Position numbers and translations under genes: made by a program
The notes under the pieces: model-generated
What the model saw: the letters and a program-made list of their open reading frames with translations, nothing else
What the model was told of the DNA's origin: nothing
Database searches by the model: none
From: a virus
Reading direction: 5' to 3' (one strand)
Length of the DNA stretch: 64,000 nt
IMG/VR virus record: IMGVR_UViG_3300045988_025287
Coordinates: 37,747-101,746 of that record
In this document: positions 1 through 64,000 of the stretch, piece after piece
How positions within the stretch are numbered: position 1 is the stretch's first letter
Layout of the letters: each line of letters opens with the position of its first letter

Positions 1-94
1 TATATACTTTAACAATATCTTCAATCTCTTCTAATGGTAGCAAGTCCCAACGTAGCTTACCATCTTGGTAATCATTCTTCTTTCCTTCTTTCAT
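1..94 (-). CDS. dATP/dGTP pyrophosphohydrolase-like protein, N-terminal fragment (gene continues left of window)
   Basis: Reverse-strand ATG at 94..92 opens MKEGKKNDYQDGKLRWDLLPLEEIEDIVKVY. The K-LRWDLLP..E.I..V pattern resembles phage dNTP diphosphohydrolase N-termini (by eye only). ATGA overlap with the stop of 91..282. Confidence 0.4.
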   Translation of the reverse strand, partial: MKEGKKNDYQDGKLRWDLLPLEEIEDIVKVY

Positions 95-282
95 TGTTTA
101 TCTCTCTTAAGTATAAATCCTTGAGTACATAATGAAGTAATCCTAGAAGGGCAATAATAATTATATAAATCACATCCTTGACACATACCCTTTACTTCAT
201 TCTCTACTAAAGTATAAGGTTTATTACCAAAATAAACTCTTTTACCTAAGTAAGCTACTTCTCTAACTTGTTTGTGTTTCAT
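91..282 (-). CDS. hypothetical small Cys-rich protein (63 aa)
   Basis: ORF track. CQGCDLYNYYC motif. TGA stop overlaps the next ATG. No family recognised. Confidence 0.5.
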   Translation of the reverse strand: MKHKQVREVAYLGKRVYFGNKPYTLVENEVKGMCQGCDLYNYYCPSRITSLCTQGFILKRDKQ

Positions 283-441
283 AGTAATTATATTTGTGAT
301 TATCTAAAGTAGGAGTAATTAATATTATATCACTTTACTTAACTAGATACTGTTATTACTTTACCCCTCTTACTCCCCATATAACGTCTAATATGATGTA
401 TTAGTTACTATTTCTTTAACATTTATTAACATTATTTATAG

Positions 442-1161
442 TTATTTAACGCTATTAAGTTCAATGTTTTTAACATTCATTAATGATTTTAACTCATCAG
501 CTAACTTCTTAGCATCTGGATGAGCTGCACCACTACCCCCATCATTTAATTTCCATTTCCATATAAACCCTTTATCTGTTTTTCTGTATCCATTGCAACA
601 TTCGCTTATATGCCGTGCCCCAGTTATACGCTGAGCTTCATTTAGACCGAAATATTCAGATATAAAATTACCATGTTTATCAAACTATAACACAGGTTTA
701 CTTCGCTTCATCTTAGAAGATTTTGTTCTATGTTTCCCTTTATTTTTGCTAACGCGCTTTTCTATTGTTTCTTTTGTTTGTTTTAAACCCATGTGTGATA
801 ATTTCATACGTTCAATTTGTTCAGGCGTAAAATTAATGCCAGAAACCCCCTCACCACCGTCAGTGATGTTGTATGATTTGTGTTCCTTTTTGTATAGTTT
901 TATATATAGTTTTTCATATTCACAAGCCTATTTTTTAGTCAATCCTGCATGTAATATTTCATGTATTATATTATTCCACCCGTATTTTAGTATCGCTGGG
1001 GCAAACGCGGGATGTTTCCAATTACCATTTTTCAATTTTATAACATAATTGCATCCATCCTAACCCCAGCGTTTAATCGGATTCTATCTAGTTATACCTA
1101 TATAACATTTTCCACTCGGAGACGTATGTTTATACACGCAATACTAATTATTTTTCGTCAT
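442..1161 (-). CDS. GIY-YIG homing endonuclease with NUMOD1-like C-terminal HTH (239 aa, 5 in-frame TAG)
   Basis: Absent from the ORF track because of TAG at 1144, 1084, 1060, 928 and 685. Reading through gives MTKNNqYCVYKHTSPSGKCYIGITRqNPIKRWGqDGCNY...NITDGGEGVSG...LNEAQRITGARHISECCNGYRKTDKGFIWKWK, ending at TAA 444..442. No TAA/TGA in frame. The ATG overlaps the thyX 3' end by 14 nt. Confidence 0.8.
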
Positions 1162-2014
1162 ATAATAACTCTTTTAGTTTTAACGATAACCGTTGAGCGT
1201 CTGGATGCGCGTTTTTGCTTGTCCGTAATGACAAGAAATGTTCCCAGTCACTTTCAAAGCCTGTCATTACTAATTCTGTCTTAGTTGCATTAGGTAGTAC
1301 TTGTCTAGCTTGTTGCGGTTTCCAACCTCTATTTATAAGCATAAAATAGTAATATTCAGCATTTTTTATAGACTGTAGGAAGCAGTTAGCAGGGTCACTT
1401 AGATTATCTACTTCAGGATAAAGTAGTTTAAGTTCGGATACATCACACCAATCATTATCCCAATTTGAGTATTTTCCTTCAGGTAAGTCTAACCAACTAG
1501 GTATAATATAAGTAATATCATTTCCAAACTTATCCTTACTATAATCACAATACCTAGTACTCTCCTGTGCAAAGCTAAATACTCTATGTCTAACAAATTC
1601 ATGACTTACTCCTCTATCACATATGAATTTGACTGTAATACGCTTCTCGTGGGAAGGTGTAGGATCACATTGATATTTTAAATCATCAAGCCATTTATTT
1701 TCTACTAGTACTCGATAATTTGTAGTTATATAAGCCCTACCGTTAATACCATCTACACTTATCTTTTTTACTCTAGAATAAGGATTTATTTCGTATTTTC
1801 TTACTTCTGGAGAAGTGGCTGTTATAGTTAAATATACAGTGCCGTGCTCTAACATAGCTCCATGACCAAGCTTAATCATACGATCTACAAACTCTTTAGC
1901 GCTATTCTCTGTTATCTTATCTTCAGACTTATAGCAAGTTCTACCTGCTAACTCTATCATCTTATAAGGGTCTTTCTCCTCAATAATCTGTACACTGGAT
2001 TCTATTAATTTCAT
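1148..2014 (-). CDS. thyX: flavin-dependent thymidylate synthase ThyX
   Basis: 288 aa ORF with the ThyX signature RHRVFSFAQESTRY (RHRxxSxxxxSxR). Confidence 0.9.
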   Translation of the reverse strand: MKLIESSVQIIEEKDPYKMIELAGRTCYKSEDKITENSAKEFVDRMIKLGHGAMLEHGTVYLTITATSPEVRKYEINPYSRVKKISVDGINGRAYITTNYRVLVENKWLDDLKYQCDPTPSHEKRITVKFICDRGVSHEFVRHRVFSFAQESTRYCDYSKDKFGNDITYIIPSWLDLPEGKYSNWDNDWCDVSELKLLYPEVDNLSDPANCFLQSIKNAEYYYFMLINRGWKPQQARQVLPNATKTELVMTGFESDWEHFLSLRTSKNAHPDAQRLSLKLKELLYDEK

Positions 2015-2015
2015 A

Positions 2016-2234
2016 TTAGTTTAAAATTTCTATGGATATTATTTTTACTTGACTCATGTACACATGTCCTTCGTATTCTTGTAGTCCTTGTTGTACCATA
2101 TAGTACTGATCGTCTACTTTTACTATTTTAGACCATCCATCATCTGCAGGACCTATATACGTAGATCTATTATACATTTCTGCAGATTTATCAAATGGAA
2201 TAGTATTACCTATTATTTCGTATTCTATATTCAT
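2016..2234 (-). CDS. hypothetical protein (72 aa)
   Basis: ORF track. Its stop lies 1 nt upstream of the thyX ATG, so the gene is co-oriented and packed. Confidence 0.5.
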   Translation of the reverse strand: MNIEYEIIGNTIPFDKSAEMYNRSTYIGPADDGWSKIVKVDDQYYMVQQGLQEYEGHVYMSQVKIISIEILN

Positions 2235-2235
2235 A

Positions 2236-2679
2236 CTATTTCTTTTTAGTAGTTTTTCTTATATATGTAATAAATCTTATATGTGGGACTCCTAGTTTAG
2301 ATAGCTTCTTATATGTAACATAAACTGAAGATGTACAGTTTAACAAGTTATATGAATACTTAAACATATTAACCATGCATACTGTTATTTGTTTATTTTC
2401 TGATAGTCTAGTAATAGATAAGTGACGCTGTTTAAATCTAAACATGAAGTGGTAAGTACTATGAATTATATTTTCTACTTGTTTTGTATTAGTATTATAT
2501 ACCCAGTAGTGAACTCCATTCCAGTTATATTGACTAGCTATTAATATATACGTAACACCTTTAGTACGCACTTTTAATACTAAAAACTTAGTATTATCAA
2601 TCTGTATTTCTTGTTGCCTATTTAGATTATCTATCATAGGCTCAACATGTTCTATATAATAATCTATGCTATGTTTCAT
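2236..2679 (-). CDS. hypothetical protein (147 aa)
   Basis: ORF track. First gene of the leftward operon, 1 nt from the next gene. Confidence 0.5.
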   Translation of the reverse strand: MKHSIDYYIEHVEPMIDNLNRQQEIQIDNTKFLVLKVRTKGVTYILIASQYNWNGVHYWVYNTNTKQVENIIHSTYHFMFRFKQRHLSITRLSENKQITVCMVNMFKYSYNLLNCTSSVYVTYKKLSKLGVPHIRFITYIRKTTKKK

Positions 2680-2871
2680 ATTATCTATAACGCAAATATT
2701 AAGAATAATTACAGATATTTAACATAAATTAAACATATTTTAAAAATAAAATATAAAAAATTTTATAAAAATTTTTTGAGAGAGGTGGTGCGTGTGTGTG
2801 AAGTACTACTCCAATTCATCCCCGGCTGTTATTAATCGCGGGAACACCCCCGCCAATAAAATCAAAGTATT
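2680..2871. promoter_or_regulatory. divergent control region between leftward and rightward operons
   Basis: About 100 nt of nearly pure A/T (2690-2790) followed by a GC-rich element (GGTGGTGCGTGTGTGTG..CCCCGGC..GCGGGAACACCCCCGCC). No promoter consensus was scored. Confidence 0.3.
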
Positions 2872-2970
2872 ATGAGTTTATCAGATTGTATTTTTATTCC
2901 CACAGATGAAGATGAGGAATATGTTGATGCATTAGCTGATGCATTGGAGTATTATAGGAGCTATGAGTAA
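2872..2970 (+). CDS. possible small acidic protein (32 aa)
   Basis: ATG..TAA ORF encoding MSLSDCIFIPTDEDEEYVDALADALEYYRSYE. Its stop sits in the loop of an 11-bp hairpin (AGGAGCTATGA/TCATAGCTCCT). Confidence 0.25.
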   Translation: MSLSDCIFIPTDEDEEYVDALADALEYYRSYE

Positions 2971-3033
2971 TCATAGCTCTCCTACTCAATTCATTCACAA
3001 CTGTAATACCATGCACATTAAATATATCAAGAT

Positions 3034-3177
3034 ATGAAGTACAGAATTGATGCTTATTACAAAAGTGGTGCTGTTAAGCAAGGCACAAAGTTATTAGACA
3101 ATATTGATGAGGCTATTAAGCTTGCATATGCTGTTGCTAAACATTACAAGTGTTATACAAGAATAGCCAGAGTTTAA
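3034..3177 (+). CDS. possible small protein (47 aa)
   Basis: ATG..TAA ORF beginning MKYRIDAYYKSGAVKQG..., followed by the hairpin ATAGCCAGA-GTTTAA-TCTGGCTAT (3163-3186). Confidence 0.3.
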   Translation: MKYRIDAYYKSGAVKQGTKLLDNIDEAIKLAYAVAKHYKCYTRIARV

Positions 3178-3258
3178 TCTGGCTATCTCTTAGTAAACAG
3201 TTACAATTCATACTCATCTTAATAGAATTGCATTATTAACCATTTAAATATTTAACTT

Positions 3259-3489
3259 ATGTTAACTAAAGTTAAAGAGGTGAGTAAAAGACTCATCACA
3301 GGTGGCTTACTTTGTATAGCCATCGGAGTTGTTCAGGGATTTGCTGTACAGATGTTAGGCTTATCCTCAATGTTCCCTAATCATGTTCAGCTATTTGGTA
3401 TGCTACTAATGGTAGGTATCACTAGCATATTAATAGGTGCTATTATGCTATTGTTTATATGGCTAATAAACATGGTTAACAAACTCTAA
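3259..3489 (+). CDS. small membrane protein (76 aa, 2 TM)
   Basis: ORF track. Two hydrophobic helices. Confidence 0.5.
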   Translation: MLTKVKEVSKRLITGGLLCIAIGVVQGFAVQMLGLSSMFPNHVQLFGMLLMVGITSILIGAIMLLFIWLINMVNKL

Positions 3490-3507
3490 GCCACTCTAAA
3501 TGGTTAT

Positions 3508-3539
3508 AGCGGGGAGTCGTGCACTCCCTGCTTTTATTC
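3508..3539 (+). terminator. intrinsic terminator
   Basis: 10-bp stem AGCGGGGAGT/ACTCCCTGCT with loop CGTGC, followed by TTTATT. Confidence 0.6.
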
Positions 3540-3572
3540 AGTATCCGGTATTCAGTATCTGGTATTGAGTAC
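3538..3572 (+). repeat. tandem 14-mer TCAGTATC(C/T)GGTAT x2 plus a partial third copy
   Basis: Direct reading: TCAGTATCCGGTAT TCAGTATCTGGTAT TGAGTAC. Lies upstream of the 3796 gene. Candidate operator. Confidence 0.5.
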
Positions 3573-3795
3573 TTACACCGGCTGCGCACGAACCCCATTC
3601 AGCTGCGTCTGCCAAGAATCGGAGGAAAACAGAAAAGTTCTTCCCGCAATATCATGTGAGCGTTATATAATGATTACGTTTAGATGTGGTAGTGTATAAA
3701 AACCACTCCAGTTTGAGCATACTGTAAAAAGCTCATCATTACTTCACCAAGTAATATATAGCCCTTATAGATTATTCACCAAAAAACATATTATC

Positions 3796-4512
3796 ATGGC
3801 AAAGTTTCAATTATTAAATCCAGTATTAAGAGTAGTAGGTCAAAAGTATGATGAAAAAGGCATACCTGTTGGAGAAATCAACAAAAATGTTCAAAATGCA
3901 GGTAACAAATACTTGTATTCCCAATTAATCAATCTTGATTGTCCTTGGGAAGGAACACAAACCTACACAAGTTTTCAAAAGCCAGTAGTAGCCATATTTG
4001 AGCCACTACTAAGCATACAACATGGAGGCATTGGTCAAACAGACCAAGCCATACCTGAGATGTTCCAAACTATTGAAGGTTGCTACGTGTCTTGGAAATC
4101 ACCACAACCATTTTACAAGAAGCACTTGTCTGCACATCCAGCAAATCCAGCTAAAGGCACACCAGCTATTATGGCGGGAGACATTGTAAAACAAGGAGGA
4201 GTTCCAGTAATATACACAGAATTAGTTGTATTCTGTCAGTATTACTATGACAGTCGTGGAGAAAAGCAATGGATGAGAGGAAGCACTCCTGAAGAAGTCG
4301 GAAGAGCAGCATTCAGTAATTACTGTATTCCAGCTAACGACACTCGTGCATTAGCAGCAGAACAACCTCAACAGCAGGAAACAGTTGGAGGACAAACTAT
4401 CAACACAGTTAATCCTAACCAACAACCTCAACAACAAGCTCAGCCTCAACAAGCTCAACCACAGTTTGTACAAGGCCCAGCTCAACAACAAGGTGCCGCA
4501 TTTGGCGCGTAA
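3796..4512 (+). CDS. hypothetical protein with Gln/Pro-rich C-terminal tail (238 aa)
   Basis: ORF track. Long clean ORF. The tail reads NPNQQPQQQAQPQQAQPQ. No family recognised. Confidence 0.7.
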   Translation: MAKFQLLNPVLRVVGQKYDEKGIPVGEINKNVQNAGNKYLYSQLINLDCPWEGTQTYTSFQKPVVAIFEPLLSIQHGGIGQTDQAIPEMFQTIEGCYVSWKSPQPFYKKHLSAHPANPAKGTPAIMAGDIVKQGGVPVIYTELVVFCQYYYDSRGEKQWMRGSTPEEVGRAAFSNYCIPANDTRALAAEQPQQQETVGGQTINTVNPNQQPQQQAQPQQAQPQFVQGPAQQQGAAFGA

Positions 4513-4520
4513 CCACTAAT

Positions 4521-4563
4521 TAGAACAAGAGAATAGCATAGCAAAAATAATGCGCTTGTTCTA
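4521..4563 (+). repeat. hairpin element copy A (TAGAACAAG..loop AGAATAGCATAGC..AATGCG..CTTGTTCTA)
   Basis: 9-bp stem, then an A-rich run. Related to copy B at 5430-5525, with two compensatory base-pair changes in the stem. Confidence 0.55.
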
Positions 4564-5429
4564 TAAATAAAAAAACTCAATAACTTCGGAGTAGCGTAAG
4601 CTACGGAGTTGTGTAACAATCCCAAGACATTGAGGGCACCAGTTTCTTATTCATTTTACTAAACATAATTGTAATCTAAACTACTATAGGGATACTCCTT
4701 GGGAGGATAATTATATGACAGAGGAAGTAGTAGAATAAGTTTTAGGTGTAAAATGCAATTTAATCATTAACTAAATAAATAATCATATGGACAGAGATAC
4801 AAGATTAGGTATGTTATCAGTAATAATCACAATGATAGTATTATATCTATCTATATGGTTATTTAACTAAGATATACAGATTTATTCGCAAAGTAATTAT
4901 TCTATGAAATGCAAATTATCCTCATATGTTGTGAAACATAGTTTAACCACGTTAAAGTATAATAATATAAGTTAGGTATGCCCTTATAAAGACTTAGGTA
5001 GCGCTAAGGACTATATTATTATACTTCTCTTCTTAATGCAACTACATCTCTCGTAAGCAATAACCGTGACAAGTCGGGGAGAGAACACATTTGAGTTTAT
5101 GTGTCAAGAATGCAGAGTCAAGAATACTATATGAAACCTACTGGAGATAGGTAATGCACAACCGTCAAGAGTGTAAGGAAGTATAGTATAATCCACGTGG
5201 TAGATGCAGTTGTAGGTTCCAACTGGTGCACATCTTTTAGAGACAGTAACCAAGCTCGAAGTAAGCAGAGCGAAGACAATTAGCTATACCTCGATAGGCT
5301 TAATGAGGTGCTTAACAGTCTGACACTAACTGAACAATAAGTGTCTGTTCATCCTCAAAGAGGAAAATGTTGAACTCTACAGACATGTAGACAGCTCCAT
5401 TAACTCTAGCTGTAACAAAGAGTTATTAA
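4564..5429 (+). ncRNA. ORF-free island bracketed by the two related hairpins
   Basis: No ORF of 60 aa or more in any frame. All three stop codons are frequent in every frame. Contains only a 27-aa TM mini-ORF (4787-4870). GTCAAGA occurs 3 times (5103-5170). Function unknown. Confidence 0.3.
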
Positions 5430-5525
5430 TAGAGTAAGAGAATAGAAACGTGTATATCTACGTAGTTCATAGCATAGCTTATAGTCGTATAACACAACAT
5501 CGATTATATTAATGCGCTTACTCTA
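5430..5525 (+). repeat. hairpin element copy B (TAGAGTAAG..AGAATAG..CATAGCATAGC..AATGCG..CTTACTCTA)
   Basis: Same architecture as copy A with a loop about 53 nt longer. Followed by a T-rich run. Confidence 0.55.
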
Positions 5526-5563
5526 TTATTTTTATTGCATTAACTAACAAATAAATCAATTAT

Positions 5564-5794
5564 ATGGAAACAAAAGTAATATTAGCTACATTTTACGTAA
5601 TATTAGGCATATATAGTATGATAGTTTATTTAAGATACGGCTATAAAAAATATGAGGTGCTAACAGTAGCAGACATATTAGTATCTCTATTGATTATAGT
5701 TGGATGGCCGCTTCCATTACTAATGTTATTAGTCCATCATTTTCTACTTTTTATATGTAAACTTGAGGAAATTGTAATACTAAGAAAGAAATAA
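5564..5794 (+). CDS. small membrane protein (76 aa)
   Basis: ORF track. Two or three hydrophobic helices. Confidence 0.5.
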   Translation: METKVILATFYVILGIYSMIVYLRYGYKKYEVLTVADILVSLLIIVGWPLPLLMLLVHHFLLFICKLEEIVILRKK

Positions 5795-5814
5795 TTAATA
5801 AATAATATCAAATT

Positions 5815-6243
5815 ATGAAGAAAATAACTTGTATTCAGAATTATGTAATAGATAAGCTTATTGAAGACAAGAAATTGTCTACAAATAGTCTATTAGATGC
5901 AGTTTCTAAAGTATGTTCAAAGGAACAGTTTGATAATATACTGTCTATTCTTATAGAAACACCTATTCCTTGTACAAATATGCCTGAATTAGAAAGCAAA
6001 ACAAACTTAGTAAGAATGAGTATGTTTATATCTGAAGAAGCTGGCAATGAAACTAAATTGAGGATAATAAAAATACTAATGAACCAATTTGGTCTTGGTC
6101 TTAAACAAACTAAAGAATATGTAAATAGTTGTATAGGAAAATATAATATATTACCTAAAGCTGTTATGCAAGCAGAAATAGATGAAGTTACAGAAAAATT
6201 AGAACCTTACAATGTAATTGTATCTACAGCAGGGTTTTATTAA
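5815..6243 (+). CDS. protein with ribosomal bL12 (L7/L12) C-terminal-domain-like module
   Basis: The C-terminal part KLRIIKILMNQFGLGLKQTKEYVNS..AEIDEVTEKLEPYNVIVST aligns by eye with E. coli bL12 CTD [42 protein letters not shown]. Confidence 0.55.
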   Translation: MKKITCIQNYVIDKLIEDKKLSTNSLLDAVSKVCSKEQFDNILSILIETPIPCTNMPELESKTNLVRMSMFISEEAGNETKLRIIKILMNQFGLGLKQTKEYVNSCIGKYNILPKAVMQAEIDEVTEKLEPYNVIVSTAGFY

Positions 6244-6711
6244 TAAGTTAATGCAGTAAATATTACTGCATCTTTAAGGTGAGAATCCTTAACAATCCTG
6301 TGGGGCTTATATCTCGTGTTTATAGTAGTGGTGTCACGAGTATTAGTGCAGACGTTAAAATCAGGAACAACTATATTAGACGGCAATATTACCTTCTTCC
6401 AGTCGCAAATGTCATATAGTTTAATATAGCCAAGTTCGTTCGTCCTTAGATTTATGGTATTAGCCATTTGTTTATTTAATCATCGTTTCATTCTTAATTG
6501 TACAGATTGATTAATTAAGCATAACAGTAAGCGTACTGTTGTCAGTATATTTATATGTGAATATAGATATACTGATTGCACTCATTAAGGTAGCCTTCAT
6601 GTGGCGAGTGTGTTAAGTAATAGGTCTAAAGAATCTTCCAGTTTGTACCTATGAAAACTAATACCTTTAACCGCCAGCTCACGCGGTATATAAGACAGGA
6701 TTGCCGGACCC
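6244..6711 (+). ncRNA. ORF-free structured island (family with the 8.1 kb and 18.0 kb elements)
   Basis: Several perfect hairpins: TGCAGTA/TACTGCA, CTCGTG/CACGAG, AACAGTA-AGCG-TACTGTT, CAGTATAT/ATATACTG. Shared motifs TGTGGGGC (6299) and GTGCAGACGTTAAAATCA (6347). Confidence 0.35.
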
Positions 6712-6746
6712 GCAGGTGTAACGAGATAAATACCTGCATTTTTTAT
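6712..6746 (+). terminator. intrinsic terminator
   Basis: Stem GCAGGT..ACCTGC followed by ATTTTTTATT. Confidence 0.6.
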
Positions 6747-6785
6747 TAACCTTAATAATTATCAAGTTGTAAACTTTAATTTAAT

Positions 6786-6868
6786 GCCCAGATGGCGAAA
6801 TAGGTAGACGCTAAGGTCTTAAACACCTTTGACCATTGGTCGTGCGGGTTCGACTCCCGCTCTGGGTA
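6786..6868 (+). tRNA. tRNA-Leu(UAA), long variable arm
   Basis: Hand-folded cloverleaf: acceptor GCCCAGA/TCTGGGT, anticodon arm AAGGT-CTTAAAC-ACCTT, variable arm TGACCATTGGTCGT, T arm GCGGG-TTCGACT-CCCGC. Confidence 0.85.
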
Positions 6869-6897
6869 CAATTAGTAATTAACATTAAAATCTATTT

Positions 6898-7203
6898 ATG
6901 ATAAAAGTAATTAAATATTATGAACTAAATCGAATTAGTAGAATATTAGTAATAGCAATAATAACATATATTGTTGGTATTCTAATTAAAAGAGAATACG
7001 AAGAGTCCAAAACTGTATATAATTTTGTAGATTTACAAATGAAGTACAAGAATTATATATTAGTCAATAAAGAGAGAAGTATTACTAATGATGAAGAATA
7101 TAAGTTCACATTACGTAATCCTATTACAAACCAAAATAGTACTGTATATGTAAAGTACTATCTATATCATCACGTATATTTTGTTGGAGATACTATAAAG
7201 TAA
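6898..7203 (+). CDS. hypothetical membrane-anchored protein (101 aa)
   Basis: ORF track. N-terminal TM helix. Confidence 0.5.
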   Translation: MIKVIKYYELNRISRILVIAIITYIVGILIKREYEESKTVYNFVDLQMKYKNYILVNKERSITNDEEYKFTLRNPITNQNSTVYVKYYLYHHVYFVGDTIK

Positions 7204-7222
7204 CATTTTAATCAATAAAAGT

Positions 7223-7591
7223 ATGAAAAGAGAAGAAATTAAATCTTACAAAGACGCTTGTAGAGTAATAGGTAGAAAACCTAGAACTTATAAAGATAAG
7301 CATTTGAATCTGTATGAACAGCTTAGTGCAATTATAGCTGCTCTGAATTTCATTAGTAATGATAATAAACCTTGGACACCTAAGTTCGATTATTATTACA
7401 TCTATTCTTGGTTATACAGAAAAGATGGATATAATAAATCTGCGGGTTTGTTCTATTTGGCTTCTTACGCTGGGTTGGGCGCTTCCGGTGCTCTTGTCGG
7501 GACTTCTCTGAAAATAAAAGAGAGAGAAGATGGAAATTACATAATAGAAAACTTTAAAGAACTACTCCAAGATTGGTTTTGGGGAGATTAA
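7223..7591 (+). CDS. hypothetical protein (122 aa)
   Basis: ORF track. Packed with its neighbours. Confidence 0.5.
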   Translation: MKREEIKSYKDACRVIGRKPRTYKDKHLNLYEQLSAIIAALNFISNDNKPWTPKFDYYYIYSWLYRKDGYNKSAGLFYLASYAGLGASGALVGTSLKIKEREDGNYIIENFKELLQDWFWGD

Positions 7592-7616
7592 TTACTAATT
7601 TTAAAACATTATCAAA

Positions 7617-8075
7617 ATGGAAAATGAAATGATGGCGAGACCCGAACCGCCAAGAAGAACTGTTTGGGTAATAGTAGCAATCATTGCCTTAATAGGCATG
7701 TTTGGAGCAATGATTTACGCAGAGCGTGAAAACATTGCCAATTTCTTAAATGGTGTGAACCAAGAAGAAATACAAGAAGATCCTCAAGTTATCATTGAGG
7801 AACCTGTAACAACAATACAGGATATTCTCGACATGAGAGAGCAAATGAGAGAAGATAGAAGAGTTGATAGTGTATTTTTAGCTATGCCAAAGGTAGTATT
7901 AATTGATATTTTGATGCAGCATGGTACGTCATTGTCTATAAAAGACATAATTTACATATATGAATCAAACACATCAACGTACAACACAGTATTATCTGGG
8001 GCAAGAGCTCAAAAATATCTTGATGACTCTATACAAACTCATGTTATATCAACTGTTGTAAACGACTCTATTTAA
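7617..8075 (+). CDS. hypothetical membrane-anchored protein (152 aa)
   Basis: ORF track. TM helix WVIVAIIALIGMFGAMIY. Confidence 0.5.
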   Translation: MENEMMARPEPPRRTVWVIVAIIALIGMFGAMIYAERENIANFLNGVNQEEIQEDPQVIIEEPVTTIQDILDMREQMREDRRVDSVFLAMPKVVLIDILMQHGTSLSIKDIIYIYESNTSTYNTVLSGARAQKYLDDSIQTHVISTVVNDSI

Positions 8076-8465
8076 GACTAGACCTTCTTTTTAGTTAATA
8101 TTAGAGTCTAGTATACTCAGTCTGTGAAGATAGAGTATACGTCCTCAGAAAATGACAAACATGTGGGGCGGGAGTAAATAAGTAAAACTAAGCAGTAGTA
8201 TTATATATCAGTAAGGATACTACGCCGAATCTGATTGTTTTGTTTATTTATAGTCGTGCGGACGTTAAAATCATGTACTCCAATAAGATTTAGTTTGACA
8301 GCTATTTCTGCTTACGAGTTAAAACTATAGTGAGAGTCATAGTAAGTAACGATTGTAGTCGTTTATCTTTGTCTTATAACAAATGCTATAAACTAAGTTG
8401 GCACTAACTTAATTAAATCCTGAGTGCCCAGGCGTCATTATTAACAATTTAAATTTTTTAGAAAC
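8076..8465 (+). ncRNA. ORF-free structured island (same family as 6.3 kb)
   Basis: No ORFs. Motifs TGTGGGGC (8162), ACGCCGAAT (8222) and TAGTCGTGCGGACGTTAAAATCA (8251). Confidence 0.35.
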
Positions 8466-8696
8466 ATGAAAAAGATTGGAGATTTTTTATTTGTAGAGCA
8501 ATGCTTTACAGATACTGAAGAAACAAAAACTGCGGTAGTCAATATTAATTATATTGACAGCATAACTCAGAGCTGCAATGACAAACTTGGAGACATTGTA
8601 GTCATAGAGACAGATAATACAAGAATTATCTGTAAAGATCCAGAGAATTTCTTTACTGAGTTTGAGAATCTAATTTCAGATGAAGAAGAATGGTAG
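8466..8696 (+). CDS. small acidic protein (76 aa)
   Basis: ORF track. Ends in TAG, with a TAA back-up 4 codons later. Confidence 0.5.
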   Translation: MKKIGDFLFVEQCFTDTEETKTAVVNINYIDSITQSCNDKLGDIVVIETDNTRIICKDPENFFTEFENLISDEEEW

Positions 8697-8953
8697 TCAA
8701 TAAAGTAAAAGAGGGCCGTAAATTAACTGAAATAAAGTTCAGTAACGACCACTATCTCGCAAATCTATTAGCTACTACTAAAGTACTTGGCATATCGTTA
8801 GAACGAGCTAAAAAGCTATGTAGAACAGTACCAGGTAAGAGAGTAGAAGTTAATCCACCTATTGAAATTATCAGTAAGTTAAATACTGATAAATTATTTG
8901 AAGAATTAGAGGAGTATGAAATAGAAGTATCTATTAGTATTCCCAGTAAATAA
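8690..8953 (+). CDS. second bL12 C-terminal-domain-like protein (87 aa)
   Basis: LGISLERAKKLCRTVP...LEEYEIEVSI resembles bL12 [15 protein letters not shown]...[10 protein letters not shown] (by eye). Confidence 0.45.
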   Translation: MVVNKVKEGRKLTEIKFSNDHYLANLLATTKVLGISLERAKKLCRTVPGKRVEVNPPIEIISKLNTDKLFEELEEYEIEVSISIPSK

Positions 8954-8970
8954 CTTATCAAAAGTAAAAC

Positions 8971-9438
8971 ATGAAAGCAATTGTTATTTCATTTGAAGGA
9001 GCTATAAAAGACGATAATATCTTTGCATCATTATTAGCTTCTTTTGTAGAGAAACATGTAAACACTGAATCTGTAAATATCCATATTTTATCAGATATAG
9101 ATGTAACAAATGCGCTAATAGCTAAGTGCTTAATTCCATCTGCTATAACAGTAGACAGACCATCTAATCCGCAAATACCAGTAGTAGAAGATTTCTGTAA
9201 GAAGATTGTTTCATCTATTGGTTCACCCGCACTTAAAACACGAGAATTGTTAAACTCAGAACTATGCAAGTTCTTAGTACAACAAAATCGTGAAGTTATT
9301 AGTGTTCCAGTAAGTATTATTGCTAAAGTAAATACTACTTCTGCGTATTACGAACATCGCAAGGTACTAAAGGAATACGGTTTATCTGCATTACCTGAGT
9401 TATTACGCGATATTAACCCTCTATTTAAATTTTACTAG
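8971..9438 (+). CDS. hypothetical protein (155 aa)
   Basis: ORF track. TAG stop with a TAA back-up 6 codons later. Confidence 0.5.
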   Translation: MKAIVISFEGAIKDDNIFASLLASFVEKHVNTESVNIHILSDIDVTNALIAKCLIPSAITVDRPSNPQIPVVEDFCKKIVSSIGSPALKTRELLNSELCKFLVQQNREVISVPVSIIAKVNTTSAYYEHRKVLKEYGLSALPELLRDINPLFKFY

Positions 9439-9439
9439 T

Positions 9440-9538
9440 ATGGCAAAGAAGAATAATGAAGAGCCTCCAAAGGAATTTAAAAAGAAGCCAAAACATAAAA
9501 AGATGGAGCCCTATAATCGTAAGAAAGCATGGAAATAG
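9440..9538 (+). CDS. possible small basic protein (32 aa)
   Basis: ATG..TAG ORF encoding MAKKNNEEPPKEFKKKPKHKKMEPYNRKKAWK. Confidence 0.25.
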   Translation: MAKKNNEEPPKEFKKKPKHKKMEPYNRKKAWK

Positions 9539-9675
9539 ATAATAATTGTCCTACACTTGATAATCATATCAACTGTAGTGAATGTACTCATGAGTGTAAA
9601 CTCAGAATGCAACCAAAGAATAGTAAAGAAGTAGAGGTTCCGCCAGAGCCTCTACTTAATACTATATATTACTAA
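9529..9675 (+). CDS. possible small Cys-rich (zinc-ribbon-like) protein (48 aa)
   Basis: ATG..TAA ORF beginning MEIDNNCPTLDNHINCSECTHECKLRMQ... Confidence 0.3.
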   Translation: MEIDNNCPTLDNHINCSECTHECKLRMQPKNSKEVEVPPEPLLNTIYY

Positions 9676-9712
9676 TTTAAATTGTTAGTAAAATGGTGGA
9701 TTCAGTCAACCC

Positions 9713-9866
9713 AAAGAACTGTTTAAGACTAGAACCCTAATGGAAATTGTCAATCAAGAGTACAATGGACTATACAACGGTCAACCACATTATATGTAGG
9801 TCAGGAGAAGGCAGGGAGTCTCCTGTTGAATAAGAAGTACAAATAGACAGGAACAGTTCTTTTTAA
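9713..9866 (+). ncRNA. structured element closed by an 11-bp long-range helix plus T-run
   Basis: AAAGAACTGTT (9713) pairs with AACAGTTCTTT (9852) and is followed by TTTTAATT. Inner hairpin CAGGAG..CTCCTG. Confidence 0.35.
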
Positions 9867-9917
9867 TTATTACTTAAATTTACTAAAAGATATGAGTAAA
9901 ACAAAAAACAAATTAAA

Positions 9918-10145
9918 ATGTCATATTATATGACCAATATAATTATTACTCCTACTTTATATGAGGAGAAAAGATTAGAAGCTATATCATACTTTAGCAG
10001 ATGTAGTAGAGAAGCAGCACTAAGAATCCACAAAAAGAACAAATATAAAGATATTAAATTGAAGCTAAACACTATAGCAGTAGCTATAATCGAGGCTAAA
10101 AAGAGATATTTTGATGATTGTTCTTTTATTAAGATTATATTATAG
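9918..10145 (+). CDS. hypothetical protein (75 aa)
   Basis: ORF track. TAG stop with TAA one codon later. Confidence 0.45.
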   Translation: MSYYMTNIIITPTLYEEKRLEAISYFSRCSREAALRIHKKNKYKDIKLKLNTIAVAIIEAKKRYFDDCSFIKIIL

Positions 10146-10189
10146 TGTTAAATAAATTTTATTGTTAAATCAATTAAACTGTATTCAAA

Positions 10190-10657
10190 ATGGCAGAAGT
10201 AAAGAAAATGAACATCCTTATAGAGGATGTAAATGGAGAAAACATCCAGGATGTAATCGCTAATTCAAGTAAGGTAACTGAAGAAATTGCAGAAGAAGCA
10301 GCAAAGAAAATTGCTGAACGACGCAAAGAAAAGTTAACGAAAGATTTAGTAGCTGTTGTTCAGAAGAGCGAATATACGGTATCCTCAGCGGTACTACAAG
10401 TTCGTCGTTCTAACAGAACAAACCAACGTATTAAACAGTACCTAAAAGATCTTGCTACACTGAAAGAAGAGATTGTAAGTGGAAAGAAACCTGTATCTGC
10501 ATGGAAAGAGGAAGCTTATAATCTAAAGAAACAGTACGACAAGGATCTTATTGAGATTGGAAAGGATATCGACAAGTCCTTAAATGAACTTAACGAACTC
10601 TTTCCAGACTCTTGGCAGTGGAGATACGATGATTTAGTTCCTAATACTAATAGATAA
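10190..10657 (+). CDS. hypothetical coiled-coil protein (155 aa)
   Basis: ORF track. Lys/Glu-rich heptad-like sequence. Confidence 0.55.
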   Translation: MAEVKKMNILIEDVNGENIQDVIANSSKVTEEIAEEAAKKIAERRKEKLTKDLVAVVQKSEYTVSSAVLQVRRSNRTNQRIKQYLKDLATLKEEIVSGKKPVSAWKEEAYNLKKQYDKDLIEIGKDIDKSLNELNELFPDSWQWRYDDLVPNTNR

Positions 10658-11302
10658 CTAAATCAAAACAAATAAAAGAGGTTCCAAGCTTAGAATCTTT
10701 GAATCAATAGCTTAGTATGTGAGTCGGAAATAGTTCTTTTGAACTCTAGGGCCTGAGGCATACAAGGACCTGAATTAACAGGTCTCATACAGAATTTTAA
10801 ATCAGTTATGGGGAACTACCGTGAACTACTGATCATAAGTCTGAGATCGCGACAATAAGATTGTCCTCTAGAAATAGAGAAACGCTCTAGTCGTGACATC
10901 AAGTTTAGACTGAATAATATGAATCTTTGAATCGTTTAAAGTATCTATACTTTAACTATTATTCGTGTATTATCAAGATCAGTATAAGAGAACTAACCAT
11001 TCTCAAGACCATAGGGTATATGACTTTGGTCGGTCATATACCCACAATAGAGTAGGTATAATACCGAACTGTAAAAAGAATTGACTGTTAGGTCTATTTA
11101 TGCCTTCAGGTGACCGCGGGGCAGTACCGCGCACATCCACTAAAAAAATATAATAAGGGTGTGAAATAGTATTGAACCGTTGAAACAGAATAGAATAGGT
11201 CAATAAGCAGATAACTGGCAATACAAGTTATGTAACGGACTATACTGGTATCGCAGCGTGATAACAGAGTCCAACGGCTAAGCTAATGTCGTAGAAAGCT
11301 GG
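10658..11302 (+). ncRNA. ORF-free structured island ending in a tRNA-like element
   Basis: No credible ORF. The 13-mer GAATCTTTGAATC occurs at 10693 and 10921. Hairpins GGTATATGAC/GTCATATACC and CGCGG/CCGCG. TAGTCGTG motif at 10893. Confidence 0.3.
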
Positions 11303-11382
11303 AGTAAGGATAGTACTCAGATGGTAGAGCGGTGAGATAATATCAAAAGCTGGTATCGGAGGTTCGAGTCCTCCCCTTACTA
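11303..11382 (+). tRNA. tRNA-like gene, anticodon arm not foldable (identity undetermined)
   Basis: Acceptor AGTAAGG/CCTTACT. D-arm-like CTCAGATGGTAGAG. Perfect T arm GGAGG-TTCGAGT-CCTCC. The 27 nt in between give no 5-bp stem with a 7-nt loop by hand. Confidence 0.4.
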
Positions 11383-11421
11383 CAAATAAAAAATTAAGTT
11401 TAATCAATAAATTAATTTGAA

Positions 11422-11700
11422 ATGGGATTAATGAATTTTATTAGACAGAATCTTCCAGAATCATGGGAGAAAGCTGCAACAGAGATGAGAATGAAGACTG
11501 AATTAATAACTCGTCTTCATAATGTAGTACCTCGTGCTTATAAGAATAAGTATCACTACAAAGAAGGAATATCTTATATTAGAAGAGTATTCAATACTAA
11601 ATGTGATATAATACATTTAGTAGATGCTACTGATATAGATATCACTAAATGGAATGAATTAAGTAGTAAAATAAAAGAATACGAATATCAATGCGTGTAA
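11422..11700 (+). CDS. hypothetical protein (92 aa)
   Basis: ORF track. Start of a run of overlapping genes. Confidence 0.5.
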   Translation: MGLMNFIRQNLPESWEKAATEMRMKTELITRLHNVVPRAYKNKYHYKEGISYIRRVFNTKCDIIHLVDATDIDITKWNELSSKIKEYEYQCV

Positions 11701-11876
11701 GATATTTTGCTTGGTTTGACTCTAAACATGAAAGAACAGAGTTCATTAACTTACTCAGATCAGCTAAATCTGATATTGATGCAGTTAATAAAGTGATGCA
11801 AAAATATCCAGAGTTAACTTTATCAGAAGTATCTGGAATAGTAAATAACTTTAAAAAAGAAATTAATCAACCATGA
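11691..11876 (+). CDS. hypothetical protein (61 aa)
   Basis: ORF track. Overlaps both neighbours. Confidence 0.45.
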   Translation: MRVRYFAWFDSKHERTEFINLLRSAKSDIDAVNKVMQKYPELTLSEVSGIVNNFKKEINQP

Positions 11877-12334
11877 GACTCAATCATCCTGGTATCTACA
11901 GAATTGTAGGTGAAAACTTTGAGCTTCTTGCCAATATAATTGGAGAAGTTCCTTGTATGAGAATTACTTCTGCACTATTAGTTAATAACTTAGTACAGAA
12001 AGGAGAATTTACTATACTTCCTGAAGACTCTATTGAAATTCAGAGCGTATTAGCGAATCCCGACAAATTTGTTTTTCTAGAGTATGAATACTCAGAAATA
12101 TGTTCATTACCATCTTATCGTCAATCGATTCATGGTACAAAAATGCCCGCTATAACTGACGAACAGTTAAAGACATTTACTAATAAATACCTTGAAGATA
12201 TTGGAATATATGGACGAGGTGTAGCCGCAACTAAAGCTTATATATTAGAGACTACAGGTTGGTCATTAGCCCAAATTAATGTAGTACTAATGAAAATAGC
12301 TAAAAGAGTAAAGCAGCAATATGTTAATTTATAG
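11873..12334 (+). CDS. hypothetical protein (153 aa)
   Basis: ORF track. ATGA overlap upstream. TAG stop with a TAA back-up 12 codons later. Confidence 0.55.
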   Translation: MRLNHPGIYRIVGENFELLANIIGEVPCMRITSALLVNNLVQKGEFTILPEDSIEIQSVLANPDKFVFLEYEYSEICSLPSYRQSIHGTKMPAITDEQLKTFTNKYLEDIGIYGRGVAATKAYILETTGWSLAQINVVLMKIAKRVKQQYVNL

Positions 12335-12713
12335 TTTGACAAACCATATATATACCACTTGGGGAGTTAAATATAGTTCATTTAACTGGCGACCTGAGTG
12401 GTATACCTTTTTAAGAATACAAAAAAGGGAATTAAAAGAACTAGAATTTCATGAATCTTATAAAGTTCAAACTGTAAAATATTTAATATTTTGGTTTGAT
12501 AATAGGATAATACAAAAGATAGGAGTCGATAAAGATTTAACTCTAAAGGTTCGTATAAGAATATTATGTGGATTAATTAATAATACTCCTACTAGTGTAC
12601 TTACTAGACCTATGAAAATAGAATTCATGGAATGTATATGGGATACTTATAATAAATTCTACAAAGATTGGTATGAATATTATTGTAGGAATGTACTAGA
12701 ATTGCCATTTTAA
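12321..12713 (+). CDS. hypothetical protein (130 aa)
   Basis: ORF track. Confidence 0.5.
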   Translation: MLIYSLTNHIYTTWGVKYSSFNWRPEWYTFLRIQKRELKELEFHESYKVQTVKYLIFWFDNRIIQKIGVDKDLTLKVRIRILCGLINNTPTSVLTRPMKIEFMECIWDTYNKFYKDWYEYYCRNVLELPF

Positions 12714-12761
12714 GTCTATAGAGTCTTGGTTGACTCTATAGGCACACTAAAGCCCGTAATT

Positions 12762-13322
12762 ATGACAGATGAAGAAAGACAACAGCTTTTAGATCTGATC
12801 AAGCAGGCTAAAGAAGGTAAACAATATGCCTTCACACAGCTTTATAATCGTTATCACAGAATTATATACAATACTATATATAATATTGTACACAATAAGG
12901 ATGTAACAGATGATTTAGTATCTGTAACGTTTACTAAAGCTTTCTTTAAGATAGCTAGTTATATTAATCATATTTCATTTGAAATGTGGTTAAAAACTAT
13001 CGCTATAAATAGTAGTATTGATTATATACGACGTACTAAAAAAGAGAAGTATGATTATGAGTTAGATAATGATAATAACTGTCTACAGGTAAGCAGTTCG
13101 GCCGACAGCTCACCAGAAGATGTCTACATCTATCATGAGACGGATAGTAAGTTATCTGATGCACTAAACAGACTTCGCTATAAGTATAGGTATATACTTG
13201 AACTACGCACAGTTCAGAATCTCTCTTACAAGGAGATTGCTGAACATCTTGAGCTCTCTGAGTCTCAAGTAAAATCTCGCCTTAATAAAGCGAGAGAGAA
13301 ATTAAAACAATTGTTAAACTAA
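12762..13322 (+). CDS. ECF-type sigma-70 family RNA polymerase sigma factor
   Basis: Region 2-like: FTQLYNRYHRIIYNTIYNIV..DDLVSVTFTKAF..WLKTIAINSSIDYIRR. Region 4 HTH: LELRTVQNLSYKEIAEHLELSESQVKSRLNKAREKL. The ATG at 12762 is preferred over the TTG at 12726 used in the track. Confidence 0.8.
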   Translation: MTDEERQQLLDLIKQAKEGKQYAFTQLYNRYHRIIYNTIYNIVHNKDVTDDLVSVTFTKAFFKIASYINHISFEMWLKTIAINSSIDYIRRTKKEKYDYELDNDNNCLQVSSSADSSPEDVYIYHETDSKLSDALNRLRYKYRYILELRTVQNLSYKEIAEHLELSESQVKSRLNKAREKLKQLLN

Positions 13323-13338
13323 AAAACATTTACTAATT

Positions 13339-13710
13339 ATGACACCAGCAATTATTGGGCTATTAACTGTAGCATTTATCCTTGCACGGTTATTCCGTAG
13401 TACAGGAATGTGGTGGAAACTTGTTTTCGCCATTATGGCTGGTCTATTAGTAGGTATTTTAAGTAAGGAAGTAGTTAAGTCAGATAATGATAAGACTACT
13501 TCTCTTACTAGTTTAGTTAGCACCATGAGTAATGATGATGCTTTAACATGCATGCAAAGCTTAGTAGCTACAGTGACAGAAGGTACTACCATTCGCCTTA
13601 CTGGGGTTGCAGGTTACATTGTTAAAGATGAAGAATTATTCGATGCACTAACTAAAAGTAATACCTTTACTAATGGACGTGACTCACCAGAAATAGAGGA
13701 TGATAGTTAA
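13339..13710 (+). CDS. two-TM membrane protein downstream of the sigma factor (candidate anti-sigma)
   Basis: ORF track. Two N-terminal TM helices. The role is suggested by position only, and no anti-sigma motif was seen. Confidence 0.5.
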   Translation: MTPAIIGLLTVAFILARLFRSTGMWWKLVFAIMAGLLVGILSKEVVKSDNDKTTSLTSLVSTMSNDDALTCMQSLVATVTEGTTIRLTGVAGYIVKDEELFDALTKSNTFTNGRDSPEIEDDS

Positions 13711-13785
13711 CCTCTTAAACTAATCCATCTTTTTAATTGTACTTAATAATAACTTTTATTTTAACACTTTAAAACATTATCAAAA

Positions 13786-15300
13786 ATGGCAAAAGAAATG
13801 AGTAAGGCTGAAAGAAAGGCAGCCTTGAAAGCAGCAAAAGCAGCAGCAAAAGCTGAAGCTAAAGTAAACAACACTGAGAACAAGAAAGAGGAAACTAATC
13901 CTCAGGTAGATAACAAGCCGAAAGATGCTAAAGTAGAGGATGCAAAGAAAGCTCCTACTACAGCTAAGGAAACTAAGGTTCAGGCGAAGAAGGATGCCCC
14001 TAAAAGTCCGGATAAGCCTAAGAAGAAGGAAGAGAAAATTCCTACAATCATTCCTGAAGATGCAACAGGTAAGAACAGCCCTGAAAAGAAAGCTGTAGAA
14101 CGTGCTGCAAACCTTATCACAGGAATTCCTACGGCCGGTATACCTATTGGTTCAAGAGAATCATCTGTTGATGGTAAGGCTATGTTAGCATTTGTAATGC
14201 AACAGCGTTATGCTAACAATGAAGAACTCAAGAAGCAATATCCTGAGTTATATGCAGACATCAATCGTAGCATTGATGTAGTTACTTTGTTAGCTCTTGT
14301 CGATGTACGTCAAGACTTGTTCGACCGTGGTGAACGTGGCGAATTGCAGTTACAGATAGCTGCAGACCAAGTATTACCGCTGCAAAGTATGGCAGAAATG
14401 CTAGGTATTAAACTAGCTCCTGCTAAAGCTCTGCCTGGGAATGATGGGCAAATGTCTATTAACTTCTCAGAAAGTGAAGTACCTACAGAACTTGCAAACA
14501 GCAAGCCAAAAGTAGAAATTCCAGAGCTTGATCCTAACAAGATTACTAATGATGAGGAATTGAAAACTGCCCTTAATTACCTCATCTCTAAAGAGAAGAA
14601 TGTGGCAGAAAATATAGTTAACACTGTAGAATGGTATCGTGTATATCGCGGCCTGAAAGAAACTAATGCAGATAAGAAGCTTGCATTAGACGAAAAGACA
14701 GTTACAGATTGGATTAATGAGATATTCTCTATTATCCAACCTACAGCCATCTTACGTGGTTTAGGTCGTGCTGTATACTTATATACTTCACAGACAGGTT
14801 CACCGTGTATGGCTCACTCTATCATGCATACACATATGTCTAAGGCTGGTTGGAGTGAAGAACAAGTAGCAGAAGCATTACGTGCTTTAATTGGAGAAAA
14901 CTTCCGTTATAAACTGAAGGATGATCCTGAAGCAAAGCCTGAAGAAGATAAAGCAATTAATGCTATTACTGGCTTACTAGGCAATGACTATATTGATAAG
15001 TTATTTGCCGACTATACTATTACTACTGATGGTGTAGAAGACAGTAAGAAAGTTGAACTTGAAGCTGCACGTGAAGTTGCCCGTAAGGTTCTAGGGAGTA
15101 TTCGTACCAATTACTTTGACAAACAGAAGGAGACTCCTACGCTTGATAAGATGCGTATGGTAGTAGGTCAGATTATTAATCTGTATCGAAATCCGGCTGA
15201 TCGTCTTGCAGAGTATTGTCAAGGAGATTTAATCGCTCCAAAGGAAGACGAATATCCTAAGAATGAAGAGAAATCTGAAGGGACTGAAAAAAAAAACTAA
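13786..15300 (+). CDS. hypothetical protein with Lys/Ala/Pro/Glu-rich (histone H1-like) N-terminal region (504 aa)
   Basis: ORF track. N-terminal ~100 aa KAERKAALKAAKAAAKAEAK..KKDAPKSPDKPKKKEEK, followed by a globular part. Confidence 0.7.
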   Translation: MAKEMSKAERKAALKAAKAAAKAEAKVNNTENKKEETNPQVDNKPKDAKVEDAKKAPTTAKETKVQAKKDAPKSPDKPKKKEEKIPTIIPEDATGKNSPEKKAVERAANLITGIPTAGIPIGSRESSVDGKAMLAFVMQQRYANNEELKKQYPELYADINRSIDVVTLLALVDVRQDLFDRGERGELQLQIAADQVLPLQSMAEMLGIKLAPAKALPGNDGQMSINFSESEVPTELANSKPKVEIPELDPNKITNDEELKTALNYLISKEKNVAENIVNTVEWYRVYRGLKETNADKKLALDEKTVTDWINEIFSIIQPTAILRGLGRAVYLYTSQTGSPCMAHSIMHTHMSKAGWSEEQVAEALRALIGENFRYKLKDDPEAKPEEDKAINAITGLLGNDYIDKLFADYTITTDGVEDSKKVELEAAREVARKVLGSIRTNYFDKQKETPTLDKMRMVVGQIINLYRNPADRLAEYCQGDLIAPKEDEYPKNEEKSEGTEKKN

Positions 15301-15371
15301 ACTGGTTTAAAAAGTTTCTTTTAAAAATTCATATCTTAGAAGAATAACCATTCTAATAAATATCATATCAA

Positions 15372-15773
15372 ATGAATAATAGAATGTTAACTGTAGTTGG
15401 AATGTTTGTTGTCAGTGTATTCATTGGTAGGCAAATGTTTGCAACTACAGAAGTTATACAGGCACAGCCTGTTATACCCTCTATAGTGGAGTTACCTAAC
15501 TTCCCTAAAGTAATAAAAGAGGAGAAAAAGTCTGTAGATGAGATAAATGTCGAAGTCGACTTATCTACATTAGAAGTATCTGTGAAAGGAACAACAGACG
15601 CAAAAGTGAATGTAAAAACTACTGGTGAACCAAAGCCAGTAGTTAAGTGGAAAACTAAAGTAATAGAGAAGACGAATTCAACAGGATATCCGAAAGTAAA
15701 AGCTATAAGTAAGGTATCTGATGACGAATCACCGGCAACTCCATTAACAATAGTAGATAAATATGAACAATAA
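15372..15773 (+). CDS. hypothetical secreted/membrane-anchored protein (133 aa)
   Basis: ORF track. N-terminal hydrophobic helix. Confidence 0.5.
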   Translation: MNNRMLTVVGMFVVSVFIGRQMFATTEVIQAQPVIPSIVELPNFPKVIKEEKKSVDEINVEVDLSTLEVSVKGTTDAKVNVKTTGEPKPVVKWKTKVIEKTNSTGYPKVKAISKVSDDESPATPLTIVDKYEQ

Positions 15774-16185
15774 AATTATACTTCAACAGATGATACGTCT
15801 ATCACGTATCATTAAGGACTCAAGAGAAGCAAGAGCTAAATTGAATTCTATTCAAGCTCAAACTGAATACTTTATAGTAGAAGGTAATCAGTCTACTTTT
15901 ATTAGAGACCAAGCTAACAGTAGTATAACTAATTGTTTATATGTAGAACAGTACTTACGTTCGTCTGTAAGTAATGCTTGTAAATGTTTGGATGGTTTTG
16001 ATGCTTCAAAAATGGAACCAATAGACTACATCAGTAGTAGTGATGTAAAAAATAAGTTTGTCGACATATGTCTAGGTAAGAAAGTAGTAGCTTCTATTAA
16101 TCTTACCACTGGTGAAATAATAAGCATCAATACACCAAAACAAGGATTAACGGCTAAAGATGACAGCCCTACGGTAAAAAGTTAG
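15763..16185 (+). CDS. hypothetical protein (140 aa)
   Basis: ORF track. Ends TAG TGA TAA TAA, i.e. all three stop codons in tandem. Confidence 0.55.
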   Translation: MNNKIILQQMIRLSRIIKDSREARAKLNSIQAQTEYFIVEGNQSTFIRDQANSSITNCLYVEQYLRSSVSNACKCLDGFDASKMEPIDYISSSDVKNKFVDICLGKKVVASINLTTGEIISINTPKQGLTAKDDSPTVKS

Positions 16186-18291
16186 TGATAATAACCGTAT
16201 AATAAATACTATAATTATATCACAGTTCGAGAGGAGTAAAACTATAGCGTAAATCACTCCGAGGAAGTCATGCGGTAAGGTATATAATAATACTGGTCGC
16301 ACCTGTCAGGGAGTTTGGAATCATTTCTCCATAGCCCGAAAAGTTACATGATCCGAGAATATGTTAGCAGCTAAAACTGTGAGATTACTCAAAAGGTAGG
16401 ATGTTAGCTTATGTAATTGAAAACTACATAAGAGGGGATAAGCGTGTACAATCCTCATTAGGAAGTGAGAACCGTTTGGAGACTTCTAAAGACGCAGTAC
16501 TAAAGAGAAGACACACTGAGTGCTAAACAGTACAAAGGGAACGAAATCCCTATATCCGTATTAGTTTATCAAAAGCAGAATCAAAAAGGGATATAAACAC
16601 GATGACGAAACAGGGACAATACGGTTCCTGACTTATTCCTTTGGAAAGAATAAGTAAAGCCGAGAGGCAAAGGTTAGTTTCACCTTAAGAAGCAGCCAGC
16701 TCGTGGAAAAAAAGAGATTGCAGATAACGCATTACCGGTCTCCAAAATCGGTTAACAAAAGCGCTACTGTGCGTCCAGAAAGGGAAACAGGCTAACTCTA
16801 GTGTTCAGTATACATCAGCTGTGATGCAATATGCAATTGTGGATATTGGAACTTATACTTATGAAGGGAGTAAACTACTAATACTAATGTAAGGATAACC
16901 GTGTTATGGTACATACTTATACAAAGTAAGGATATGAAAGCTGGAAACGCAATGATCCAAGAATTAAACGTGCAAACGTTAAAGCTTGACTGATTAACGT
17001 GGAGCAGGAGCCAATCCTGTACATTATCGTAAATAGTGTGCTGTAAAAGAACTTACGTATAAGGGATGAGGTATATGAGATTGATACCATCTTTCAAGTC
17101 TAAGGTGACTCATGAGTTTTGTCGTGTAGATGAGTATAATGTATGAGAAATGACGAGACTAAAATATAATAGTCTAAAATGCGAGTATGAGGGCGCTATA
17201 ACCCTGAACTTAGAAGCGGACACCTTTAGCAAGTGTTATTACGTGGTAATAAATAAGATTAGGAGATGCAGAGAAAACTCCTTGTAAAAAACGGCAGAGC
17301 TTAAGCATTTCAAGATATGTAAATGCCTTTGATTTATTATGCTAGTTCACACCAGAATTTTGGATAATAAACATCGTTATGGATTAAGGAAGTAAATAGA
17401 GTTATTAAAGATGCTTTAGAGTTAGAATCCTAAAACCAGTTTAGTAATAATTATAGTATATGATGATATACTTAATGAATCAATTTTACTTACGCTGAGT
17501 AGAGTCAGCTATGACAAAATGAACTCTAATTATTTAACTTTTTAATTAATTGGGAAGTCCAATGATAGTACAGAGATTTCAAACTACTATTGTAAAGTAG
17601 GAGTTAAGGAGTACGAGTCACCCCGACTGCCAACCGACATTGCTGACTGTTAAGACACTCGTAAAGTACAATGCGCAACATTGTATGTGAGAGAACGCTG
17701 AGTCGTTAGTTACCTGTGTTGTTTCTTACACTGTCTCTGTAAGGGCAATAGTACACTTATGATGAAAGTATTCCATAAGCAAACAAGGAGACGATGATAG
17801 GTGGAAATCCTAATGTTCGTGCAGTATAAACAAACAAATCCTGGAAATGGTATAGATGGGTCATGCTATAAGCAATGAGTCTATGATTTTAGTAATGTTA
17901 GATTAAACAACCGTAATTCTAGCGAATTTCGATAATATCCGGACATACTCAGTAGGTTCTAAGGAACTGATGATAAAGTGGCTTATATCGCATCTAATCG
18001 CGTTATACGCTTACGGTGAGGGGTGCGTTAAGCATCGAAGGAATTGAATCTTAACCGTCGAAACGGGACGTTAAAACAAAAAATATCAGAAATTATCAGA
18101 AGTAACTCACAGAGTATTTCTCATAAATTTTCAATTTATTATTTTTATGCTTAGTAGATTATGTGATTGAGTTCACCTATTCCAATTTTGAATAGCTATT
18201 AAATAATCGAACGGTGGAGAGACTTTAACAATTTTTTGTATAACTATGTTCGTATTGGTATATCAAGTACGGACTCAAAAAGGAACATTTT
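16186..18291 (+). ncRNA. 2.1 kb ORF-free, purine-rich, hairpin-dense island (candidate giant structured RNA)
   Basis: No ORF of 60 aa or more in six frames. TAA, TGA and TAG all recur in every frame I sampled, so recoding does not rescue it. Many short perfect hairpins, several GAAA-capped: ATGTA-ATTGAAAAC-TACAT, GGGA-ACGAAA-TCCC, CTTATTC..GAATAAG, AGACTA..TAGTCT. Ends with the GACGTTAAAA motif (18067). Confidence 0.4.
18084..18101 (+). promoter_or_regulatory. phased TATCAGAA repeats (2 copies, 10-nt spacing)
   Basis: TATCAGAAATTATCAGAA is identical to 26224-26241. Lies about 190 nt upstream of the 18292 ATG. Confidence 0.4.
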
Positions 18292-18918
18292 ATGGAAAAT
18301 AATATTAATGGAGCTAACACTCCGGGTTTAGCAGCTCAAATTTTAGCTCGCTATCGGCAAACAGCCCAGAAGTTTGGGCCTTTCTTTGGACAGCAGATAT
18401 TTACAATCGTAGCACAGACTCCTGACCTTAAGTGGAAAGAAGATGTAGCTACAGGTAAGAATACTTTCCGTCAGGAAGTAAAAGCTTATATTCTCAAGGC
18501 TATTGATGTTGAGTCAGTTAGTTTACTTGAGAAGGATGTTGATGGACGTCCGAAAATCATCTTGAATGAAAAGAAGAATGATCCATCATTAGTTTTTGAG
18601 CTTGCTGATCCTGAATTTACTAAAGCAACCCGGCAGAATGTAATTGAATGTATTGAACGGTTGAGTAAACCAGGCTCTAAGCCTATGTTCTTTACAGCTG
18701 AAGAACTTCCTATGTTGAATGACTTAACTAAGTTATCCAACCAGAGTGTGTTGAACTTCTATGAAGAAATGACACGTAAGTGTATGCAGTTAGCTGAAAC
18801 TGTCCGTGGTTATATGGATATGAATCAGCGTATGCAGGTTGAGTATTTACGGCAGTGCGGTTTAGATAATCAGGAAACTGAAATTCACGTAACTGCTACA
18901 ATTACTGAAGAAAAATAG
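18292..18918 (+). CDS. hypothetical protein (208 aa), terminated by TAG-TAG
   Basis: ORF track. Stops at 18916-18921 are TAG TAG. Same frame as 18928..19491. Confidence 0.6.
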   Translation: MENNINGANTPGLAAQILARYRQTAQKFGPFFGQQIFTIVAQTPDLKWKEDVATGKNTFRQEVKAYILKAIDVESVSLLEKDVDGRPKIILNEKKNDPSLVFELADPEFTKATRQNVIECIERLSKPGSKPMFFTAEELPMLNDLTKLSNQSVLNFYEEMTRKCMQLAETVRGYMDMNQRMQVEYLRQCGLDNQETEIHVTATITEEK

Positions 18919-18927
18919 TAGAAGCTT

Positions 18928-19491
18928 ATGAACGGCAGACTTTCTTCATTACGTGTAGAACTTCTGCGAATTCTAATATGTTCTGAGCCAGCCATATTGT
19001 CTAAAATTCAGATTTGGAATGGAGGACGTACAGAAACGCCTAAAAAAGTAAGTATTAGAGAAGATGGACGGGTCTTCCTATTTTACGGAAGTGGGCCATT
19101 ATGGTGGCAAAGATTATTTAATACTTATGAATCGGTAAGTATTATAGATGCTTCTATTAGTATAGCAGATGCAATCACTGGGTCGAATTCGACTCGAAAT
19201 GAATTTGCTTTTAACGAGATTACTAAGAGTATAATCGACGAAGCAAAGAAACGTAAGGATTTCGATTGTATTGTTGATATTTTGTTTGATTGTATGAGGA
19301 ATTGTTCAGATGGGGAACTACATTCCAAATGGATTAATCAAGAGAATATCAAAAAATATGCAAGAGAAAATGGTATAACCAATGTTGAAGACATTAACCT
19401 TGAAGGGCTTAATGGAATAGTTGGAATTAAGACTGGTGGACGGGTTATTCCTATAGTACTCGGCCAGTTAAGAAAATTTAGAAAATATTGA
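18928..19491 (+). CDS. hypothetical protein (187 aa), possibly the C-terminal part of a TAG read-through fusion
   Basis: ORF track. In frame with 18292..18918 across TAG TAG AAG CTT ATG. Confidence 0.55.
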   Translation: MNGRLSSLRVELLRILICSEPAILSKIQIWNGGRTETPKKVSIREDGRVFLFYGSGPLWWQRLFNTYESVSIIDASISIADAITGSNSTRNEFAFNEITKSIIDEAKKRKDFDCIVDILFDCMRNCSDGELHSKWINQENIKKYARENGITNVEDINLEGLNGIVGIKTGGRVIPIVLGQLRKFRKY

Positions 19492-19584
19492 TTTGGATAT
19501 TATCTTAAAACAACATAATTTCATAGTACTGAACTGGGTACTATTTATAGTAATTACTGCTGAATTGGGCAGTTATTACTACAC

Positions 19585-19658
19585 AGTTCCTTAGCTCAAC
19601 TGAATAGAGCAACACACTTCTAATGTGTAGGTTATGGGTTTGAATCCCATAGGAACTA
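19585..19658 (+). tRNA. tRNA-Arg(UCU)
   Basis: Canonical 74-nt cloverleaf: AGTTCCT/AGGAACT, D arm GCTC..GAGC, anticodon arm ACACA-CTTCTAA-TGTGT, T arm ATGGG-TTTGAAT-CCCAT. Confidence 0.85.
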
Positions 19659-19713
19659 CTACTGGTAGATGTAGTTTGGTCGAGTATTTAACATTTAAAA
19701 AACATTAATCAAT

Positions 19714-20241
19714 ATGAAATCAATTACATCAATATATTTGCTCGGAGATAAGAATAAAGGTAAAATCGGTCGTATTAAGGAAATTTCTAATGAAATTACT
19801 TTCTATTGGAATAAGATTAAAGAAGAAAATGTTATTCCGAAAGAAGCTAAACGTAATTATGACTTAAAAGCATTACTTCAGAAGATTGAAGCTCTATCTG
19901 AAGAACGTATATTATTAAAACTGTATATGCAGTGTATTAATATGGGTTATAAGAAGTTTACAGAATTACCAAAGGATAATAATTATCTTAATATCTTTAC
20001 TTTATGTGAAAAGACTGAACAGCTGTTTCATTTAAGTAAGATCAAGACTCTTGATCCGAAGCTTAAGCGTTCTAAAGGAAAGAAGAACTTAGATAAAACT
20101 GAAGAACTTACTTCAGCTTATATTGCAGGTCTAAAAAATAAATTACAATTAGAAATTAACAAAATTAATAAAGATATTACAGATTTTAATGAGAAGGCAG
20201 AGCTTAACATTGAAGCTCCAGCTTTATCATTAGCTGCATAA
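19714..20241 (+). CDS. hypothetical protein (175 aa)
   Basis: ORF track. Confidence 0.55.
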   Translation: MKSITSIYLLGDKNKGKIGRIKEISNEITFYWNKIKEENVIPKEAKRNYDLKALLQKIEALSEERILLKLYMQCINMGYKKFTELPKDNNYLNIFTLCEKTEQLFHLSKIKTLDPKLKRSKGKKNLDKTEELTSAYIAGLKNKLQLEINKINKDITDFNEKAELNIEAPALSLAA

Positions 20242-20246
20242 ATAAT

Positions 20247-20274
20247 GTTTAAAGGGGGAATCCCCCTTTAAACT
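20247..20274 (+). terminator. perfect 28-nt palindrome hairpin
   Basis: GTTTAAAGGGGGAT/ATCCCCCTTTAAAC immediately after the stop of 19714..20241. No T-run. Confidence 0.45.
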
Positions 20275-20302
20275 AGTATTAACAATTTAATTATCAAAAA
20301 TT

Positions 20303-21094
20303 ATGAAAAAGATATTAGCAAAGAAAAATAATAGAACCGGTATAAAGAACCATAGAAGTAACAAGAATAAGTTTCGTAGAAGCTATAAGGCTTATCAAAT
20401 AATGACGGTAAGCAAGAAACCGGGACCATCTGGAGTCATTAAATATGACGAGAATGGGAAAGTAATAGGATTTGTAAAGTGGGCAGGAAATAAGAAGCAA
20501 TCTGAATATACCACTAAAGTAGCAAAAGACGCTATGAATGAAAACAAATCTATAAAACAATCTAAAAAAGAATTAATCAAGAATATTCTTATGAAAGCAG
20601 GATATGATCCTACAATACGATATACCCGTAAAGAGAAGAAACATTTTACGCGTATAGTTAAGAACAATATGTTCACTAAACCTAAAGCTATTACGTTAAC
20701 AACTGAACAAATCAAAGAGAAGATAAAAGCAGATAAACTTGCAAGAAAATCTATGCAGGCTAAATTTGATGAGTCAGTACGTAGTAATCCTTTAACTCCT
20801 AAGAAAGGTAAACAGACAGCTCCTAGTGCTGCAGAGTTGTCTATTAAAGAAAAGCCTAATAAAAGAAATTTCCAATATGCTATACAAAGAAGATGCTCTG
20901 ATAACGATATGAAAGTATACGATTTTGCTACTGGAAACTTTGAAGCATCTACCAGAGATGAAGCAAAGAATAAAGCTGCTAAATTAGCTAAAAAGTACAA
21001 GAAAGATACATCATTTACAGGAGTAACAGTAAAGGATATTGAAGGAGATAACAGTATAACTTATTATAGTCGTAATAAGTTATTAGCAGCATAA
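20303..21094 (+). CDS. highly basic Lys-rich protein (263 aa)
   Basis: ORF track. Extreme Lys content. No family recognised. Confidence 0.6.
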   Translation: MKKILAKKNNRTGIKNHRSNKNKFRRSYKAYQIMTVSKKPGPSGVIKYDENGKVIGFVKWAGNKKQSEYTTKVAKDAMNENKSIKQSKKELIKNILMKAGYDPTIRYTRKEKKHFTRIVKNNMFTKPKAITLTTEQIKEKIKADKLARKSMQAKFDESVRSNPLTPKKGKQTAPSAAELSIKEKPNKRNFQYAIQRRCSDNDMKVYDFATGNFEASTRDEAKNKAAKLAKKYKKDTSFTGVTVKDIEGDNSITYYSRNKLLAA

Positions 21095-21134
21095 AAAACT
21101 AATAATATTTCTGTTTCCATGTTTTAAACTGGTT

Positions 21135-21205
21135 TCTCATGTAGCTCAGTGGTAGAGCCGCTACTATGTAGTGTGAACGCGTTGGTTCGAGTCCAACCAT
21201 GAGAT
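21135..21205 (+). tRNA. tRNA-like gene with aberrant anticodon arm (identity undetermined)
   Basis: Canonical acceptor TCTCATG/CATGAGA, D arm GCTC-AGTGGTA-GAGC and T arm GTTGG-TTCGAGT-CCAAC. The anticodon region CGCTACTATGTAGTG folds as a 5-bp stem with a 3-5 nt loop, not the 5 bp + 7 nt form. Confidence 0.45.
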
Positions 21206-21227
21206 CTAACTTTTAAATACTTATAAT

Positions 21228-23207
21228 ATGATTATACGAGGAAAGATAGTCTACGTATATGATATTGAGGTATTTCAAAATATCTTTCATTGTTCGGTAA
21301 AAAATACAGAAACAAACGACATCTATAAGTTTGAGATATCAGAGAGGAAAAATCAACTAAGAGAATTAGTTAAATTCTTTAAACAGGTAGATAAATATAT
21401 TACTTGGGGAGATTATTATACTACAAATATTAATATTCCAGCAAATATTATATTCTGTGGTTATAATAACTTGCATTATGATAATCCTATAATCAATTAT
21501 ATAATTGAATATGAAGATAAATTAATGCAATATAATATACCTACTATATGTAGTTCTATATTTAACCTAAGTAAAACTATAACTACTTCGAGTGAAGATA
21601 ATATAGATGCATGGAAGCATTGGAAGTATCAGATATGGTTTGATACTTTTGATATTCTTACTATGTTATATTCTAATAAACTTAGAGTAGGTTTAAAGGA
21701 AATTCAAGTAACAATGCAATATCCTAATGTACAGGAATTTGTATGTGATTGGACTAAACCTCTTCCTTTAGAAGATTTTGACTCTATGATAGATTATAAT
21801 ATTAATGATATTGAATCTACTTCAGAATTATTAAATAGATGTAAGAAAGACATTGATTTACGAATCGCTATTGAAGATGAGTATGGAGTAAGAGTACTTA
21901 GTAAAGATGGCGTAAATATTGGAATAAAGATTTTAACTCAGAAATATCTAGAAAAGACAGGTTTAACTTGGCAGGATATTAAAGATTTAAGATCTCCAAT
22001 GAGTGTAATACCATTGAAAGATGTAATATTACCATTTATTAAATATGATAGCCCTATTCTGCAAAGAGTATTAGATGATATGAAAAATCAGATAGTATCT
22101 CCAGGTAGAAAAGGATATGAGAATAAGTTTGTATTTAATAATTTACGCTATTCTGTAGGAGTAGGAGGTATTCATTCTGTGAATAGTCCTGAAATCATTA
22201 TTCCTAGAGATGATGAAATGCTTATAGATATAGATGTAGCTTCTCTATACCCAAGTATGCTTATAGAATATGAATTCTATCCTAAACATTTAGGTAAAGA
22301 ATTCCTAGAAGTATATAAGCAAATTAAAGATGAGCGAATTGAAGCTAAACACAACGGCGATAAAGTAAAAAATGAAACTTTAAAGTTAGCTTTAAATGGT
22401 TTATCAGGTAACTTACAGAATGAACATAATTTCTGTTATGCCCCCGAAGCTGCTATGAAAATTAGAATCAACGGACAGTTACTATTACTTATGTTAGCTG
22501 AAAAATTAACTCAAATTGGATGCCGAATCGTCCAAGCAAATACTGATGGTTTATTCGTCTTACTAAAGAAAGATATATATTCTAAAGTAAACAGTATTTG
22601 TAGAGAATGGGAACAGCTTACTAAACTTACTTTAGAAGAAGATCGTTTTAAAGCAATGTATCAATATGCTATTAATGATTATTTTGCTATTACTGAAGAT
22701 AACAAAGTAAAAGAGAAAGGAATGTTTATTACTACTGTAAAATTAGGTAAAGGATTAACTCCAAAGATTATACCTAAAGCAGTAATAAGTTTCTTTAAAG
22801 ATGGAATATCAGTTGAAGATACAATTAAGAATTGTACAGATATAAGAGATTTTCTAATGTCTGAGAAAACTGGTAAACAATGGCATGTTGAATATATGAA
22901 CGAGGAGCAACAAAGAACTAATCGTTTCTACGCATCTACTAATGGTGGATACTTGTGGAAATGGAAAGATACTGGTCATAAAGAAGGTGAAATTATAACA
23001 TATACTGAGCCATACGTAGGAGAACGTAAATATAAGGCTTCTGCAAGACAGTATCAGAATATGCTTACTGCATCTGGTGTTACTCTTCTAAATAAATTTG
23101 ATAATAAACCAATTGAAGAAAGAAAGATTAATTATAGGTATTATATTATGGAAGCCTATAAGATAATCAGAGATTTAAAACCGTTACAATTGAGCCTATG
23201 GGATTAA
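21228..23207 (+). CDS. family B DNA polymerase
   Basis: Exo I VYVYDIEVF, Exo II YNNLHYDNPI, Exo III YNINDIES. Motif A DIDVASLYPSMLI, motif B KLALNGLSGNL, motif C QANTDGLFV. Confidence 0.85.
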   Translation: MIIRGKIVYVYDIEVFQNIFHCSVKNTETNDIYKFEISERKNQLRELVKFFKQVDKYITWGDYYTTNINIPANIIFCGYNNLHYDNPIINYIIEYEDKLMQYNIPTICSSIFNLSKTITTSSEDNIDAWKHWKYQIWFDTFDILTMLYSNKLRVGLKEIQVTMQYPNVQEFVCDWTKPLPLEDFDSMIDYNINDIESTSELLNRCKKDIDLRIAIEDEYGVRVLSKDGVNIGIKILTQKYLEKTGLTWQDIKDLRSPMSVIPLKDVILPFIKYDSPILQRVLDDMKNQIVSPGRKGYENKFVFNNLRYSVGVGGIHSVNSPEIIIPRDDEMLIDIDVASLYPSMLIEYEFYPKHLGKEFLEVYKQIKDERIEAKHNGDKVKNETLKLALNGLSGNLQNEHNFCYAPEAAMKIRINGQLLLLMLAEKLTQIGCRIVQANTDGLFVLLKKDIYSKVNSICREWEQLTKLTLEEDRFKAMYQYAINDYFAITEDNKVKEKGMFITTVKLGKGLTPKIIPKAVISFFKDGISVEDTIKNCTDIRDFLMSEKTGKQWHVEYMNEEQQRTNRFYASTNGGYLWKWKDTGHKEGEIITYTEPYVGERKYKASARQYQNMLTASGVTLLNKFDNKPIEERKINYRYYIMEAYKIIRDLKPLQLSLWD

Positions 23208-23264
23208 CAGAGGCTTATCAGATATATTTCAGATAAACCATAAGCTTATATAATATATAAGACT

Positions 23265-23834
23265 ATGATTTTAGAAATAGACACTTCTATCTTAGATAGA
23301 ATACCAAAACTATCTATTAATCAATTAGTATTCCTAACACTTGTATTGAATGATATCAAAACAATCAATCAAGACATTCAGAGACTTCTCAGCCTAGTTA
23401 ATGAAGAAGAAATACAAGAGTTAGAGACTCAAGGTTTAATCTCTATCCAGTATGATAGAGATACTCAAGTCATAAGTAAAACAGAGAAACTAGAAGAACT
23501 TCTTAAAGAAGATAAAGCTATGTTTGATATGTTCTATGACCAATTTCCAGTTTATGTTATGAGACCTGATGGAACTAAAGGATTTCTCAGAGCTAATGTA
23601 AACAAATGTAGGAAAGAATATAACCACATTGTAGGCAAATCTAAAGCAATGCATGAACATATCATGAATTGTTTAAAATACGAAATAGATGAGCGTATGC
23701 GTACAGGTAAAATAGGTTATATGAAAACTATGTGGAAATGGCTCACTCAACGTGAGTGGGAAACTATTGAGGAACAAATGAAAGTAGAAACTCCTAACCA
23801 AAATTACTATAATTATGGAGAATATATCTACTAA
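23265..23834 (+). CDS. hypothetical protein (189 aa), upstream of and overlapping the helicase
   Basis: ORF track. A helicase-loader/replication-organiser role is suggested by position only. Confidence 0.55.
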   Translation: MILEIDTSILDRIPKLSINQLVFLTLVLNDIKTINQDIQRLLSLVNEEEIQELETQGLISIQYDRDTQVISKTEKLEELLKEDKAMFDMFYDQFPVYVMRPDGTKGFLRANVNKCRKEYNHIVGKSKAMHEHIMNCLKYEIDERMRTGKIGYMKTMWKWLTQREWETIEEQMKVETPNQNYYNYGEYIY

Positions 23835-24601
23835 AACACTAACATTTAGACATATATCCTCTGCTACTAACGAAGCAGTAGAATATATTCGTAAGAGAAA
23901 GAATCATGAGATTGTTTCTTTACGTACTAGATGGAGTAAGTTTAATAAATCCTGTATGGGAGGCATTGAACCTAATACTATATATACTATTGTAGGTATA
24001 TCTGGTAGCGGTAAGAGTTCATTTGTAAATACGCTTGAAAGTGATTTAATAGACTTAAATTCTAATCAGGATGTAGTAGTACTTAATTTTTCATTTGAAA
24101 TGTTAAGTTCTAGACAAGTAGGTAGAAAATTGAGCAGTAAGTTAAGGCAAACTACTGCTCAGCTATATAGTTCTAGTAGTGATTTAGACAATACACTATT
24201 AGAAGAAGTAGAACAAACCTCTCAACAGATAAAATCATATCCGATATATTATGTAGATACACCGGGTACTGTTGCAGATATAGCATCTACCATTGATTAC
24301 TTTTATGAGAATAAAGCTAAAGGCAAGAAATTTGTGATTATACTTGATCATACTTTACTTGTTGAAGGGCAAAATCGTGAAAGTGCACTACAAGTGATTT
24401 CCGATTTACAGAAACTGTTTATTAGAGTAAAGAAGTTTCCTGATACTACAATAATACAGTTATCACAGATGAATCGTAATATCGAAAATCCTGAAAGAAT
24501 TAATAATCCATCTATGCATTATCCAATGCGTAGCGATATATCTTCTGCTGATACTATCTTTCATGCATCAGATTACGTTATATGTATTCATAGGCCAGAA
24601 T
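23815..24601 (+). CDS. DnaB-like replicative helicase, exon 1
   Basis: Walker A GISGSGKSSF, Walker B FVIILDHTLL, QLSQMNR. The ORF stops right after IHRPE. Predicted 5' splice site after T24601. Confidence 0.8.
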
Positions 24602-25478
24602 AAATAAAGCTGTTCTGGATAAATCCCGTTAAACGGTGAAAACCCGATGGGGCAACGCCGTACCAAGTTTATATAGAAATATATAAATAGTGTCTAACGA
24701 CTAGTAGTGAAACTACCGCTATTAAAGCTATGTTAATAATTCTACCACGAAAGCGGGAAATATAAACTTATATATTTATTATACGTTCCATATATAGTAA
24801 TAATTAAATATTCTTATATGGAACTATTAATAGACGGAAAGAAAATAAATATTAGAGATAAAAATAGAATAAAAGAAGAAAATAATACTATTCTATTCAG
24901 ATGTACTATATGTGGTAAATATCTACCTATTAGTGAGTTTGAACTTCGATGGAATAATAGTAAAACTGAAAAAAATAATGTAAGATCACAATGTAAACAT
25001 TGTCGTACAGAGGAAAGTAGGCTATACCACTATTATAGAAGAAGGAAATATACTGAACAAGTAGTAAAAGAAAAAATGTTACATTATGATAAACTAAAAC
25101 ATGATTTAGAATATCATAATAAAATAGTATTATATAGATATGCTAAGAACCATTCAAAACGATGTAATATTGAATTTAATATTACTCCTAATGATATAAT
25201 AATTCCTAAAGAATGTCCAATTCTTAAGCATGAGTTTATTTTAAATGATAAACAATATACTTATTCTATTGATCGAATTGACAATAGTAAAGGATATATA
25301 CCTGGAAATATTGCTGTTATTTCAAGATTAGCAAATATAATGAAAAATTGTGCTAACTTTGAACAATTAATATTATTTTCTGAAAATATAAAAGATTATA
25401 TTAAGAAATAGTCTAAACTACACGTATAAGATGAAGGTGTAGAGTGCAAGATAAAGAGCTTGCAGAGAATACAAATTG
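24602..25478 (+). mobile_element. group I intron (about 877 nt) carrying an HNH endonuclease ORF
   Basis: P1: exon CAGAAT pairs with intron GTTCTG (24612-24617), with the U.G wobble at the splice site. CTAACGACTA (about 24695) is identical to the phage T4 td intron P7/R element as I recall it. Its partner ATAGTCT lies at about 25407. GAAA-capped hairpins are present. G25478 precedes an in-frame exon 2. Confidence 0.7.
24818..25411 (+). CDS. intron-encoded HNH homing endonuclease (197 aa)
   Basis: Cys4 pairs CTICGK..CKHC. HNH-type core YSIDRIDNSKGYIPGNIAVISRLANIMKN. Confidence 0.75.
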   Translation: MELLIDGKKINIRDKNRIKEENNTILFRCTICGKYLPISEFELRWNNSKTEKNNVRSQCKHCRTEESRLYHYYRRRKYTEQVVKEKMLHYDKLKHDLEYHNKIVLYRYAKNHSKRCNIEFNITPNDIIIPKECPILKHEFILNDKQYTYSIDRIDNSKGYIPGNIAVISRLANIMKNCANFEQLILFSENIKDYIKK

Positions 25479-25672
25479 TGCTCAATATACAGAGTTATGG
25501 ACCAAATCGTCTACCAGTAAGAGATAAAGTTTATTTGCATATTCTAAAGAATAGAGATGCAGGTGAATGTTCTATACTTGAGTTTGATAATGACCTTAAA
25601 TACAATAACTTAATTGAGACTATACGAGAAGATGAACCAGTAAGGAAGATTTCGTTTAGTAATAACAATTAA
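25479..25672 (+). CDS. DnaB-like replicative helicase, exon 2
   Basis: Spliced product ..CIHRPE-L-LNIQSYGPNRLPVRDKVYLHILKNRDAGE.. restores the usual RPE..(about 20 aa)..K-N-R-x-G helicase C-terminus. The ORF track lists 25460..25672. Confidence 0.7.
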
Positions 25673-25686
25673 AAAGGCTGAAAATT

Positions 25687-26202
25687 ATGAAATCATATAC
25701 ATTTACATTACCGAAAAATACTAAGAGTGCAAAAACATATAAAGAGTCTTTAATGGAACGAGTAATTAATGCTTATCCTTGGATGACTGTAGAAAGTAAG
25801 AGTGATTATCCTTCTTGTAGCTATGGCATTGAATATGCAGGTGCAGGTGATATCATTACTTTAGGTTTAAGTAAGACTCATAATATTGGATGGTTACCGA
25901 AGGAATGTGCTAATTGTCCGTTTAAGTGTTGGGGAGATAATGTAATTAATTTCGATTTAGAAACAGAATTCTTCAAGGCAATTAACGCACTTGATATTTA
26001 TGCAAAGGAACATTGTCCGTTTGATGTTGACTATGACTTTAAAGATGAGTTTGGTACTCCGGTTAAAATCTTTGATAACTTCGTACAGATTGGTTATGAA
26101 GTAATTCCTATTGCATTTGGTTCTTTGAACTATTTGAAACCGAAGACAAAGAAAACTATTATTGATATCACGATTAATATTAAGAAACGTGGTTTGTTTT
26201 AA
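25687..26202 (+). CDS. hypothetical Cys-containing protein (171 aa)
   Basis: ORF track. Confidence 0.55.
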   Translation: MKSYTFTLPKNTKSAKTYKESLMERVINAYPWMTVESKSDYPSCSYGIEYAGAGDIITLGLSKTHNIGWLPKECANCPFKCWGDNVINFDLETEFFKAINALDIYAKEHCPFDVDYDFKDEFGTPVKIFDNFVQIGYEVIPIAFGSLNYLKPKTKKTIIDITINIKKRGLF

Positions 26203-26223
26203 TTAAAATATCTTATTCCATTT

Positions 26224-26251
26224 TATCAGAAATTATCAGAACTTTATCAGA
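26224..26251 (+). promoter_or_regulatory. phased TATCAGA repeats (3 copies, 10-11 nt spacing)
   Basis: TATCAGAAATTATCAGAACTTTATCAGA lies 26 nt upstream of the 26277 ATG. The first 18 nt are identical to 18084-18101. Confidence 0.45.
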
Positions 26252-26276
26252 GGAATACAAAAAAATAAAAGCTTTT

Positions 26277-27017
26277 ATGATTGTATTACCAAAAGAAAAA
26301 GTAAAAGCTAAAGTAGAAAATCCTAGATTTTTAATAATTTTTGGTCGTCCTAAATCAGGAAAAACTACTTTAGCAGCGGCTCTAGATAATAACCTTATTA
26401 TTGACTTAGAAGGTGGTTCAGAGTTTTTAGAGGCATTAGCAATTCAAGCTAGATCAGTAAATGAACTAGGAGATATAGCGAATGCCATTAGAGAAGAAAT
26501 TAAAATATCAGGTAGTAAGCCATATAAGTATATTACTATAGATAATGCTACACGTCTTGAAGAAATGTGCATGAGTTTCGCAATTCAACTTTACAAAAAT
26601 ACTCAAATGGGAAAGCGTTATGAAGGTACAGACTTAAGAACCTTACCAAATGGGGCAGGTTATTTATACATAAGACAAGCTGTAAGAAAAGTTATTGATA
26701 TGTTCCGTGGTTTATGCGACAATTTTATCCTTATTGGTCATACTAAGGATAAATTAATTAACAAAAACGGACAAGAATTATCAGAGATGTCTCTTGATTT
26801 AGTGGGTGCATTAGCAAATATTATATGTGGCGAAGCAGATGCTGTTGGCTATGTATATAGAAAGAAGAATGAGACACATATCTCATTTGAAGGCGGAGAT
26901 AATTCTGTTATTGAAGCTAGAGCGCCTCATTTAAGAGGGAAGAATATAGTAATAGCAGAAAGCGATGAAAACAATAACATTACTGCTTATTGGAATAAAG
27001 TTTATTTACCTGAATAA
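26277..27017 (+). CDS. AAA_24/Sak4-like P-loop ATPase
   Basis: Walker A FLIIFGRPKSGKTTLA. Size and layout typical of phage nucleotide-binding (AAA_24) proteins. Confidence 0.7.
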   Translation: MIVLPKEKVKAKVENPRFLIIFGRPKSGKTTLAAALDNNLIIDLEGGSEFLEALAIQARSVNELGDIANAIREEIKISGSKPYKYITIDNATRLEEMCMSFAIQLYKNTQMGKRYEGTDLRTLPNGAGYLYIRQAVRKVIDMFRGLCDNFILIGHTKDKLINKNGQELSEMSLDLVGALANIICGEADAVGYVYRKKNETHISFEGGDNSVIEARAPHLRGKNIVIAESDENNNITAYWNKVYLPE

Positions 27018-27033
27018 TTAAAAATAAGATATT

Positions 27034-27663
27034 ATGATATTTAGTACAGAATTAGCAAATGAAGTAAAGTTGTCAGATAATAGTAATAACACTAAATACT
27101 TAGAAGCAGGTATTCATGACAACGTTAAGTTTGTATCCGCAAAATTTGCAGAGTCTCCTACAGGGAAGAAGTTCATTGAATTTACTTTTGAAAAAGATGG
27201 TAAGAGTCTTGTTCATACAGAATGGGAACCAGCTGTTCGCGAAGGTGATACTGAAGAACAGAATCAGAGTAAAGCTACTAACCAGGTAACTCGTATTATG
27301 CGTATACTTAAGTGTTTCTATCCTAAGAATGTATTAGCATTCAGTGGTAGTTCTTATAAAGAATTTGCCAATTGGGTAGTAACAATGCTTAATAGTGCTA
27401 ATAAAGATATTTTACTTAAAGTAAAAATAGTTTATAATGATAAGGGTTATACTACACTTCCTAGTTATGTTAAGTTTGCCTCTATTGAGCCTATGAATAT
27501 TCCTATGGGTTTCTATGAAGAAGGTAAGAATGAAAGCATGATTAGAGAAATTACAGGTATTGATCAGTTTACTAAGCCGATTGTTGCAGATAAGGAAGAT
27601 AAGGAGGTTAATCCTCTTACTACTACTGTAAGTGATCAGCCTAGTGATGATCTACCTTTCTAA
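27034..27663 (+). CDS. single-stranded DNA-binding protein-like
   Basis: C-terminal acidic tip SDDLPF matches the SSB tail motif (DDDIPF). Lies between the ATPase and primase. Confidence 0.55.
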   Translation: MIFSTELANEVKLSDNSNNTKYLEAGIHDNVKFVSAKFAESPTGKKFIEFTFEKDGKSLVHTEWEPAVREGDTEEQNQSKATNQVTRIMRILKCFYPKNVLAFSGSSYKEFANWVVTMLNSANKDILLKVKIVYNDKGYTTLPSYVKFASIEPMNIPMGFYEEGKNESMIREITGIDQFTKPIVADKEDKEVNPLTTTVSDQPSDDLPF

Positions 27664-27712
27664 TTTTGTAGATAATCCTATAAGCAGCCTACGCTAGGCA
27701 TAATATAGCGAT

Positions 27713-27872
27713 ACGTGAGTAGCATGCCGCTATGTGAGATAAGAAGCAATCGACGGTAATACGCCGAATGTAAGGTGTGACGGAGGTATCAAAATTCATA
27801 GAATAGGGATAGCATGCACTCACGTTTTTATGATAGTAATGGTTAATTAAGGTTCGATTCCTTGGCTATCAC
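27713..27872 (+). ncRNA. structured element plus tRNA-like acceptor/T-arm minihelix
   Basis: ACGTGAGTaGCATGC (27713) pairs with GCATGCACTCACGT (27812), followed by TTTTTA. Then TGATAGT..TAAGG-TTCGATT-CCTTG-GCTATCA forms a T arm plus acceptor with no D or anticodon arms. Shares ACGCCGAAT (27761) with the 8.2 kb island. Confidence 0.35.
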
Positions 27873-27886
27873 TAAAAATATATCAT

Positions 27887-28858
27887 ATGGTTTACGATAC
27901 AACAAAGATAAAAGATAATGTGAGTATTACTTTAGATTGGATATTATCTAAAGTAACTGAGTATGATATATATGCAGCGTACATTGGTAATTTTAAAGTA
28001 GGTATGATATATAATTCACCATTAAGAAAGGATAAGACACCTTCTTTTGGATGTTATTATAGTAAAAAAACTAAACAGTTAATGTTTAAAGACCATGGTA
28101 CTGGAGAATGTGGTAATGTAATTAAATTTGTATCACTATTCACAGGACTAACTAACTATTCAGATATACTTAATGATATAGTTAATAAACTTAAAATTAC
28201 TAATGATACGAAACTCGTTAGCTCTAAGCAATATATACCGTCAACAGAGACAGTAATTGGTATTGTAAGACAAGACTTTACTCTAACAGATATCAATTAC
28301 TGGTCTCAGTTTAATATTTCTACTACTACTCTAAAGAAATTTGGAGTAAGTAGTATAAAATATTATCTATGTAACGGAGTTGTAAAGGGTATTTACAAGG
28401 ATAGTAATCCTATGTATGCTTATAAGGTCTATAACAATTTTAAGATATATAGACCTTTAGCAGATAAATATACAAAGTGGCGTAATAACCTGACTGAGAA
28501 CGACATTCAGGGGTTTAAACAGTTACCTAAAACTGGAGATATACTCATTATTACAAAGAGTATGAAAGACGTCATGTGTTTATATGAGATGGGTATTCCA
28601 GCAATAAGCCCATCATCAGAGTCTACATTTATCCCACAGAAATGTTTAGATATTCTCAAGAAGAGATTTAAGCATATTATTATAATATATGATCGTGATA
28701 AAGCTGGATTTCAAAATGTACGAAAAATTATGAGTAAATATAAATTAGACTTTCTGTTTATTCATAAGAAATTTAAATCTAAAGATATTTCAGATGCTGT
28801 TAAAAATAATTCATTCTTAGAAGTAAAAAACTGGATAAATAATGAACTAAATAAATAA
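27887..28858 (+). CDS. DNA primase (zinc-binding N-terminus plus Toprim)
   Basis: PSFGCYY..FKDHGTGECGNVIKF zinc-finger-like region. Toprim GDILIITKSMKDV..IIIIYDRDKAG. Confidence 0.75.
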   Translation: MVYDTTKIKDNVSITLDWILSKVTEYDIYAAYIGNFKVGMIYNSPLRKDKTPSFGCYYSKKTKQLMFKDHGTGECGNVIKFVSLFTGLTNYSDILNDIVNKLKITNDTKLVSSKQYIPSTETVIGIVRQDFTLTDINYWSQFNISTTTLKKFGVSSIKYYLCNGVVKGIYKDSNPMYAYKVYNNFKIYRPLADKYTKWRNNLTENDIQGFKQLPKTGDILIITKSMKDVMCLYEMGIPAISPSSESTFIPQKCLDILKKRFKHIIIIYDRDKAGFQNVRKIMSKYKLDFLFIHKKFKSKDISDAVKNNSFLEVKNWINNELNK

Positions 28859-28894
28859 ATTTACGTTATCTGGTATATATAGATTCAATGTTTT

Positions 28895-29458
28895 ATGAGA
28901 AAAGATATAAATGGATATAAATATTATTATATAACTGATACCGGTGAAATTTATTCAAAGAATAGACAAGTAGAAATACTAAATCCGAACACAAAACAAT
29001 TAATGACTTTTACTAAAAAAGGAAGAAAACTAGCAAAAAAGATTAATAATTCTGGATATTATGAGGTATGTTTATTTGAAAATAACACTAAGAAATATTA
29101 TTTGGTACATAGATTAGTTGCACAAACATTCATACCAAATCCTAATAATTTACCACAAGTAAATCATAAGGATGAAGATAAATTAAATAATTCAATAGAT
29201 AATTTAGAATGGTGTACTAGTACGTATAACCATTCTTATGGAACTGGTAATATTAGAAGAAAAGTTAATCAAAAAGCAAAAGCAGTAGTACAATATACTA
29301 CTAATAACTCATATATTAATTCTTTTTTTAGCATAAAAGAAGCAGAAAGAGTTACAGGAATTAAGTCTTATAATATATCTGCAGTTTGTAAGAATAAGAG
29401 AAAAACAGCAGGTGGCTATATTTGGAGTTATGAAAAATTAGATAAACAAGAAAGTTAA
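28895..29458 (+). CDS. free-standing HNH homing endonuclease (NUMOD4/HNH_3/NUMOD1 layout)
   Basis: VHRLVAQTFIPNPNNLPQVNHKDEDKLNNSIDNLEWCT (HNH). C-terminal ITGIKSYNISAVCKNKRKTAGGYIW. Confidence 0.8.
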   Translation: MRKDINGYKYYYITDTGEIYSKNRQVEILNPNTKQLMTFTKKGRKLAKKINNSGYYEVCLFENNTKKYYLVHRLVAQTFIPNPNNLPQVNHKDEDKLNNSIDNLEWCTSTYNHSYGTGNIRRKVNQKAKAVVQYTTNNSYINSFFSIKEAERVTGIKSYNISAVCKNKRKTAGGYIWSYEKLDKQES

Positions 29459-29807
29459 AAATGCTACTAAAGTAGAATTAGACGGAATCTGTTTTCGATC
29501 TAAACTTGAAGCATATACGTATAGTAAATTAAAAGAAGCAAATATTAAAGTCTATTATGAAAATAAACGCTATACATTATTACCTAAATTCGAATTTCAC
29601 GGTAAAAAAATAAGAGCAATTACATATTTGCCTGATTTTATAGGAAAAGAATTTGTAATTGAGTGTAAAGGTTACAGAACAGATACATGGCCTTTACGTG
29701 AGAAACTATTTAATTACTATCTATATAATTTTGAACCTAATATGAGCTTTTATATAGTTCACAATCAGAAGGAGGTAGATGAGTTAATAAAAAAACTAAA
29801 GAAATGA
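29430..29807 (+). CDS. DUF1064-like (putative nuclease/resolvase-like) protein, TAG at codon 4
   Basis: Not in the ORF track. ATG AAA AAT TAG ATA.. reads MKNqINKKVKNATKVELDGICFRSKLEAYTYSKL..ITYLPDFIGKEFVIECKG.. and ends at TGA 29805-29807. There is no alternative ATG/GTG/TTG start after the TAG for about 100 codons. Confidence 0.6.
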
Positions 29808-29855
29808 TACTATTTTATAGTATAATTATATATAAATTAACTAAAACTTTATACC

Positions 29856-30518
29856 ATGAAAATCTGCGCAATAAGTGATGTACATGGTCATTTAATTAAT
29901 ATACCAGAATGTGACGTATTATGCATAGCAGGAGATATAGTAAATCTACTTGCTCAGAGAAGTAACGAAGAATCAGATAAATTCTGGTCTATTACTTTTG
30001 TCAATTGGGTAGACAAATTACCGTGTAAAAAGGTAATTGTAGTTCCAGGAAATCATGATATTTATATAGAAAATCTTATTAATGATATTGTAAAGGATTT
30101 GAGTTGGCAAGATTTTAAGACTAAGATATCAACTTTAACTAATGATAAAGTAGTATTTCTTGTTGATGAGTTATATGAATATGAAGGAATAACCTTTTAT
30201 GGAACTCCTTGGATAGCTCCTATACATTGGCAAACGTGGGCATTTGAAGATATTCAGAATGAATACGATGAGTATATATGCCCATATGAAAAGATACAAA
30301 ACTGTGATATACTTATTACTCATGAAAATCCTAATTATAATGAAAAGCTTGAACATTACTGTTTTGGTAAGTATAAGCATCATTTTTTTGGGCATTGGCA
30401 TGATGGTGTATCATATGGTCATTTAAATCAATATAATTGTAGTATATTAACTGATAGTTATCTTGAAAGAGAAAGACCTAAAATAGTAACTATAGAATTA
30501 AGTAAGAATGATTATTGA
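29856..30518 (+). CDS. calcineurin-like metallophosphoesterase
   Basis: Motifs ISDVHGH, AGDIV, PGNHD, THENP, GHWH. Confidence 0.8.
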   Translation: MKICAISDVHGHLINIPECDVLCIAGDIVNLLAQRSNEESDKFWSITFVNWVDKLPCKKVIVVPGNHDIYIENLINDIVKDLSWQDFKTKISTLTNDKVVFLVDELYEYEGITFYGTPWIAPIHWQTWAFEDIQNEYDEYICPYEKIQNCDILITHENPNYNEKLEHYCFGKYKHHFFGHWHDGVSYGHLNQYNCSILTDSYLERERPKIVTIELSKNDY

Positions 30519-31488
30519 TTGTGAATATTATTCTGATAACACACGTATTTCCAATTCTGCTATTGGTTGGTTCTTGAAGAAAGGACCACGTTTCTATCGA
30601 GATATGATAGATGGAAAGGAAGAAGGATTAAAACTTCCTCAGCTCGAAAGGGGTACTATGATTCATGAATATATACTTCAACCAGAGGATTTCTGGAATG
30701 ATTATATAATTCTTGATTATGAAGTGCCTAAAGTAAAACAACAAAAAGATTTCTGTGAGACTTATGCTAATTCATTAGAACTCATAGAAGACGATAAAAA
30801 GATTGCTGCATACAAATCTGCATACAGTAATTCAAAAAGCTCTGAAACCGTCTTAAAAGAAGCTACAGAGCTATGTAATCGTTATGCTGATTATATTAAA
30901 GCATTACAAAGTAAAAAAGATAATCGTAAAGTAATATCTTTTGCTGATTTAAATATGCTTAAAAATATTAAGAATAATATTGATAATCATAAGAAGGCAA
31001 AAGAGTTATTAGAAGATATTCCTGGAGTAGAATCTCATAATGAGTTTCATATTAACTGGGAATTACCTGTTGATGATTGGGTTGCGCCTTGTAAGTCTTT
31101 ACTTGATAGATGTATATTCGATCATATAAATAAGAAGATTACTTTAATCGACTTAAAAACAACTAGTGATGTCTATAATTTTAAACATTCTGTAGAAGAG
31201 TTTGATTATTATAGACAGATAACTTATTACTTGCTTGCAATTAGTTGGTACATGAAAGATCAAGGAATTGATATTTCAGATTATGATTGTGAAGCATATA
31301 TTATTGCTATTCAAACGAATGGTAATAATGAAGTGAGAGTATTTAACATGTTTAATGAATTAGAGTTAGATAGTCGTAAGGACCTTATTGTCAAAACTTT
31401 AACAGAACTATCATATCATTATCAGACAGGTAATTGGGACCATACTCGTAAATATTACGAAGAAGATGGTACTGAAGAACTTGAATGA
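30508..31488 (+). CDS. PD-(D/E)XK (RecB/Cas4-like) exonuclease
   Basis: D..(19 aa)..IDLKT core (LLDRCIFDH..ITLIDLKTTSD), followed by YYRQITYY. Confidence 0.65.
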   Translation: MIIDCEYYSDNTRISNSAIGWFLKKGPRFYRDMIDGKEEGLKLPQLERGTMIHEYILQPEDFWNDYIILDYEVPKVKQQKDFCETYANSLELIEDDKKIAAYKSAYSNSKSSETVLKEATELCNRYADYIKALQSKKDNRKVISFADLNMLKNIKNNIDNHKKAKELLEDIPGVESHNEFHINWELPVDDWVAPCKSLLDRCIFDHINKKITLIDLKTTSDVYNFKHSVEEFDYYRQITYYLLAISWYMKDQGIDISDYDCEAYIIAIQTNGNNEVRVFNMFNELELDSRKDLIVKTLTELSYHYQTGNWDHTRKYYEEDGTEELE

Positions 31489-31966
31489 TGTAAGTATTTA
31501 TATAGTTCCATTATGTGATGATAATATTACGTGGAGAGATTTAACTGTAGAAAGTGGATTTATAAATGCTTTTACATCTGATAAAAATAGACCTTTTCTA
31601 GAAGATAAGGTCTTTCTTGTTTATGATAGTAGTGTAAACACTATTGAGTCTCTTGAAACACACTGTAAATTATCCAGGTTAGACTCTTACTATAATAAAC
31701 GGTATATAACTATTAACAAAAGACATTATACTGTTTATTGTCTGAGTAATCCTAAGTATAATAAAGATATTAAACGTCTTCGTAATAATGGTAAACCTTC
31801 TACTCTAGATGCCATGCTAGAGATTAATAGATTTTGGCAAGGTATAAAAGTGCCAGAATTAGAAAGAAGGTTATTCTATAGCTGGTATAGATTTGGTGAC
31901 TCTATAGAAGCAGAATTACCAGAAGAAGACTACTATAGTTATGAAGATATTGGTGAGTCTTTATAA
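31466..31966 (+). CDS. hypothetical protein (166 aa), last gene of the plus-strand arm
   Basis: ORF track. Confidence 0.55.
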   Translation: MVLKNLNDVSIYIVPLCDDNITWRDLTVESGFINAFTSDKNRPFLEDKVFLVYDSSVNTIESLETHCKLSRLDSYYNKRYITINKRHYTVYCLSNPKYNKDIKRLRNNGKPSTLDAMLEINRFWQGIKVPELERRLFYSWYRFGDSIEAELPEEDYYSYEDIGESL

Positions 31967-31971
31967 CTAAA

Positions 31972-32001
31972 AAGCCTACTGATTTAATAGTCAGTAGGCT
32001 T
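31972..32001. terminator. bidirectional terminator between the convergent arms
   Basis: 11-bp stem AAGCCTACTGA/TCAGTAGGCTT with loop TTTAATAG, flanked by an A-run (left) and a T-run (right). Confidence 0.7.
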
Positions 32002-32049
32002 ATCTTTTTATTAGTGCATTTAAACTAATTGAGAATTGATATAGAAACT

Positions 32050-35000
32050 TTAGAAGTTCATTAATTGATTCTGTAGGTAATTACGTTTTGATTTAGGATC
32101 TTGAGCTTCTACAATACTCTTAAACGGCGTTACTTTGATAATATTCTTAAGTATTACAGGCATACCTTTATATACTCCTCTATCTATTATAGTAAATGGA
32201 GTTCTATCTCCAATATATGAAGCAGGATTAATCAAGTTTATGAAACTACTAATATTATCAAACCAATTGAAAGCTGCTGTTGGAGATTTAATTAAAGCCA
32301 TAAATTCAAAAGGATTATACATAGTACGGAATTCAAATGCTGAACGCATAGCTAAATAAGTTATTGACTATGTTAACCAAGTATCATAATCATCATCACC
32401 ATCAACTACACTAGCTATAACGAGAGCTACTGCTGTAGATGCAGTAATAAGGACTAATTCATTTAATACTCTTCTAACAGCATATTGTTCATACTCTTGC
32501 ATATTATTATAATCAGCTAATAACTATTTAATAGCAAAATGTCTATTAGCTATAATATTCTTCAAGAATCTACCTGTAGATCTATAGTAACCTTCCTCTA
32601 TAGTTTGTAAATCTAAATTATACTGTTTAGGTTTGAATCTATCGTGTAATGCAGAAATCATAAAGTTACGATGTAATACTAAGTATGAAGCCATCGCATT
32701 GGCATGTACAGCAGCTTTATCAACTTCTCGGATAGTACCATCTATTCGTCTACTTATAATTTCAATTCTATTACGTACATCATTTAATAGTCTATCTGTA
32801 ATTAAAGATTTATATTTATCATCTACTACTACATCTCCATTTGGAAGTTCTATGTACGCATCATATAACGTAGTAGTAAGCTATTTAAATTCTACTGCTC
32901 CTTTCTTTCTATCATTAGAGTAGAATTTATCTATATACTATTGCTTTGACATAAAACCTTCATTATCAACTAGACGATAATTATGATAGATACTTAATAA
33001 AGTATGACTTTTAACAGTGTAATCAGACTACGTATATCCAGCAAACCAAAAATTTTGATTAATAGAACGTAATACCTAACTCTAGTCTAATCTATCAAAT
33101 AACTCTTTGTTATCTTTTACTACCTAATTAAGCATAAGTAAATAAGGTAATCTACCTTTAGGATTAGGATTACCTATGTTCTACATCATGTTAGGTAGTT
33201 CTCTAGCAAATTCAGATCTAGCAAAGTTTAAATCTTCTAAATCAAAATACCTACCCATCTTAGCTTCTAAAGTAGTATAAGTAGCATCAGTAAAGAAAGA
33301 AGTACCTATAGACCATAAGTTACCAGATAGGTTTACTTTAGTAACAAATCCTCTAACAATATCTAAGGCTTTACCAAAGTTAATATCATAACCTAATACG
33401 TTACCCTCAATAGGAGTTTTATTTCTACCATACATCAATCTATCTACTAACAACTATGACTATTTATATACATTAGTAGATCCAGGTCCTTTTAATTCTT
33501 TAGAGGTTCTTATAGATAACTATTTTAGTAAATTGAGCATTAATTCTACTTCATCTTGTTTAGCTGACATATTTTTATAATTAGCAGCCATATTGTAGAA
33601 CTGTACTACAGCAGATACAGCATCCGTAGATATACTATTTGTATCTTCTAAAGGAGTAATAAACCTAGTAGGTATTACTTTAATAGGATCTCCATTAGGC
33701 ATAGTAGAAAACTCTTTAACGAAATCTAAATCATCTTCTTTTGTTATAGCAAAATCTTCTACAGCATATTTTAACTTATTTAATATTCCATCTTTACGAT
33801 TCAATACCTACATAAACCTAGCTTCTATTTGTGGCATCATATTTTCATTACTATTAGTGAGGAATGATATAAAACTCATAGCCTCATTCATTATATTAGT
33901 AATTTCATCATATAATTCCTTTACTTCAGGTTTATTCATTACTTCGTTATAAGCTTTACTATTATCATAATATTTCTTGTTAGGCTAAATAGCAGGTCCA
34001 TTTTCATCAAATTCAGGATTGTACCACTCTGAAGATTCTAGTATTTTAGAATATTTACTAGATGGTACTATCTCTGTATACTACTGAGCAAATTCAGGTA
34101 GTGGTCTAAGCTCTGTATAATATGAAGCTGGATGCATAAATCCTCTTACATCTTCATAATGATTATTATTAAACCATTCATTATATGCTTGGACGCCTGC
34201 ATTTCTAGCCTATTCCATATCATGATAATACTATTCTGTATTTACTATTTCTGCAAAATTTGAGAATTTATCAGCTCCTTCTGTTTTTTGAGTAGCAGTA
34301 TATGCATTTGCTATATCTTGATCTAACTATAATAAGCTTCTTTTCTCATCATCGCTTAATGAATTAATGTCAATCTTATTGGTATGAGGATCCTTATATA
34401 AATTTTGTAATTGTCTTCTCCTATTACGCAGTTTCTAATAAGTACTTTCGGGATCTTTGTTAGCAGAATCAGATTCTAGGTTAGCTATTCTGTCATAGAA
34501 ATCTTGAGTATACCTAGTTACAGTATTTCTTTGTTTCCATAACTATACTTCAGCGGTTTCACCTCCATATCTTTCTATTACTTTAGCTAAATCCTTTTCA
34601 TACTTATCCTTATCAATATCATATTTAATATGTTTATTTACTTCTTCATGAAAAGCAGTTAATTCATCTGCTATTACTCTATCTATTCCAGTTTTTTCAC
34701 TACCGTCTATATTAAATATATTAGATAGTAATCTTTTTTGTTTACGTAAAGATTCTAGCTATTTGTATTCTGCTTCTGTAAGTAGGTTTTCATACTATAT
34801 ACCGTTAATAGTCATAGATTGTGTAATACCATCTATCATACTTTGGATCTCTCTTTCAGCATCTCTAGTCTTCATAGACAGCATCTTATTTCTAAGAATA
34901 TAATATTCAGCTTTGTATCTCCTTTGAGCTCTATCTGCATACCACTTAGTTAGTTCATCAAACCACTTCTTTTGTATATCTTCATTTTGCGGTAACACAT

Positions 35001-36726
35001 ACATGTTATTATTGTCTTTAGATATACCTAATTTTTCAGCTAATTTATCCATGAACTATCTCTGGTCACGCTTTAATTGACCATTATTCAGTGGGGATAC
35101 CTTATTACCAGAGTATGTACCATCGTCTAATTTTTCATATAATAGCTTCTATACATCATTACCGTATTTTTCTTTGGCTACACTTACTAATTTAACTAAT
35201 TTAATACCAACTTCCATAGTTTCTCTATCTGTGGCATTTTTAGCATCATTAAGCAATTTGGCTATAATCTATTGCACAGCATTATTACTATTACTAGACA
35301 TACCGAACCAATCCATGAACAAACTAGAATCATGTTTAGGATCATCTAGCCAGTTAATAGTATCTTGTATCATATTCTGTGGCATACCTAATTCTGTAAG
35401 ATACTATTGTAATGCACTATAACCTTTAGATTTAAGTACATTTATAAACTTATTATTAACATTGTCTATTTGTTGTGATAAGGTAGTAGCTAATTCTTTT
35501 ATATAACTATAATCAGGTTTATCTTTGAGTATATCAGTAGTATCAAACAGATACATTATATCATCCATAAGAGGCTTATAGAAGCCAATATAATCATTAG
35601 ATAACTATCTAATCTGTTTAGCACTAATATTCTTTGTAGGTTTACTTAAGAATTTAATACTATCGTTTATAGATTCATCAATATGCTATAAGAATTGATA
35701 TATACCTTCCTCTGTTTCAGAATTAGCCAGTTGCTATATTGTAGTCTATAGTTGATTCCACACTTTAGGATTCTTAACGGTGTATCTCTTAATAGAATTT
35801 AATCTGTCTTTTAAACCTTTCTATATCTTTTCATATAACTTAGTTACTTCGTTAATTACTCTCATATCCTCTTGAGGTATTGGAGTAAAGTCTTCTGGAT
35901 TATAAGTTACAGTTGACAATAATAACAATTCAGACATCAAAGGCTCACCATTTTTATCTATAGTTTTTATTGAAAGATTATTATTGAGATAATCTTCTAA
36001 ATACTCACCTTCTTTCAATACATACATTGGAATACCTCGAACATTACTGATAGTATCATCTATACTCTATTTCCACAATCTACTTTCATGTTCTTTTCCA
36101 CCTCTACTGATATTCCTTTTAATAAAATCTTCAGTTGACAAATTTATGATTTTAGTAAAATCTTGAGGAAATAATTTTAATAAGGTGTGAGGAGAAGCAA
36201 ATAGTACTTTATTCTATTTTTTTGCTTCTTCTTTAACTCTATTCCATTCATCTGTTATGAATTTTATATAATCTGGATGTTTTTCAGGATATATTAGATA
36301 TTCGTTTCTTGCAATTTTGTATTCAGGTGTTCCTTTCTTAGTATTAGAATGCTATTCTATCCATTTATCTCTTTTTGAATTAAATTCTACATCCCAGTCT
36401 ATAAATTTATCTTTGAACTTACCTTTTTCAAAAGAATATGTTTTACCTATTGCAGGATGGCCGAATATAACATCTGTAGATTTAATCTAATTATTATACC
36501 AGTTTCTAAAACTGTTAGAATATATTACAGCTTTAGCTTTAATAGCAGCGTCTCTATCATTATTATATTGTTTAAGTAAATCCTAAAATAGTATAGAAGG
36601 CTCCCCATTTGGAGCCTTATCTATACCATGACCATTATTCAAATCCCAGACAGTATATGCAACTTCTGGTACAACTCTTTCTAGTTCCTTCCATTCTGGA
36701 AGATTTTTATTTGGACATTTATACAT
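32050..36726 (-). CDS. large virion-associated protein (1,558 aa) with N-terminal P-loop; 36 in-frame TAG
   Basis: Fragments 32050.., 33181.., 33520.., 34795.. and 35821.. share one frame. I read the whole frame and found 36 TAG and no TAA/TGA. ATG at 36726..36724, TAA at 32052..32050. The N-terminus contains FGHPAIGKTYSF (Walker A-like). Confidence 0.75.
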
Positions 36727-36737
36727 ATTATCTGGAA

Positions 36738-39700
36738 TTATAAATTACATATGAATTTTCTTAACGCTTCTTCAAGTTTATCTTGAGTATTAACATTATC
36801 TCTTGCCATCTACTGTGCAAATTCATTTAAATAGGTCTGTCTTTCATCAGCTGTTAAATCATCTAACGTATCTAATACTTCAGATATTCTTTTATTACCT
36901 TGGTCATACAAGGCCATTAAATCTACACCAGTAAGTTCCTTTACCGTAGATTTTATGTTATCTACAGTTTCATCCTCTCTGAATGTATTTTCATATACAT
37001 CGTTTTCAGTATCATTCTCATCTGCTTCTTCAAGTACAACACCTTCAACACTATCGTCAGTATCGTCTTGTTCGTACTCAAATATTCTATCCTGCTCAGC
37101 TATAGCGTAATTCATACCAGAATATGATGGTAATTCTCCAATGTGATGCATATACGCTTTATCTTGCTCAAAGTAAGTTCTTTCTACTTCATCAGTCATA
37201 TCAGATAATGCATCAAGATTATTCAAAGCTTCAAAATAATCCCATTCATTTTCCTTATTGAATTCAAATTGAGTTGATAAACCGTATTCTACGATAGTAT
37301 GACCTTTATAGCTGTATCCTTTTTTGGATATCAAACCATATATAGGAGTATATAAAATTCTACCAGTAAGTTTACCTTTCCATGTTCTTTCTGGTTTATC
37401 AATATAACCTATTAATCTATATACATGCCAATTAGCAGGTTCAAAACCTAAACTGTCTTTTATCTTAACATAAGGAGGGAATATTGGATATTTTATATCA
37501 TCTACTGTTACCCAGTTTAATGGTTTAATAACAGCAGCCTACATATCAGTTCTCTATCCAAATATAATATTTGGCATAACTGCATCTTTATTAAGGCTTA
37601 CAGATCTTAATGGAGCTTGATATTTACCACCATACATGTCTACAGGTCTTACAAGCTTATCATTCTACCAATTATTCAAGAATAAATCCTCAATGTCATT
37701 ATAAGATTTATCTGCATTATTAACCATCTGATCTAATTTACCTTGAATGAATTGAGTATAACCTATATTAATCCTTTCGCTATTAGGTAGGTACTGAAAG
37801 AACGCATTCATTACTGTATTATCTCCAGATGTGTAGAAAGAGTATACGGCTAAATCTCTGAACAATCTCTTAACTGAAGGTTCGGGATCATCTAATAACT
37901 ATCTCCAATAGTTGATAAGATTATTTGCTTGTGCCTAATCTGCATTTAACTATTCTGATCTATCAATAAAGTCTAATCCTTCCTTATTAATATTAGGTAT
38001 TAAGTAGTTAACGAAATCATTAGCTATAGTACCATCATTATTTAGTAAGTGACTTAATCTAGGATTACCCTTTAGTACTTCCTACTTAAATCTATACAGT
38101 CTATTAGGTATAGAATTACGTCCTTGGAACATAGTATTTAAGTCTATATTGTTATCCTTAACATATTGATTAAAGAATTGACTCTTTATCTAAGCTTCCA
38201 TACCATTTATTACAGCGCTAAGTAATTTAGAATCAGCATTAGCGGCTCTACCTACTAATGATAAAGCTATATGTTTTTGATTAGCAAATTGATCAGTATT
38301 ACGTAGTAATAAGTTTCTAAATATAGATGAACCCAAAGGTATACTATTTTCTGTTTTTGTACGAATGAATGTTTCATTAAAGAATCTAGTAACCTCACCT
38401 TTAGCGAATTTACTATTTTCTTCCATGTCTAACATACCTTTATAATATATATCTTGCTCAGCAAAAGTTTTACCAGTCTTCTTAGTATCAATCTTTGAGA
38501 ATTTAACAAGATTAGCTAAATCGTCTGCATAAGGTTTAAGAGCTAACCAAGCGTGGTATATTCTTACTTGTTCTTCATTAAAGTTTTTAGAATCTTCTGG
38601 ATTAATCTTTAATAACTATCTTGTTCTTGATGTTACTTCTCCTTTATCGTCAATATAAGTTCTAAATAGATCTTGATATTCTGAAGCTTTAGTTTTATTT
38701 TTTCTGTTTATATATTCGTACTTTCTACGTAACTTTTTAGTAGGATCATATTTATCTAATACTTTTTCAATAGCTTCTTTTTCAAGTTGGGAAGGAGTCT
38801 TAGTTCTATCAATACCGTACTTACCTTTAGTCTTAAGTACTTCATTAGCCATCTCTACTAAGATAGGTTGTCTAACAAAATAGAATGTTTGAGCGCCTTT
38901 ACCCGTACGTAATAAGAATGACACCATATTATATGTCCAAGCATTAACATTAAGCTTAACAATGTAAGGATCTTTAGCTATATCTACGAACGCATTAATC
39001 ATAGCAGATAACCAGTCTAATATGCGACCTCCTTTAGGATTACCTATTGTAGGATAGTCATATATTCGTCCAACATCTTCTATCTATAAAGTTCCTGTAA
39101 ATTCATTGCTCTACATTTTAATACCTACTAACTAAGTAAGGATATGATGAGCGTTATTCAACGCAAAAGGACCAATACCAGCTTTACCGCCAGTATATTC
39201 CGCCTTTCTATCTTCTTGGTATCTAGGAGTATATACTTCAAATGGTTCTGGATGATATGAACTAGTGCCTTCAATATCTTTAAGTATTCCCTTAACTGTA
39301 TCAGTAGCATCATCAATAGAACCTTTTAACATAGCTGAATTATCCTTAGTAAGAAGAACTTTGATATACATTTTAATAATGTCATTCTTATAAGCACTGG
39401 CTACATCTTCTCTAGTTAATGCACCGCCGTGAGTTATAATTCCCCCGTTTTTGTTAAAGGAATATCGAGCTACATATAGTTTATCAATATCGAAGTCAGA
39501 ACCTGTAAGCTTAGTAAATCCTTCAGGAAGCATAATAGTATCACCCATAATCTCAGGGAATACATCTACGAATCTTAGTGCGGATATTGATGCAATAGAC
39601 TGTGTAGGAATACGATAACCAATTCCGGTAGCATCTGCCCTCTATCCTATGATATTATGATCTAATAACCATTTTCTAGCTTGTTTAAATGTCATCTTAC

Positions 39701-42700
39701 TGTAGTTAGGTATCATATGTTTAAATAGATTTATACTTACTACAGAGTCCATAGAACCATCCTTATCATTAATCATGAGTAATGGTTTTCCATCATTGAT
39801 CATATCTTCTGTAATAACATTCTAGCTAGTAGCTTCGAGTCCAAATGCAGATCTTTGAATGAAAGCTCCACCAGGCATATGAACATCAATAACTAGTTTA
39901 TTAATCATAGATATAAATCTACTTTCTAACCATTTATTATCAGATAAAGCAGACAAAGGTATTACAAATGCATTATTCTTAGTTTTAAGACCAGATAATA
40001 CATTATCATTAGCGTCAGATTCTCTAGCGTCACGCTCTAACATATTACCTAACGCTGTAACATTTATATTACCGTCTACAAACAATTCATCTACTATATC
40101 CTATCTACCCATATTAGATAAAGTATTCAATGCTCCCATTACTGTATCATTGATTTCTCTACCTGTTACTTGAGAACCGTCTGGACCATATAAATCATCC
40201 TTACGTAAATTAGATAAGTTTACTTTTAAGAACTATGTACCAGCCATCTGTTCCGGATGAGTATGAGGATTAGTCTCTAACTGCTGTCTGATATATTTAA
40301 ACTTCTACCTATATGTTACGAGTTTACTCAAATCAGTAATAGTATTACCCTATCCGCTTTCTGCCCAGTCTACTATAGAAGCGGATAATACAGTCTAACC
40401 GTCTTTAAGTTCTATTTCACTATCTTTAGCCTTTCTATAGTATGCAGTAGGAGATTCTGAACCAGCTTTAACTGCAGAATCAAACATAGCCATATCAATA
40501 GGATCATTAGGATCTACCATTCTGTCATATAAAGCTTTAATATCTCCAGTAGCTACAGATTTAAATAACGGGAATAAAGCCATCTTATTAAAGTAAGGTA
40601 TACCTAATCCATTTCTAAATCTGGTACCGAATGCTATATACTTCATAGCATTTAATATAACTTTATTAGCTTCTGCATATAACTTAGGATCAGATTCCCA
40701 TTTATCTGCAGTATCAGGATCAGTCAATACTTCAAATGCTCGTTTAATGTCAGCATTCCATACACCACGCATTCTAAGTAAATCTCTAGTCATATTAGGA
40801 CTTATATATACAGCTGCATCAGCCACATTAACTCCTTTCTTATAACCAGCTACAGCTACTTTAGCTGCTTGTTTAGCAATTTTAGTTTCTTCAGGGTAGG
40901 TATTTTCTATATCACGTATGCTAAGATCTTTTACCTCATTCCAAGCTTCTTCTCCTAACATTTCCTATATAGTTTCTTTTATATTTGCCCTATAGAACAA
41001 ACCTTCATACTCATGGTATTGTTTATCCATGATTTCGTGATCTTTAAGCTCTGTAACTACATATTCATCACGCATTGGATCATTAAAGAAGTCTAATCTA
41101 TTATTCAAACCAGTTGATGTCAAAGAACCTAAACGTTTGATTTTGTCAATAGATACGTCTGTTATACCCTCTCTATCATACTTTACTTTGTAATACGCAG
41201 GTGAACCACTAAATAGCTTTTCTACTTCTTGAATAGATATTATACTATTCATCACATAGTCAGATATCATATCAAATACTGCATATGCTTCCGCATTAGC
41301 ACTATCCACACTCTAATATCTAGCTGATCTTTCTGTTACTACATTATCATCAAGTAATACATTACGTATACTCCATATATTACCTTGATCATTCATAGTA
41401 ATTAAACCAAGATCTCTAGCATATTCTAATTCTTTCTTTACTCTACGATTAATTACTCCAGCTAAGAAAGCCTTTTGTGTTTCTGGAGAAGTATTAAAGA
41501 AATAGTCTTTAGCTAATTGTAAACACTCTTTAGCTGATTTGGTAGGATCATTAAAGTTAACAAAACCTTTATTAGTATATATACCGGTCAAGAATAAGAA
41601 TCTAGCTCCATTGCCTTCCAAAGTTACAGTGTGCTTAACTCCATCTTTATCTTTATAATCATATTTATTAGGAGTATGGAAGTTTTTAATACGTCTAGAT
41701 GGTTCGATCCAATCATTATTTATAGTACCATCATCGTTATAATGTAACCCAGTCTCTGGATTATAATGATTAGGATCATCATCTATCTATCTTAAGCACA
41801 ACTCTATTTGGTTTAGTTCATCGTAACAATAACCTAATAGATAGTCCATAACTTGTTCGCCATACTGAACAAAAGTTTGACCATTATTATTATTGAATCT
41901 AATAGGTTCGTGTGGTAATGTTATTCCTTTAATGAAATGATATGTTTTCTTATCTGCTACTGTAGGGAATATTATTCTATTATTAAATACAGCTGTCATT
42001 TTAGCTATATAGTCCTCTCTATCAGTAATACCGTGGTAATCTCTACCCTTATCTCCAGTAGTAGTATCCTTAAAGTTAATAAGGGTTTCCATTGATAGAT
42101 TTCTATTACCTCCTCTAACTGCCTGCAATATAATAGAATGTTCATTATAAACTACAGATTCTAATTCCTAGAATACAGTAGGATCTGATACTATCTCATT
42201 AAGTCTATCTTTAGCAAAATTATTCTGTGATACCATATAATAAGAATTACCATCAGGACCATAGCTACTCAAACTATTATCTGTAGCATGTGTAAATGCA
42301 TAATAATTAGCTAACTCTTTAACGTAACCTATATTATTCCATACCTATGTAGGATCAACAGTTACTTCATTCACTTTAATTTCTTTAATAGTACTATCAT
42401 TATTTATAGCATTTTTAATTGCTTCAAGTACACTTACTATTTTCGGAATGCCACCGAAATTAACAGTTGAACTGGAGAACTCGCTGATAAGAGTAAATGC
42501 ATCTGATTTAGGATTACCATATCTACCAGATAATAACATTTTGTCTATGGTAGGTACATCAATACCGATACCTATTACATTAAACATGTTAACTAAATAC
42601 TTCTTAAGCATTTTCTAGTTAGATGTTTCGTGCAAATCAATATTTCTATCTCCTATCTTAAGTATACCTTTATTGTTTCTAAAGGCAGTTATAACACTAT

Positions 42701-45700
42701 TAAAATTCTTAATTACAGTATCAAGAGCTTTTTTAGATCCTTCTTCGGCTATTATTACGCCTTCTTTATCGTATTTAAATAATCCAGCATTAGTAAATAA
42801 TGCTTGAGACCATACTTTAGGGTAAGTAGCTGCCTTAACATCGACAGTGTTGTCTACGAGTTCATGCTTAATAAAACCAGTCTCTGGATCTTTACTTATC
42901 TTAGCAGTTACATAATTGTTTATATCACAGGTAACCACTGTCTCTATTTTGGTAAGCATAGCTTCAGCATCAGCAGCCTTAACTAAATCTTCTTTCTGAT
43001 TAGAATCTTTAATCAGTCTGTTAAGTTTAAATAATAAAGCAGAATGAAAAGCACTACCATTTTGAGCATAAGTAGCTACTTTATCAACTATATTAGCTAT
43101 AGTACGACACCCGGACAAATCTTTAAGTATATTGTCCCATGCAGTTTTAGCATCAACAAAATTAGCAAAATGAGTAATAGGATCTATCTTCATAGACATG
43201 GAGCCGTCTGGGCTAATTTCATATAGAGGTATAGTTTGGAAGAAGAACTTAACCTCTGCAGGAGCATTATCCTTAATGGATATATTCATACCTTCTACTG
43301 TATGCTATCCTATATTAACTCTTTCCGCTCCCTCTTCTATATCACTTATAGTTTCATCCTCATTACGATCTATAGCTCTAATACCTAGTTGTTTTAATCT
43401 AGTAGCTATAGTTGGCATAAATACAGTCTCATATTTCTCAAGAATCTCATCCATTACAGGAGAAGGATAAGTTCTAGCTTGCGCTTCTATAATAAGCTTA
43501 AGCCTTTCAAATTGTTGATTATCCTCAGACAATGCTGAATATTCAATATTAGGCACTGCAGTTTGTCCATTTACTCTAAAGAATGCATATGTGAGAGACT
43601 TGATTATATTATCAAATTGATTGTATTGAGTAATTGTTTTTAACTCATAACCAGCTACTTCTAGATTAGGACCAGATGTACCATATATTTGTCTAAATCT
43701 ATTTACATTCTCTTCGTTAGGCTTAATTCCATAGAACTTTCCCCTATTAATATCAGAATATATCTTAGCTAATGCATATTGACCAGTTCTAGCCCACAGC
43801 TTAATAAAATCTAAAATCCTTCTAAACCAATTCTTAGTATCAAAAGCATAGCTTCCAGCTTCATTTAACATAAAGTCTCTAAATTGATCTGCTAAAGCCT
43901 CTTCTATTTGAGAATCCGTCATTTGAGGATTCTTTTTTCTCATTCTATTATATATTCTTTCTCTTCTTTTATTATCTATCAAGAGTAAAGAAACTCTATG
44001 CCATGCTTCATGATACTCTGTACCTACAGGGGCAAAATTACTAATTAATACAGAATCTTCTATTACTCTACCTACTACAGCTGTACCAGCTTCTGTAACA
44101 TCTATTATAGTAGGAATAATCTGAGGAGATGTTCCAAAAGTAGAACTTAACCATTCTTTGGCTTGTTCTGGATCTATTCTTTCATTTACCCATAGAGTAT
44201 TGTCTTCCTATACTTCTACCTCCATATTAGGGCCTCGTTTCTTCCCATCTAATATAGCAAATATATCTGCCATATTCACAGAAGTCTACTTACCACTTTC
44301 ATCTGGTAGAGTAAATACTTTAGTTTTAATAGGATCTTCGTATTCTTTCTCTACCTTTTGTTGAGCTTGCTACTGTATCTTTTCAGCAGCTTTATCTGCT
44401 AACATTACATCATCAACATATATATTAGAATCCCATAACTCATCAGCTATATCAGTAAGTAATATACCTTGTTTGATATACCATCCTAAAGTACTCATAC
44501 CGTTAGGATGTTTACTGTCGATAGTTTTACGACCATTACTTCCTGGAATTATACCAAATTCACTCTAATCTAACTCTATTAAACCAGGGATAATAGTAAG
44601 CTTATCTATGTTGCTATTCTTTAAGAACGCAGCAACTGACTTAAATCTAGGATCTGTTACCTGTGATTGTAAATCTCCTCCTAAGTAATAAGTATTAAGT
44701 GCTTGTTCATCTATATTCCAATGGAAATTAGACATTATATAATTTTTAGCTTGTTGTCTAATATCCGGTTGACTAACTAAGTCACTTATACTATAGCTAG
44801 TATTACCTATTACTAAGTTGCCATTATCATTTACAAAAAATTGTTTTCTTTGTTTGGCTTGAATCTGTTGGGGAGTAAATCTGGTATCATTAGGATTTAC
44901 AGCAGTATGAGGACCAAAGTTTACTATAAAATCTAATATATCAATAGGTCTAATATTAGTCTTAACTCCTTTAGCATCAGTATAGAATTGATCGTTACTA
45001 GTAACTAAATCTAATATCAGATCCGCTATTTGAGGTTTATCTGCAAATGTCTAATAGTTCAATTTAACTAGCTTAGTATCGTATTCTCCATCTAATCTAG
45101 GAACTTTTAATACCCACATGGGTTGACCAAGACTACCACCTTTTACAGATAATATAGTGTTTCTTAATCTTATTACTTCATTGTTTATAGGACCAGTAGT
45201 TATACCTATCTACGTATTATCTGGGGTTATCTCAAATGGATCTTTTATAGTTAACCATGCTGAATCTAGTAAGCTTCTATTCTTAGGGCTGTTATCTGGA
45301 TTTTTTTCATTTCTAAATCTTCCAGTAGTAGCTCTAAGAGCTGTAGGAACTACCTCAAGGTTTGGATTCTTTTTAGTTTGTTCATACAGTTCTATAATCT
45401 TATTTCTCAATCTGACCAGATTATCTACAATCTTAGTCTATTTTTCAAACGGTAGCCTATTAAACGGGCTATATCTACCTCTAAGACCACCTTCAACAGT
45501 TTTAATAGCTCCGGCGTATTTTTTACCTTTGTAATCAAATATAGCATAAATAGCAGGTTCTACTTTTCCGTCTTTATTAGTATAATCGTGTACTTCAAAG
45601 TGAACCCCGTTGTTCATTACTTCAGGTATAAAGTCAGGTTTACTACTTACTAACGATAAATCATCATCATTAAGGTAGTCTTCCATTCCTTGATATCTCT

Positions 45701-48700
45701 TAGATATTCTAATGTAATTACCATTAGCATCTCTAGAACCTTCACTTAATCTGTAATTAATTTCATGAGAATATGGGTCTTCATCTTTATCATATGTTAA
45801 TTCCTATGTATTTACAGTAGTGGGCTATTCTACTGGTATCTATTCCTGCTGAGGCTGCTGTGACTGTTGCAAACTACTAGCTGCTTCTGCTCCTAGCCAA
45901 TCACCCATTATACTAGCTAATGTTGGTAATTCTGCTTGAGTTGGCTGTTCTTGTGTAGGTGTAGCAGGTACTTCTGGAATAGCATCTGCACTCTTAGTAG
46001 GAGTATCGTCATTCTGCTTTACTACTTTCTATCTTTCTTCTGATTTTATTTCCTCTAACTTTTCTGCAGCCTATTGCTCCTCCTATCTAGCTTGCTTCAT
46101 TTCTTCAAGTCTAGCAGGAGCCTAATCTTTTATACGTTGCGCTATTTTACTGTGACTCTAAATAATAAACTTTGACAATTCTACTTGAGAGTTAAGAGTG
46201 TCTGCTAGTCTATTAGCTCTACTAGAATTACCATTAGTATACAGCTCTTCTTCTAACTACATTCTAGTATCTCTCATATCTTCCCATAGATTCTTTAATC
46301 CGTCTTCAGAATTCTCCATAAACTTAGATGCGCTATACTCCTGATAATTCTACCTATTTGGATATAGGTAAGAATAAATATCTTTCATAGCTTGACCTGC
46401 ATTAGCATACGATTTACCAGCTTTGTATTTAGCACTAGGTACAAGAACAACATCTCCTTTAGAGTTCCTTTCTTGTTCAAAGTATTTATTACGTATTGCA
46501 CTAGCGTTCTATCTTGCCTCTGTTATATCTTCTGGTTCAGTTGCTACATCTTCAGCAGTATACTACGCTTTACTTTCTGCAGCAATGGTAGGTTCAGGAT
46601 TGGTAACTTCAGGTGTTGTTGTAACCTCTACAGGTTCTGGAGTTATTTCTTCACTATCTATTACTTCATCCTCTTGCTTCTTTCCAGAGTATAAATCATC
46701 CAACTCCTATACAAAAGTATCTTCCTGATCTTCCACATCTAGCCACTTATTGATTTTTGCTATAGCACCTTTAGGACTATTCATAGCATCTCTCTCAGCT
46801 TTAGCTCTTTCAAAATCAAGATTTGCTATAATTTCTTTTTCTTGTAAGTCCTTAAGAGTCTGATGAAGGTTAGGAACATTTAATTGTTCCTCTGTGATAC
46901 CTAAGTCTTCTGTTTCTTTACGCAGCTATTGATAAACATCATCTATCTGTTGTTTATCTTTATTTAACAAATGTTTAAATTTGATAACATCAGACTTAGA
47001 AGTACGTATGCCCGTATTTTTCTCTAATTCAGACAGCTTGTTACCATTACTGGTATAATCAGTTATGAGTTGATCATATAACTCAGTCTGTGATTTTAAT
47101 CTGATTAAATTACGAATAGCTACTTCTTGATCAGGGGTTACATCAGGCTTAATAGAAGATATATACTGGGATATTTCAGGACTATACATTAACTAGTCTA
47201 CCTCTGATGTTATATTAGCTCTATTATTAGCAGCTTCAGTAAGTAACGCTTCGTGGTGTTCTTTTAATGCTACAAATACATCATACTCTTCTGTTCTAGG
47301 ATCTATTCCTGCTTTCATTGCTTGACTCATAGTGACAGGAGAAGTATACATATTTCTAATGAGTTCTGCCCTCTTTCTCTCGTTCTATATATCCTGTATA
47401 TCTAATCCTTCTGTTCTAGATACTATATTTTCAGCTTCATCAAAAGAACTCATAAGGTTATCATATTTACCAGTTCTAATGAAACTACTATACATGGCAT
47501 TCTTTCTAACTCTATCTTTAGCATCCATCTATTCTGCATACAAAGCAGATACAAATTGGTCAGTAGGTAATTGATTATTTATTTGTATTGCTGCAGATGG
47601 AGCACCGTATACAGTAGTCATTAAACCTCCCAACAATGCACCGCCTTTAAAGTTTTCCATGAATTCCTAATCATTTGAATACACAGGATCCCACGGAGTA
47701 ATAGCTGCAAATACAGCACGAGCTCCAGTACCAATGTTACGTATAAAACTCTTTACTAGATTTGGATCAGCATCAAAATTATTGTCTATATATCTCTATC
47801 CCTTAATGTACTGAACACCTTCTTCAGCTCCTTCTAGTATACCATATACTAATATACGACCACCTAAATCAGTAATGGCTCTACGTTTAGTTCTCATAGG
47901 TAATCTACCTACATTATCTAAGCCAAAAGAAGTTATATCGTCTATTCTATTAGATAATTGCTCTTGCAATCCCTTCTTTAGTTTAGTACCTTTATCAGCT
48001 AAAGTCTTTAAACCTTTTACTTTTTTAGCCATAGAACCTATAGGTACTACTTCTATTGCTTGTTGGGCTATATCACTAATCGATAAAGCCATGTTATCTA
48101 TATATAGAGATCTCAAACCTTCTCTATTATCTAGCATAGCTTTATTAAACTTTCTATTATTTATTTTGATATCTCCAGAAAGTATACGGTCATATACATA
48201 CTCATCATCATTAATTTGATCTGCGCTATAACCCTATTGAGCCATCTTAATCTTAGCATCAGCTAATACACTTTCGTCTACACCTAATTTCTTAGCTGTA
48301 TTCTTTACTGACTGCTTGTAGTTCTAGAATACTTCAGCTTTAGACTCTCGATCTCTACTGTATAAATTAGATCCTATAGATATTAACGCAGCAACTCCTG
48401 CCACTAATGGATTACCAGCACTGGCAGCATAATAAGCAGATATAGTACCTAACAAAGAAGAACCGACAGAAGCAGCACTAGATCCTGCTAAACCCGGTAA
48501 TTTGAATAACCAAGTGTCTATGTCAGAATAATCCATACCAGGCTTTTCTTTGTTCTTTCTATAATATTCTGAGGTTAACTTTTCATCAAATCTCTTAACT
48601 TTATCAGATTGTATTTCGGCATCTCTGAGAGAAATTATCCTCTTATTATAGATATTATCATCTTTCATACTACCGTCAAGTCGAGTAATGGGATTGATTT

Positions 48701-49226
48701 CTTTATCTATTTCTATTAACGCGTTATCTAGATTGCCTTGTTTAAGACTACCTGTAATATAACTATTAAGATAGTTATTGTTAAATTTACCAGATATAGC
48801 AGTATCGTATGCAGATTTATTATTAACTTGCATTAATGATGCTTCCTACAGCTATTGTTTTAATTGTTCATTAGTAGGATCCTAGCTTAACTATCTAGAC
48901 AATTCTATTACTGCTCTACTAGAGTTTATATAATCTTTTAGGCTGATTAAGGTATTATAATCCTAATCAGCCATCACATACTCTCCTAACTTAGCATCTC
49001 TTTCAGTTTGCGCTTTTGTTAAATTCCAATCATAGAATGCGTTAGAAGCCCAATCTGTGAAACCATAATTGTCAAGTGCTTCTTCGTAATTAGCATCTGG
49101 ATTAGCCATACGATGCATATACTCCTCAGTATTAATCTGAGGAGCTATCATAGCATCATACATTGCTGTTCTTTGTCTAATACTATCTATTAATGATGTA
49201 TCATATACTTTCTTTTTCTTTGCCAT
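36738..49226 (-). CDS. giant 4,162-aa virion protein containing a crAss-type RNA polymerase module; 60 in-frame TAG
   Basis: 19 track fragments share one frame and each ends in TAG. Every gap read in that frame gives 60 TAG and no TAA/TGA. ATG 49226..49224 is preceded by in-frame TGA 49268..49266. Ends at TAA 36740..36738. GSDFDIDKLY at about 39.5 kb is a DxDxD loop as in two-barrel RNAPs (phi14:2 gp66-type). Confidence 0.75.
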
Positions 49227-49228
49227 AT

Positions 49229-51202
49229 TTATCTGCCTAATAATTGTTGTGCTGACGTCTGGTATTCATCTTTAGCTTGAGAAGATCCTCCAATACCACT
49301 AGAAGATCCTCCTTGCCATCTTTGATTTACTCTTTGCCAATACTCTGATGATGTATATGAGTTAGGTAATGTTCTATAAGCATCTACTTCATAATATTCA
49401 ACGCCATCTTGTCCTACTACTTCAGTTACTTTAGAAGCTCCAAATTGTTGCTTAAGAGCGCCTTTAGTAGTCTATCTGCCAAATGGCATAGAATAACTAG
49501 AAGCCATTTCACTAAACAACACAGGATAATTTACCCACATACCTGTTCCTAATGATTCTTCAATTCTTTCTTTAGGTATTCTAAGTTTGCCGGATAAAGC
49601 CATACTTCCAGGCCCTGTCTTTACTACTTTATTATTTGGTATAAATTGAACTCCACTTAATTGACCACTTTCTACTAACTCTCTAAACGGAAAACTAGTA
49701 TCTCTTCCTATACCGGCATCTCTACGAGCTTTTCTACCAGGTCCTTCATTACCAGCAATCATACTAAATACTGTTTCCGGTAATAAGAATCCTTCTGTAG
49801 TATTAAATTGATATCCCTAATGTTTAATACCGTCACTATCTTGTATTTCTGTAGATAATGCTCCAACACCCGTTAATAAGTCGTCTTTATCGAGTAATCC
49901 TACTGGCGCACTTACTTTATTAAGCGCAGCATTTACTCCTTTTAGATAAGATTTGGTACTAAATTCTTTACTATCCTAACTAGTTAACGGGGAGAAACCA
50001 GCTACTCTTTGGAATTCATCTCTTACTACATGCTTACTAGCTAAACTAACCATTTGATTCTATAACTGTTGAGCTCTATTACTAGCTGCTACTGCTGTTA
50101 CATAGTCTTCATCGTTTCCAGTTTGTCTGTATCTAGTGCTGTATTCATTAGCTGCCTACACCATAGAACCATATTCATTCTGCATTCTATCTATATTGCG
50201 TAGACCTTTACGTGCATCGTCTGCAATTTTACTGTTAGGATACTTAGTGATCAAACTAGATATATAGTCTCTATAACTATTAAACTTATTACCTATACCA
50301 GACATAGTGTTTCTAGTAATACTATCATTTAAAAAATCTAATCTAGTAGGATTAGGTCTTATTACTTCTTCATTACTTCCCCTGTTACTTTGTTTAGCCA
50401 TAGCTAACCAATATGGGTCTACAGTATCTTGATTCACAATTCTATCTCTCTGTGAGTCAGCTATCATTCCTACGAATCTCTATCTAGCTAATTCAGCATC
50501 CCCTCCAGAAGCATCTAATGCTTCTCTATAATACTGTTGACCCTAAGGCGTACTAATTAAATCATTAAACTTAGCATCTGCAATATCGTACAATGTATCA
50601 TAAGTAATGCCTACTCTATTGTATTTGACTCCATCTTTCCATACAGACCCTATTGAACTAGGTTTAAGATTACTAAAGTAAGGATTAGCTAGTTCATCTG
50701 CAGTCATATAACGTAATGGGGTAATTTGATCAAATACTCTTTTACTACCTAAAGTATCATAATTAGGTATATTTGCAGAATCCCAGCTTCGTTTATATCT
50801 TCCTTCTGCTTCCATTTTAGCTCTCATCTCAAGACCTGCCCTAAGATTATCAGCACTTTCTTTGAGTAAACTTAAAGATCCGTAATCAGTATTACTAATT
50901 ATAGATTGTAAATTAGCACGAAAACCTGCATCTTTTAAGGCATCTGGATTAGAAACTATTTGATTAATAGCATCTTGTACATCTTGACGATTAATAGTTA
51001 AATTGTAGTAATTCTATGTGTCTATTGCAGATGGTGATCTAAATTCTCCAAACTTTTGTAACTAAGTATTAAACTATTGTGCAGCCTCATCTACAGCTTG
51101 CTTCTACGCTGCCCCTATTCTATATAATTCACCAAAGTTAATAGGTACATATGTATTTAATATAGGAGCTTCCGCTGCTCTATCATATCTATTAGCCTAC
51201 AT
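49229..51202 (-). CDS. virion protein (657 aa); TAG as codon 2
   Basis: Fragments 49472.., 50156.. and 50543.. share one frame, with only TAG between them. TAA at 49231..49229 lies 2 nt before the next ATG. The best start is ATG 51202..51200 (ATG TAG GCT..), which overlaps the upstream gene end by 11 nt. The start is uncertain. Confidence 0.6.
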
Positions 51203-53033
51203 TGTTACCTCCTTTTCTTAACCATTTATTAAACTGTCTAATAGTATCTGCTGTATAACCAGATTGCAAAAATGGAGCATACATAGCTAACATTGCATTA
51301 TCTCTAGCTTCCTGATTACGCATTAACTCTCTATTCTGAGCCCATTGACTTAACTGACTTAAACCAGTCCTAAGTATATTTCTAGCAGTAGCTCTATTCT
51401 GAGCATTAGCTTCATTAGCCATATTCGTAGCATTAACCCATTGCTGTCCTAAACTATTCATAGTATTAGCATAATCACCTAAGTACTGATTGTTAACATT
51501 ACTTTCTTGAGATCTTAAACTAGCTATAGCTCTGTCAGTATTAACAGCTGACTGTAATCTATAAGCTAAATTAGCTCCAGTACTAGTATTAATCTGACTA
51601 GCATTATAATTACTAGTAGCTCTATTACGGTTTAAATCTTCAATAGCAGGACTAATATCATATCTACGTCTACGCATCGTATTACTAATACTAGTAGCAT
51701 AAGGATTATATACTGCATCAACTGTTTCAGGTCTACTAGTAAATAGATTAGACATAACAGGAGTTAAAGAAGCTATCCCTGACAATGCGCTTCCTACTTT
51801 ATCAAATAATTTATTACGTCTGTCTGCTCTAGTTTCTCTATAACTAATATCATTAGGTGTAGCACTAGGAGACTCTACAGTATCATAGTCTGTATCATAC
51901 ACAGATTCTACTGTTGGAGCGTCATACCAAGTAAACGGTAATTCTGGTTTACCTTCATCAATTAATCCTGCACTTGTAGAAGGAGTAGTTCTGCGTCTCT
52001 TAACTGAAGTACTACTAACACTTGTAGGAGTTGTAGTTGATGCAGTTTGAGTATTATTAGGGTTAACAGGTATATGATACCACTGATTATTACCAGTTCC
52101 CCACTGTACTCCAGCCCCCCATTTACGATTAGGGTTATAGATAGCATCTACTATTCTATCTCCTAAACCAGGTTTAATCTCATCACCTAAAGCAGCTGCT
52201 TGTATCTACTTAGTCTTAGGTTTAATACCTTTACTTTGTTTAACAGATTCCTGCATAGCAAATAACTAATCATGAATCATATTATTATTCATTTCATTTA
52301 ATTTTGCTGCATTCTCTGCAAATCTGTCATTATACTTACTTTTCTTTTTTGCCATCATTTTCTCACCAAGTTGTGCAAATGTTTCTTTTCTACCAGGTAC
52401 TTTAAGCTTATCACTTAATACTCTACTGCCTTCAGGTAAACTAACTAAATTACTATCAGTAGGATTATTATTCTCTGGTACTTTACTTATACTTCCATCT
52501 GGAGTCTATATTAATTCACCATCATCTACGTAAGCTAAAGAGGAAGACACTCCTCCATTAGCCATAGTATCTGTATTCATCCCTATCATATCTTCATATG
52601 CTTCACTTTGTAGGTAATTAGTACCTTGTACAGCAGCTCTATTACTATAAGCATTCTTCTTAATTGCTGCTCTCTTTCTACGTAATCTTCTATTACCGAA
52701 TGCTCCAATTAGACCACTACCAAGACTACCTTCATCATAATCTGTGAACGAAGTCATTTCAGCTTCTTCACCAGATCTGCCTATTAGCCCTATACCAGCT
52801 CCTACTGCAGCACCAATTGGACCAGCAACTTGGAAACCAGTAGCTGCACCACTGGCTATGTCACTTACAGATTGTGCAGCAGCTTGCCCTCCTGTAGTAG
52901 CGTTAGATTTCTAAAAAGGAGTAGTTAAAGTATTTAATATATCAGGAGCACTTTCAAGCATGTTATTCCCAATTTCTTTGAATTGAGTTCCAAATGCATA
53001 TGCTGGTACTTTTGTTTTCTTTTTACTTTTCAT
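51192..53033 (-). CDS. virion protein with Gly/Ala-rich N-terminal region (613 aa)
   Basis: Fragments 51192.. and 52506.. are joined in frame with only TAG between them. ATG 53033..53031 is preceded by TAA 53042..53040. N-terminus MKSKKKTKVPAYAFG..GPIGAAVGAGIGLIG. Confidence 0.7.
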
Positions 53034-53034
53034 A

Positions 53035-56000
53035 TTAAATTAATGAATTTCTGTATGTTGTTGTAATCTATGGTATTTCAAAAGTATGATCTATATCAGA
53101 ATCTAACTCATAATCGCATATCATATACTTACCTCTTAACCTAGCAGGTAACGATAACGCATCTTCATTCTTATCTGCTCTAGGTACTGGGAATCTAAAT
53201 GTATCTTCTCTATAATCAGTTATTATATGTTGTTCAGGAGTAATAACATTACCTTCTTCATCAAGTTCTTCTTTAGTATGTTCTCTAACTGATTCTTGAT
53301 GTTTAGTACTGAATTTCATATAATCTATGATATCGTCCTTAATAGACTCTTGATTACCATCTCTAAACTCTCCTTGTAATCTAACATTATCAAATACTTT
53401 AGTATAAGGAGCATTCTTATTAATAACTATTTCTAATTTAGCTTTTCTATCTAAAGGAGTTAACCCTATTACTCCAGTATCATGTATAGTATGCAATTCA
53501 TTGTCTTTTATTGCTACTACTCTATCAGAAATAGGTAACGACCATTTAGGATTAAATGTATAGAAAGATGTAAATCTACCTAACTACTCATTAAATATTA
53601 ATGGTTTGTTTAATATATTAAACCACACCTCATTATACTTCTTATCAAATAAAGACATAGCTTTAGCCCTATCTTCTTTAATGTTTTTATTAAAGTAAGA
53701 TTGTACCTGCTTTTCTTTAGATAACTAACTTACTTGACCTGTATAAGAACATATTTCGTTCTTATCATAATCGTACCAATAAAGCACATTATCTGAATTA
53801 ATTATACTCTTATCATTCTTAATAGACGAACCATTAGTAGTAGTTACATAGTCGAATCTACTTAATATACCACCAGTACCTAATACTAACTGATTTACAT
53901 TATCATCAGTAATAAGTGACCTTTCATTGACAGAAGCTACTCCTACTCCAGTATCTTGGAAATAGAATAGTCTATCTTTGAATACTTTTAGATTGGTTAT
54001 GTCTCCCCACTGATTATCTACATCTAAGTAATCAGCTACTTTGAATTTAGACCACTAATCTATTACTTCATTATTAGTCTTAGCCTATGAAGTTAATATT
54101 CTATTAGTATATCTTACATCTTTATCGGCATACATAGAATTAGGTACATACAATTTACCAGTATTCTATGCAGAATAAACAGAATTATATACAAAGTAAG
54201 GAAGATCTTGTACATGTATGTCCTACATCTAAGTAGGCTCTAACTGCAACCAAGAATCTGCAAAATTTGAACTAGTTACTGTTCTATGAATCTGATCTCC
54301 GTGGAATAAATTCATATTAATAGAACTTTCAAATGGTATATAAGCTCCTATATAATTCTTCATTCCGTCCCATTCTTTAGCGTCAGGTAATTGGAATAGC
54401 ATAGTATTAGGATAATCTAATAAGCTTAGATAAGTATCTCCTCCAAATACATACTTGCTGTCGTGCGCTGCTATACTTATGTATACAGAATTCTGTCTAG
54501 ATGAGAATGTGTTACCACCATATATAGAATTACCATCACGTTTAACATTAAATACAGGAATAGCATTAGTAGAATCAAAAGGATGAAGTTCTGGATATTT
54601 ACTAGTAGGTACGCTATTAAATCCAGAGAATACATTCTATAATTCTGGTACATGGGCTATAATACACGGACCAGCTGGACCTTGTAATGATTGATTATCA
54701 TTATGAATAAAGTCAGACATAGAGTAGTTAGTATAAGTTCTATTACCAACATTTATTCTTTTAGCTACTACATCTGGAGCTCCATACATATTATAATCTA
54801 TATTGGGTGGGTATTTAGCATCTTCAATATACGATGTAGATTGAGATTGTCCAAATGTTGGAACGAAATATTTAGCTATTGATGCTCCACGGTATACCTT
54901 ATTACCTCTACTATCTTGATAAGGGAAACCTACAGCAAGTACGTTAAGCCCCCATCTCTAGCCATAACCTACATATGGCACAGTATCTTGCTGCAATACT
55001 CTACCATCTATCTGAGTAACGTAATCCGCCGCAGCAAATATACTACGACTTACACTATTACCAATAGTATTACCATTTACATAGTTATCTTTAAAATCAT
55101 CAAACTTGCTATCATTTACTTTACCACCTACAAATGGAGAATAGTATGAGCCTATACCATCTAAGTATACACTTCCTTCAAACAGTTTAGTTGCATCATC
55201 CCCTTGTACACATATTTCTGGAGATACTAAACGTATATAATCATTTACTCTCATAGTAAGAGAGAAATTACCAATATCTTCCGCTGTACCTGTTGATATT
55301 GCTAATTGTTCACCAATCAAACTACAGAAGAAAGGAGTAGGTCTCATCTCCAAACTACTATCTAATTCAGATCCCTATCCTACATATTTATCCTGCTCTT
55401 GAATTCTATACTCATATACGTAACTACCTACTGTTTGCATAACTACAGTCCTATCACGTTCAGTTCTATCACAACGAACTATCTCGTAACTCACTGCACC
55501 TACAGGCATCTTCTTTACTTTGAATTCTACACCTAGAGCATTACCTATAAGAGTATTGTTTTCATATCTAAACGGAGGCATTTGTGAAGCATGAGGCATT
55601 CTAATATCACCTATCCAGAGTACAGGAGAAGCTACAGATTTATCATTATAGAATATTATACCAAATCTATATATCTCATCTCTTTGGTAACCTCTATAAT
55701 TAGCAGCTATATATGGATCAGCATAATTGGGTATATATGGATTATTCTTCTATTCTTCAGTAGGCTGTACTATTTCAGGCATTTTATTATCGCCCCTGTT
55801 TATATACCTAGTATTATTCCTAACAGTAGGTACATCCATACTACAGGATTGATTCAATCTAAACTTATCTTGTTTACTACTTAGATTTATATCTGTAGTT
55901 ACAAAGGAATACTCTATATTAATACCATAACCGCCTAATTCACCATCCTTGTTGTATATATATGTATTCTAAGAATTAGATGCATCCTTAGTATACTTTA

Positions 56001-57270
56001 CATTGTTGAAAGGATTTATACAATCATGCGTAATAGGAATACGTTTAATAGCTTCATCATCTGTTATAGACAGACGAATGTTATTACTATCTAAACTAGA
56101 TAATAGCTACACACTCCCTTCTGAATTAGCTCTGTAAGCTCTAGCATCATAGTCATTACCATCTTCATCTTCTGGTATCCAAGTATTCTCTGTTACATTA
56201 GCTGCAAATAATCTATTTTGCATTTTAGCAAGAGTCTACGCTATAAACTGATAACCAGTCATAGCATTGAATTCATCTACAGATATATCACTTAAAGTAG
56301 CTCCATAATCTACATACTGTATACTTGTTTGACCATCGGGTATATCTATCTCATCTACTATACTAATAGTAGGGGTAGAATTATTCTGTTCATAGAATAT
56401 ACGAATTACTCTTAACTTATTAAAGTCCTAAAGTGATAATTCAGTAGATAGCATTACTGATTTATTTGATGCTTTATTTAGACCAGTACCTTTATATTCA
56501 GAACTACCTTGGTTAGTTACACTATTTGTTAAGTGAATTAACTCACTCATTGGAGAAGTAACAGTTTCAGTGCCATGCACATTAAATAATTGATAACAAT
56601 ATGTTACCATTCCAGCTTTAAGATTACCTTCAGATAACCAACGGAATTTAAACGGCAATAAACTTACTACTGGAGTTATTTCTAATGAACCAGGGTTGAT
56701 TATATTTCCATTCTCATCTATAAGATTAGAATTGTCTATATAATCATTACTCATTATATTAACAATCTTGATAGGGCTATTTCCATCAGTGAAGTATATT
56801 TTTATATTAGTATCTGATTCATAGTTACCTACAATACTTAGTGTAGGATTTTTAGATAAATCTTCACACAATCCTAGAGCTCCTTTACATACTAATTTAA
56901 TTTGAGGCATATTACTATCAAACCCCATTAATCTGTATATCTTATTAATGTTATCGGATGTTTTAGTTATTACTACTGCAATGTCATTTATAGTAGTAGT
57001 ACCTATTATAGTCTCATCTTTAGGTATAATAGTATCGTATCTTCTAGGGTTCTCTATACTTTGTAATACTCCTGTAGTTCCTCCATCGTTGGTGACAACA
57101 CGGACATCCTCAGCATACCTGTACTGAGTATCCGGTATCAAATTTACATCCTGGTCCATATTAAGACCTTGTGTAAATGTATTAACTTGTGCAGTATTAC
57201 TTATCATATTGTCCCTCCTTAATTTTAACTCTTCTCCAAGTAAACCCTCCAGCGTGTTTATGTCGTGCAT
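53035..57270 (-). CDS. large structural (tail-type) protein, 1,411 aa; 16 in-frame TAG
   Basis: Fragments 53068.., 54958.., 55375.. and 56428.. share one frame, with 16 TAG and no TAA/TGA. ATG 57270 is preceded by TAA 57279..57277. TAA 53037..53035 lies 1 nt before the next ATG. The tail role is inferred from size and position only. Confidence 0.7.
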
Positions 57271-57925
57271 TTTTTCTTAAGCAATCACTGATGCTCTAAC
57301 GAGAAACGCCTGTTGCTCTACTTGCTTCTCTTATAGAGTCATATTGAGCTATTATTGTATTGCCATCATAATCGAGTTGTACTACCGGTCTTTTATTTTT
57401 TATCTCATATTCTTTTATGTGGTATTCATCCACTCTATTAGCTTTAGTATAGGACCATTGAAATCCGCAACATGATTTCTTTCTTCCATCACAACAGGCT
57501 CTTATATTATCAGGCAAAGCTTTAAGCTCTCTAGAAGCCTATCTAACACTATCGTATTCTCTTACATAGTTACCCTATTTATCATAGCAATAAATCTTTC
57601 TACCATCTACCTCACAACAATTATAGTATCCATATTCATGTATATATTTAGATTCAAGATATTTGATAGTACTAATATTATCCGCGCACTCTTCTACTAT
57701 TATAAAATTAAAATTTTCGCACCCGATTTCATCAAAATCTTGCTGTAATTTTTTATTAATTCCTTTACCGTTGTGTAGACTTCTATAATGGGCTTCGTAA
57801 CGAGCTCTTATATTAGTAGAGGATCCTATGTACATTCTACCGTTCAAGTTATTCTTTATAGCGTATATTCCACAAGTATAACGTGGAATAAGTTTACTAT
57901 TTGCTTTTATAAACTTTGTTTCCAT
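57197..57925 (-). CDS. GIY-YIG homing endonuclease inside the structural operon (242 aa, 3 in-frame TAG)
   Basis: CGIYAIKNNLNGRMYIGSSTNIRARYEAHY (GIY-YIG core). Read-through of TAG 57575, 57539 and 57296 gives ..IREASRATGVSRqSISDCLRKNARHKHAGGFTW.. (NUMOD1-like). TAATG overlap upstream. The 3' end overlaps the next gene by 74 nt. Confidence 0.8.
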
Positions 57926-58854
57926 TATGGTCTATTCTAATTATAAATATCTTGTCGTTCTCCTACTGTACTATAAAAAGTATCATGGGCATCTATTTCC
58001 GGGTATAATTTTAACCAAGAGTTCTACACCGAGGCCAAATCATCTACGGTAGGCATCATAGCTTCAGCATATGCTTGCTTACGATAGAAGTTATAAGAGT
58101 TGCGTATATCATAATAATCTCCCTGACTTATTTGACCTTTTAACTTTTTAGGATACATTAATTTCATAGTAACATACCAGTATATAGCTTCCTTATAAGA
58201 CTCTAAATCTGGTATCATTGGCATACTATCTTCATCTGTATATATAGCATAATATGATATCTTAATGTATCCTCTAGGTACATTAGTCATTATATAACCA
58301 GGTTTAGTCATATACTGTAAATCATAACTATACATAGTACCATCTTTATGACCTATTCTATTACTTAAATATCTGCCATTTGCTGTAGGTACAGTATTCT
58401 AGTTTATTAATGCACTTAATGTTTCTCTAAGATTATTATCTTCATTTAACTTGTCCAATGCTTCTCTATCGTTAGTAAGATTAAACATATTCTTAACTAA
58501 TGGGAACATGGCTGCATCCTGCACTAGCATACAAGCTTTACTACAACATTGATTATCATGAGATACACCAAAACTGGATGTTGCTTTTCTCATAGGTAGC
58601 CATCCACCATTACAACAATATGAATATGCTACCTAATCTAATTTATACAAATCACAAGGTAATGATACTTGGTGGCATTCTATTGGAAGTATTTCTACTT
58701 TATGCTCAAACTGCTATATAGCTCCAATCTTAAGTATGGATTCCATAATCCACTCCCGAATATCTGTAATACGTATCTCATCTTCTCTTAAATCGAGATC
58801 TGCTATTACTTTAGCTACTACAGAAGCTGAACTAATCATACGATTATTTATCAT
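57925..58854 (-). CDS. structural-module protein (309 aa, 5 TAG)
   Basis: Fragments 58024.. and 58399.. are joined in frame. ATG 58854 forms an ATGA overlap with the upstream stop. TAA at 57927..57925. Confidence 0.65.
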
Positions 58855-59300
58855 AATTCTGGGTAATCTTTTGTTTTGTTGAATATTATTTGAGCTAAAT
58901 TTCTCTTGTTATCTCTTGAAGCTATAAACTAATACTTAGTTTTATTAGTAAGTAGACTATCTTTCTTTGACCAAAAGAATCTATACTTATAATAATTACT
59001 ATGGTCATTAAGTAGGTATACAGGCTTACCAGTTTCTTTTGTAGCTTTCCAGTCCCATCTAAGACTCTTGCCTGTAAATTCTTTTGGCTAATGTTTAATG
59101 ATTTGTAAAGTACCTAATCTACATGGAAACTTGAATTCTTTACAATTGTACATCACCTCATCCCTAATGTACTAAAAATAGTCATTAATAATATTCTTAT
59201 ATGTCTATAAATCAATATCATAAGGTGTATTAGGTTCTATGTACTATTTATAGCTCTCATAGAAATCAGTAGTAGTATAACTCTTTCTCTAATATTTCAT
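58851..59300 (-). CDS. structural-module protein (149 aa, 6 TAG)
   Basis: Invisible in the ORF track. Frame bounded by TGA 59306..59304 and TGA 58853..58851. MKYqRKSYTTTDFYESYKqYIEPN... Confidence 0.55.
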
Positions 59301-59307
59301 ACATCAA

Positions 59308-59952
59308 TTATTTATCACTAACTCTGTTCTATGTATCATCATGCGCATCATTAATATCATCACTAGGCATAGTAATCATAAAACGTAATTCTCTCTCTAA
59401 TATCATTTGTGTAATAGTTGGTATCATTGCAGATGGTATAGGGAACTCACTATCTGGATCAAAACAAGCATTGAGTTCTGTAGGATCTTCAGCTATTACA
59501 TCTACGCTGATATACTCTAACTGATTAGAATCACCATCTACGTATATTCTATTGTTTTTAACCCATGCGATATAGTCTTTACATGTAGCTTTTCTATACT
59601 TCTATAATTTAGCTTTAGTACGACTACCTATCTAAATTATATTACCAAACATATCACGTACATTTATTACTCCAGGTCTATAGTTAAAGTCTATTAACTT
59701 AGGGAGTTCTTTATCTCCTACATAAGTAAAGTAACCTGGTACAGTTTCTTCACGATCTAAATGGATAGGTTCTATAGTAGTAAGATAAGCTTCGCTTACA
59801 TCGTGCCCTTTATCGATCTACTATTTTATCAACATAGCTCTGTAACCTATAATCCACTTTTCAATTTGTGCTCTACTTAAATGCTCAGACTCTGCAATAT
59901 TATTATTGCGAGCAATAAGTAGAATATTATCAATTAACTAGTTAAGTGTCAT
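59308..59952 (-). CDS. structural-module protein (214 aa, 6 TAG)
   Basis: Invisible in the ORF track. ATG 59952 is preceded by TAA 59958..59956. TAA at 59310..59308. MTLNqLIDNILLIARNNNIAESEHLSRAQIEKW... Confidence 0.6.
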
Positions 59953-60070
59953 ATCTTATTTCTAATAACGTTATAAGCCATATAACGCATTTTAAGGCTG
60001 TTATAGGCACTTTCTATTATCAGTAATACAATCCTTTAATTTAAGTAATAGCGGTCTTAAAAGAGCTTAA
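59953..60070 (-). promoter_or_regulatory. inter-operon region with palindrome ATAACGTTAT (59965-59974)
   Basis: Lies between a minus-strand terminator and the next gene start. A promoter is assumed from position only. Confidence 0.25.
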
Positions 60071-60102
60071 AATAAAAAAGGTTGATCTTATTGACCAACC
60101 TT
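60071..60102 (-). terminator. intrinsic terminator (minus strand)
   Basis: Stem AAGGTTGaTC/GAcCAACCTT. On the minus strand it is followed by TTTTTTATTTT. Confidence 0.6.
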
Positions 60103-60288
60103 ATCCATTGCATTCTTCATATCCTAAGGAAGCATTTCCTTCATAGGTGGTGGTACCATCTAATTAGCTTTCCTTATTATATTTTTTAATTCGTTAACTT
60201 CTTTTTGTAAAGCAATTATCTCATCATTCTCTTTTGCAGGCTTATCATTTATTCCTAACCTATTTAGGAGAGCCTAACACTTAGCCAT
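60088..60288 (-). CDS. possible small coiled-coil protein (66 aa, 3 TAG)
   Basis: Frame open from 60369. First ATG at 60288. TAA at 60090..60088 lies inside the terminator loop. The start is uncertain. Confidence 0.35.
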
Positions 60289-60417
60289 TTCTTCATCGCA
60301 TTTAGCTATGGATTCTTTTCTTTGTTTATACGTATCATATTGGTTACGTACTATATTTATAATTTCCTACTTATCTGTAGATATAGTAAGACCTAATGCA
60401 CTATCAGTAATCACTGA

Positions 60418-60651
60418 TTTATTCTCAGGTATAGTAAACTTTTTAGTTTCTCCATTGCACTATATAGTTATATCTACTATTCTCTTTCTAGGCTGATTGG
60501 GCATAGGAAATTGCCCAGGTGGTAGTGGCTCATCATATACTGCACTCACTTGAGTAACAGAACCTTCATTATACTCAGTAGTTTTCTTGAATGTACCAAC
60601 TACTTCAATTATATATACTTTATCCCCTATGTTTAATTGATTGAATAACAT
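60418..60651 (-). CDS. hypothetical protein (77 aa, 1 TAG)
   Basis: Track ORF 60460..60651, extended through its TAG to TAA 60420..60418. Confidence 0.55.
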
Positions 60652-60697
60652 AATAAGTTAGTTTTATAAGGGCTCAATTAAGAGCCCTTAATTTATA

Positions 60698-61138
60698 TTA
60701 AGTTGCCGGTGTAGTCGGCGTTACTATATGATTAATTACTTGGAAGATTCCGTCACATTTGTTATAATATATCAGATATCTGTTACCAGTTGTAATTTCA
60801 TTATTTGTCATTTGAGTTCCGGAACCATTTAATAGAGCTTTAGCTCCAGTAGATGTAATAACCGTAGCAGTATTATCAATCTATCTATTAGTAAAGCTAG
60901 TAGGATCTATAAATACTAAATCCGTAGGAGTAGCTGCACTAGCAGGAGTAGATGTTACATGCAGTATAAATAAACCTTGACAAGGGAGTTGTCTCCATAA
61001 TCTAGGACATACACCATAAGTAACTGAAGTAGTCGTAGTATCGGTAGTAACATAGTTAGTTCTCAATACTGGAATACCAAAATTATCTACAGTTCTTACT
61101 CTACCTCTATTAAAGTAGTTTAAAAAAGGATAAAACAT
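60698..61138 (-). CDS. hypothetical protein (146 aa, 1 TAG)
   Basis: ATG 61138 with AAGGAGG 5 nt upstream. Track ORF 60881.. extended through its TAG to TAA 60700..60698. Hairpin AAGGGCTC/GAGCCCTT downstream. Confidence 0.65.
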
Positions 61139-61155
61139 AACTGCCTCCTTTCTTA

Positions 61156-62079
61156 TTAGCAACCGCATCCGCAACCGTTATTATAACCATAGCCGTAGCC
61201 GTAGCCATAATCATTCAAGCCACCCTGACAACCGAAAGGATTGCAAGTTAAGTAAGCAGGAACAGGACACGGACGAATTTGATTAACAATATTTGCAGTT
61301 TGAGCTTGCTGAGAAGCAGACAACTGTAAAGCTTGTTTTTCATCACGCAGAATGTCAATCTTATTCTGCATTTCTCTCATCTCAAGCTGACAGAACTTAT
61401 CATTGATAATTTGAGTCTGCGCATCTATCTTAGCACCTACAATATTAAACTTAGATGCATTATCAGCCATTAAAGAATTGAATCCACTAGTAATTGCATT
61501 TTGCAATATATTAGTCTAGTTGTAGTTAGCCAACTGATTTTCATAACCCATCTTAGTGATGTTGTTATTTACTCCACAGATTGCTTCTCTAACATCGCAG
61601 CAGCAGCTAGCTAACTGAGAAGCTAAGCTTGCATTACCAGAAGTAATAGCGTTAATTACTTCACAGCTAGACAATTTAGTATCACAAGAAATCTGACTTA
61701 CACCAGAATTGATAGTATTAAGAGCTGTCTGAACAGCATTAATATCACAATTCAAAGTATTAGACAGTGAGCTTATAGCTTCCTTATTGCCATTAATAGC
61801 TTGCATTAACAGGCTGGTATTAGCATCAGTATTCAGCTGAGAAGCTAAACGACCTGCGTCATTACCTCCACGACCGAAACCGTTACCACCAAAACCACCC
61901 CAGCAGAAGAAGATCAAAATGATCCAAATCCACCACCAACCGCCGTTTCCACCGAAACCACCGTTGTTCATCATAGCCATCAAAGCAGCCGGATCCATAC
62001 CTTTATTAGCGTTTTGCATTAGAGCAGCAAGACCAGCGTCAATACCACGATCCTGCACAATAATTCTATCTTCTAACAT
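61156..62079 (-). CDS. Gly/Trp-rich single-TM protein with Cys/Gly-rich tail (307 aa, 1 TAG)
   Basis: Track ORFs 61516..62079 and 61156..61506 are in one frame, joined by TAG 61516. GGFGGNGGWWWIWIILIFFCWGGFGGNGFGRGG. C-terminus GYGYGYGYNNGCGCGC. Confidence 0.7.
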
Positions 62080-62108
62080 AATTGATTTAATTTAAAAATT
62101 GATTTTTA

Positions 62109-62744
62109 TTAATATCTAACGTAGCGAACAGCTTTGCCACGTCCATATTCTGAATAAGGTTCGTACTCTTTTTCTCTTTCGAGCATGCGTTCATAATCGT
62201 CTTCATAGTCTCTAGCTCTGCTAGTAGAATATACTCTACGACCACCACGCATCATACCACCTCTTCTACCACCTCTACGGAATAAGCCTATGCGTTCAAA
62301 TTCGTCATCATCATCTTCTTCGTATTTATCACGTTTCTCAACTTCTTCCTCATAGCATTCCATTTCAGCTTGTCTGATCTTATCACACATAACATAAATA
62401 TAGTAATACCACATCTTACCTTCATCAATGTCTTTGTCATTGATCCAAGCTTTTGCCAATTCAACAAAATGCTTAGTGCTGTTAGAGTTAGTAATATTTA
62501 TAATTACTTTGTAATAATCAGAATAAACCATGTTAAGTGCTACGAACCAATCATAACGGTTAAATCTGCTACCCAGATTTATTCCGTACTGACTAGCTAA
62601 TGCGGTAGTTTCTTCTACAGACCAATGTGGTCCACGAGTACCATCCTCATTTTCCATTTTACTTACAGCTTTACGGGCATGTTCCTCATTGAAGTGAGGA
62701 CCGTGTTCTGCTTCGTAAGCCTTTACACGAAATATTCTATGCAT
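62109..62744 (-). CDS. hypothetical acidic protein with RGG-box (211 aa), no TAG
   Basis: ORF track, intact in the standard code. RRGGRRGGMMRGGRR plus an EEDDDDE tract. Confidence 0.65.
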   Translation of the reverse strand: MHRIFRVKAYEAEHGPHFNEEHARKAVSKMENEDGTRGPHWSVEETTALASQYGINLGSRFNRYDWFVALNMVYSDYYKVIINITNSNSTKHFVELAKAWINDKDIDEGKMWYYYIYVMCDKIRQAEMECYEEEVEKRDKYEEDDDDEFERIGLFRRGGRRGGMMRGGRRVYSTSRARDYEDDYERMLEREKEYEPYSEYGRGKAVRYVRY

Positions 62745-62780
62745 ATTATTATTGATTAATATTATTGAATATATTGATTA

Positions 62781-63419
62781 TTATTTAGGTAACTCAATTA
62801 CACGAGTATTAGTTACCTTGATTATTGGGTTACTGTTGATTATCTGATATTTTTTGGTACGTATACGTTTCCAATCAAAGTGGAAGAACCTAACGAAACC
62901 ATTACGATATTTATTCTTGTATTCTTTCTTTTCTTCTACAAACAAAATCTATTGATTCTTAATATCCAATGTGGCTTTAAGGATTGAGTCCTTTCTACTA
63001 ACTATGATAGTTGTTAATGGATTAATTTTAAGTTCTTCGTCAAAATCTATTAGCCTGTGTTTTATAATAGTTCTAACAGAATCTTTAATCTCAGTATTGA
63101 TTACATTTACATCAGTTAGGTTCTTGTCTTTGATTTTAAGTTTTTTCTAGGCATCCTTAGCTTCCTTTAATAAACTATCATTACTAGTATTTAGTTCTTC
63201 TATAGTAAGCTATAGTACTCTGTTTAACTATTCTTTCTAGGATGCTAATTGCTCGTAAGCTCTAACATTGTTAGTTATTCTGTCAATCTCTTTATTCTTC
63301 TTCTGTAGCTAATGGTTCTAAACAAAAACAGTCGCAATAAGTAAACTAACTAAACCTACTGCGACTGCTCTGAAATTCCTTGTAAACCAATTAACTATTT
63401 GTTTTAGTATTGGAATCAT
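62781..63419 (-). CDS. N-terminal TM plus coiled-coil protein (212 aa, 7 TAG); i-spanin-like candidate
   Basis: Invisible in the ORF track. ATG 63419, TAA 62783..62781. TM helix AVAVGLVSLLIATVFV followed by a heptad-rich region. Overlaps the holin 3' end by 29 nt. Confidence 0.45.
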
Positions 63420-63900
63420 CTGGTAATTCTTTATCTAATGATATATCTAAATATTTCTCTCCTTTTGCTTTTATAACCTTTTTGAGGATTTTCCATATTT
63501 TCCATTTAGGATATAAGTCGCTAAATGATTCTAGTAACGACCAAAACTCAACTAAGGCTATCATTCCTGCTACTATTTCTACAGCGTGCAGGTTAATAGA
63601 GGTTACTACCAGCTAATCTATTATTGATGCACTAGTTATTGCTACTGCTGCATCTCTAGTCTTCCATATAGTTTTCCACGCTTTATGTGATTCAATCTTA
63701 GGATGCCCATATTTTTTAGAGACTTTATAACCATAGATAGCATCAAGTAGTATCAATATACCGACAGCAGTGATAGGAACCCATACAGGTGCGAATATAG
63801 AAAGTAGCCCAGTTATAACAGAAGCTACGCATTTATCCGCACTACTGAACATGTTCTTAAATATTGACATAGTATGTTCTCCTAATTGTTGGTAATTCAT
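63391..63900 (-). CDS. holin-like multi-TM protein (169 aa, 1 TAG)
   Basis: Track ORF 63613..63900 extended through its TAG to TAA 63393..63391. TM helices and ILILLDAIYGYKVSKK, a motif typical of phage holin families (by eye). Confidence 0.55.
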
Positions 63901-63916
63901 AGATAGTAGCTGATAA

Positions 63917-63970
63917 TAAAAATCAAATAAGCCCTGACAGATTAAAAGGGGAGTAAAATCTGAGAGGGCT
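63917..63970 (-). terminator. possible minus-strand terminator upstream of the lysis cluster
   Basis: Imperfect stem AGCCCTgaCAGAT/ATCTGagAGGGCT, followed on the minus strand by a T-rich run. Confidence 0.3.
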
Positions 63971-64000
63971 CGAAATTCCGTTTGAGATTATAATTATATA

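Follow-up and report, generated by a model that had tools for sequence, protein, structure and literature searches.

Gene-free islands in a crAss-like phage genome contain different RNA classes, including two hatchet ribozymes and an HDV-like ribozyme candidate

Results

Gene-free islands contain conserved RNAs of different classes

We analysed a 64,000-nt stretch (the window) of a crAss-like phage (Suoliviridae, Loutivirinae) whose nearest relative is cr53_1. We estimate at about 75% the probability that its gene-free islands are different RNA classes rather than paralogues, which make up an early/middle plus-strand module with two hatchet ribozymes, an HDV-like ribozyme candidate and proposed self-processing precursors. 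The initial annotation, which described five islands sharing short motifs, is partly confirmed, and most of the finding is already known. The islands are indeed non-coding, structured and strand-specific RNAs, but they are not one shared family. Homology to each other is limited to the two hatchets; the remaining islands represent RAGATH-9, a RAGATH-20/22-like RNA, a permuted tmRNA, the HDV-like candidate and a pre-primase element (Table 1).

The islands remain ORF-free with TAG or TGA reassigned, and hidden coding capacity was rejected for all of them because TAA is abundant in every frame. They are not poorly conserved spacers, as evidenced by their retention in other genera at or above the conservation level of flanking genes. 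The same element order was found in six other genomes, representing five genera and two subfamilies (Loutivirinae and Uncouvirinae). About one quarter of the 4.5-28 kb stretch is non-coding, a density that had rightly been called unusual for a phage. Several islands finish at a tRNA or tRNA-like module (the ends at 6786, 11303 and 27831 adjoin one) or at a helix with a U-run, in line with the proposal of discrete, ended RNAs. Gathering-level Rfam matches in the window are both hatchets, RAGATH-6, -7 and -9, the permuted tmRNA and three tRNAs. Relative to the RNA families that reached Rfam, two parts are unannotated: the HDV-like candidate and 16186-18291, a conserved structured region of 2.1 kb. 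Twenty neighbouring ORFs were scanned with PHROGs and Pfam; they include a membrane protein and an ECF-type sigma factor, with otherwise weak matches, and no RNA-processing enzyme was found among them.

Table 1. RNA elements located in the window
Element	Position	Strand	Basis or description
P0 hairpin of hatchet 1 (AUGCAGUA/UACUGCAU)	6251-6271	+	Sequence read-out
Hatchet ribozyme 1	6270-6366	+	Rfam RF02678, 97.9 bits (gathering score 51), full model
Two hairpins before the HDV-like site	6525-6576	+	H1 6525-6538, H2 6541-6576 (invariant loop UGUGAA)
HDV-like ribozyme candidate	6578-6667	+	Covariation, model R1 matches, descriptor scan, published family features
Terminator-like hairpin GCAGGU/ACCUGC with U-run	6712-6744	+	Between HDV-like element and tRNA-Leu
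tRNA-Leu(UAA)	6786-6869	+	ARAGORN; Rfam tRNA, 55.3 bits
P0 hairpin of hatchet 2 (GUAUACUC/GAGUAUAC)	8111-8140	+	After ORF 7617-8075, 5' of hatchet 2
Hatchet ribozyme 2	8141-8276	+	Rfam RF02678, 81.6 bits (gathering score 51), full-length alignment
Conserved 3' extension of hatchet 2	8277-8350	+	Short helix ACUC/GAGU around near-invariant AAGAUUUAGUUUGACAGCUAUUUCUG
Two hairpins with complementary loops	8395-8432	+	GGCACU 8400-8405, AGUGCC 8423-8428
RAGATH-9 RNA	9702-9862	+	Rfam RF03146, 136.3 bits (gathering score 75.2)
Conserved non-coding block (island D)	10658-11079	+	RAGATH-20/22-like core 10767-10848; alignment
Permuted (two-piece) tmRNA gene	11080-11261	+	Rfam RF04321, 56.1 bits (gathering score 47)
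tRNA-like element after tmRNA coding piece	11303-11382	+	7-bp acceptor stem, T-arm, degenerate D-arm
Conserved hairpin motif with third GACGTTAAAA	18013-18077	+	3' end of the 2.1-kb island
Pre-primase structured element	27664-27886	+	5' hairpin, long helix with U-run, tRNA-like minihelix

Two of the four shared motifs recur at chance level

GACGTTAAAA was found at 6351, 8261 and 18067 and nowhere else, always on the plus strand, against an expected count of 0.05-0.13; the bases before it are GTGCA, GTGCG and GG, as originally described. TGTGGGGC has two sites only, 6299 and 8162. The pair of motifs near 6.3 kb and the pair near 8.2 kb each form the conserved catalytic core of a hatchet ribozyme. 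GTGAGGGGTGC, which had been compared with TGTGGGGC, is present near 18 kb, at 18016 and not 18018.

The other two motifs, ACGCCGAAT and TAGTCGT, are attributable to chance. ACGCCGAAT does occur at 8222 and 27761, but this recurrence is at chance level, and its conservation ends with cr53_1 and is not kept in further relatives. The four TAGTCGT sites are real (5482, 8251, 8356 and 10888; the earlier coordinates were off by 1-5), but three more plus-strand and two minus-strand sites bring the total to nine, with about three expected per strand. In a permutation test with 300 dinucleotide shuffles of the five islands, 53 9-mers were present in at least two islands against 34.7 expected (p ~0.013), an excess partly due to two longer strings held in common, each counted as several overlapping k-mers: the hatchet core GACGTTAAAATCA contributes five 9-mers and the AT-rich run TTTGTTTATTTA contributes four. 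Since about 35 shared 9-mers are expected, a pair such as ACGCCGAAT is expected by chance. GACGTTAAAA is the sole 10-mer in at least three islands (expected 0.01). A/T-rich strings before start codons were also considered as shared promoters and rejected: TTTAATCAATAAATTA was at chance level, and loose matches to TTATTAACAATTTAAA were weakly in excess, without a clear pattern.

Both hatchets follow a stop codon and a hairpin

The two window hatchets are members of the known hatchet family, and their self-cleavage is predicted from sequence. Hatchet ribozymes are not known to have a biological role, and it took years before a host genome was known. They were previously reported mostly in Crassvirales genomes. 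Hatchets cleave after C(-1), on the 5' side of P1, and approximately 90% of them have a P0 hairpin 5' of the site (PMC4604424); both window hatchets carry the C at -1 and the P0 hairpin. Furthermore, both have the P1-P4 architecture and the blocks UGUGGGGC and GUGC(A/G)GACGUUAAAAUCA, with no essential difference from the family (RF02678; Weinberg et al. 2015; Li et al. 2015, PMC4604424).

Each hatchet lies a few nt past the P0 hairpin that follows the stop codon of the upstream ORF. Hatchet 1 contains TGTGGGGC (6299) and GACGTTAAAA (6351), with predicted cleavage between C6272 and U6273 (AUC↓UUUAAGG); its P0 lies immediately 5' of the cleavage site and 8 nt past the ORF 5815-6243 stop codon. 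Hatchet 2 has a 3-bp P1, like the active Ht-2 construct, a G replacing A in GUGCAGAC, and predicted cleavage between C8143 and C8144 (GUC↓CUCA). Its orthologue follows the same ORF in 6/6 other annotated genomes scanned. It also bears a conserved 3' extension outside the family model, whose helix is GAGU/ACUC or GGG/CCC in Buchavirus.

Downstream, two hairpins with complementary loops (8395-8432) end 33 nt upstream of the start of ORF 8466. The loops covary, being GGUACU/AGUACC in cr4_1 and AGCACU/AGUGCU in cr60_1, and the second stem varies from CCUG/CAGG to CCAG/CUGG. A pistol ribozyme was rejected for these kissing hairpins: the strand order is unfit (without P3 and without the cleavage-site linker) and there is no Rfam match.

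A conserved pseudoknot resembles HDV-like ribozymes

The conserved block between hatchet 1 and tRNA-Leu (6578-6667) is an HDV-like ribozyme candidate outside Rfam detection, with predicted catalysis. P1 is formed by 6578-6583/6606-6611, with G6578·U6611, and P2 by 6588-6592/6662-6666, which A6587-U6667 can extend in the window. Because P1 and P2 are interleaved, this is a pseudoknot fold; with the P3 and P4 hairpins it is a nested double-pseudoknot. P3 has 3 bp (6593-6595/6603-6605) and a 7-nt loop L3 (6596-6602, UUCAUGU). A putative P1.1 consists of C6598-G6612 and U6597·U6613, too short for statistics. P4 is 6620-6625/6647-6652 with AGUA/GAA on its flanks, and J4/2 (6653-6661) includes C6658, the putative catalytic general acid. 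Cleavage is predicted between U6577 and G6578.

Covariation was determined in two alignments. Among 14 diverse sequences, 98.7% of cells were paired and 16 pairs had changed on both sides; 0/500 shuffles reached this level, and slid controls gave at most two such pairs. With the HDV helices in 11 sequences, including a divergent genus recovered by model R1 at 40-59 bits, 95.7% were paired and 12 of the 21 pairs had changed on both sides (P1, 3; P2, 4/5; P3, 1; P4, 4/6), again with 0/500 shuffles reaching the level and with 20-51% pairing in slid controls. Model R1 matched in other genera, with one copy per genome. L3 in relatives is UUCACGU (in most of them, and which we take to equal the L3 of CPEB3), UUCUCGU, UCAACGU or UCAUCGU, with U1 and G6 invariant. 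CUAA stands before the P2 3' strand in 11/11 sequences, C6658 being invariant three nt before P2, and the G6578·U6611 wobble at the P1 base is present in 8/11. The Buchavirus versions have a 7-bp P1 that opens with C-G and no G·U base, and their P1/P1.1 register is shifted by one nt, with an A-U pair possible for P1.1. The exact cleavage site is uncertain because this P1 start and register differ.

An HDV descriptor scan of both strands of the 64 kb identified this block as the sole locus with a P2 of at least 6 bp, against 0.04 per shuffle. Matches at 54038-54178 (+) and 58664-58798 (-) have 4-5-bp A/U-rich P2 helices, as expected by chance, and were rejected. Searches of 5 kb at E<=5 and of 121 nt at E<=10 gave no Rfam HDV-family match.

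Two conserved hairpins precede the element, with pairing in 95-99% of cells and changes on both sides in 3/5 (H1) and 6/15 (H2) pairs. A single nucleotide separates H2 from the predicted cleavage site. The G·U pairs at the bases of P1 and H2 (the latter in 13/14 sequences) form only in plus-strand RNA. Among 93 distinct contexts of the motif, a hatchet core lies within 700 nt upstream in 44 and a tRNA-type T-loop within 400 nt downstream in 64, indicating that both associations are frequent but not obligatory.

The candidate shares the nested P1/P2 double pseudoknot with embedded P3 and putative P1.1 with HDV, CPEB3, the RAGATH HDV variants (Weinberg 2015) and the Ackermannviridae phage ribozyme, as well as the 3-bp P3, the 7-nt L3 with U1/G6 and the C three nt before the P2 3' strand. 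In the window, the G6578·U6611 wobble and the putative P1.1 (one Watson-Crick pair plus U·U) also resemble the G1·U wobble and P1.1 of these ribozymes. In this family, the first U of L3 and the G five positions on form a reverse wobble, and the CPEB3 L3 positions are U20, C22, A23 and G25 (PMC4836649). P1.1 of CPEB3 and of the active Ackermannviridae ribozyme is one Watson-Crick pair and one pyrimidine-pyrimidine pair (PMC4836649, PMC13635239). Unlike classical HDV ribozymes, the candidate has longer J1/4 (8 nt) and J4/2 (9 nt), and the AGUA/GAA at the P4 base is a putative loop-E element in these long junctions. It differs further in its P1 (6 bp in the window, 7 bp without the G·U base in Buchavirus), in the two conserved hairpins before the predicted site, and in the lack of an Rfam HDV-family match.

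RAGATH, tmRNA and tRNA-like elements

RAGATH denotes RNAs associated with genes associated with twister and hammerhead ribozymes, and the clustering of RNAs around ribozymes is the known RAGATH phenomenon. The gathering-level matches to RAGATH-6, -7 and -9 beside self-cleaving ribozymes fit this concept. The 9713/9852 helix with T-run noted earlier is real; 9713-9722/9853-9862 is the outer helix of RAGATH-9. In the 10658-11079 block, which has a covarying hairpin (11014-11024/11033-11043), the core 10767-10848 reached only 29.6 bits with the RAGATH-20 model (E 0.0086 on 451 nt; gathering score 101.4). The GAAUUAAC hairpin and ACUGAUCAU are common to the core and RAGATH-20, and a full RAGATH-20 occupies the syntenic position in Buchavirus. 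We regard the core as probably a distant RAGATH-20/22-like variant, although the block is far under the RAGATH-20 and RAGATH-22 thresholds and has approximately 300 nt of extra conserved structure.

The tmRNA has the two-piece layout, with an acceptor piece with T-arm, an intervening loop and a coding piece from GGGUGUG. The acceptor stem is GGGUGUG/CACAUCC with G3·U. ARAGORN called no tmRNA in the window, but the tag GNTSYVTDYTGIAA* is near-identical to ARAGORN tags of three relatives with a called permuted tmRNA, and it ends in IAA (hydrophobic-A-A), as in the class. This tmRNA differs from the class in being phage-encoded and followed by a tRNA or tRNA-like module. Here that module is a cloverleaf remnant with 88.7% identity to the called tRNA-Leu(UAA) of cr60_1; ARAGORN called no tRNA at 11303-11382, and the counterparts in cr52_1, cr115_1 and cr53_1 are reduced, without the anticodon arm.

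The terminator-like hairpin at 6712-6744 is present in the window and cr115_1 and absent where the tRNA directly follows the ribozyme. It could terminate transcripts, so tRNA-Leu may have its own promoter.

The 2.1-kb region and the pre-primase element

The ORF-free region 16186-18291 is conserved across genera (67-77% identity). Column shuffles gave consensus fold energies of -334 to -361 kcal/mol and 17-27 compensatory pairs, whereas the region itself reaches -532 kcal/mol and 95 such pairs. No Rfam match was found for it in the window or in four relatives scanned. The third GACGTTAAAA (18067) lies at its 3' end, with GACG as the 3' strand of a small CGUC/GACG hairpin. Its fifth base varies (T, A or C) in relatives, in contrast to the invariant GACGUUAAAAU expected of a hatchet. 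This copy was rejected as a hatchet: it has no P2-complementary strand, and a 2.2-kb search gave no hatchet match at E<=10.

The 27713/27812 helix with T-run was also verified. It pairs 27713-27727 with 27812-27825 (8+6 bp with a 1-nt bulge) and covaries in relatives, ACGUGAGU..GCAUGC becoming ACGUAGGU..GUGUAC with matching partners. It is followed by an acceptor/T-arm minihelix (27831-27872), whose T-loop core GTTCGAnTC is found in 8/8 aligned genomes and whose form GGTTCGAnTCC in 5/8, the window included.

Discussion

The HDV-like candidate stands 1 nt past a hairpin and the hatchets a few nt past theirs. That both ribozyme types lie immediately 3' of a hairpin suggests a transcript that processes itself, with ribozymes and tRNA(-like) elements as punctuation, and probably the ribozymes and other RNAs cut one long transcript into pieces. 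In such a mechanism, the module would be transcribed as long self-processing precursors, and the hatchet and HDV-like ribozymes would each cut at their own 5' edge. The upstream mRNA or non-coding RNA would carry a hairpin and a 2',3'-cyclic phosphate at its end, and the downstream RNA would begin with a folded ribozyme and a 5'-OH. The tRNA and tRNA-like modules would recruit host RNase P/Z to set further ends. Island A would yield the mRNA of ORF 5815-6243, an RNA of about 305 nt (6273-6577) and an HDV-led RNA with tRNA-Leu. Such tRNA(-like) modules directly 3' of non-coding RNAs are shared with mitochondrial transcripts, the MALAT1 mascRNA and the GOLLD/ROOL RNAs (PMC5737381); self-cleaving ribozymes are the addition here, and RNase P/Z processing is assumed.

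Both hatchets, in the genome of a classified phage, occupy a defined position after a stop codon and then a hairpin, near an HDV-like candidate of the same plan and tRNA-like modules. This position and these neighbours provide a concrete, testable model of ribozymes as punctuation that parts mRNAs and non-coding RNAs. RNA genes fill about a quarter of the early region, where public crAss-like genome records are blank or in places show hypothetical ORFs. The HDV-like candidate would add a phage lineage to its class, and the 2.1-kb region is a candidate new large RNA; our literature searches found no paper that deals with large crAss-like phage non-coding RNAs. Further new-class candidates are the hatchet-2 extension, the kissing hairpins and the tRNA-tailed pre-primase element. 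We propose only tentatively, and with more doubt than belief, that the parts outside the libraries are new crAss-like phage RNA classes, that 16186-18291 is possibly one giant ornate RNA larger than GOLLD/ROOL, and that all of them form a self-processing RNA operon with the ribozymes. If true, this operon of new RNAs and ribozymes would take up about a quarter of the early region.

A single repeated RNA or DNA element with a common core, copied into all five islands, is highly improbable. The triple occurrence of GACGTTAAAA, found nowhere else, and the nominally significant excess of shared 9-10-mers would fit such a family, but a single model aligns the two hatchets only, and the islands match different Rfam families. 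Moreover, the third GACGTTAAAA sits in another secondary structure with a variable fifth base and no hatchet score at E<=10, model R1 gives one copy per genome, and ACGCCGAAT is not kept past cr53_1. The converse reading, chance recurrence in poorly constrained spacers, is slightly less probable still. It holds for two of the four motifs, as TAGTCGT (nine sites, about three expected per strand) and ACGCCGAAT are at chance level, and is already refuted for the islands as a whole by their conservation across genera at or above that of flanking genes, their matches to curated RNA families and their many compensatory changes.

A more serious alternative, though still an unlikely one, is that 6578-6667 has an HDV-like topology without catalysis and serves, for example, as a leader that binds a protein or ligand, or as a cap that stabilises the 5' or 3' end. 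No Rfam HDV model matches it, P1 lacks the G·U base in one genus, the long, highly conserved junctions could be binding sites, and many relatives have a U-run and the start of an ORF after the P2 3' strand. Against this, the defining features of active HDV-like ribozymes are conserved (L3 U/G, 3-bp P3, J4/2 C), the putative P1.1 resembles that of active phage and nematode members, and the candidate is placed among other self-cleaving ribozymes. A role of the conserved blocks as DNA rather than RNA (promoters, operator sites or a replication origin) is in our view improbable. Promoter-like words (TTGACA and TTTG-type) do occur in the near-invariant AAGATTTAGTTTGACAGCTATTTCTG after hatchet 2, an ECF-type sigma factor is encoded within the region, and some conserved A/T-rich strings stand before start codons. 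However, conservation tracks base pairing, including pseudoknot helices and G·U pairs possible only in the plus strand, and curated RNA models match. Sigma-70-like promoter matches were fewer than in shuffles (51 vs 75), and the same promoter/terminator scan, itself of little informative value, detected only one clear terminator in the stretch, at 3508-3532.

Genomic setting and known RNA elements

BLAST against phage records placed the window among crAss-like phages (Crassvirales, Suoliviridae, Loutivirinae). The nearest relative is cr53_1 (Blohavirus americanus), with 88-95% nucleotide identity to the window; cr4_1, cr52_1, cr56_1, cr60_1, cr109_1 and cr113_1 are more remote, and cr115_1 belongs to another subfamily. 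The G+C content is approximately 32%. Between about 3 and 32 kb the genes are plus-strand, further on they are minus-strand, and near 32 kb GC skew and coding strand both switch, marking the border of two transcription modules. The ORFs flanking the RNA islands encode small hypothetical proteins. The same module encodes a DNA polymerase, a helicase, a primase and an ECF-type sigma factor with Sigma70 regions 2 and 4 (12726-13322), the last bearing on the transcription of the RNA islands. An unusually G+C-rich block at 2780-2860 (GGTGGTGCGTGTGTGTG ... CCCCGGC ... CCCCCGCC) occupies the divergent intergenic region between the minus- and plus-strand gene sets; the intergenic part at 2686-2798 shows conservation of 99% with cr115_1 and of about 74% with cr52_1.

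We scanned the window with Rfam at curated thresholds and obtained nine matches. The helix at 9713/9852 and its T-run, which the initial annotation had described, are real and form the outer helix of RAGATH-9. Six other genomes carry the same RNA series in unchanged order. The hatchets and this conserved series are already known biology. The stretches flanking RAGATH-6 and RAGATH-7 (4513-4878 and 5347-5563) are conserved in part among relatives. ARAGORN called tRNA-His as 72 nt (21135-21206) with the anticodon ATG unusually at position 32, and relatives have short or long tRNA-like matches at this place, 5' of the DNA polymerase gene.

RNA features of the window
Feature	Position	Source	Remark
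RAGATH-6	4879-5029	Rfam, 176 bits	upstream of the annotated islands
RAGATH-7	5124-5346	Rfam, 174 bits	upstream of the annotated islands
Hatchet ribozyme 1	6270-6366	Rfam, 97.9 bits	
tRNA-Leu	6786-6869	Rfam	coordinates from ARAGORN
Hatchet ribozyme 2	8141-8276	Rfam, 81.6 bits	
RAGATH-9	9702-9862	Rfam	
Permuted tmRNA	11080-11261	Rfam	
tRNA-like element	11303-11382		degenerate, tRNA-Leu-like; 3' of tmRNA coding piece
tRNA-Arg	19585-19658	Rfam	
tRNA-His	21135-21205	Rfam, 46 bits as tRNA	

An HDV-like ribozyme candidate in island A

Between hatchet 1 and tRNA-Leu, island A (6.24-6.71 kb) contains a block of ~145 nt. Even in cr4_1, whose neighbouring DNA is about 70% identical, the block is kept at roughly 90%. 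Scanning viral contigs for its pattern recovered the block in 112 stretches. In an alignment of 14 diverse representatives, its six proposed helices were 98.7% paired and sixteen pairs had changed on both sides, a number equalled in 0 of 500 shuffles; slid controls gave at most two such pairs. The covariance model built from the block found exactly one copy per genome. It further recovered divergent versions, scoring 40-59 bits, at the equivalent place in three genomes of the genus Buchavirus that have no upstream hatchet.

Across its 3' two-thirds, the block has the strand order of HDV-like ribozymes: P1 5' strand, P2 5' strand, P3 hairpin, P1 3' strand, P4 hairpin and P2 3' strand. These helices were 95.7% paired, with both-side changes in 12 of 21 pairs (11 sequences, including the divergent genus), and covariation was seen in both P1 and P2, which interleave. 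P3 has 3 bp. Loop L3 has 7 nt, of which the first U and the sixth G are invariant; these form the reverse-wobble pair of the HDV-like family (PMC4836649). P1 opens with G6578·U6611, and the putative P1.1 (C6598-G6612 plus U·U) is of the type found in CPEB3 and in the active Ackermannviridae phage ribozyme. C6658, three nt 5' of the P2 3' strand, is invariant and by sequence would hold the position of the catalytic cytosine. A descriptor scan for HDV-like folds on both strands of the window found P2 of at least 6 bp only at this locus, compared with 0.04 per shuffled window. Three points count against membership: Rfam HDV-family models gave no match to the candidate, its junctions are long, and the Buchavirus copies do not begin P1 with a G·U. 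Taken together, we assign a probability of about three in four that the element is an HDV-like self-cleaving ribozyme. It would then add a new member to an established class. The predicted cut falls between U6577 and G6578, one nt past the conserved hairpin H2 (6541-6576), with 6576/6577 as the alternative site. Among 93 contexts of the HDV-like motif, a hatchet core lay upstream in 44 and a T-loop downstream in 64. The modules are often combined and can occur independently.

Motif recurrence and the hatchet ribozymes

The ORF-free islands had been proposed as one family sharing four exact strings. The strings are present, although the coordinates given were slightly off. GACGTTAAAA occurs in the window only at 6351, 8261 and 18067, TGTGGGGC only at 6299 and 8162, and ACGCCGAAT at 8222 and 27761. 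TAGTCGT has nine sites, seven on the plus strand, and about three per strand are expected. The five islands share 53 9-mers, versus about 35 expected by chance in a permutation test. Part of this excess stems from overlapping 9-mers in an AT-rich string and in the 13-mer GACGTTAAAATCA. GACGTTAAAA was the sole 10-mer common to three islands (0.01 expected). Therefore, one motif is truly non-random and TGTGGGGC goes with it; the recurrence of the other two is at chance level.

Hatchet model alignments identify TGTGGGGC and GUGC(A/G)GACGUUAAAAUCA as the conserved internal-loop blocks of this ribozyme family, which a recent preprint describes as largely confined to Crassvirales. The cleavage site of hatchets follows a C at the 5' edge of the ribozyme, and a P0 hairpin lies just upstream in about 90% (PMC4604424). 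Both window hatchets obey this rule. In hatchet 1, P0 (6251-6271) is followed by a predicted cut between C6272 and U6273, 29 nt past the stop codon of ORF 5815-6243. In hatchet 2, P0 (8111-8140) precedes a predicted cut between C8143 and C8144, downstream of ORF 7617-8075.

The third GACGTTAAAA, where the 2.1-kb island reaches its 3' end, lies within a motif kept in cr52_1, cr56_1 and cr60_1; one stem of the motif covaries (GUUAAG/CUUAAC to GCUAAG/CUUAGC). In this copy, GACG forms the 3' side of a small hairpin. We rejected this copy as a hatchet because its fifth base is variable, no pairing partner for a hatchet P2 was found, and the hatchet model had no match at E<=10 in the surrounding 2.2 kb. 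It resembles a hatchet in the ten-base string only.

Islands B, D and 27.7 kb

In island B (8.08-8.47 kb), a near-invariant 27-nt string lies directly 3' of hatchet 2. The short helix around it reads ACUC/GAGU in the window; cr56_1 and cr60_1 have GAGU/ACUC, and cr52_1 has GGG/CCC. Two hairpins with complementary six-base loops lie 33 nt 5' of the start of ORF 8466, and both loops change jointly in cr4_1 and cr60_1. Neither the string and its helix nor the hairpins matched a known family.

The first 420 nt of island D (10.66-11.30 kb) are 82% identical to cr4_1. They contain a covarying hairpin and a core in common with RAGATH-20 and RAGATH-22, scoring far under threshold; in Buchavirus genomes a complete RAGATH-20 occupies this position. 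The two-piece tmRNA has a G3·U in its acceptor stem and encodes the tag GNTSYVTDYTGIAA*, which agrees with the ARAGORN tags from relatives. ARAGORN called this phage-encoded tmRNA in three relatives and missed it in the window. The counterpart of the adjacent tRNA-like element is called tRNA-Leu in cr60_1, and three other genomes retain an acceptor stem and T-arm remnant. In cr4_1, a group I intron (L060:10532-10821, 75 bits), absent from the window, separates the island-D block from the tmRNA region. Its minus-strand ORF is labelled 'hypothetical protein' in cr4_1, and cr56_1 has an ORF labelled 'endonuclease' in roughly that location.

The pre-primase gap at 27.7 kb is ordered alike in eight genomes: a 5' hairpin that covaries, a long helix in which two neighbouring base pairs change together, a U-run and a T-loop piece. 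The T-loop core GTTCGAnTC is present in all eight, and in the window the piece folds into a T-arm and an acceptor stem of 7 bp. ACGCCGAAT at this island is not conserved beyond cr53_1.

Overall, the initial annotation holds in part: the islands are structured RNAs, but the single-family reading is wrong. Most of their parts are already known; no annotation covers the 2.1-kb region or several smaller motifs, and these merit further study.

A model for RNA processing

In the anatomy of the islands, tRNA or tRNA-like modules close three of them, and a hairpin lies one or a few nt 5' of each predicted ribozyme cut (both hatchets and the HDV-like candidate). This anatomy is shown; that the RNAs are transcribed and cleaved, and what their ends do, is inferred. 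Ribozymes of the hatchet and HDV-like classes both cut at their own 5' end. In the simplest model, a long plus-strand precursor would be separated into individual mRNAs and non-coding RNAs by the ribozymes that it carries, together with host RNase P/Z, and the stability of the pieces may be set by terminal hairpins and by 2',3'-cyclic phosphate or 5'-OH ends.

The 2.1-kb region

No ORF was found in 16186-18291 in any frame or code tested, and Rfam gave no match there in the window or in the four relatives scanned. The region is conserved in at least three genera, with 67-77% identity between genera over its whole length and blocks above 90%. Its consensus fold reached -532 kcal/mol with 95 compensatory pairs, versus -334 to -361 kcal/mol and 17-27 pairs in column-shuffled alignments. 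This support comes from some 40 local hairpins; no covariation was seen in the long-range helices of the predicted fold. The region could be one giant structured RNA, or several or a tandem set. A conserved 18-mer matched four crAss-sized MAG-binned contigs in the species-genome collection; a fifth match was unrelated and had no homology to the region.

In cr113_1 and cr109_1, a 145-aa minus-strand CDS is annotated inside the region; it is not conserved in the window and is probably spurious. CrAss-like contigs of 98-100 kb carrying the region (L183, L184, L185 and L187) are filed in bacterial MAGs labelled Gastranaerophilaceae, Bacilli from rabbit and Sphaerochaeta, which is probably a binning artefact.

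Follow-up and report, generated by a model that had tools for sequence, protein, structure and literature searches.

GOLLD, found in Lactobacillales and lake phages, is a giant ornate RNA about 0.8 kb long; its Rfam model (RF01998) is defined by conserved core helices and a pseudoknotted 3′ half. ROOL, the rumen-originating ornate large RNA, is about 0.6 kb long, and OLE is a chromosomal RNA of extremophilic Firmicutes. GOLLD is reported to form a multimeric cage (PMC12286853).

Here we analysed a 64,000-nucleotide stretch of DNA (the window) from a Suoliviridae (delta crAss-like) phage that is about 93% identical to cr53_1, in which a first-pass annotation had singled out an ORF-free island at 16186–18291. 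We think it reasonably probable, on comparative sequence grounds, that this island is the gene for one very large (about 1.9 kb, roughly 16186–18080), highly structured non-coding RNA on the plus strand. The element, about 1.9–2.1 kb long, may rank among the largest structured RNAs known outside the ribosome. Its position, orientation, length and many 10–33-nt blocks are kept across Suoliviridae (Loutivirinae and Oafivirinae) and related unclassified phages.

A conserved non-coding element between two phage genes

The locus consists of the following features.
15763–16185, plus strand: upstream flanking gene of 140 aa (118–166 aa in relatives), always directly upstream of the element
16186–18080, plus strand: candidate large structured non-coding RNA of about 1.9 kb, ORF-free and syntenic, with non-coding indels and substitutions and with covariation in two domains
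18292–18918, plus strand: downstream flanking gene of 208 aa (197–227 aa in relatives), always directly downstream of the element

All relatives fetched (Loutivirinae, Oafivirinae and a lemur virus; more than 200 loci) have the element gap between the same two small genes, and no element-less genome or empty site occurs among these relatives. The search of related phages that the first-pass annotation had proposed found the element kept in position, length and sequence blocks in all of them, and conservation was absent from none of the more than 200 loci. All of the first 88 loci carry it at the same place, with a length of 2.09–2.15 kb. In deeper lineages, loci with both flanking genes have a gap of 2.0–2.33 kb, apart from one locus that measures 1.58 kb as far as a 110-aa ORF; the alignable part of the element is down to about 450 nt there, and profile matches to its 3′ domain in distant phages are colinear. 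Nucleotide identity of the element between genera is 71–77%, while the flanking 208-aa protein is only 53–57% identical; per 100 nt, the element is as identical as the flanking CDSs, and its longest invariant blocks reach 33 nt. The element alternates between invariant blocks and stems rich in indels.

The longest ORF within 16186–18291 has 57 aa and lies on the minus strand, in agreement with the first-pass statement that these 2,106 nt hold no ORF of 60 aa or more on either strand. The companion statement, that stops recur in each frame of the stretches translated and no codon reassignment rescues a gene, holds equally well: the six frames contain 36–75 stops each in the window element and 31–75 in nine other representatives, all three stop types are present in every frame of every representative, and making TAG, TGA or TAA sense within the element opens a few short frames and rescues no gene (for TAG, five open frames of at least 60 codons, 427 codons in total). 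In the late half of the window, reading TAG as sense doubles the open-frame total; the phage recodes TAG there. Period-3 power over the median is 0.7–0.9 in the first two thirds of the element and 5.1 in its last third, compared with 24–210 in five flanking CDSs, and triplet indels make up 16% in the element versus 67–77% in the flanking CDSs. The element is non-coding by three independent tests, and stops, periodicity, indels and recoding revealed no hidden split or recoded gene. Some relatives' RefSeq and GenBank records annotate small ‘hypothetical proteins’ within the element; these minus-strand ORFs vary from genus to genus, and most relatives lack them. The CDSs annotated there are spurious and should leave those records.

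The region 16186–18080 is 36% A, 21.5% G, 15.4% C and 27.1% T, which gives 57.5% purine and 37% GC (32% GC for the window), as the first-pass description of a purine-rich and less AT-rich plus strand implied. Cumulative GC skew has no inflection across the region.

The 140-aa upstream gene has no match in Pfam or PHROG, and the 208-aa downstream gene has no family, PDB-sequence or fold match. Analysis of the neighbouring proteins with PHROGs, Pfam, PDB profiles, AlphaFold2 (pLDDT 80 and 69) and Foldseek against PDB yielded nothing usable, with two exceptions; an ECF-type sigma factor is encoded at 12726–13322, and a 504-aa neighbouring protein has a K/A-rich disordered N-terminus. No RNA-binding fold is recognisable in the flanking proteins, and neither a reverse transcriptase domain nor a homing endonuclease was found among the neighbours. 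The element lies just upstream of the replication module, with DNA polymerase at 21228; in the relative cr53_1, the DNA polymerase gene is split by an HNH endonuclease gene. Other ORF-free islands of the same arm, where Rfam 15 cmscan detects six or more separate structured RNAs of small size, contain RAGATH-6, -7 and -9, Hatchet and tmRNA-like elements.

Folded domains and the 3′ limit of the element

The first-pass annotation had called the island hairpin-dense. Hairpins are present, but their density does not exceed chance thermodynamically: single-sequence folding energies of sub-domains are no better than those of shuffles (z −0.05 to −1.85), and, per kb, the flanking CDSs have a stronger minimum free energy (MFE) than the element. 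RNAalifold with pair counting on 13 Loutivirinae gave 127 compensatory pairs out of 389, with 94% of cells paired; the same pipeline returned 49–53 ‘compensatory’ pairs per kb on the coding flanks versus 60 in the element, and this covariation was dropped as evidence since the coding flanks score nearly alike. As comparison within Loutivirinae was non-discriminating, deeper lineages were sought. Stacks with at least three covarying pairs number 6.6 per kb in the element and 1.7–3.0 in coding controls, and this stacked-helix scan and a projection of the single-sequence MFE structure on the alignment give only a weak, 1.2–4-fold enrichment. Across the roughly 1.4 kb outside the two domains described below, the within-subfamily signal in Loutivirinae is 1.2–4 times that of coding controls, and structural support there is weak because coding flanks give nearly as many ‘compensatory’ pairs. 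Inter-domain pairs predicted in the 13-sequence Loutivirinae alignment are invariant, and none has covariation support. A scan of the element for sigma-70-type promoters and intrinsic terminators stayed at or near the shuffled-sequence level.

The 5′ region contains the following features.
16233–16260, plus strand: hairpin GGAGU...ACUCC, helix 3 of the RNAalifold set, nearly invariant in Loutivirinae
16309–16337, plus strand: hairpin Ha, with outer stem GGG/CCC, inner stem UGGA/UCCA and loop AUCAUUUC
16344–16487, plus strand: 5′ core domain (model R1), with helices P1, Hb, Hc, Hd and He
16351–16357 with 16388–16390 and 16399–16402, plus strand: P1, part of the 5′ core
16368–16370 with 16377–16379, plus strand: Hb, part of the 5′ core
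16408–16415 with 16425–16432, plus strand: Hc, part of the 5′ core, with a loop that contains GAAA
16434–16438 with 16452–16456, plus strand: Hd, part of the 5′ core
16461–16466 with 16482–16487, plus strand: He, which closes the invariant loop GAGAACCGUUUGGAG at 16467–16481

The first hairpin sits in a 5′ extension confined to Loutivirinae, and other lineages are without it. Ha (helix 8 of the RNAalifold set) also appears in the single-sequence fold; its pairing is kept by at least eight different stem sequences across lineages, with the loop UCYCAUUAG in other lineages. Misaligned variable stems in a MAFFT alignment of the wider 5′ region limited RNAalifold to 22 pairs, and its result was replaced by a hand-drawn structure and a covariance model. 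The structure of the 5′ core was drawn from one sequence with the others in view, and the single-sequence MFE structure differs from this covariation-supported fold. On an unfitted MAFFT alignment (A4), 91.2% of cells are paired (38–43% when slid), the covariation score is 0.483 (0.065–0.098 slid) and 213 cells change on both sides (26–53 slid), with none of 500 shuffles as good. On a model-based alignment of 64 distinct sequences, 95.0% of cells are paired, 22 of the 29 pairs vary and all 22 change on both sides, and double-change cells number 391 versus 29–67 slid. Five pairs of He take 3–5 pair types each (4–5 in four of them) with 96.8% of cells paired, and G–U wobbles recur in the core helices (for example GU:12, UG:11 and GU:8 in the model alignment). 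The covariance model R1 built on this domain found 87 matches in 88 loci and then matched 21 of 21 further loci, once per locus; in the window its sole match is the 5′ core site (126 bits, E 8e-27).

The second domain lies towards the 3′ end.
17555–17836, plus strand: 3′ conserved domain, a long-range helix around four hairpins
17626–17630 (ACUGC) with 17821–17825 (GCAGU) and 17635–17636 (CG) with 17818–17819 (CG), plus strand: covarying long-range helix
17584–17588 with 17596–17600, plus strand: hairpin with loop UUGUAA
17666–17672 with 17680–17686, plus strand: hairpin whose loop has GCAA
17726–17730 with 17738–17742, plus strand: hairpin with loop CUGUCUC
17799–17801 with 17809–17811, plus strand: hairpin with loop UGGAAAU

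Among 23 sequences from about eight lineages, 93.4% of cells in this domain are paired, 21 of 32 pairs change on both sides (5–10 slid) and the covariation score is 0.457 (0.03–0.14 slid); the long-range helix itself undergoes CG-to-GC and GC-to-AU swaps. The 5′ core and the 3′ domain are conserved across about nine deep lineages, and their compensatory changes beat phylogeny-preserving controls. The covariation analysis suggested at first pass, once deep lineages were added, places both domains far above slid and shuffled controls rather than at background level. Most of the variable helices of both domains contain G–U and U–G pairs on the plus strand, which would be A–C mismatches on the other strand, and the fold is thus assigned to the plus strand. 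In this comparative evidence, two or more domains are multi-helix folds with compensatory stem changes and invariant loops and junctions.

Five hairpins had been quoted from the island, and all are present, four of them as named helices. ATGTA..TACAT is helix Hc, further supported by both 5′ core alignments, and GGGA-ACGAAA-TCCC, CTTATTC..GAATAAG and GGTAT..ATACC are helices 14, 20 and 35 of the RNAalifold set (13 Loutivirinae). The fifth, AGACTA..TAGTCT, occupies a site that carries another hairpin sequence in other genera.

The 3′ end is organized as follows.
18013–18078, plus strand: 3′-terminal module, Loutivirinae-specific, containing GGUGAGGGGUGCG
18027–18037 with 18045–18055, plus strand: hairpin of the 3′-terminal module
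18055–18066, plus strand: hairpin CCGUCGAAACGG in the 3′-terminal module
18067–18076, plus strand: 10-mer GACGUUAAAA in the 3′-terminal module
18083–18101, plus strand: two tandem TATCAGAA copies, 10 nt apart, with exact copies elsewhere and kept in Loutivirinae
18102–18291, plus strand: AT-rich probable leader of the 208-aa gene, in whose alignment helices 78–81 are mostly invariant

Helix 73, in the 3′-terminal module, has five of nine pairs changed on both sides among the 13 Loutivirinae, and the motifs of the module are absent outside this subfamily. Both Hatchet ribozymes of the window have the 10-mer GACGUUAAAA, letter for letter, as their conserved core. The Hatchet model (RF02678) finds those two at 97.9 and 81.6 bits and has no match in 17850–18150 even at E ≤10. 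An assignment of the 3′ module to Hatchet was rejected, as hand mapping was unconvincing, P1–P3 could not be mapped and the model had no match. Two motifs had been described as common to smaller islands: GTGAGGGGTGCG in fact occurs once in the window, even allowing two mismatches, and GACGTTAAAA is indeed shared, but its partners are the cores of the two Hatchet ribozymes. The recurring repeats said to end the island are real, with tandem TTATCAGAR copies recurring upstream of other plus-strand genes. Exact tandem copies of TATCAGAA also lie at 26223, 26233 and 26244, degenerate ones at 23204 and 23215 and a single one at 11820, all just upstream of plus-strand genes; other Loutivirinae keep the motif in 2–4 copies. 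The tandem probably serves the downstream gene as an operator or promoter motif and lies outside the RNA. Beyond it, AGTAGATTATGTGATTGA.TTCAC and AAATAATCGAA.GGTGGAGAG are invariant blocks of the probable leader, which also has a hairpin adjoining the start codon. The structured part probably ends near 18080, and the last ~200 nt (18081–18291) would be the promoter and leader of the next gene; of the island first delimited as 16186–18291, the structured RNA part stands and the part past about 18080 is promoter- and leader-like. The 16186 and 18080 limits of the candidate RNA are approximate, and it may be co-transcribed with the upstream genes.

Competing readings and significance

Were the island the gene for one large structured RNA, it would be transcribed rightward along with the early genes and those of the replication module, since in all lineages the space ahead of the 5′ core is too small for a separate promoter. 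The element would act as a folded RNA, a scaffold or ribozyme-like machine composed of RNA only or working with phage proteins. Its invariant unpaired nucleotides would form tertiary contacts or binding sites; candidates include the 15-nt loop GAGAACCGUNUGGNG, AAUAUGU and CUCAAAAGGUAGGAUG. We propose only tentatively that the whole ~1.9 kb is a single autonomous RNA machine specific to Suoliviridae, a new giant ribozyme or self-assembling RNA particle, with a divergent, hatchet-like self-cleaving module perhaps trimming its 3′ end.

A tandem array of independent structured RNAs (about 100–300 nt each), possibly cut from a common precursor, would match the rest of the arm, whose ORF-free islands contain six or more distinct small structured RNAs. 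Covariation supports two units, the 144-nt core and the 280-nt domain, the latter with a closing helix of its own; no inter-domain pair has such support, and the 3′ end has a core motif common to a self-cleaving ribozyme. We hold this array to be possible though doubtful: total length stays at 2.0–2.3 kb in all lineages despite hundreds of indels, block order is strictly colinear, no internal promoter, terminator or ribozyme match was found, and the modules are never seen alone or elsewhere, with R1 giving one match per genome locus. It is improbable that the island serves as an untranslated, structured spacer within a polycistronic mRNA, with no role as a free RNA but acting in cis, as a leader or an element for processing and stability, to control the 208-aa gene or keep early and middle expression apart. 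In favour of such a spacer, the island has the orientation of both neighbours, a promoter of its own would not fit ahead of the 5′ core in any lineage, and its last 200 nt, with tandem TATCAGAA, resemble a regulatory leader. Two kilobases, however, far exceeds any known bacterial or phage leader, none of which to our knowledge approaches that length; invariant loops and junctions and closure by a long-range helix mark a tertiary fold rather than attenuators; and the downstream gene seems to have its own promoter-like motif past the structured part.

An ORF-less self-splicing intron or other mobile ribozyme is very unlikely, even though delta-group crAss-like phages have many group I introns (Yutin 2021, PMC7886860) and an HNH endonuclease gene splits the DNA polymerase of cr53_1. 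Group I and II models have no match even at E ≤10, each flanking ORF is an intact gene that has its own start and stop and is conserved separately, no empty site is seen as no genome examined lacks the element, and no homing endonuclease or reverse transcriptase was found. Hairpins could instead form in single-stranded DNA of a replication origin or packaging site, and a place just upstream of the replication module (DNA polymerase at 21228) and an AT-rich 3′ end with repeated motifs would suit such a DNA-level element. Frequent G–U wobbles specific to the plus strand, a 1.9-kb part without iterons, the absence of a cumulative GC skew inflection across the region and invariant 15–33-nt single-stranded blocks unexpected in an origin make this reading as remote as an intron. 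Recoding of TAG in the late half of the phage and the small ‘hypothetical proteins’ annotated inside the element in RefSeq and GenBank records of some relatives might hint at a decayed, split or recoded protein gene. This explanation is scarcely credible: each frame of every representative contains 31–75 stops, all three kinds included, codon periodicity is lacking, indels are non-triplet, recoding opens no frame, and the annotated ORFs are on the minus strand, genus-variable and missing from most.

The single large structured RNA, our preferred reading, would account for about 2% of each genome in these lineages that has so far been blank or filled with spurious ORFs. If it were a single RNA machine, no larger class of structured non-ribosomal RNA would be known from bacteria or their viruses, and its carriers are among the most abundant viruses of the human gut. 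Hundreds of natural variants are usable for covariation, an in vitro transcript is possible for cryo-EM, and model R1 is a specific metagenome marker for the Suoliviridae lineages concerned. Seen alongside the Hatchet, RAGATH and tmRNA-like elements of this arm, the element suggests a heavy early-infection investment in RNA-based functions.

Comparison with known RNA families

We ran Rfam 15 cmscan at the gathering threshold on the whole window, at E ≤10 on 15900–18500 and 17850–18150, and on 10 divergent homologous loci. The search identified a permuted tmRNA at 11080–11261 and was therefore working. No match was obtained at the element or in the 10 divergent homologues at gathering or E-value thresholds. 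Consistent with the first-pass view that the island is unlike a group II intron or RNase P, its proposed comparison with GOLLD, ROOL, HEARO, OLE, raiA, introns, RNase P and tmRNA returned no homology. GOLLD (RF01998) and ROOL (RF03087) models found neither the element nor its 10 homologues, nor did group I (RF00028 and related) or group II (RF00029, RF02001 and related) models, and RNase P, tmRNA, rRNA, OLE, HEARO and raiA models had no match at the element. We found no description of the element in literature on Crassvirales non-coding RNA, Yutin 2021 or the GOLLD and ROOL papers. Fremin and Bhatt 2021 do not describe it either, with candidates there of 27–219 bp only.

Group I and II introns, which are common in delta and zeta crAss-like phages (PMC7886860), resemble the element in being multi-domain with GNRA-like loops, and its size is near that of ORF-less group II introns; it differs in matching no intron model, in lacking 5′ GUGYG, domain V and an intron-encoded protein, and in neither interrupting a host gene nor leaving empty sites. 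Hatchet (RF02678) and RAGATH RNAs share its arm, strand and island-type context, and the 3′-terminal module has the exact 10-mer GACGUUAAAA and a G-rich block similar to that of Hatchet. However, the Hatchet model has no match at E ≤10, the motifs are limited to Loutivirinae and Hatchet is only ~100–135 nt long. Like the element, OLE, HEARO and raiA are large RNAs with invariant loop and junction nucleotides and covarying stems, and OLE works as an RNP together with genes next to it, to which the 140-aa and 208-aa genes that always flank the element may be a parallel; the element has no homology to these families, and its flanking proteins have no recognisable RNA-binding fold.

ROOL and the element share a setting, both being found in gut or rumen metagenomes, associated with phages or prophages and often near tRNAs, and both RNAs are defined by comparative genomics alone; the element has no homology to ROOL and is fixed between two specific phage genes. 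GOLLD and the element are both phage-encoded and very large, have many hairpins with conserved junctions and lie in genome regions rich in tRNAs and other non-coding RNAs, but the two have no sequence or structure homology and the element belongs to Crassvirales of Bacteroidota-rich guts. The first-pass annotation had been reminded of the GOLLD/ROOL class and asserted no homology, and a large structured non-coding RNA is supported with a resemblance of kind only. To judge from sequence and covariance models, the element is unrelated to GOLLD and ROOL and about three times larger, and would add a new family to the short list of giant bacterial-world RNAs at two to three times the size of GOLLD, ROOL or OLE.

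A conserved element between two genes of crAss-like phages

Searching GenBank with the 2.1-kb island returned matches in 8 crAss-like phage records that cover most of the query, the best being cr53_1 (NC_055889; Suoliviridae, Loutivirinae, Blohavirus) at 92.9% identity over the full length. The island lies on a genome arm with every gene on the plus strand.

Features of the arm around the element
4879-5029, +, RAGATH-6
5124-5346, +, RAGATH-7
6270-6366, +, Hatchet ribozyme
8141-8276, +, Hatchet ribozyme
9702-9862, +, RAGATH-9
11080-11261, +, permuted tmRNA
12726-13322, +, ECF-type sigma factor upstream of the island, with proteins of 123, 504, 133 and 140 aa, all without assigned function
13786-15300, +, the 504-aa protein
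15763-16185, +, the 140-aa protein
16186-18291, +, the island
18292-18918, +, 208-aa protein, followed in order by a 187-aa protein, tRNA-Arg and two more small proteins
21135-21206, +, tRNA-His
21228-23207, +, family-B-like DNA polymerase

In 8 of 8 GenBank relatives and 80 of 80 IMG/VR loci, the latter fetched through the upstream protein, the element sits between the same two genes and measures 2.09-2.15 kb. Between genera its nucleotide identity is 71-77%, compared with 53-57% for the adjacent 208-aa protein; per 100 nt, identity equals that of the flanking genes, and invariant blocks, the longest 33 nt, alternate with indel-rich stretches. When the Loutivirinae alignment was turned into a profile, it picked up colinear matches in three records further afield: cr131_1 (Oafivirinae, rhesus macaque), Dulem virus 42 (lemur) and a scaffold from a Mexican human gut. 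Two invariant blocks, combined into a DNA search pattern, matched 96 IMG/VR contigs, at least 120 metagenome contigs (mostly 95-105 kb among the matches listed) and, in MAG bins, four contigs (three of ~100 kb, one of 40 kb) that are most simply mis-binned phage genomes. GenBank matches were limited to Suoliviridae, in Loutivirinae (Blohavirus, Buorbuivirus, Buchavirus) and Oafivirinae (Burzaovirus, Cacepaovirus, Buhlduvirus, Bohxovirus), plus the unclassified lemur virus. Full elements form 17 clusters and about nine deep lineages sharing <40% blastn coverage. Among loci holding both flanking genes, all but one place 2.0-2.33 kb between the upstream 118-166-aa gene and the next 197-227-aa gene, the exception being L142 (1.58 kb, to a 110-aa ORF). 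A search of related phages had been proposed in the first-pass annotation, and it reveals an element conserved in position, length and sequence blocks.

Neighbouring proteins gave no clue to function in our searches, and the 208-aa and 504-aa proteins had no match in family, PDB and fold searches. The 504-aa gene, two genes upstream, always keeps synteny with the element. Its product has a K/A-rich N-terminal stretch of ~120 residues, predicted to be disordered, and C-terminal to it an all-helical domain without a PDB fold match; through this lysine/alanine-rich N terminus the protein is a possible nucleic-acid binder. Downstream, the tRNA-His (ARAGORN) has anticodon ATG, and A at position 34 is unusual for this tRNA; cr53_1 has a tRNA-His annotated at the same place. 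The DNA polymerase is an intact 659-aa ORF in the window; its counterpart in cr53_1 (11547-14127 of that locus) is split by an HNH endonuclease gene, probably an intron.

The island is non-coding

Consistent with the earlier reading that neither strand holds an ORF of 60 aa or more, the longest in 16186-18291 is 57 aa. Each frame contains 36-75 stops, and nine other representatives are similarly stop-filled. In the variability of aligned columns, period-3 power over the median is 0.7-0.9 in the first two thirds of the island and 5.1 in the last third, and 24-210 in five flanking genes; indels that are multiples of three make up 16% in the island versus 67-77% in flanking genes. Making any single stop codon sense opens just a few short frames, so the earlier statement that no reassignment rescues a gene also holds. 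The phage itself recodes TAG, because reading TAG as sense in 32000-64000 doubles the open-frame total (6488 to 13055 codons, in frames of at least 100 codons whose number falls from 43 to 35), and the island is still not rescued. TGA has a much smaller effect. TAG recoding, which has been reported for delta crAss-like phages (PMC7886860), is evident in the late half of this genome; the 64-kb window holds no suppressor tRNA. By three independent tests (periodicity, indel lengths and stop reassignment) the island DNA is non-coding.

Public records annotate minus-strand 'hypothetical proteins' within the element, one 145-168-aa CDS each in cr113_1, cr109_1, cr7_1 and Bohxovirus (minus strand; L005 4438-4875, L006 4440-4877, L315 1878-2360 and L317 2206-2712, by homologous locus), and thirteen tiny minus-strand ORFs in Dulem virus 42 (L090 3916-5924). 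These frames, not conserved between genera, are probably spurious. The 208-aa and 187-aa ORFs share a frame, separated only by TAG-TAG-AAG-CTT before the ATG (18916-18930), and their equivalents in the cr53_1 RefSeq annotation form one 399-aa CDS, after which lies a further HNH gene. In a phage with late TAG recoding, this junction could switch the product from a short protein early to a fusion late.

Covarying domains and the ends of the element

We aligned the 5′ core (16344-16487) from 36 sequences of all lineages with MAFFT and scored it, taking as reference the structure drawn for a single sequence (L095). Pairing was retained in 91.2% of cells versus 38-43% in slid controls with shifted partners, with 213 double-change cells versus 26-53 and a covariation score of 0.483 versus 0.065-0.098; 0 of 500 shuffles scored as well. 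This alignment served to build a covariance model, R1 (155 positions, 29 pairs), which has a single hit in the window (126 bits, E 8e-27), exactly one per locus in 87 of 88 loci, and again one each in 21 of 21 further loci. Realigned with R1, 64 distinct sequences keep pairing in 95.0% of cells; seven pairs are invariant, and each of the 22 that vary does so on both sides. The fold comprises a junction closed by invariant pairings AUCC/GGAU and GAG/CUC, and three variable-stem hairpins, Hb, Hc (GAAA-containing loop) and Hd (loop AGCGUUGUAUCAA). Helix He, with five pairs of three to five pair types each (96.8% of cells paired), closes an invariant 15-16-nt loop, GAGAACCGUNUGGNG, and just 5′ of the core hairpin Ha (16309-16337) presents a conserved loop on at least 8 different stems.

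Flanking Hb, positions 16367 and 16380 (columns 24 and 40 of the MAFFT alignment) vary together: some lineages have G and U there (TAGC...GUG), others A and C (TAAC...GCG). This is the pattern of an isosteric wobble pair; the two positions were left out of the pair count.

The 3′ domain (17555-17836), aligned from 23 sequences of about eight lineages, behaves similarly: 93.4% of cells pair, both-side changes occur in 21 of 32 pairs versus 5-10 when slid, and the covariation score is 0.457 versus 0.03-0.14. A long-range helix (17626-17630/17821-17825), with CG-to-GC and GC-to-AU swaps between lineages, encloses four hairpins with conserved loops UUGUAA, GCAA-type, CUGUCUC and UGGAAAU.

We discarded covariation among 13 Loutivirinae sequences as structural evidence. 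RNAalifold gave 389 pairs, 127 changed on both sides, with 94% of cells paired, far above slid and shuffled controls, but the same analysis of the coding flanks in these genomes yielded 49-53 both-side-changed pairs per kb versus 60 in the element; with about five clades only, most of this signal is a method artefact, so structure is argued from the deep lineages. Less biased statistics show modest enrichment, in double-change cells still pairing (0.57-0.64 versus 0.42-0.52) and in stacks with at least three covarying pairs (6.6 versus 1.7-3.0 per kb). The plus strand is purine-rich (57.5%) and has 37% GC versus 32% for the window, in agreement with the first description. All five hairpins quoted at that time are present, but their density is not thermodynamically significant: sub-domain z-scores in single-sequence folding are -0.05 to -1.85, and per kb the flanking genes have the stronger MFE.

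Motifs at the Loutivirinae 3′ end and related sites
18013-18078, +, two hairpins and GACGUUAAAA
18083-18101, +, two TATCAGAA copies 10 nt apart (TTATCAGAR site), then an AT-rich leader
11820-11828, 23204-23223 and 26223-26252, +, further TTATCAGAR sites
6351-6360, 8261-8270 and 18067-18076, the only three exact copies of the 10-mer GACGTTAAAA in the window

Outside Loutivirinae, 38-150 nt (77-119 nt in most) separate the upstream stop codon from the 5′ core, leaving little room for a dedicated promoter, so that co-transcription with the upstream genes would be the simplest reading. Tandem TTATCAGAR copies, 10-11 nt apart, directly precede several plus-strand genes (including those at 23265 and 26277), and 2-4 copies are kept in other Loutivirinae; the motif is probably an operator or promoter, although its overall count with one mismatch is not above chance. 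A simple promoter scan, limited to the sigma-70 type as distinct from Bacteroidota-type promoters, and a terminator scan gave nothing above the shuffled level. Of the GACGTTAAAA copies, two fall within the conserved single-stranded core of one Hatchet ribozyme each; the third is at the island's 3′ end, where block GGUGAGGGGUGCG is similar to cUGUGGGGCgUa, a segment of the Hatchet. This end could hold a processing module derived from a Hatchet, but the Hatchet model finds no match there even at E <=10, P1-P3 could not be mapped onto it, and the motifs are confined to Loutivirinae. In other lineages conserved 3′ blocks of their own, CAUUCAAAGCUUU and GAUGGGC, replace this module (compared in L095, L097, L089, L090, L140 and L156).

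We consider it very likely that the island is a functional structured RNA locus, and our somewhat favoured candidate is one large RNA that works as a folded scaffold or a ribozyme-like machine. That the island is instead an array of smaller RNAs seems rather unlikely. A cis-acting leader, an intron, a DNA element or a dead gene are less probable still, even taken together. The ~1.4 kb outside the 5′ core and 3′ domain draws structural support from within-subfamily comparison only. The 3′ third has been remodelled between subfamilies with its length kept. Stretch 18081-18291 probably supplies the 208-aa gene with its promoter, operator and leader. Wobble pairs, G-U and U-G, are common in the 5′ core and the 3′ domain alike, so the fold belongs to the plus strand.

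Relation to known structured RNAs

The early arm is unusually rich in structured RNAs: the RAGATH, Hatchet and tmRNA elements, all above Rfam gathering scores, occupy one ORF-free island each. A further 1.1-kb stretch (2680-3795) has no ORF of at least 80 aa and no Rfam match. The Rfam scan advised in the first-pass annotation, run with Rfam 15 on the window and ten divergent homologous loci, matched no known family in the island at gathering or E-value thresholds, while detecting the nearby tRNAs, tmRNA and ribozymes; GOLLD, ROOL, OLE, HEARO, raiA, group I/II intron, RNase P and rRNA-like candidates were ruled out accordingly. We found no description of the element in the searchable literature: Yutin 2021 (PMC7886860) touches on recoding and introns as well as unassignable short-ORF regions, without reference to the element, and a human-microbiome structured-RNA catalogue holds motifs of 27-219 bp only. 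The likeness to the GOLLD/ROOL class suggested at first reading does not extend to homology, which was never claimed, and the element is unrelated to these RNAs in sequence and about three times larger. It stands as a likeness in kind, in which these phage-borne ornate RNAs are the closest known counterparts: large, defined by comparative genomics, encoded among other non-coding RNAs and without known function.

Follow-up and report, generated by a model that had tools for sequence, protein, structure and literature searches.

A Suoliviridae crAss-like phage very probably uses TAG with two meanings: a stop in one arm, a glutamine codon in the late genes

Release factor 1 (RF1) terminates translation at UAG, and table 11 divides the minus-strand arm at 32,050-63,900 of the window (the whole 64,000-nt stretch of viral DNA analyzed here, to which all positions refer) into 44 ORFs of 60 aa or more, with TAG as the end of 39. 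What does TAG mean in this arm, and what reads it? The first-pass annotation had proposed that this late arm belongs to a crAss-like phage and is recoded from TAG to glutamine. We consider it very likely that the window is part of a ~100-kb gut crAss-like phage of the Suoliviridae (delta group) in which TAG has two meanings, with a phage tRNA(CUA) as the most probable decoder.

When machine re-translation was allowed to stop at TAA and TGA alone, 15 back-to-back minus-strand frames emerged between 32,050 and 63,900 (Table 1), which confirms that the genes are contiguous once TAG is taken as a sense codon. The first-pass annotation had counted about 45 fragments, in agreement with the 44 ORFs, but had merged them into 16 genes rather than 15. 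The 10,557 codons of these genes include 163 in-frame TAGs and, as had been claimed, neither TAA nor TGA, an absence with a probability of ~10^-449 given the off-frame TAA/TGA rate of 9.3% of codons. The longest TAA/TGA-free frame measured 12,525 nt, whereas none of 100 shuffles gave one above 504 nt. The true ends were, also as claimed, TAA (14 genes) or TGA (one gene). Coding density, a comparison that the first-pass annotation had suggested as a check, rose from 49% with table 11 to 99% once TAG counted as a sense codon. On the minus strand, reading TGA as sense brought no such gain, and reading TAA as sense brought little: frames open for 600 nt or more summed to 6,393 nt before and 8,448 nt after.

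Over the spans of the large genes, TAG occurred once per 43-88 codons, with both genes of 49,229-53,033 pooled. Earlier counts of 36, 60 and 16 TAGs in three of these spans were exact, but 49,229-53,033, previously taken as a single frame with about 20 TAGs, is in fact two genes in different frames that overlap by 11 nt and carry 12 and 4. Nor is the whole arm written with TAG, as had been stated: 14 of the 15 genes contain it, the exception being 62,744-62,109. Junctions had been described as overlaps or spacers of 1-7 nt. Several are (-74, or -11 if the muzzle gene starts at 57,207, and -29, -13, -11, -4, -1, 1, 2 and 7 nt), but spacers of 11, 29, 36, 46 and 135 nt also occur.

Table 1. Features of the window discussed in the text
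Position	Strand	Feature	In-frame TAG	Matches and remarks
442..1161	-	Second GIY-YIG homing endonuclease	5	Pfam GIY-YIG, E=3.9e-6
16183..16185	+	TAG as true stop, TGA immediately after		TAA in orthologues of cr60_1, cr52_1, cr113_1
16,190-18,290		Conserved structured region, 2.1 kb, without ORFs		Standard-code arm
18916..18921	+	Tandem TAG-TAG at gene end		TAA in four relatives, annotated there as two genes
21,135-21,206		tRNA-like gene		Standard-code arm; normal anticodon loop cannot form
32050..36726	-	Late protein, 1,558 aa, function unassigned	36 (47% of Gln codons)	Homologues in cr109_1 and cr114_1, 57-65% aa identity; no match in Pfam search
36738..49226	-	Giant virion RNA polymerase, 4,162 aa	60	PDB 6VR4 (phi14:2 DNA-dependent RNA polymerase), E=5.8e-34
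49229..51202	-	Late protein, 657 aa	12	Frame differs from that of the next upstream gene; orthologues in cr114_1 (58%) and cr109_1 (46%)
51192..53033	-	Late protein, 613 aa	4	82-83% aa identity to cr115_1 and cr53_1
53035..57270	-	Crassvirus muzzle protein (tail)	16	Pfam crAss_MUZ and crAss_MUZ_C
57197..57925	-	GIY-YIG / NUMOD1 homing endonuclease	3	Pfam NUMOD1, E=4.4e-16; GIY-YIG, E=3.5e-9; PHROG homing endonuclease matches
57925..58854	-	Tail ring protein 1	5	Pfam CrAss_Ring_1, E=1e-119
58851..59300	-	Late protein, 149 aa	6 (75% of Gln codons, highest share in the arm)	phrog_12177
59308..59952	-	Tail ring protein 2	6 (67% of Gln codons)	Pfam CrAss_Ring_2, E=1e-76
60088..60651	-	Late protein, 187 aa	5
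60698..61168	-	Late protein, 156 aa	1
61156..62079	-	Gly/Cys-rich protein, 307 aa	1	phrog_16490, E=3e-49
62109..62744	-	Protein, 211 aa	0	Sole arm gene identical in both codes
62781..63419	-	Protein, 212 aa	7 (58% of Gln codons)	No match in Pfam and PHROG searches; orthologue in cr53_1 and cr115_1 annotated as lysis-regulator (LysB/FtsL-like) protein
63391..63900	-	Holin	1	Pfam Phage_holin_4_1, E=1.5e-6

Domain matches to crAss_MUZ, both ring proteins and NUMOD1 crossed TAG sites at full length. The crAss_MUZ match covered model positions 2-1224 of 1224 (E=0) and most TAG sites of the muzzle gene, which more probably starts at the ATG at 57,207, preceded by AGGAGG; tblastn matches to its product began at residue 21-22. 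In the endonuclease at 57197..57925, the motif GVSR-TAG-SISDCL, which the first-pass annotation had placed in a NUMOD1-like helix, lies within the Pfam NUMOD1 match (E=4e-16), with TAG at 57,298-57,296. The 44 ORFs from table 11 favor a rival reading in which the TAGs are real stops and the arm is an artefact of assembly, a row of many short genes or a set of pseudogene fragments. That reading is refuted by a frame that is always kept and by the stop statistics given above. Homologues and Pfam models align directly across the TAGs, and five independently assembled relatives have the same pattern; we regard the probability of real stops as vanishingly small.

The matches to crAss_MUZ, CrAss_Ring_1, CrAss_Ring_2 and 6VR4, together with the identity to cr53_1, place the phage, as judged from sequence, in the Suoliviridae of the Crassvirales. 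Delta-group crAss-like phages with TAG recoding (genetic code 15), now Suoliviridae, have been described (Yutin et al. 2021, PMC7886860); RefSeq examples are cr53_1 (NC_055889.1, Blohavirus, Loutivirinae) and cr115_1 (NC_055898.1, Birpovirus). Nucleotide identity to cr53_1 was 90-97% over the plus arm, and the 51-64 kb part of the window was ~85-94% identical to cr53_1 and cr115_1 (~88-94% for cr115_1). At 32-51 kb, by contrast, the module formed by the RNA polymerase gene and its two neighbours reached only ~73% nucleotide identity to its best match among GenBank phage records, cr114_1; contigs that match it at 94-99% are, however, present in IMG/VR. Gene order is identical to that of the code-15 delta-group phages, and the corresponding loci of cr115_1, cr53_1, cr114_1, cr109_1 and cr52_1 hold 166-217 in-frame TAGs each. 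Three Suoliviridae with the standard code, all of the subfamily Boorivirinae (cr50_1, cr10_1, cr1_1), have an orthologous virion arm with shared gene order and 25-65% amino acid identity, but one that is essentially free of in-frame TAG (7-12 per locus) and fully coding under table 11.

The three Boorivirinae served as the standard-code reference for the meaning of TAG. Glutamine stood opposite the window's TAGs in 32 of 104 aligned cells (31%) versus a 3.7% background, an 8.3-fold enrichment. These homologue alignments, which the first-pass annotation had also suggested, pass through the TAG sites and bear out its glutamine assignment. The log-likelihood was -262.6 for glutamine and -308.1 for the runner-up, lysine, a margin of 45 units. 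At the same sites the top codons of the recoded relatives were TAG (100), CAA (74) and CAG (28), and the CAA:CAG ratio agreed with codon usage. The glutamine content of the minus arm was 3.2% without TAG and 4.8% with it, as compared to 3.6% in the plus arm; TAG makes up 32% of all glutamine codons in the minus arm. The glutamine run said to end in TAG, at 45,869-45,840 in the RNA polymerase gene, indeed reads CAA CAG TCA CAG CAG CCT CAG CAG GAA TAG. Glutamine was found opposite 31% of TAG but 44% of CAA/CAG, and TAG sites thus appear somewhat less conserved than ordinary glutamine sites.

Could TAG be a sense codon for another residue (Lys, Glu, Ser, His or pyrrolysine)? Glutamate, lysine and serine are the next commonest residues opposite TAG, and the tRNA(CUA) of the relatives has a body similar to some tRNA-His genes; ARAGORN labels it "Pyl", which is merely its name for anticodon CTA. 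The D-arm of this suppressor is common to Patescibacteria tRNA-His and eukaryote-like tRNA-Gln contaminants. However, histidine occupied only 1 of the 104 cells, glutamine led by the likelihood margin above, close relatives exchange TAG mainly with CAA and CAG, and mass spectrometry has proven that TAG is glutamine in crAss-like phages (Peters et al. 2022, PMC9523058). A non-glutamine residue is therefore highly improbable, and the alignments confirm glutamine as the predicted reading of TAG in the late genes of this phage.

Genes for replication and regulation lie in the plus-strand arm (~3.2-32 kb), where TAG behaves differently. It is the terminal stop of seven ORFs, in two of which relatives use TAA, and on our reading no plus-arm gene appears to require read-through. 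The layout is thus dual-coded ("bi-amber"), with plus-arm ORFs lacking the in-frame TAGs that nearly all minus-arm genes carry. The cr53_1 record fuses 18,292-19,491 across the TAG-TAG as one read-through CDS; we read this interval, contrary to that record, as two genes.

What decodes TAG in the minus arm? ARAGORN (with and without introns) and Rfam detected no tRNA(CUA) within the window, and the decoder was thus inferred from relatives. In cr53_1, a tRNA(CUA) lies at 6,664-6,738, ~350 nt upstream of the terminase large subunit gene (TerL); its position in the closest relatives puts the expected site ~4.6 kb past the left edge of the window. A 30-nt piece of the cr53_1 tRNA was found in 54 IMG/VR contigs, one of which matches window positions 1-173 at 98.8%. 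Four others share a 35-mer of the window's RNA polymerase gene, and the stretches fetched around it were 95-98% identical to the window. The tRNA(CUA) is therefore present in near-identical genomes.

The suppressor is not found in every recoded relative, as tRNA(CUA) was not detected in the complete cr115_1 genome. Phage-encoded CUA suppressors occur in ~40% of TAG-recoded genomes (Borges et al., bioRxiv 10.1101/2021.08.26.457843), and recoded Suoliviridae without a detectable one are on record (PMC7886860; bioRxiv 10.64898/2026.08.21.746148). These cases, like the window itself, would suit decoding by host components alone, through a host suppressor tRNA, a near-cognate host tRNA-Gln or a change in RF1. 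Against this stands the canonical tRNA(CUA) that heads the recoded block in the closest relative, cr53_1, and in a number of same-lineage contigs from IMG/VR. To translate a gene with 60 TAGs would moreover take ~99% or better decoding at each site, for which leaky read-through is probably insufficient. Since TAG also still terminates plus-arm genes, the host should early on be in a state that stops at TAG. We consider host-only decoding quite improbable.

Under the favored explanation, decoding by a phage tRNA, the plus arm would be legible to the host's standard code, with TAG as a stop, while in the minus arm (lysis, tail and virion RNA polymerase genes) and in the two homing endonucleases TAG would specify glutamine. 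The phage's own genome would encode an amber suppressor tRNA with anticodon CUA, probably on the same strand and at the start of the recoded genes, as in the closest relatives, and this tRNA would be charged with glutamine. Late and lytic proteins might then be held back until the tRNA accumulates, as in the model of Borges et al.

For gut phages with an alternative code, a code-switch model was reportedly described by Ivanova in 2014. Such a model has been set out by Borges et al. (bioRxiv 10.1101/2021.08.26.457843) and validated by proteomics (Peters et al. 2022, PMC9523058). [quoted passage not shown] The window departs from the model in that Pfam matched none of 30 plus-arm ORFs to a release factor or an aminoacyl-tRNA synthetase, and in that the predicted suppressor lies outside it.

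The standard-code arm also contains two hatchet ribozymes, three RAGATH RNAs and a phage tmRNA whose tag frame terminates at TGA-TAA rather than TAG. The anticodon arm of the tRNA-like gene was invariant in all ~49 copies recovered by an IMG/VR scan. It is conceivable, if unlikely, that the code switch involves more than one suppressor tRNA and that this unusual load of RNA genes helps the phage to achieve or cope with amber suppression; the tmRNA, for example, could free ribosomes that have run past the TAG stops of host genes. If true, this could account for recoded relatives without a detectable tRNA(CUA), such as cr115_1.

The first-pass annotation had judged the recoding not new in kind, and rightly so. 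The RefSeq records of cr53_1 and cr115_1 already contain full-length read-through CDSs, and late-gene recoding of TAG to glutamine has thus been documented before (Yutin 2021, Borges 2021, Peters 2022), the phage being one further case among delta-group crassviruses. For annotation, table 11 splits the 15 late genes into ~44 pieces and obscures the holin, the virion RNA polymerase and the muzzle and ring proteins. Since the minus arm needs code 15 and the plus arm needs TAG as a stop, any single code is wrong for the contig, as exemplified by the fusion in the cr53_1 record.

Compared to its code-15 relatives, the window has an extra GIY-YIG endonuclease gene before the muzzle gene, which was not found at the same site in cr53_1 and cr115_1, and another beside the thymidylate synthase gene. 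The latter (442-1,161) lies outside the 32,050-63,900 arm, extending the recoding past the coordinates of the first-pass annotation.

Machine re-translation of the window, with only TAA and TGA counted as stops, revealed 15 back-to-back frames within 32,050-63,900 of the minus strand. Together, these genes contain 163 TAG codons among 10,557 (1.5%) and not a single in-frame TAA or TGA; the absence of TAA and TGA had been reported in the first-pass annotation from a codon-by-codon reading. The same two triplets make up 9.3% of codons in the other two frames of this DNA, and the probability of encountering none in frame by chance is ~10^-449. The longest frame free of TAA and TGA spanned 12,525 nt, and none of 100 shuffles gave one longer than 504 nt. 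Fourteen of the genes end in TAA and one in TGA. Under the standard code (table 11), the minus strand fell into 44 ORFs of at least 60 aa, close to the approximately 45 fragments counted earlier, and 39 of them were terminated by TAG. Coding density of the arm, a check named in the first-pass annotation, was 49% with table 11 and rose to 99% when TAG was read as sense. Reading TGA as sense produced no gain on the minus arm, and TAA as sense produced only a small one, from 6,393 to 8,448 nt in open frames of at least 600 nt. An apparent gain on the plus strand with TAA as sense is presumably due to the merging of adjacent TAA-ending genes.

Machine counts also reproduced the 36, 60, and 16 TAGs previously noted in large genes and their frequency of one per 40-90 codons. 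The earlier tally of 16 genes has to be lowered to 15. The stretch at 49,229-53,033, once taken as one frame, holds two genes whose frames differ, 51,202-49,229 (12 TAG) and 53,033-51,192 (4 TAG). The proposal that the whole arm uses TAG as a sense codon held for 14 of the 15 genes, but the gene at 62,744-62,109 lacks TAG altogether. Likewise, some genes overlap at their junctions, as described, but others are separated by spacers of 29-135 nt.

Named minus-arm genes and plus-arm RNA motifs of the window
Feature	Coordinates	Strand	Basis
Holin	63,900-63,391	-	Pfam
Tail ring protein 2	59,952-59,308	-	Pfam
Tail ring protein 1	58,854-57,925	-	Pfam
GIY-YIG/NUMOD1 homing endonuclease	57,925-57,197	-	Pfam
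Crassvirus muzzle protein	57,270-53,035	-	model positions 2-1224 of 1224, E=0
Virion RNA polymerase, 4,162 aa	49,226-36,738	-	PDB 6VR4 (phi14:2), E=6e-34
RAGATH-6	4,879-5,029	+	Rfam
RAGATH-7	5,124-5,346	+	Rfam
Hatchet ribozyme	6,270-6,366	+	Rfam
Hatchet ribozyme	8,141-8,276	+	Rfam
RAGATH-9	9,702-9,862	+	Rfam

For the muzzle gene, a start at 57,207 is likelier than one at 57,270: AGGAGG precedes the former position, and the matches to homologues and to the Pfam model set in at residue 21-27. The share of Gln codons represented by TAG varied from 0 to 75% by gene in the minus arm, with the highest values in the gene at 59,300-58,851 (75%), tail ring protein 2 (67%), and the gene at 63,419-62,781 (58%), an orthologue of an annotated lysis-regulator gene. 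A similar bias of TAG use toward lysis and tail genes was found by Borges et al. (bioRxiv 10.1101/2021.08.26.457843). A G+C-rich hairpin (AAGGGCTC...GAGCCCTT) at 60,655-60,697 (-) occupies the 46-nt spacer past the gene at 61,168-60,698 and looks like an intrinsic terminator within the late arm.

To establish what TAG encodes, we drew on eight Suoliviridae genomes for the orthologous arm, five recoded (cr115_1, cr53_1, cr114_1, cr109_1, and cr52_1, with 166-217 in-frame TAGs per locus) and three Boorivirinae that use the standard code (cr50_1, cr10_1, and cr1_1). Orthologues were aligned gene by gene, and only well-aligned columns were retained. In the standard-code genomes, Gln was found opposite a window TAG in 32 of 104 cells (31%), an 8.3-fold enrichment over its 3.7% background in those columns. 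After Gln, the most common residues were E, K, and S, its usual substitutes. When TAG columns were scored against each amino acid's empirical substitution profile, derived from these alignments, Gln was the best fit (logL -262.6), followed by Lys (-308.1). In the recoded relatives, the codons facing a window TAG were TAG (100), CAA (74), and CAG (28), the CAA:CAG ratio being that of the arm's own codon usage (246:95), and the reverse comparison yielded the same picture. Counting TAG as Gln raises the Gln content of the minus arm from 3.2% to 4.8%; that of the plus arm is 3.6%. Full-length domain matches extend across TAG sites without a break. Two sites singled out earlier as fitting Gln bore inspection: the run at 45,869-45,840 reads CAA CAG TCA CAG CAG CCT CAG CAG GAA TAG, and GVSR-TAG-SISDCL lies inside the Pfam NUMOD1 match (E=4e-16) of the GIY-YIG homing endonuclease.

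The first-pass interpretation, TAG-to-Gln recoding of the late arm in a crAss-like phage, was right. The window shows the late-gene recoding of amber to glutamine that is known from delta-group crassviruses (Yutin et al. 2021, PMC7886860; Borges et al. 2021, bioRxiv 10.1101/2021.08.26.457843), and for related phages mass spectrometry has proven the identity of TAG as Gln (Peters et al. 2022, PMC9523058). Genomes that share 90-97% identity with the source genome already have the recoding annotated, and long read-through coding sequences are present in the relatives' RefSeq records. The main value of the result is correct annotation.

In the plus arm, no gene requires TAG read-through, and TAG terminates seven of the ORFs of 60 aa or more. 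At 16,183-16,185 (+), TAG faces TAA in three relatives and is immediately followed by TGA. The tandem TAG-TAG at 18,916-18,921 (+) corresponds to TAA and two annotated genes in four relatives. In the cr53_1 record, the genes flanking this tandem are fused into one; thus, reading TAG as Gln genome-wide (code 15) over-reads the early arm. Backup stops 0-11 codons past the plus-arm TAG stops were not clearly above chance at 32% G+C.

Recoding extends beyond the virion and lysis arm, since a GIY-YIG endonuclease gene adjoining thymidylate synthase at 442-1,161 (-) carries five in-frame TAGs. In-frame TAG is found in both minus-strand homing endonucleases and is absent from the plus-strand one, an HNH/NUMOD4/NUMOD1 gene past the primase gene at 28,895-29,455. 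The other minus-strand endonuclease gene, between those of ring protein 1 and the muzzle protein, is missing from this location in cr53_1 and cr115_1.

No amber suppressor tRNA, tRNA(CUA), was detected in the window by ARAGORN, run with and without introns, or by Rfam at gathering and permissive thresholds. The sole ARAGORN calls were Leu(UAA), Arg(UCU), and an unusual 'His(AUG)', to which Rfam at either threshold added no further tRNA. A scan for T-arm motifs gave extra sites at 11,361, part of a tmRNA region, and at 27,851; both were rejected as suppressors, as neither has a usable CUA anticodon. The complete cr115_1 genome also yielded no tRNA(CUA). That some recoded crassviruses seem to lack a suppressor tRNA has been recognised as a gap (PMC7886860; bioRxiv 10.64898/2026.08.21.746148).

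The genome of cr53_1, the closest relative, by contrast encodes a canonical 75-nt tRNA with a CUA anticodon and an encoded CCA end at 6,664-6,738, ~350 nt upstream of the terminase large subunit gene, labeled tRNA-Gln in RefSeq. A 30-nt piece of this tRNA is carried by 54 IMG/VR contigs, one of which matches positions 1-173 of the window at 98.8%. On one of these contigs, 97 kb long, window positions 1-536 map 4.6 kb from the tRNA, which lies on the strand of the recoded genes. Four of the contigs (IMG/VR 3300045988_052671, _023879, _022001, and _007360) combine the tRNA piece with a 35-mer of the window's RNA polymerase gene, and around this 35-mer they are 95-98% identical to the window. Because these contigs join tRNA(CUA) to the lineage of the window, the decoder is very probably present in the source genome, just beyond the window, where it would head a long leftward late unit. 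Such a unit would start with the tRNA, take in the terminase, portal, capsid, and tail genes as far as the holin gene, and continue through the window down to 32,050.

As to the isotype of the suppressor, a scan of bacterial genomes for its D-arm returned Patescibacteria tRNA-His, eukaryote-like tRNA-Gln contaminants, and other CUA tRNAs. Among 30 plus-arm ORFs, there was no Pfam match to a release factor or synthetase module. Rfam identified no ribozyme beside the relatives' suppressor tRNA, an arrangement reported for theta ribozymes.

The 'His(AUG)' call corresponds to a tRNA-like gene at 21,135-21,206 (+), directly upstream of the DNA polymerase gene and also present in cr53_1. It lacks the G-1 and C73 that its label would imply, and the best fold of its anticodon arm (CGCUACUAUGUAGUGUG) is a 6-bp stem with a 3-nt loop. 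This arm is identical in all of the ~49 copies from the IMG/VR scan, so there is no covariation to decide the fold; the variable loop and acceptor differ. We rejected this gene as a divergent decoder because the canonical tRNA(CUA) is present in the same genomes.

The plus arm is 90-97% identical at the nucleotide level to cr53_1 (Blohavirus, Loutivirinae, Suoliviridae), and the 51- to 64-kb part is ~85-94% identical to cr53_1 and cr115_1. For the 32- to 51-kb part, the nearest GenBank phage record, cr114_1 (Uncouvirinae), shows only ~73% identity, and IMG/VR holds many contigs with 94-99% identity. Since 32,050-51,000 is ~73% identical to cr114_1 and the remainder of the window 85-97% identical to cr53_1, these values suggest a mosaic genome in which the RNA polymerase module was exchanged between subfamilies.

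The plus arm also has several RNA features that are more unusual than the late-arm recoding. A 2.1-kb region at 16,190-18,290 (+) is without an Rfam match, and none of its frames contains an ORF longer than 57 aa. It is kept at the same position in cr53_1 (93% identity) and in cr4_1, cr52_1, cr60_1, cr113_1, cr109_1, and cr56_1 (71-77%), mostly without annotation; in the records of cr113_1, cr109_1, and cr56_1, part of the matching stretch is annotated as a hypothetical protein. Its indels are mostly non-multiples of three. RNAalifold gave a consensus energy of -237 and 87 covarying pairs; the corresponding ranges for 12 column shuffles were -98 to -125 and 14-37. The region resembles a single large structured RNA or several RNAs clustered together.

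The RNA motifs at 4,879-9,862 (+), all of which exceed Rfam gathering scores, alternate with small ORFs and tRNA-Leu(UAA). A phage-encoded tmRNA at 11,080-11,390 (+) matches the Rfam permuted tmRNA model at 56 bits (cut-off, 47), with the tRNA-like acceptor, D-arm, and T-arm at ~11,290-11,385, and in cr115_1 a permuted tmRNA was called by ARAGORN. What appears to be the tag frame, GNTSYVTDYTGIAA, terminates with TGA-TAA and not with TAG; a tie to amber suppression would be speculation. In the 223-nt intergenic region preceding the primase gene (27,664-27,886, +), GGTTCGATTCC at 27,851 is a perfect T-arm motif; the region also has an acceptor-like stem and a long-range complementarity of 13 bp. 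Too little sequence is left for D and anticodon arms, and the region received neither a tRNA nor an Rfam call. Also in the plus arm, a small protein at 5,815-6,240 (+) matches the ribosomal L7/L12 C-terminal domain below threshold (23.3 bits; cut-off, 25.9), and a clear ECF-type sigma factor is encoded at 12,726-13,319 (+), within the standard-code arm.

Follow-up and report, generated by a model that had tools for sequence, protein, structure and literature searches.

A giant gene with internal TAG codons and its neighbours

We report that the window, i.e. the whole 64,000-nucleotide stretch of viral DNA analysed here (IMG/VR record IMGVR_UViG_3300045988_025287), carries a giant open reading frame (ORF) flanked by genes on the same strand. 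The features are as follows (residues refer to the giant protein).

36738..49226 (-): giant gene, fusion of module A and module B; frame, collinear with the RefSeq CDS of cr114_1, cr113_1, cr118_1, cr10_1 and cr52_1
43587..49226 (-): module A, predicted cargo protein without any cysteine (~residues 1-1880); counterpart of crAss001 gp47 and p-crAssphage gp45, and of phi14:2 gp67 by gene position
48357..48500 (-): Gly/Ala/Ser-rich hydrophobic segment (residues 243-290); conserved, of varying length in relatives
46527..46709 (-): linker 1 (residues ~840-900), acidic, Pro/Thr/Glu-rich; net charge ~-19 per 100 residues
45777..46124 (-): linker 2 (residues ~1035-1150), Glu/Gln/Lys-rich then Pro/Thr/Gln-rich
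44307..45749 (-): middle domain of module A (residues ~1160-1640), conserved; 53-62% identity with cr114_1, 25-35% with distant Suoliviridae
43722..44174 (-): zincin-like HExxH domain (residues ~1685-1835); motif invariance, profile match to gp47
43557..43721 (-): A/B junction (residues ~1836-1890, approximate); gp47 ends here and the N-terminal region of gp66/gp50 starts to align
37257..43559 (-): module B, predicted gp66-type two-barrel virion RNA polymerase (RNAP; residues ~1890-3990); homology to gp66
39483..39497 (-): catalytic DFDID (residues 3244-3248) inside TGSDFDIDKLY (3241-3251); aligns with gp66 1361-1365, gp50 and p-crAssphage gp44
38910..39230 (-): segments aligned to the gp66 bridge helix (~3333-3363) and trigger loop (~3401-3439) by MAFFT
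36951..37109 (-): acidic tail (residues ~4040-4092), into which accessory domains are inserted in relatives
36741..36950 (-): last ~70 residues of the protein, up to the KFICNL terminus; conserved in relatives
32050..36726 (-): module C, the next gene downstream (1,558 aa; 36 TAG codons); homologue of gp65 and gp49
49229..53033 (-): pair of upstream genes for proteins without cysteine (657 and 613 aa); located where crAss001 encodes its cargo proteins gp45 and gp46, by synteny only

A first-pass annotation had described a single 12.5 kb ORF running from an ATG at 49226 to a TAA at 36738 with TAG read as sense, and this description holds. The reverse complement of 36738-49226 (12,489 nt) starts with ATG, comprises 4,162 sense codons and ends on TAA; it contains 60 in-frame TAG, zero TAA and zero TGA, and the closest in-frame stop upstream is a TGA at 49268. 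From base counts, p(TAA)+p(TGA) on this strand is ~0.058 per codon and the chance of 4,162 codons without either is ~1e-108, while ~80 TAG codons were expected where 60 were seen; TAG is therefore freely used, and TAA and TGA are excluded. In cr114_1, Gln or TAG is aligned with 24 of the 60 TAG positions (63 of 134 for CAA/CAG codons). Among the window ORFs, in-frame TAG is restricted to late genes, with Gln opposite in relatives, and the early genes are TAG-free. Judged by these alignments, TAG behaves as a Gln codon in the giant ORF and the late genes follow genetic code 15; late-gene recoding of TAG to Gln is documented for crAss-like phages of the Suoliviridae family (PMC7886860). ARAGORN and Rfam predicted three tRNAs in the 64 kb window (about one third of the genome lies outside it), and a canonical CUA suppressor was not among them; some Suoliviridae have been reported without a suppressor tRNA. 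The anticodon arm of one of the three tRNAs is abnormal. We conclude that the giant 4,162-codon gene of this gut crAss-like phage is real.

The gene order of the window matches phi14:2 g071-g065, an order reproduced by BLAST and phmmer matches to gp66, gp50, gp47, gp65, gp49 and gp71. For the upstream 657 and 613 aa proteins, BLAST against crAss001 gp45 and gp46 was not significant. Module C has its only cysteine at position 4 (nt 36715-36717) and a hydrophobic segment near its C-terminus (1417-1445).

Domains of the cargo and polymerase modules

Neither Pfam nor PHROG families matched any part of the giant protein, including the middle domain of module A (both collections) and the HExxH domain (Pfam), and a PDB profile search with the latter gave no significant match. 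Module A would begin with the hydrophobic segment rich in Gly and Ala and continue through helical regions, the two linkers (taken to be flexible) and the middle domain to the HExxH domain. The hydrophobic segment is a candidate membrane-active element; N-terminal segments of a similar kind are present in gp47 and gp67, and the hydrophobicity is modest (a single window barely above 1.4, Kyte-Doolittle). Low-complexity sequence had been noticed at 45.8-46.7 kb and is present there, not as one linker but as two around an ordinary segment of ~135 residues. The lowest identity to cr114_1 is in the linker 1 region, and no tandem DNA repeats were found under either linker.

HEAWH occupies residues 1739-1743 (nt 43998-44012), with Glu1776 as the candidate third ligand. 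The pattern G, H-E-A-x-H, E(+33) is invariant in seven divergent sequences including gp47, and H1739, E1740, H1743 and E1776 are invariant across seven sequences of 22-62% identity. A zincin-domain profile finds crAss001 gp47 (E=6.6e-21), whose HExxH domain at the C-terminus matches residues 1630-1836, and an AF2 model (pLDDT 56) has a sheet, an HExxH helix and a Glu helix in a zincin-like order. Foldseek returned sub-threshold matches only (ACE2, M61 peptidase, lethal factor, IrrE-like proteins and a metalloprotease), and hhalign aligned the domain weakly with the HExxH region of N4 (probability 9%). We regard this HExxH...E domain as a candidate zincin-like metallopeptidase, of the kind known as MPTase in polyvalent proteins. 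It is the sole part of module A detectably similar outside Suoliviridae; since similarity to gp47 or gp67 was not detectable beyond it, the orthology of module A rests on position, the HExxH domain and the hydrophobic segments.

For module B, the sole significant match in a phmmer search of the PDB was 6VR4 (phi14:2 gp66; E=3.9e-35), with the DFDID motifs aligned and four matched stretches spanning gp66 ~500-1680; BLASTP against gp66 gave E=4e-44 over 1,402 aligned columns. No N4 or T7 polymerase chain was among these PDB matches, and an N4-like (T7-type) single-subunit polymerase was therefore rejected. The first-pass annotation had inferred a crAss-type RNAP from GSDFDIDKLY near 39.5 kb, in an ORF about twice the size of gp66. 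This assignment agrees with our data: the motif lies at residues 3242-3251 with DFDID aligned to gp66 D1361-D1365, the similarity to gp66 that was looked for around it is significant, and the protein is 1.9 times the 2,180 aa of gp66. The gp66-family context TGSDFD(I/V)D is present, with Ile at the fourth position of DFDxD, and each Asp of the gp66 DFDID is needed for gp66 activity (10.1101/2020.03.07.982082). By sequence similarity, the C-terminal ~2,100 residues are homologous to the phi14:2 virion RNAP, and the N-terminal ~1,850 residues have the HExxH domain at their end. Module B would consist of a two-barrel RNAP with the DFDID Mg site, followed by the acidic tail and a C-terminal peptide with a single cysteine.

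Fused and split layouts, and the proposed function

The A-B fusion is already known, being annotated in RefSeq Suoliviridae and discussed in the literature. Five Suoliviridae, standard-code genomes included, have RefSeq CDS of 4,272-4,946 aa; two lack TAG in the giant CDS (cr118_1, cr10_1) and three recode it. The proteins of cr114_1 (YP_010112977), cr113_1 (YP_010112838), cr118_1 (YP_010110531), cr10_1 and cr52_1 are collinear with the window protein over the full length, the polymerase half being 63-65% identical to the closest relatives and the first 1,200 residues 39-43%. They have one HExxH at ~1,720-1,990, one DFDxD ~1,500 residues later and the same flanking genes; the window protein is among the shortest and lacks the C-terminal domains of its relatives (helicase in cr118_1; SLOG in cr10_1 and cr113_1). 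All 80 of 80 related IMG/VR loci have a DFDxD-bearing ORF (motif at ~residue 3,060-3,430), the ORF runs uninterrupted and free of TAG at ~20 IMG/VR loci, and an A/B junction query gave one contiguous matching piece in ~25 genomes. The window locus fits this fused layout (HExxH, DFDxD ~1,500 residues on, separate module C gene), and the comparison of orthologous loci that the first-pass annotation had called for found the ORF continuous in every same-family genome examined, TAG-free standard-code ones included.

In phi14:2, crAss001 and p-crAssphage the counterparts of modules A and B are separate genes. Phi14:2 shares the catalytic DFDID and the order g071...g067-g066-g065, and its connector, bridge-helix and trigger-loop regions align with the window protein; however, it has three separate genes (1,797 + 2,180 + 1,421 aa) of which the first two are joined here, identity is ~23%, and its HExxH lies near the gp65 N-terminus and not at the end of gp67, whereas that of the window ends module A. 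In crAss001, residues 1630-1836 have their counterpart in the C-terminal HExxH domain of gp47, the polymerase part in gp50 and the downstream gene in gp49, but these are three genes with gp47 on the strand opposite gp50-gp49. The same three modules are found in p-crAssphage (Carjivirus communis BK010471; gp45/gp44), crAss002 (gp32/gp33) and cr8_1, where it is B and C that are joined (4,070-4,422 aa) and A stands alone, unlike the window, where A is fused to B; the HExxH domain of the p-crAssphage-type module A is ~200 residues from the C-terminus. In p-crAssphage the products are annotated as 'RNAP associated protein fused to zincin protease' and 'RNAP catalytic subunit fused to unknown RNAP subunit'. 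The gp47 HExxH match, the phi14:2 gene order and the separate genes elsewhere support the earlier suggestion that a cargo protein is fused to the RNAP.

Of these proteins, crAss001 gp47, gp49 and gp50 have been found in virions, gp47 by mass spectrometry (PMC10172136), and giant RNAP genes, the longest reaching ~6,000 aa, have been called a hallmark (PMC10136315). The early genes of phi14:2 are transcribed by gp66, a virion RNAP, and the gp66 work also mentions fused polyproteins. The giant protein would work like N4-type virion RNAPs and polyvalent proteins, as a very large, cysteine-poor, virion-packaged and ejected protein that combines a polymerase with an HExxH peptidase-like domain and, in relatives, with swappable effector domains. 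It does not belong to that group: the N4 polymerase is T7-like and single-subunit whereas that of the window is predicted to be two-barrel, and the weak HExxH-region alignment is the only sequence similarity found.

We consider it very likely (probability about 0.88) that the ORF is the late 'transcription block' gene of a crAss-like phage in the delta group (Suoliviridae), and that it combines cargo module A and virion RNAP module B in one polypeptide. By extension from the phi14:2 and crAss001 work, the giant protein would be made late, after TAG is decoded as Gln, packed in the capsid beside module C and the smaller pair of cargo proteins, and ejected through the tail in a partly unfolded state, either before the DNA or together with it; the polymerase would then transcribe the early genes, which are TAG-free and lie on the other strand (window 1-32 kb).

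If instead TAG were a true stop, the giant ORF would be a chain of small genes or a pseudogene, which we regard as highly improbable. The missing CUA suppressor tRNA in the window and a 95%-identical Logan contig with a broken frame fit such an artefact, but the contig breaks are eight single-base deletions, nearly all beside short A runs and typical of sequencing error. Moreover, TAA and TGA are fully absent from the 4,162 codons, TAG aligns with Gln as expected from the documented recoding, and the uninterrupted TAG-free ORFs of cr118_1, cr10_1 and the ~20 IMG/VR loci lead us to reject this reading.

The two other alternatives concern the fate of the chain. It may be a polyprotein that the junction HExxH domain cuts in the capsid or after ejection, freeing a gp66-size polymerase, an idea that we hold only tentatively. 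Besides cutting A from B, the zincin-like domain might instead trim an inhibitory region at the N-terminus of B. The invariant HExxH...E motif lies ~100-150 residues ahead of the A/B junction, the gp66 authors proposed cleavage of the fused form and possible activation by proteolysis, and zincin peptidases recur in virion-delivered polyvalent proteins, N4 vRNAP included (Iyer et al. 2017; PMC5512222). Yet neither a cut site nor a cleavage product was seen, the domain is also kept where A and B are separate genes (gp47, p-crAssphage gp45), so separating them cannot be its sole job, and structure comparison (Foldseek) gave no above-threshold match to a zincin fold. Alternatively, the polymerase could stay uncleaved and tethered, the N-terminal hydrophobic region being anchored in the host envelope and the linkers holding the polymerase near the incoming DNA; we think this possible, with the odds somewhat against it. 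The order of hydrophobic segment, linkers, HExxH domain and polymerase suits a tether, a model proposed for N4 gp50, which has a membrane-associated N-terminal domain, a polymerase (of a fold unrelated to module B) and a C-terminal HExxH domain (PMC13434306). The modest hydrophobicity speaks against it, as do the lack of homology to N4 gp50 beyond the weak HExxH-region alignment (9%) and the domain order, with HExxH before the polymerase in the window and after it in N4.

Cysteines at module ends and the C-terminal tail

Cysteine makes up 0.14% of the giant protein vs 1.4% in the other window ORFs; N4-type ejection proteins are also low in cysteine (PMC11445570). Cys4160 (nt 36747-36749) is the sole cysteine outside residues 2040-2568, and the A/B junction has none. 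Among relatives, M-x(1-5)-C opens the free B N-terminus at 102/105 loci, the C-end of module A bears a cysteine in 91/93, free B C-ends do so in 72/74 (plus 80/80 in the Suoliviridae-like set), and module C begins M-x-C in 63/67 (plus 76/76); cysteine is absent at fused junctions and the two outer ends (55/55 and 19/19). Where B is a split protein of ~2,200 aa, its cysteines usually number exactly two, and both are terminal. We therefore read as a solid sequence pattern that conserved cysteines mark free module ends (A C-end, both ends of B, C N-end) and vanish at fusions; no mention of it was found in the literature searched, and it is apparently undescribed.

This distribution suggests disulfide stringing of the cargo proteins. 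There may be close to an even chance, in our view, that disulfides between single conserved cysteines at the ends link A, B and C into a head-to-tail chain in the virion (C-end of A with N-end of B, C-end of B with N-end of C), with fusions replacing one of these by a peptide bond. If so, a covalent A-B-C string would imply 1:1:1 packaging and ordered ejection, and it would fall apart in the reducing cytoplasm or be cut by the junction-adjacent zincin domain.

Finally, near-identical relatives carry NADAR, SLOG and helicase domains at the C-terminal tail, which is an accessory-domain hotspot; in the window protein, DVYENTFREDET in the acidic tail looks like a joint left between two absent cassettes. 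The RefSeq names 'DprA-like', 'exonuclease V' and 'nuclear pore complex protein-like' describe the tails only, or are spurious.

Reading frame and coding of the giant gene

The giant gene of the window (36738-49226, minus strand) is a Suoliviridae fusion of a cargo protein and a virion RNA polymerase (RNAP) in which TAG encodes Gln, an unexceptional example of a gene type already described. On the reverse complement a frame of 12,489 nt runs from ATG to TAA with 60 in-frame TAG, zero TAA and zero TGA codons, and the nearest in-frame stop upstream is situated 14 codons ahead of the ATG. Based on the window base counts TAA plus TGA is expected at ~0.058 per codon, and the chance probability of 4,162 codons without either is ~1e-108; for TAG approximately 80 were expected compared to the 60 observed, i.e. 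this codon is not avoided. The single uninterrupted frame of 4,162 codons with TAG as sense, as proposed in the first-pass annotation, is thus borne out. In the alignment with the cr114_1 genome, Gln or TAG is present opposite 24 of the 60 TAG codons and opposite 63 of the 134 CAA/CAG codons, and TAG therefore behaves as a Gln codon would. Since the orthologues in cr118_1 and cr10_1 have no TAG at all, the long frame is independent of the recoding.

Plus-strand ORFs in window 1-32000 (early/replication) have 0-2 in-frame TAG each, minus-strand ORFs in window 32050-64000 (structural/cargo) have many each (maximum 60), and the GC skew changes sign at ~32 kb. This two-block TAG distribution corresponds to the early/late split known for TAG-recoded crAss-like phages (PMC7886860; preprint 10.64898/2026.08.21.746148). 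No canonical amber suppressor tRNA was detected in the window, though the late genes read TAG as sense. At 21135-21206 (plus strand) ARAGORN predicts a His(atg) tRNA, which has an Rfam score of 46 bits; the anticodon arm of this tRNA is short, with 9 nt instead of the 13 nt in the model, and UACUAUGUA at this position includes CUA. The 130-codon antisense "ORF" at 45773-46165 (plus strand, 10 TAG), which faces linker 2 of the giant gene, is almost certainly a low-complexity by-product and no gene. Structured RNAs, all above the Rfam gathering scores, are clustered among the early genes at 4879-11261 (plus strand):

4879-5029, plus strand, RAGATH-6
5124-5346, plus strand, RAGATH-7
6270-6366 and 8141-8276, plus strand, two Hatchet ribozymes
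9702-9862, plus strand, RAGATH-9
11080-11261, plus strand, permuted tmRNA

The polymerase and cargo modules

Among all PDB sequences, one entry, 6VR4 (phi14:2 gp66), was significant for residues 1201-4162 of the giant protein (E=3.9e-35), and in this match the TGSDFDIDK motifs of the two proteins are superposed, which supports the crAss-type RNAP suggested around GSDFDIDKLY. No usable match resulted when the full protein was scanned against Pfam and PHROGs. The gp66 landmarks (preprint 10.1101/2020.03.07.982082) were transferred through a multiple alignment, and the window positions are approximate:

Connector: gp66 1095-1238, window residues ~2974-3122
DFDID: gp66 1361-1365, window residues ~3244-3248
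Bridge helix: gp66 1529-1559, window residues ~3333-3363
Trigger loop: gp66 1598-1636, window residues ~3401-3439
C-terminal region: gp66 from 2100, window residues from ~3982

The N-terminal half has its sole anchor outside its own family in residues 1630-1836, which resemble the last 250 residues of the crAss001 cargo protein gp47 (BLASTP 3e-9; profile E=6.6e-21). In both proteins an HExxH motif is positioned ~100-200 residues before the module end, and an invariant G, H-E-A-x-H and a Glu at +33 are shared by seven sequences that elsewhere are 22-62% identical. The crAss001 virions contain gp47, gp49 and gp50, which are considered to be capsid-stored cargo (PMC10172136). The cargo half (module A), which has no cysteine, also comprises:

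Residues 243-290, conserved Gly/Ala-rich hydrophobic stretch
Residues ~840-900 and ~1035-1150, two low-complexity linkers
Residues 1160-1640, well-conserved middle domain

Neither of the two linkers was found to have tandem repeats, and profile HMMs of residues 1-850, 850-1160 and 1160-1640 gave nothing significant against the phi14:2, crAss001 and p-crAssphage proteins. Because profile similarity to gp47, phi14:2 gp67 and p-crAssphage gp45 is absent here, the orthology of module A outside the HExxH domain is inferred from its position and the common terminal domain.

The window neighbourhood follows the phi14:2 gene order, with a gp71 homologue (1,411 aa), two ~630-aa proteins, the giant gene and a downstream gene for a 1,558-aa protein homologous to phi14:2 gp65 and crAss001 gp49. 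From the gp66, gp47 and gene-order matches the giant protein is therefore read as a gp47-like module A plus a gp66/gp50-like polymerase module B, followed by a separate gene for module C. The gp47-like HExxH region, the gene order and the separate A and B genes of phi14:2, crAss001 and p-crAssphage support the earlier suggestion that a cargo protein is fused to the RNAP. Only 6 of its 4,162 residues are cysteines vs 1.4% in the other window ORFs. Such a very low content is typical of ejected proteins, and the N4-type ejection operon is likewise known to be cysteine-depleted (PMC11445570). By homology, the giant protein would be made late in infection, packed in the capsid and ejected through the tail, and then transcribe the early genes.

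The HExxH domain has no Pfam match, and a profile built from its alignment retrieved nothing among the PDB sequences. AlphaFold gave a pLDDT of 38 for residues 1674-1973 as a single sequence and, with 35 sequences, a moderate model of the HExxH region (pLDDT 56), in which the order of elements is compatible with a gluzincin. Foldseek with this model gave no significant match in PDB, and in BFVD the significant matches were orthologous crAss segments only; sub-threshold structural matches include ACE2, an M61 peptidase, a lethal-factor-like protein, IrrE-like proteins and a phage metalloprotease, and with hhalign the domain matches the HExxH region of N4 gp50 weakly. The domain could cut A from B, trim B in its N-terminal region, where gp66 has a cleft-blocking element (gp66 preprint), or act on host targets. 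Separation of A and B is not its sole job, because the domain is kept where these are separate genes.

Orthologous loci and the exchangeable tail

Using tblastn against 50,697 phage records we identified collinear matches over the full length of the giant protein in Suoliviridae, and five RefSeq genomes have it as a single CDS:

cr114_1, 4,272 aa
cr113_1, 4,328 aa
cr118_1, 4,946 aa
cr10_1, 4,460 aa
cr52_1, 4,464 aa

The junction query (residues 1600-2400) matched as one contiguous piece in ~25 genomes, and in crAss001-like phages the HExxH part alone was matched. All 80 window-related IMG/VR loci carry a DFDxD-bearing ORF, 4,036-5,401 aa long where complete, with the motif at about residue 3,060-3,430; together with the five RefSeq CDS, they show the long ORF and not a split one in the comparison that the first-pass annotation had called for. 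Across the polymerase core, six of the 80 share 96-98% identity with the window, and hence its species is already in a public collection. Word-based homologue searches returned TAG-truncated fragments only. As evidence for a split gene we rejected the Logan contig SRR14141812_64 (L011), where eleven single-base deletions relative to the window (contig 1923-15574) place the giant gene and its neighbour in many frames, because nearly all of these breaks adjoin short A runs; they look like sequencing or assembly errors and no true gene splits.

The arrangement of the modules differs among the phages. In phi14:2 A, B and C are three genes; crAss001 has A on one strand and B followed by C on the other; in p-crAssphage, crAss002 and cr8_1 A is separate and B-C fused; while Flavobacterium phage FpV4 and several marine contigs have A-B fused. 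FpV4 has been cultured and belongs to none of the named Crassvirales families. In its fused gene (4,287 aa; 8601-21464 of the examined record) DYDID replaces DFDID, and another HExxH lies close to the C-end, similar to that found close to the N-terminus of phi14:2 gp65. The fused protein has one cysteine, at the penultimate position, and the following gene begins MAC. [quoted passage not shown] Given these names, the RefSeq CDS and the review, the first interpretation was correct yet not new, and the finding as such has small weight: crAss-like phages are well known for giant fused polymerase genes with TAG recoding, and RefSeq has the same CDS for related genera. The parts that deserve follow-up are the cassette-bearing tail and the terminal-cysteine rule.

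Insertions are concentrated in the C-terminal tail of the giant protein (compared in L011 and the IMG/VR loci L015-L020, L047, L058, L063 and L083), and genomes 95-98% identical have cassettes there that are missing from the window. The 95% identical contig L011 has a 321-codon in-frame insertion (tail region at contig 11941-12945) at residue ~4077-4091 (window tail 36951-37109), encoding a SLOG-like and a NADAR domain (PF08719, E=5.7e-16), and the same-species giants in IMG/VR (4,327-5,002 aa) combine SLOG-like, NADAR and second HExxH domains in various ways. Tails of remoter relatives carry SF1 helicase, cpYpsA, DUF1848 and DUF7831. The window protein is the bare version, without tail cassettes, and its DVYENTFREDET segment corresponds to the joint between two cassettes in relatives. 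The modular tail fits the "polyvalent protein" concept (PMC5512222; PMC9503650). As a site where NADAR, SLOG, helicase and other domains are swapped among near-identical genomes, it points to an ejected polymerase that delivers probable counter-defence enzymes.

RefSeq orthologues in NC_055896, NC_055872 and NC_055888 are named "DprA-like DNA recombination-mediator protein", "exonuclease V"/"DNA helicase" and "nuclear pore complex protein-like protein", and none of the three names mentions an RNA polymerase. The DprA-like and exonuclease V/helicase names reflect small C-terminal accessory domains only; that the tail carries swappable domains explains the odd product names. For annotation, the giant gene should be called under code 15 and named a cargo-protein/virion-RNAP fusion, not "DprA-like", "exonuclease V" or "nuclear pore complex-like".

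Cysteines at the module ends

Cysteine is nearly absent from modules A, B and C, yet conserved cysteines occur exactly at the free ends of modules and are missing where modules are fused.

Terminal cysteines in reference phages and the window
Module A: cysteine at the C-end, usually the sole one (gp67 C1797/1797; gp47 C2339/2341; p-crAssphage gp45 C1956/1957)
Module B: cysteine at position 3-5 and at the C-end (gp66 C3 and C2179/2180)
Module C: cysteine at position 3-6, none at the C-end (gp65 C3; gp49 C5; window downstream gene C4)
Window 36747-36749, minus strand: Cys4160 of the giant protein
Window 36715-36717, minus strand: Cys4 of the downstream gene

Both junction cysteines are absent in the fused modules of the reference phages. 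In the window giant the N-terminus reads MAKKKK, residues ahead of 2040 include no cysteine and the C-terminus is ...FICNL; p-crAssphage gp44 (B-C) starts MSC and lacks the C-terminal cysteine. We sampled 240 IMG/VR loci, of which 215 were usable, 135 of these in a diverse set. The cysteine at the free C-end of B was present in 80/80 Suoliviridae-like loci (as the C-end of the fused giant) and 72/74 of the diverse set, and the M-x-C start of C in 76/76 and 63/67, respectively. In the diverse set a free B N-terminus had M-x(1-5)-C in 102/105 and A its C-end cysteine in 91/93, while the C-terminal cysteine was lacking in all 55 B-C fusions and the N-terminal one in all 19 A-B fusions. Overall, the rule applies to ~97-100% of the 215 loci and to every reference phage checked; the few exceptions are truncated ORFs, ORFs read with the wrong code and "MC..." starts. 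The sequences around these cysteines are highly diverse, with 45-67 different terminal peptides in each class, and control ORFs from the same loci have a tenfold cysteine content, with a cysteine in the first 7 residues in 7% and in the last 12 in 23%.

In its simplest reading this sequence pattern suggests that A, B and C are disulfide-linked end to end in the virion and that a gene fusion substitutes for one of the links; structural disulfides occur elsewhere in crAss001 virions. The same free ends would also allow another pairing, with B closed on itself and A joined to C. A lipobox, CaaX-type lipidation and an intein were set aside because signal peptide and intein blocks are absent and the distance from cysteine to end varies (1-11 residues). 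Such an end-to-end linkage of the modules would offer a concrete model for how the ~700 kDa cargo is arranged for packaging and ordered ejection, a question from the crAss001 structure work. Neither the crAss001 atlas nor the preprint on gp66 mentions the pattern, full-text searches gave no mention of it either, and it is apparently undescribed. For crAss002 gp33 (12627-12725 of the examined locus) the start probably lies 32 codons downstream of the annotated one; Met33-Ser-Cys equals the MSC start of p-crAssphage gp44 and many IMG/VR relatives.
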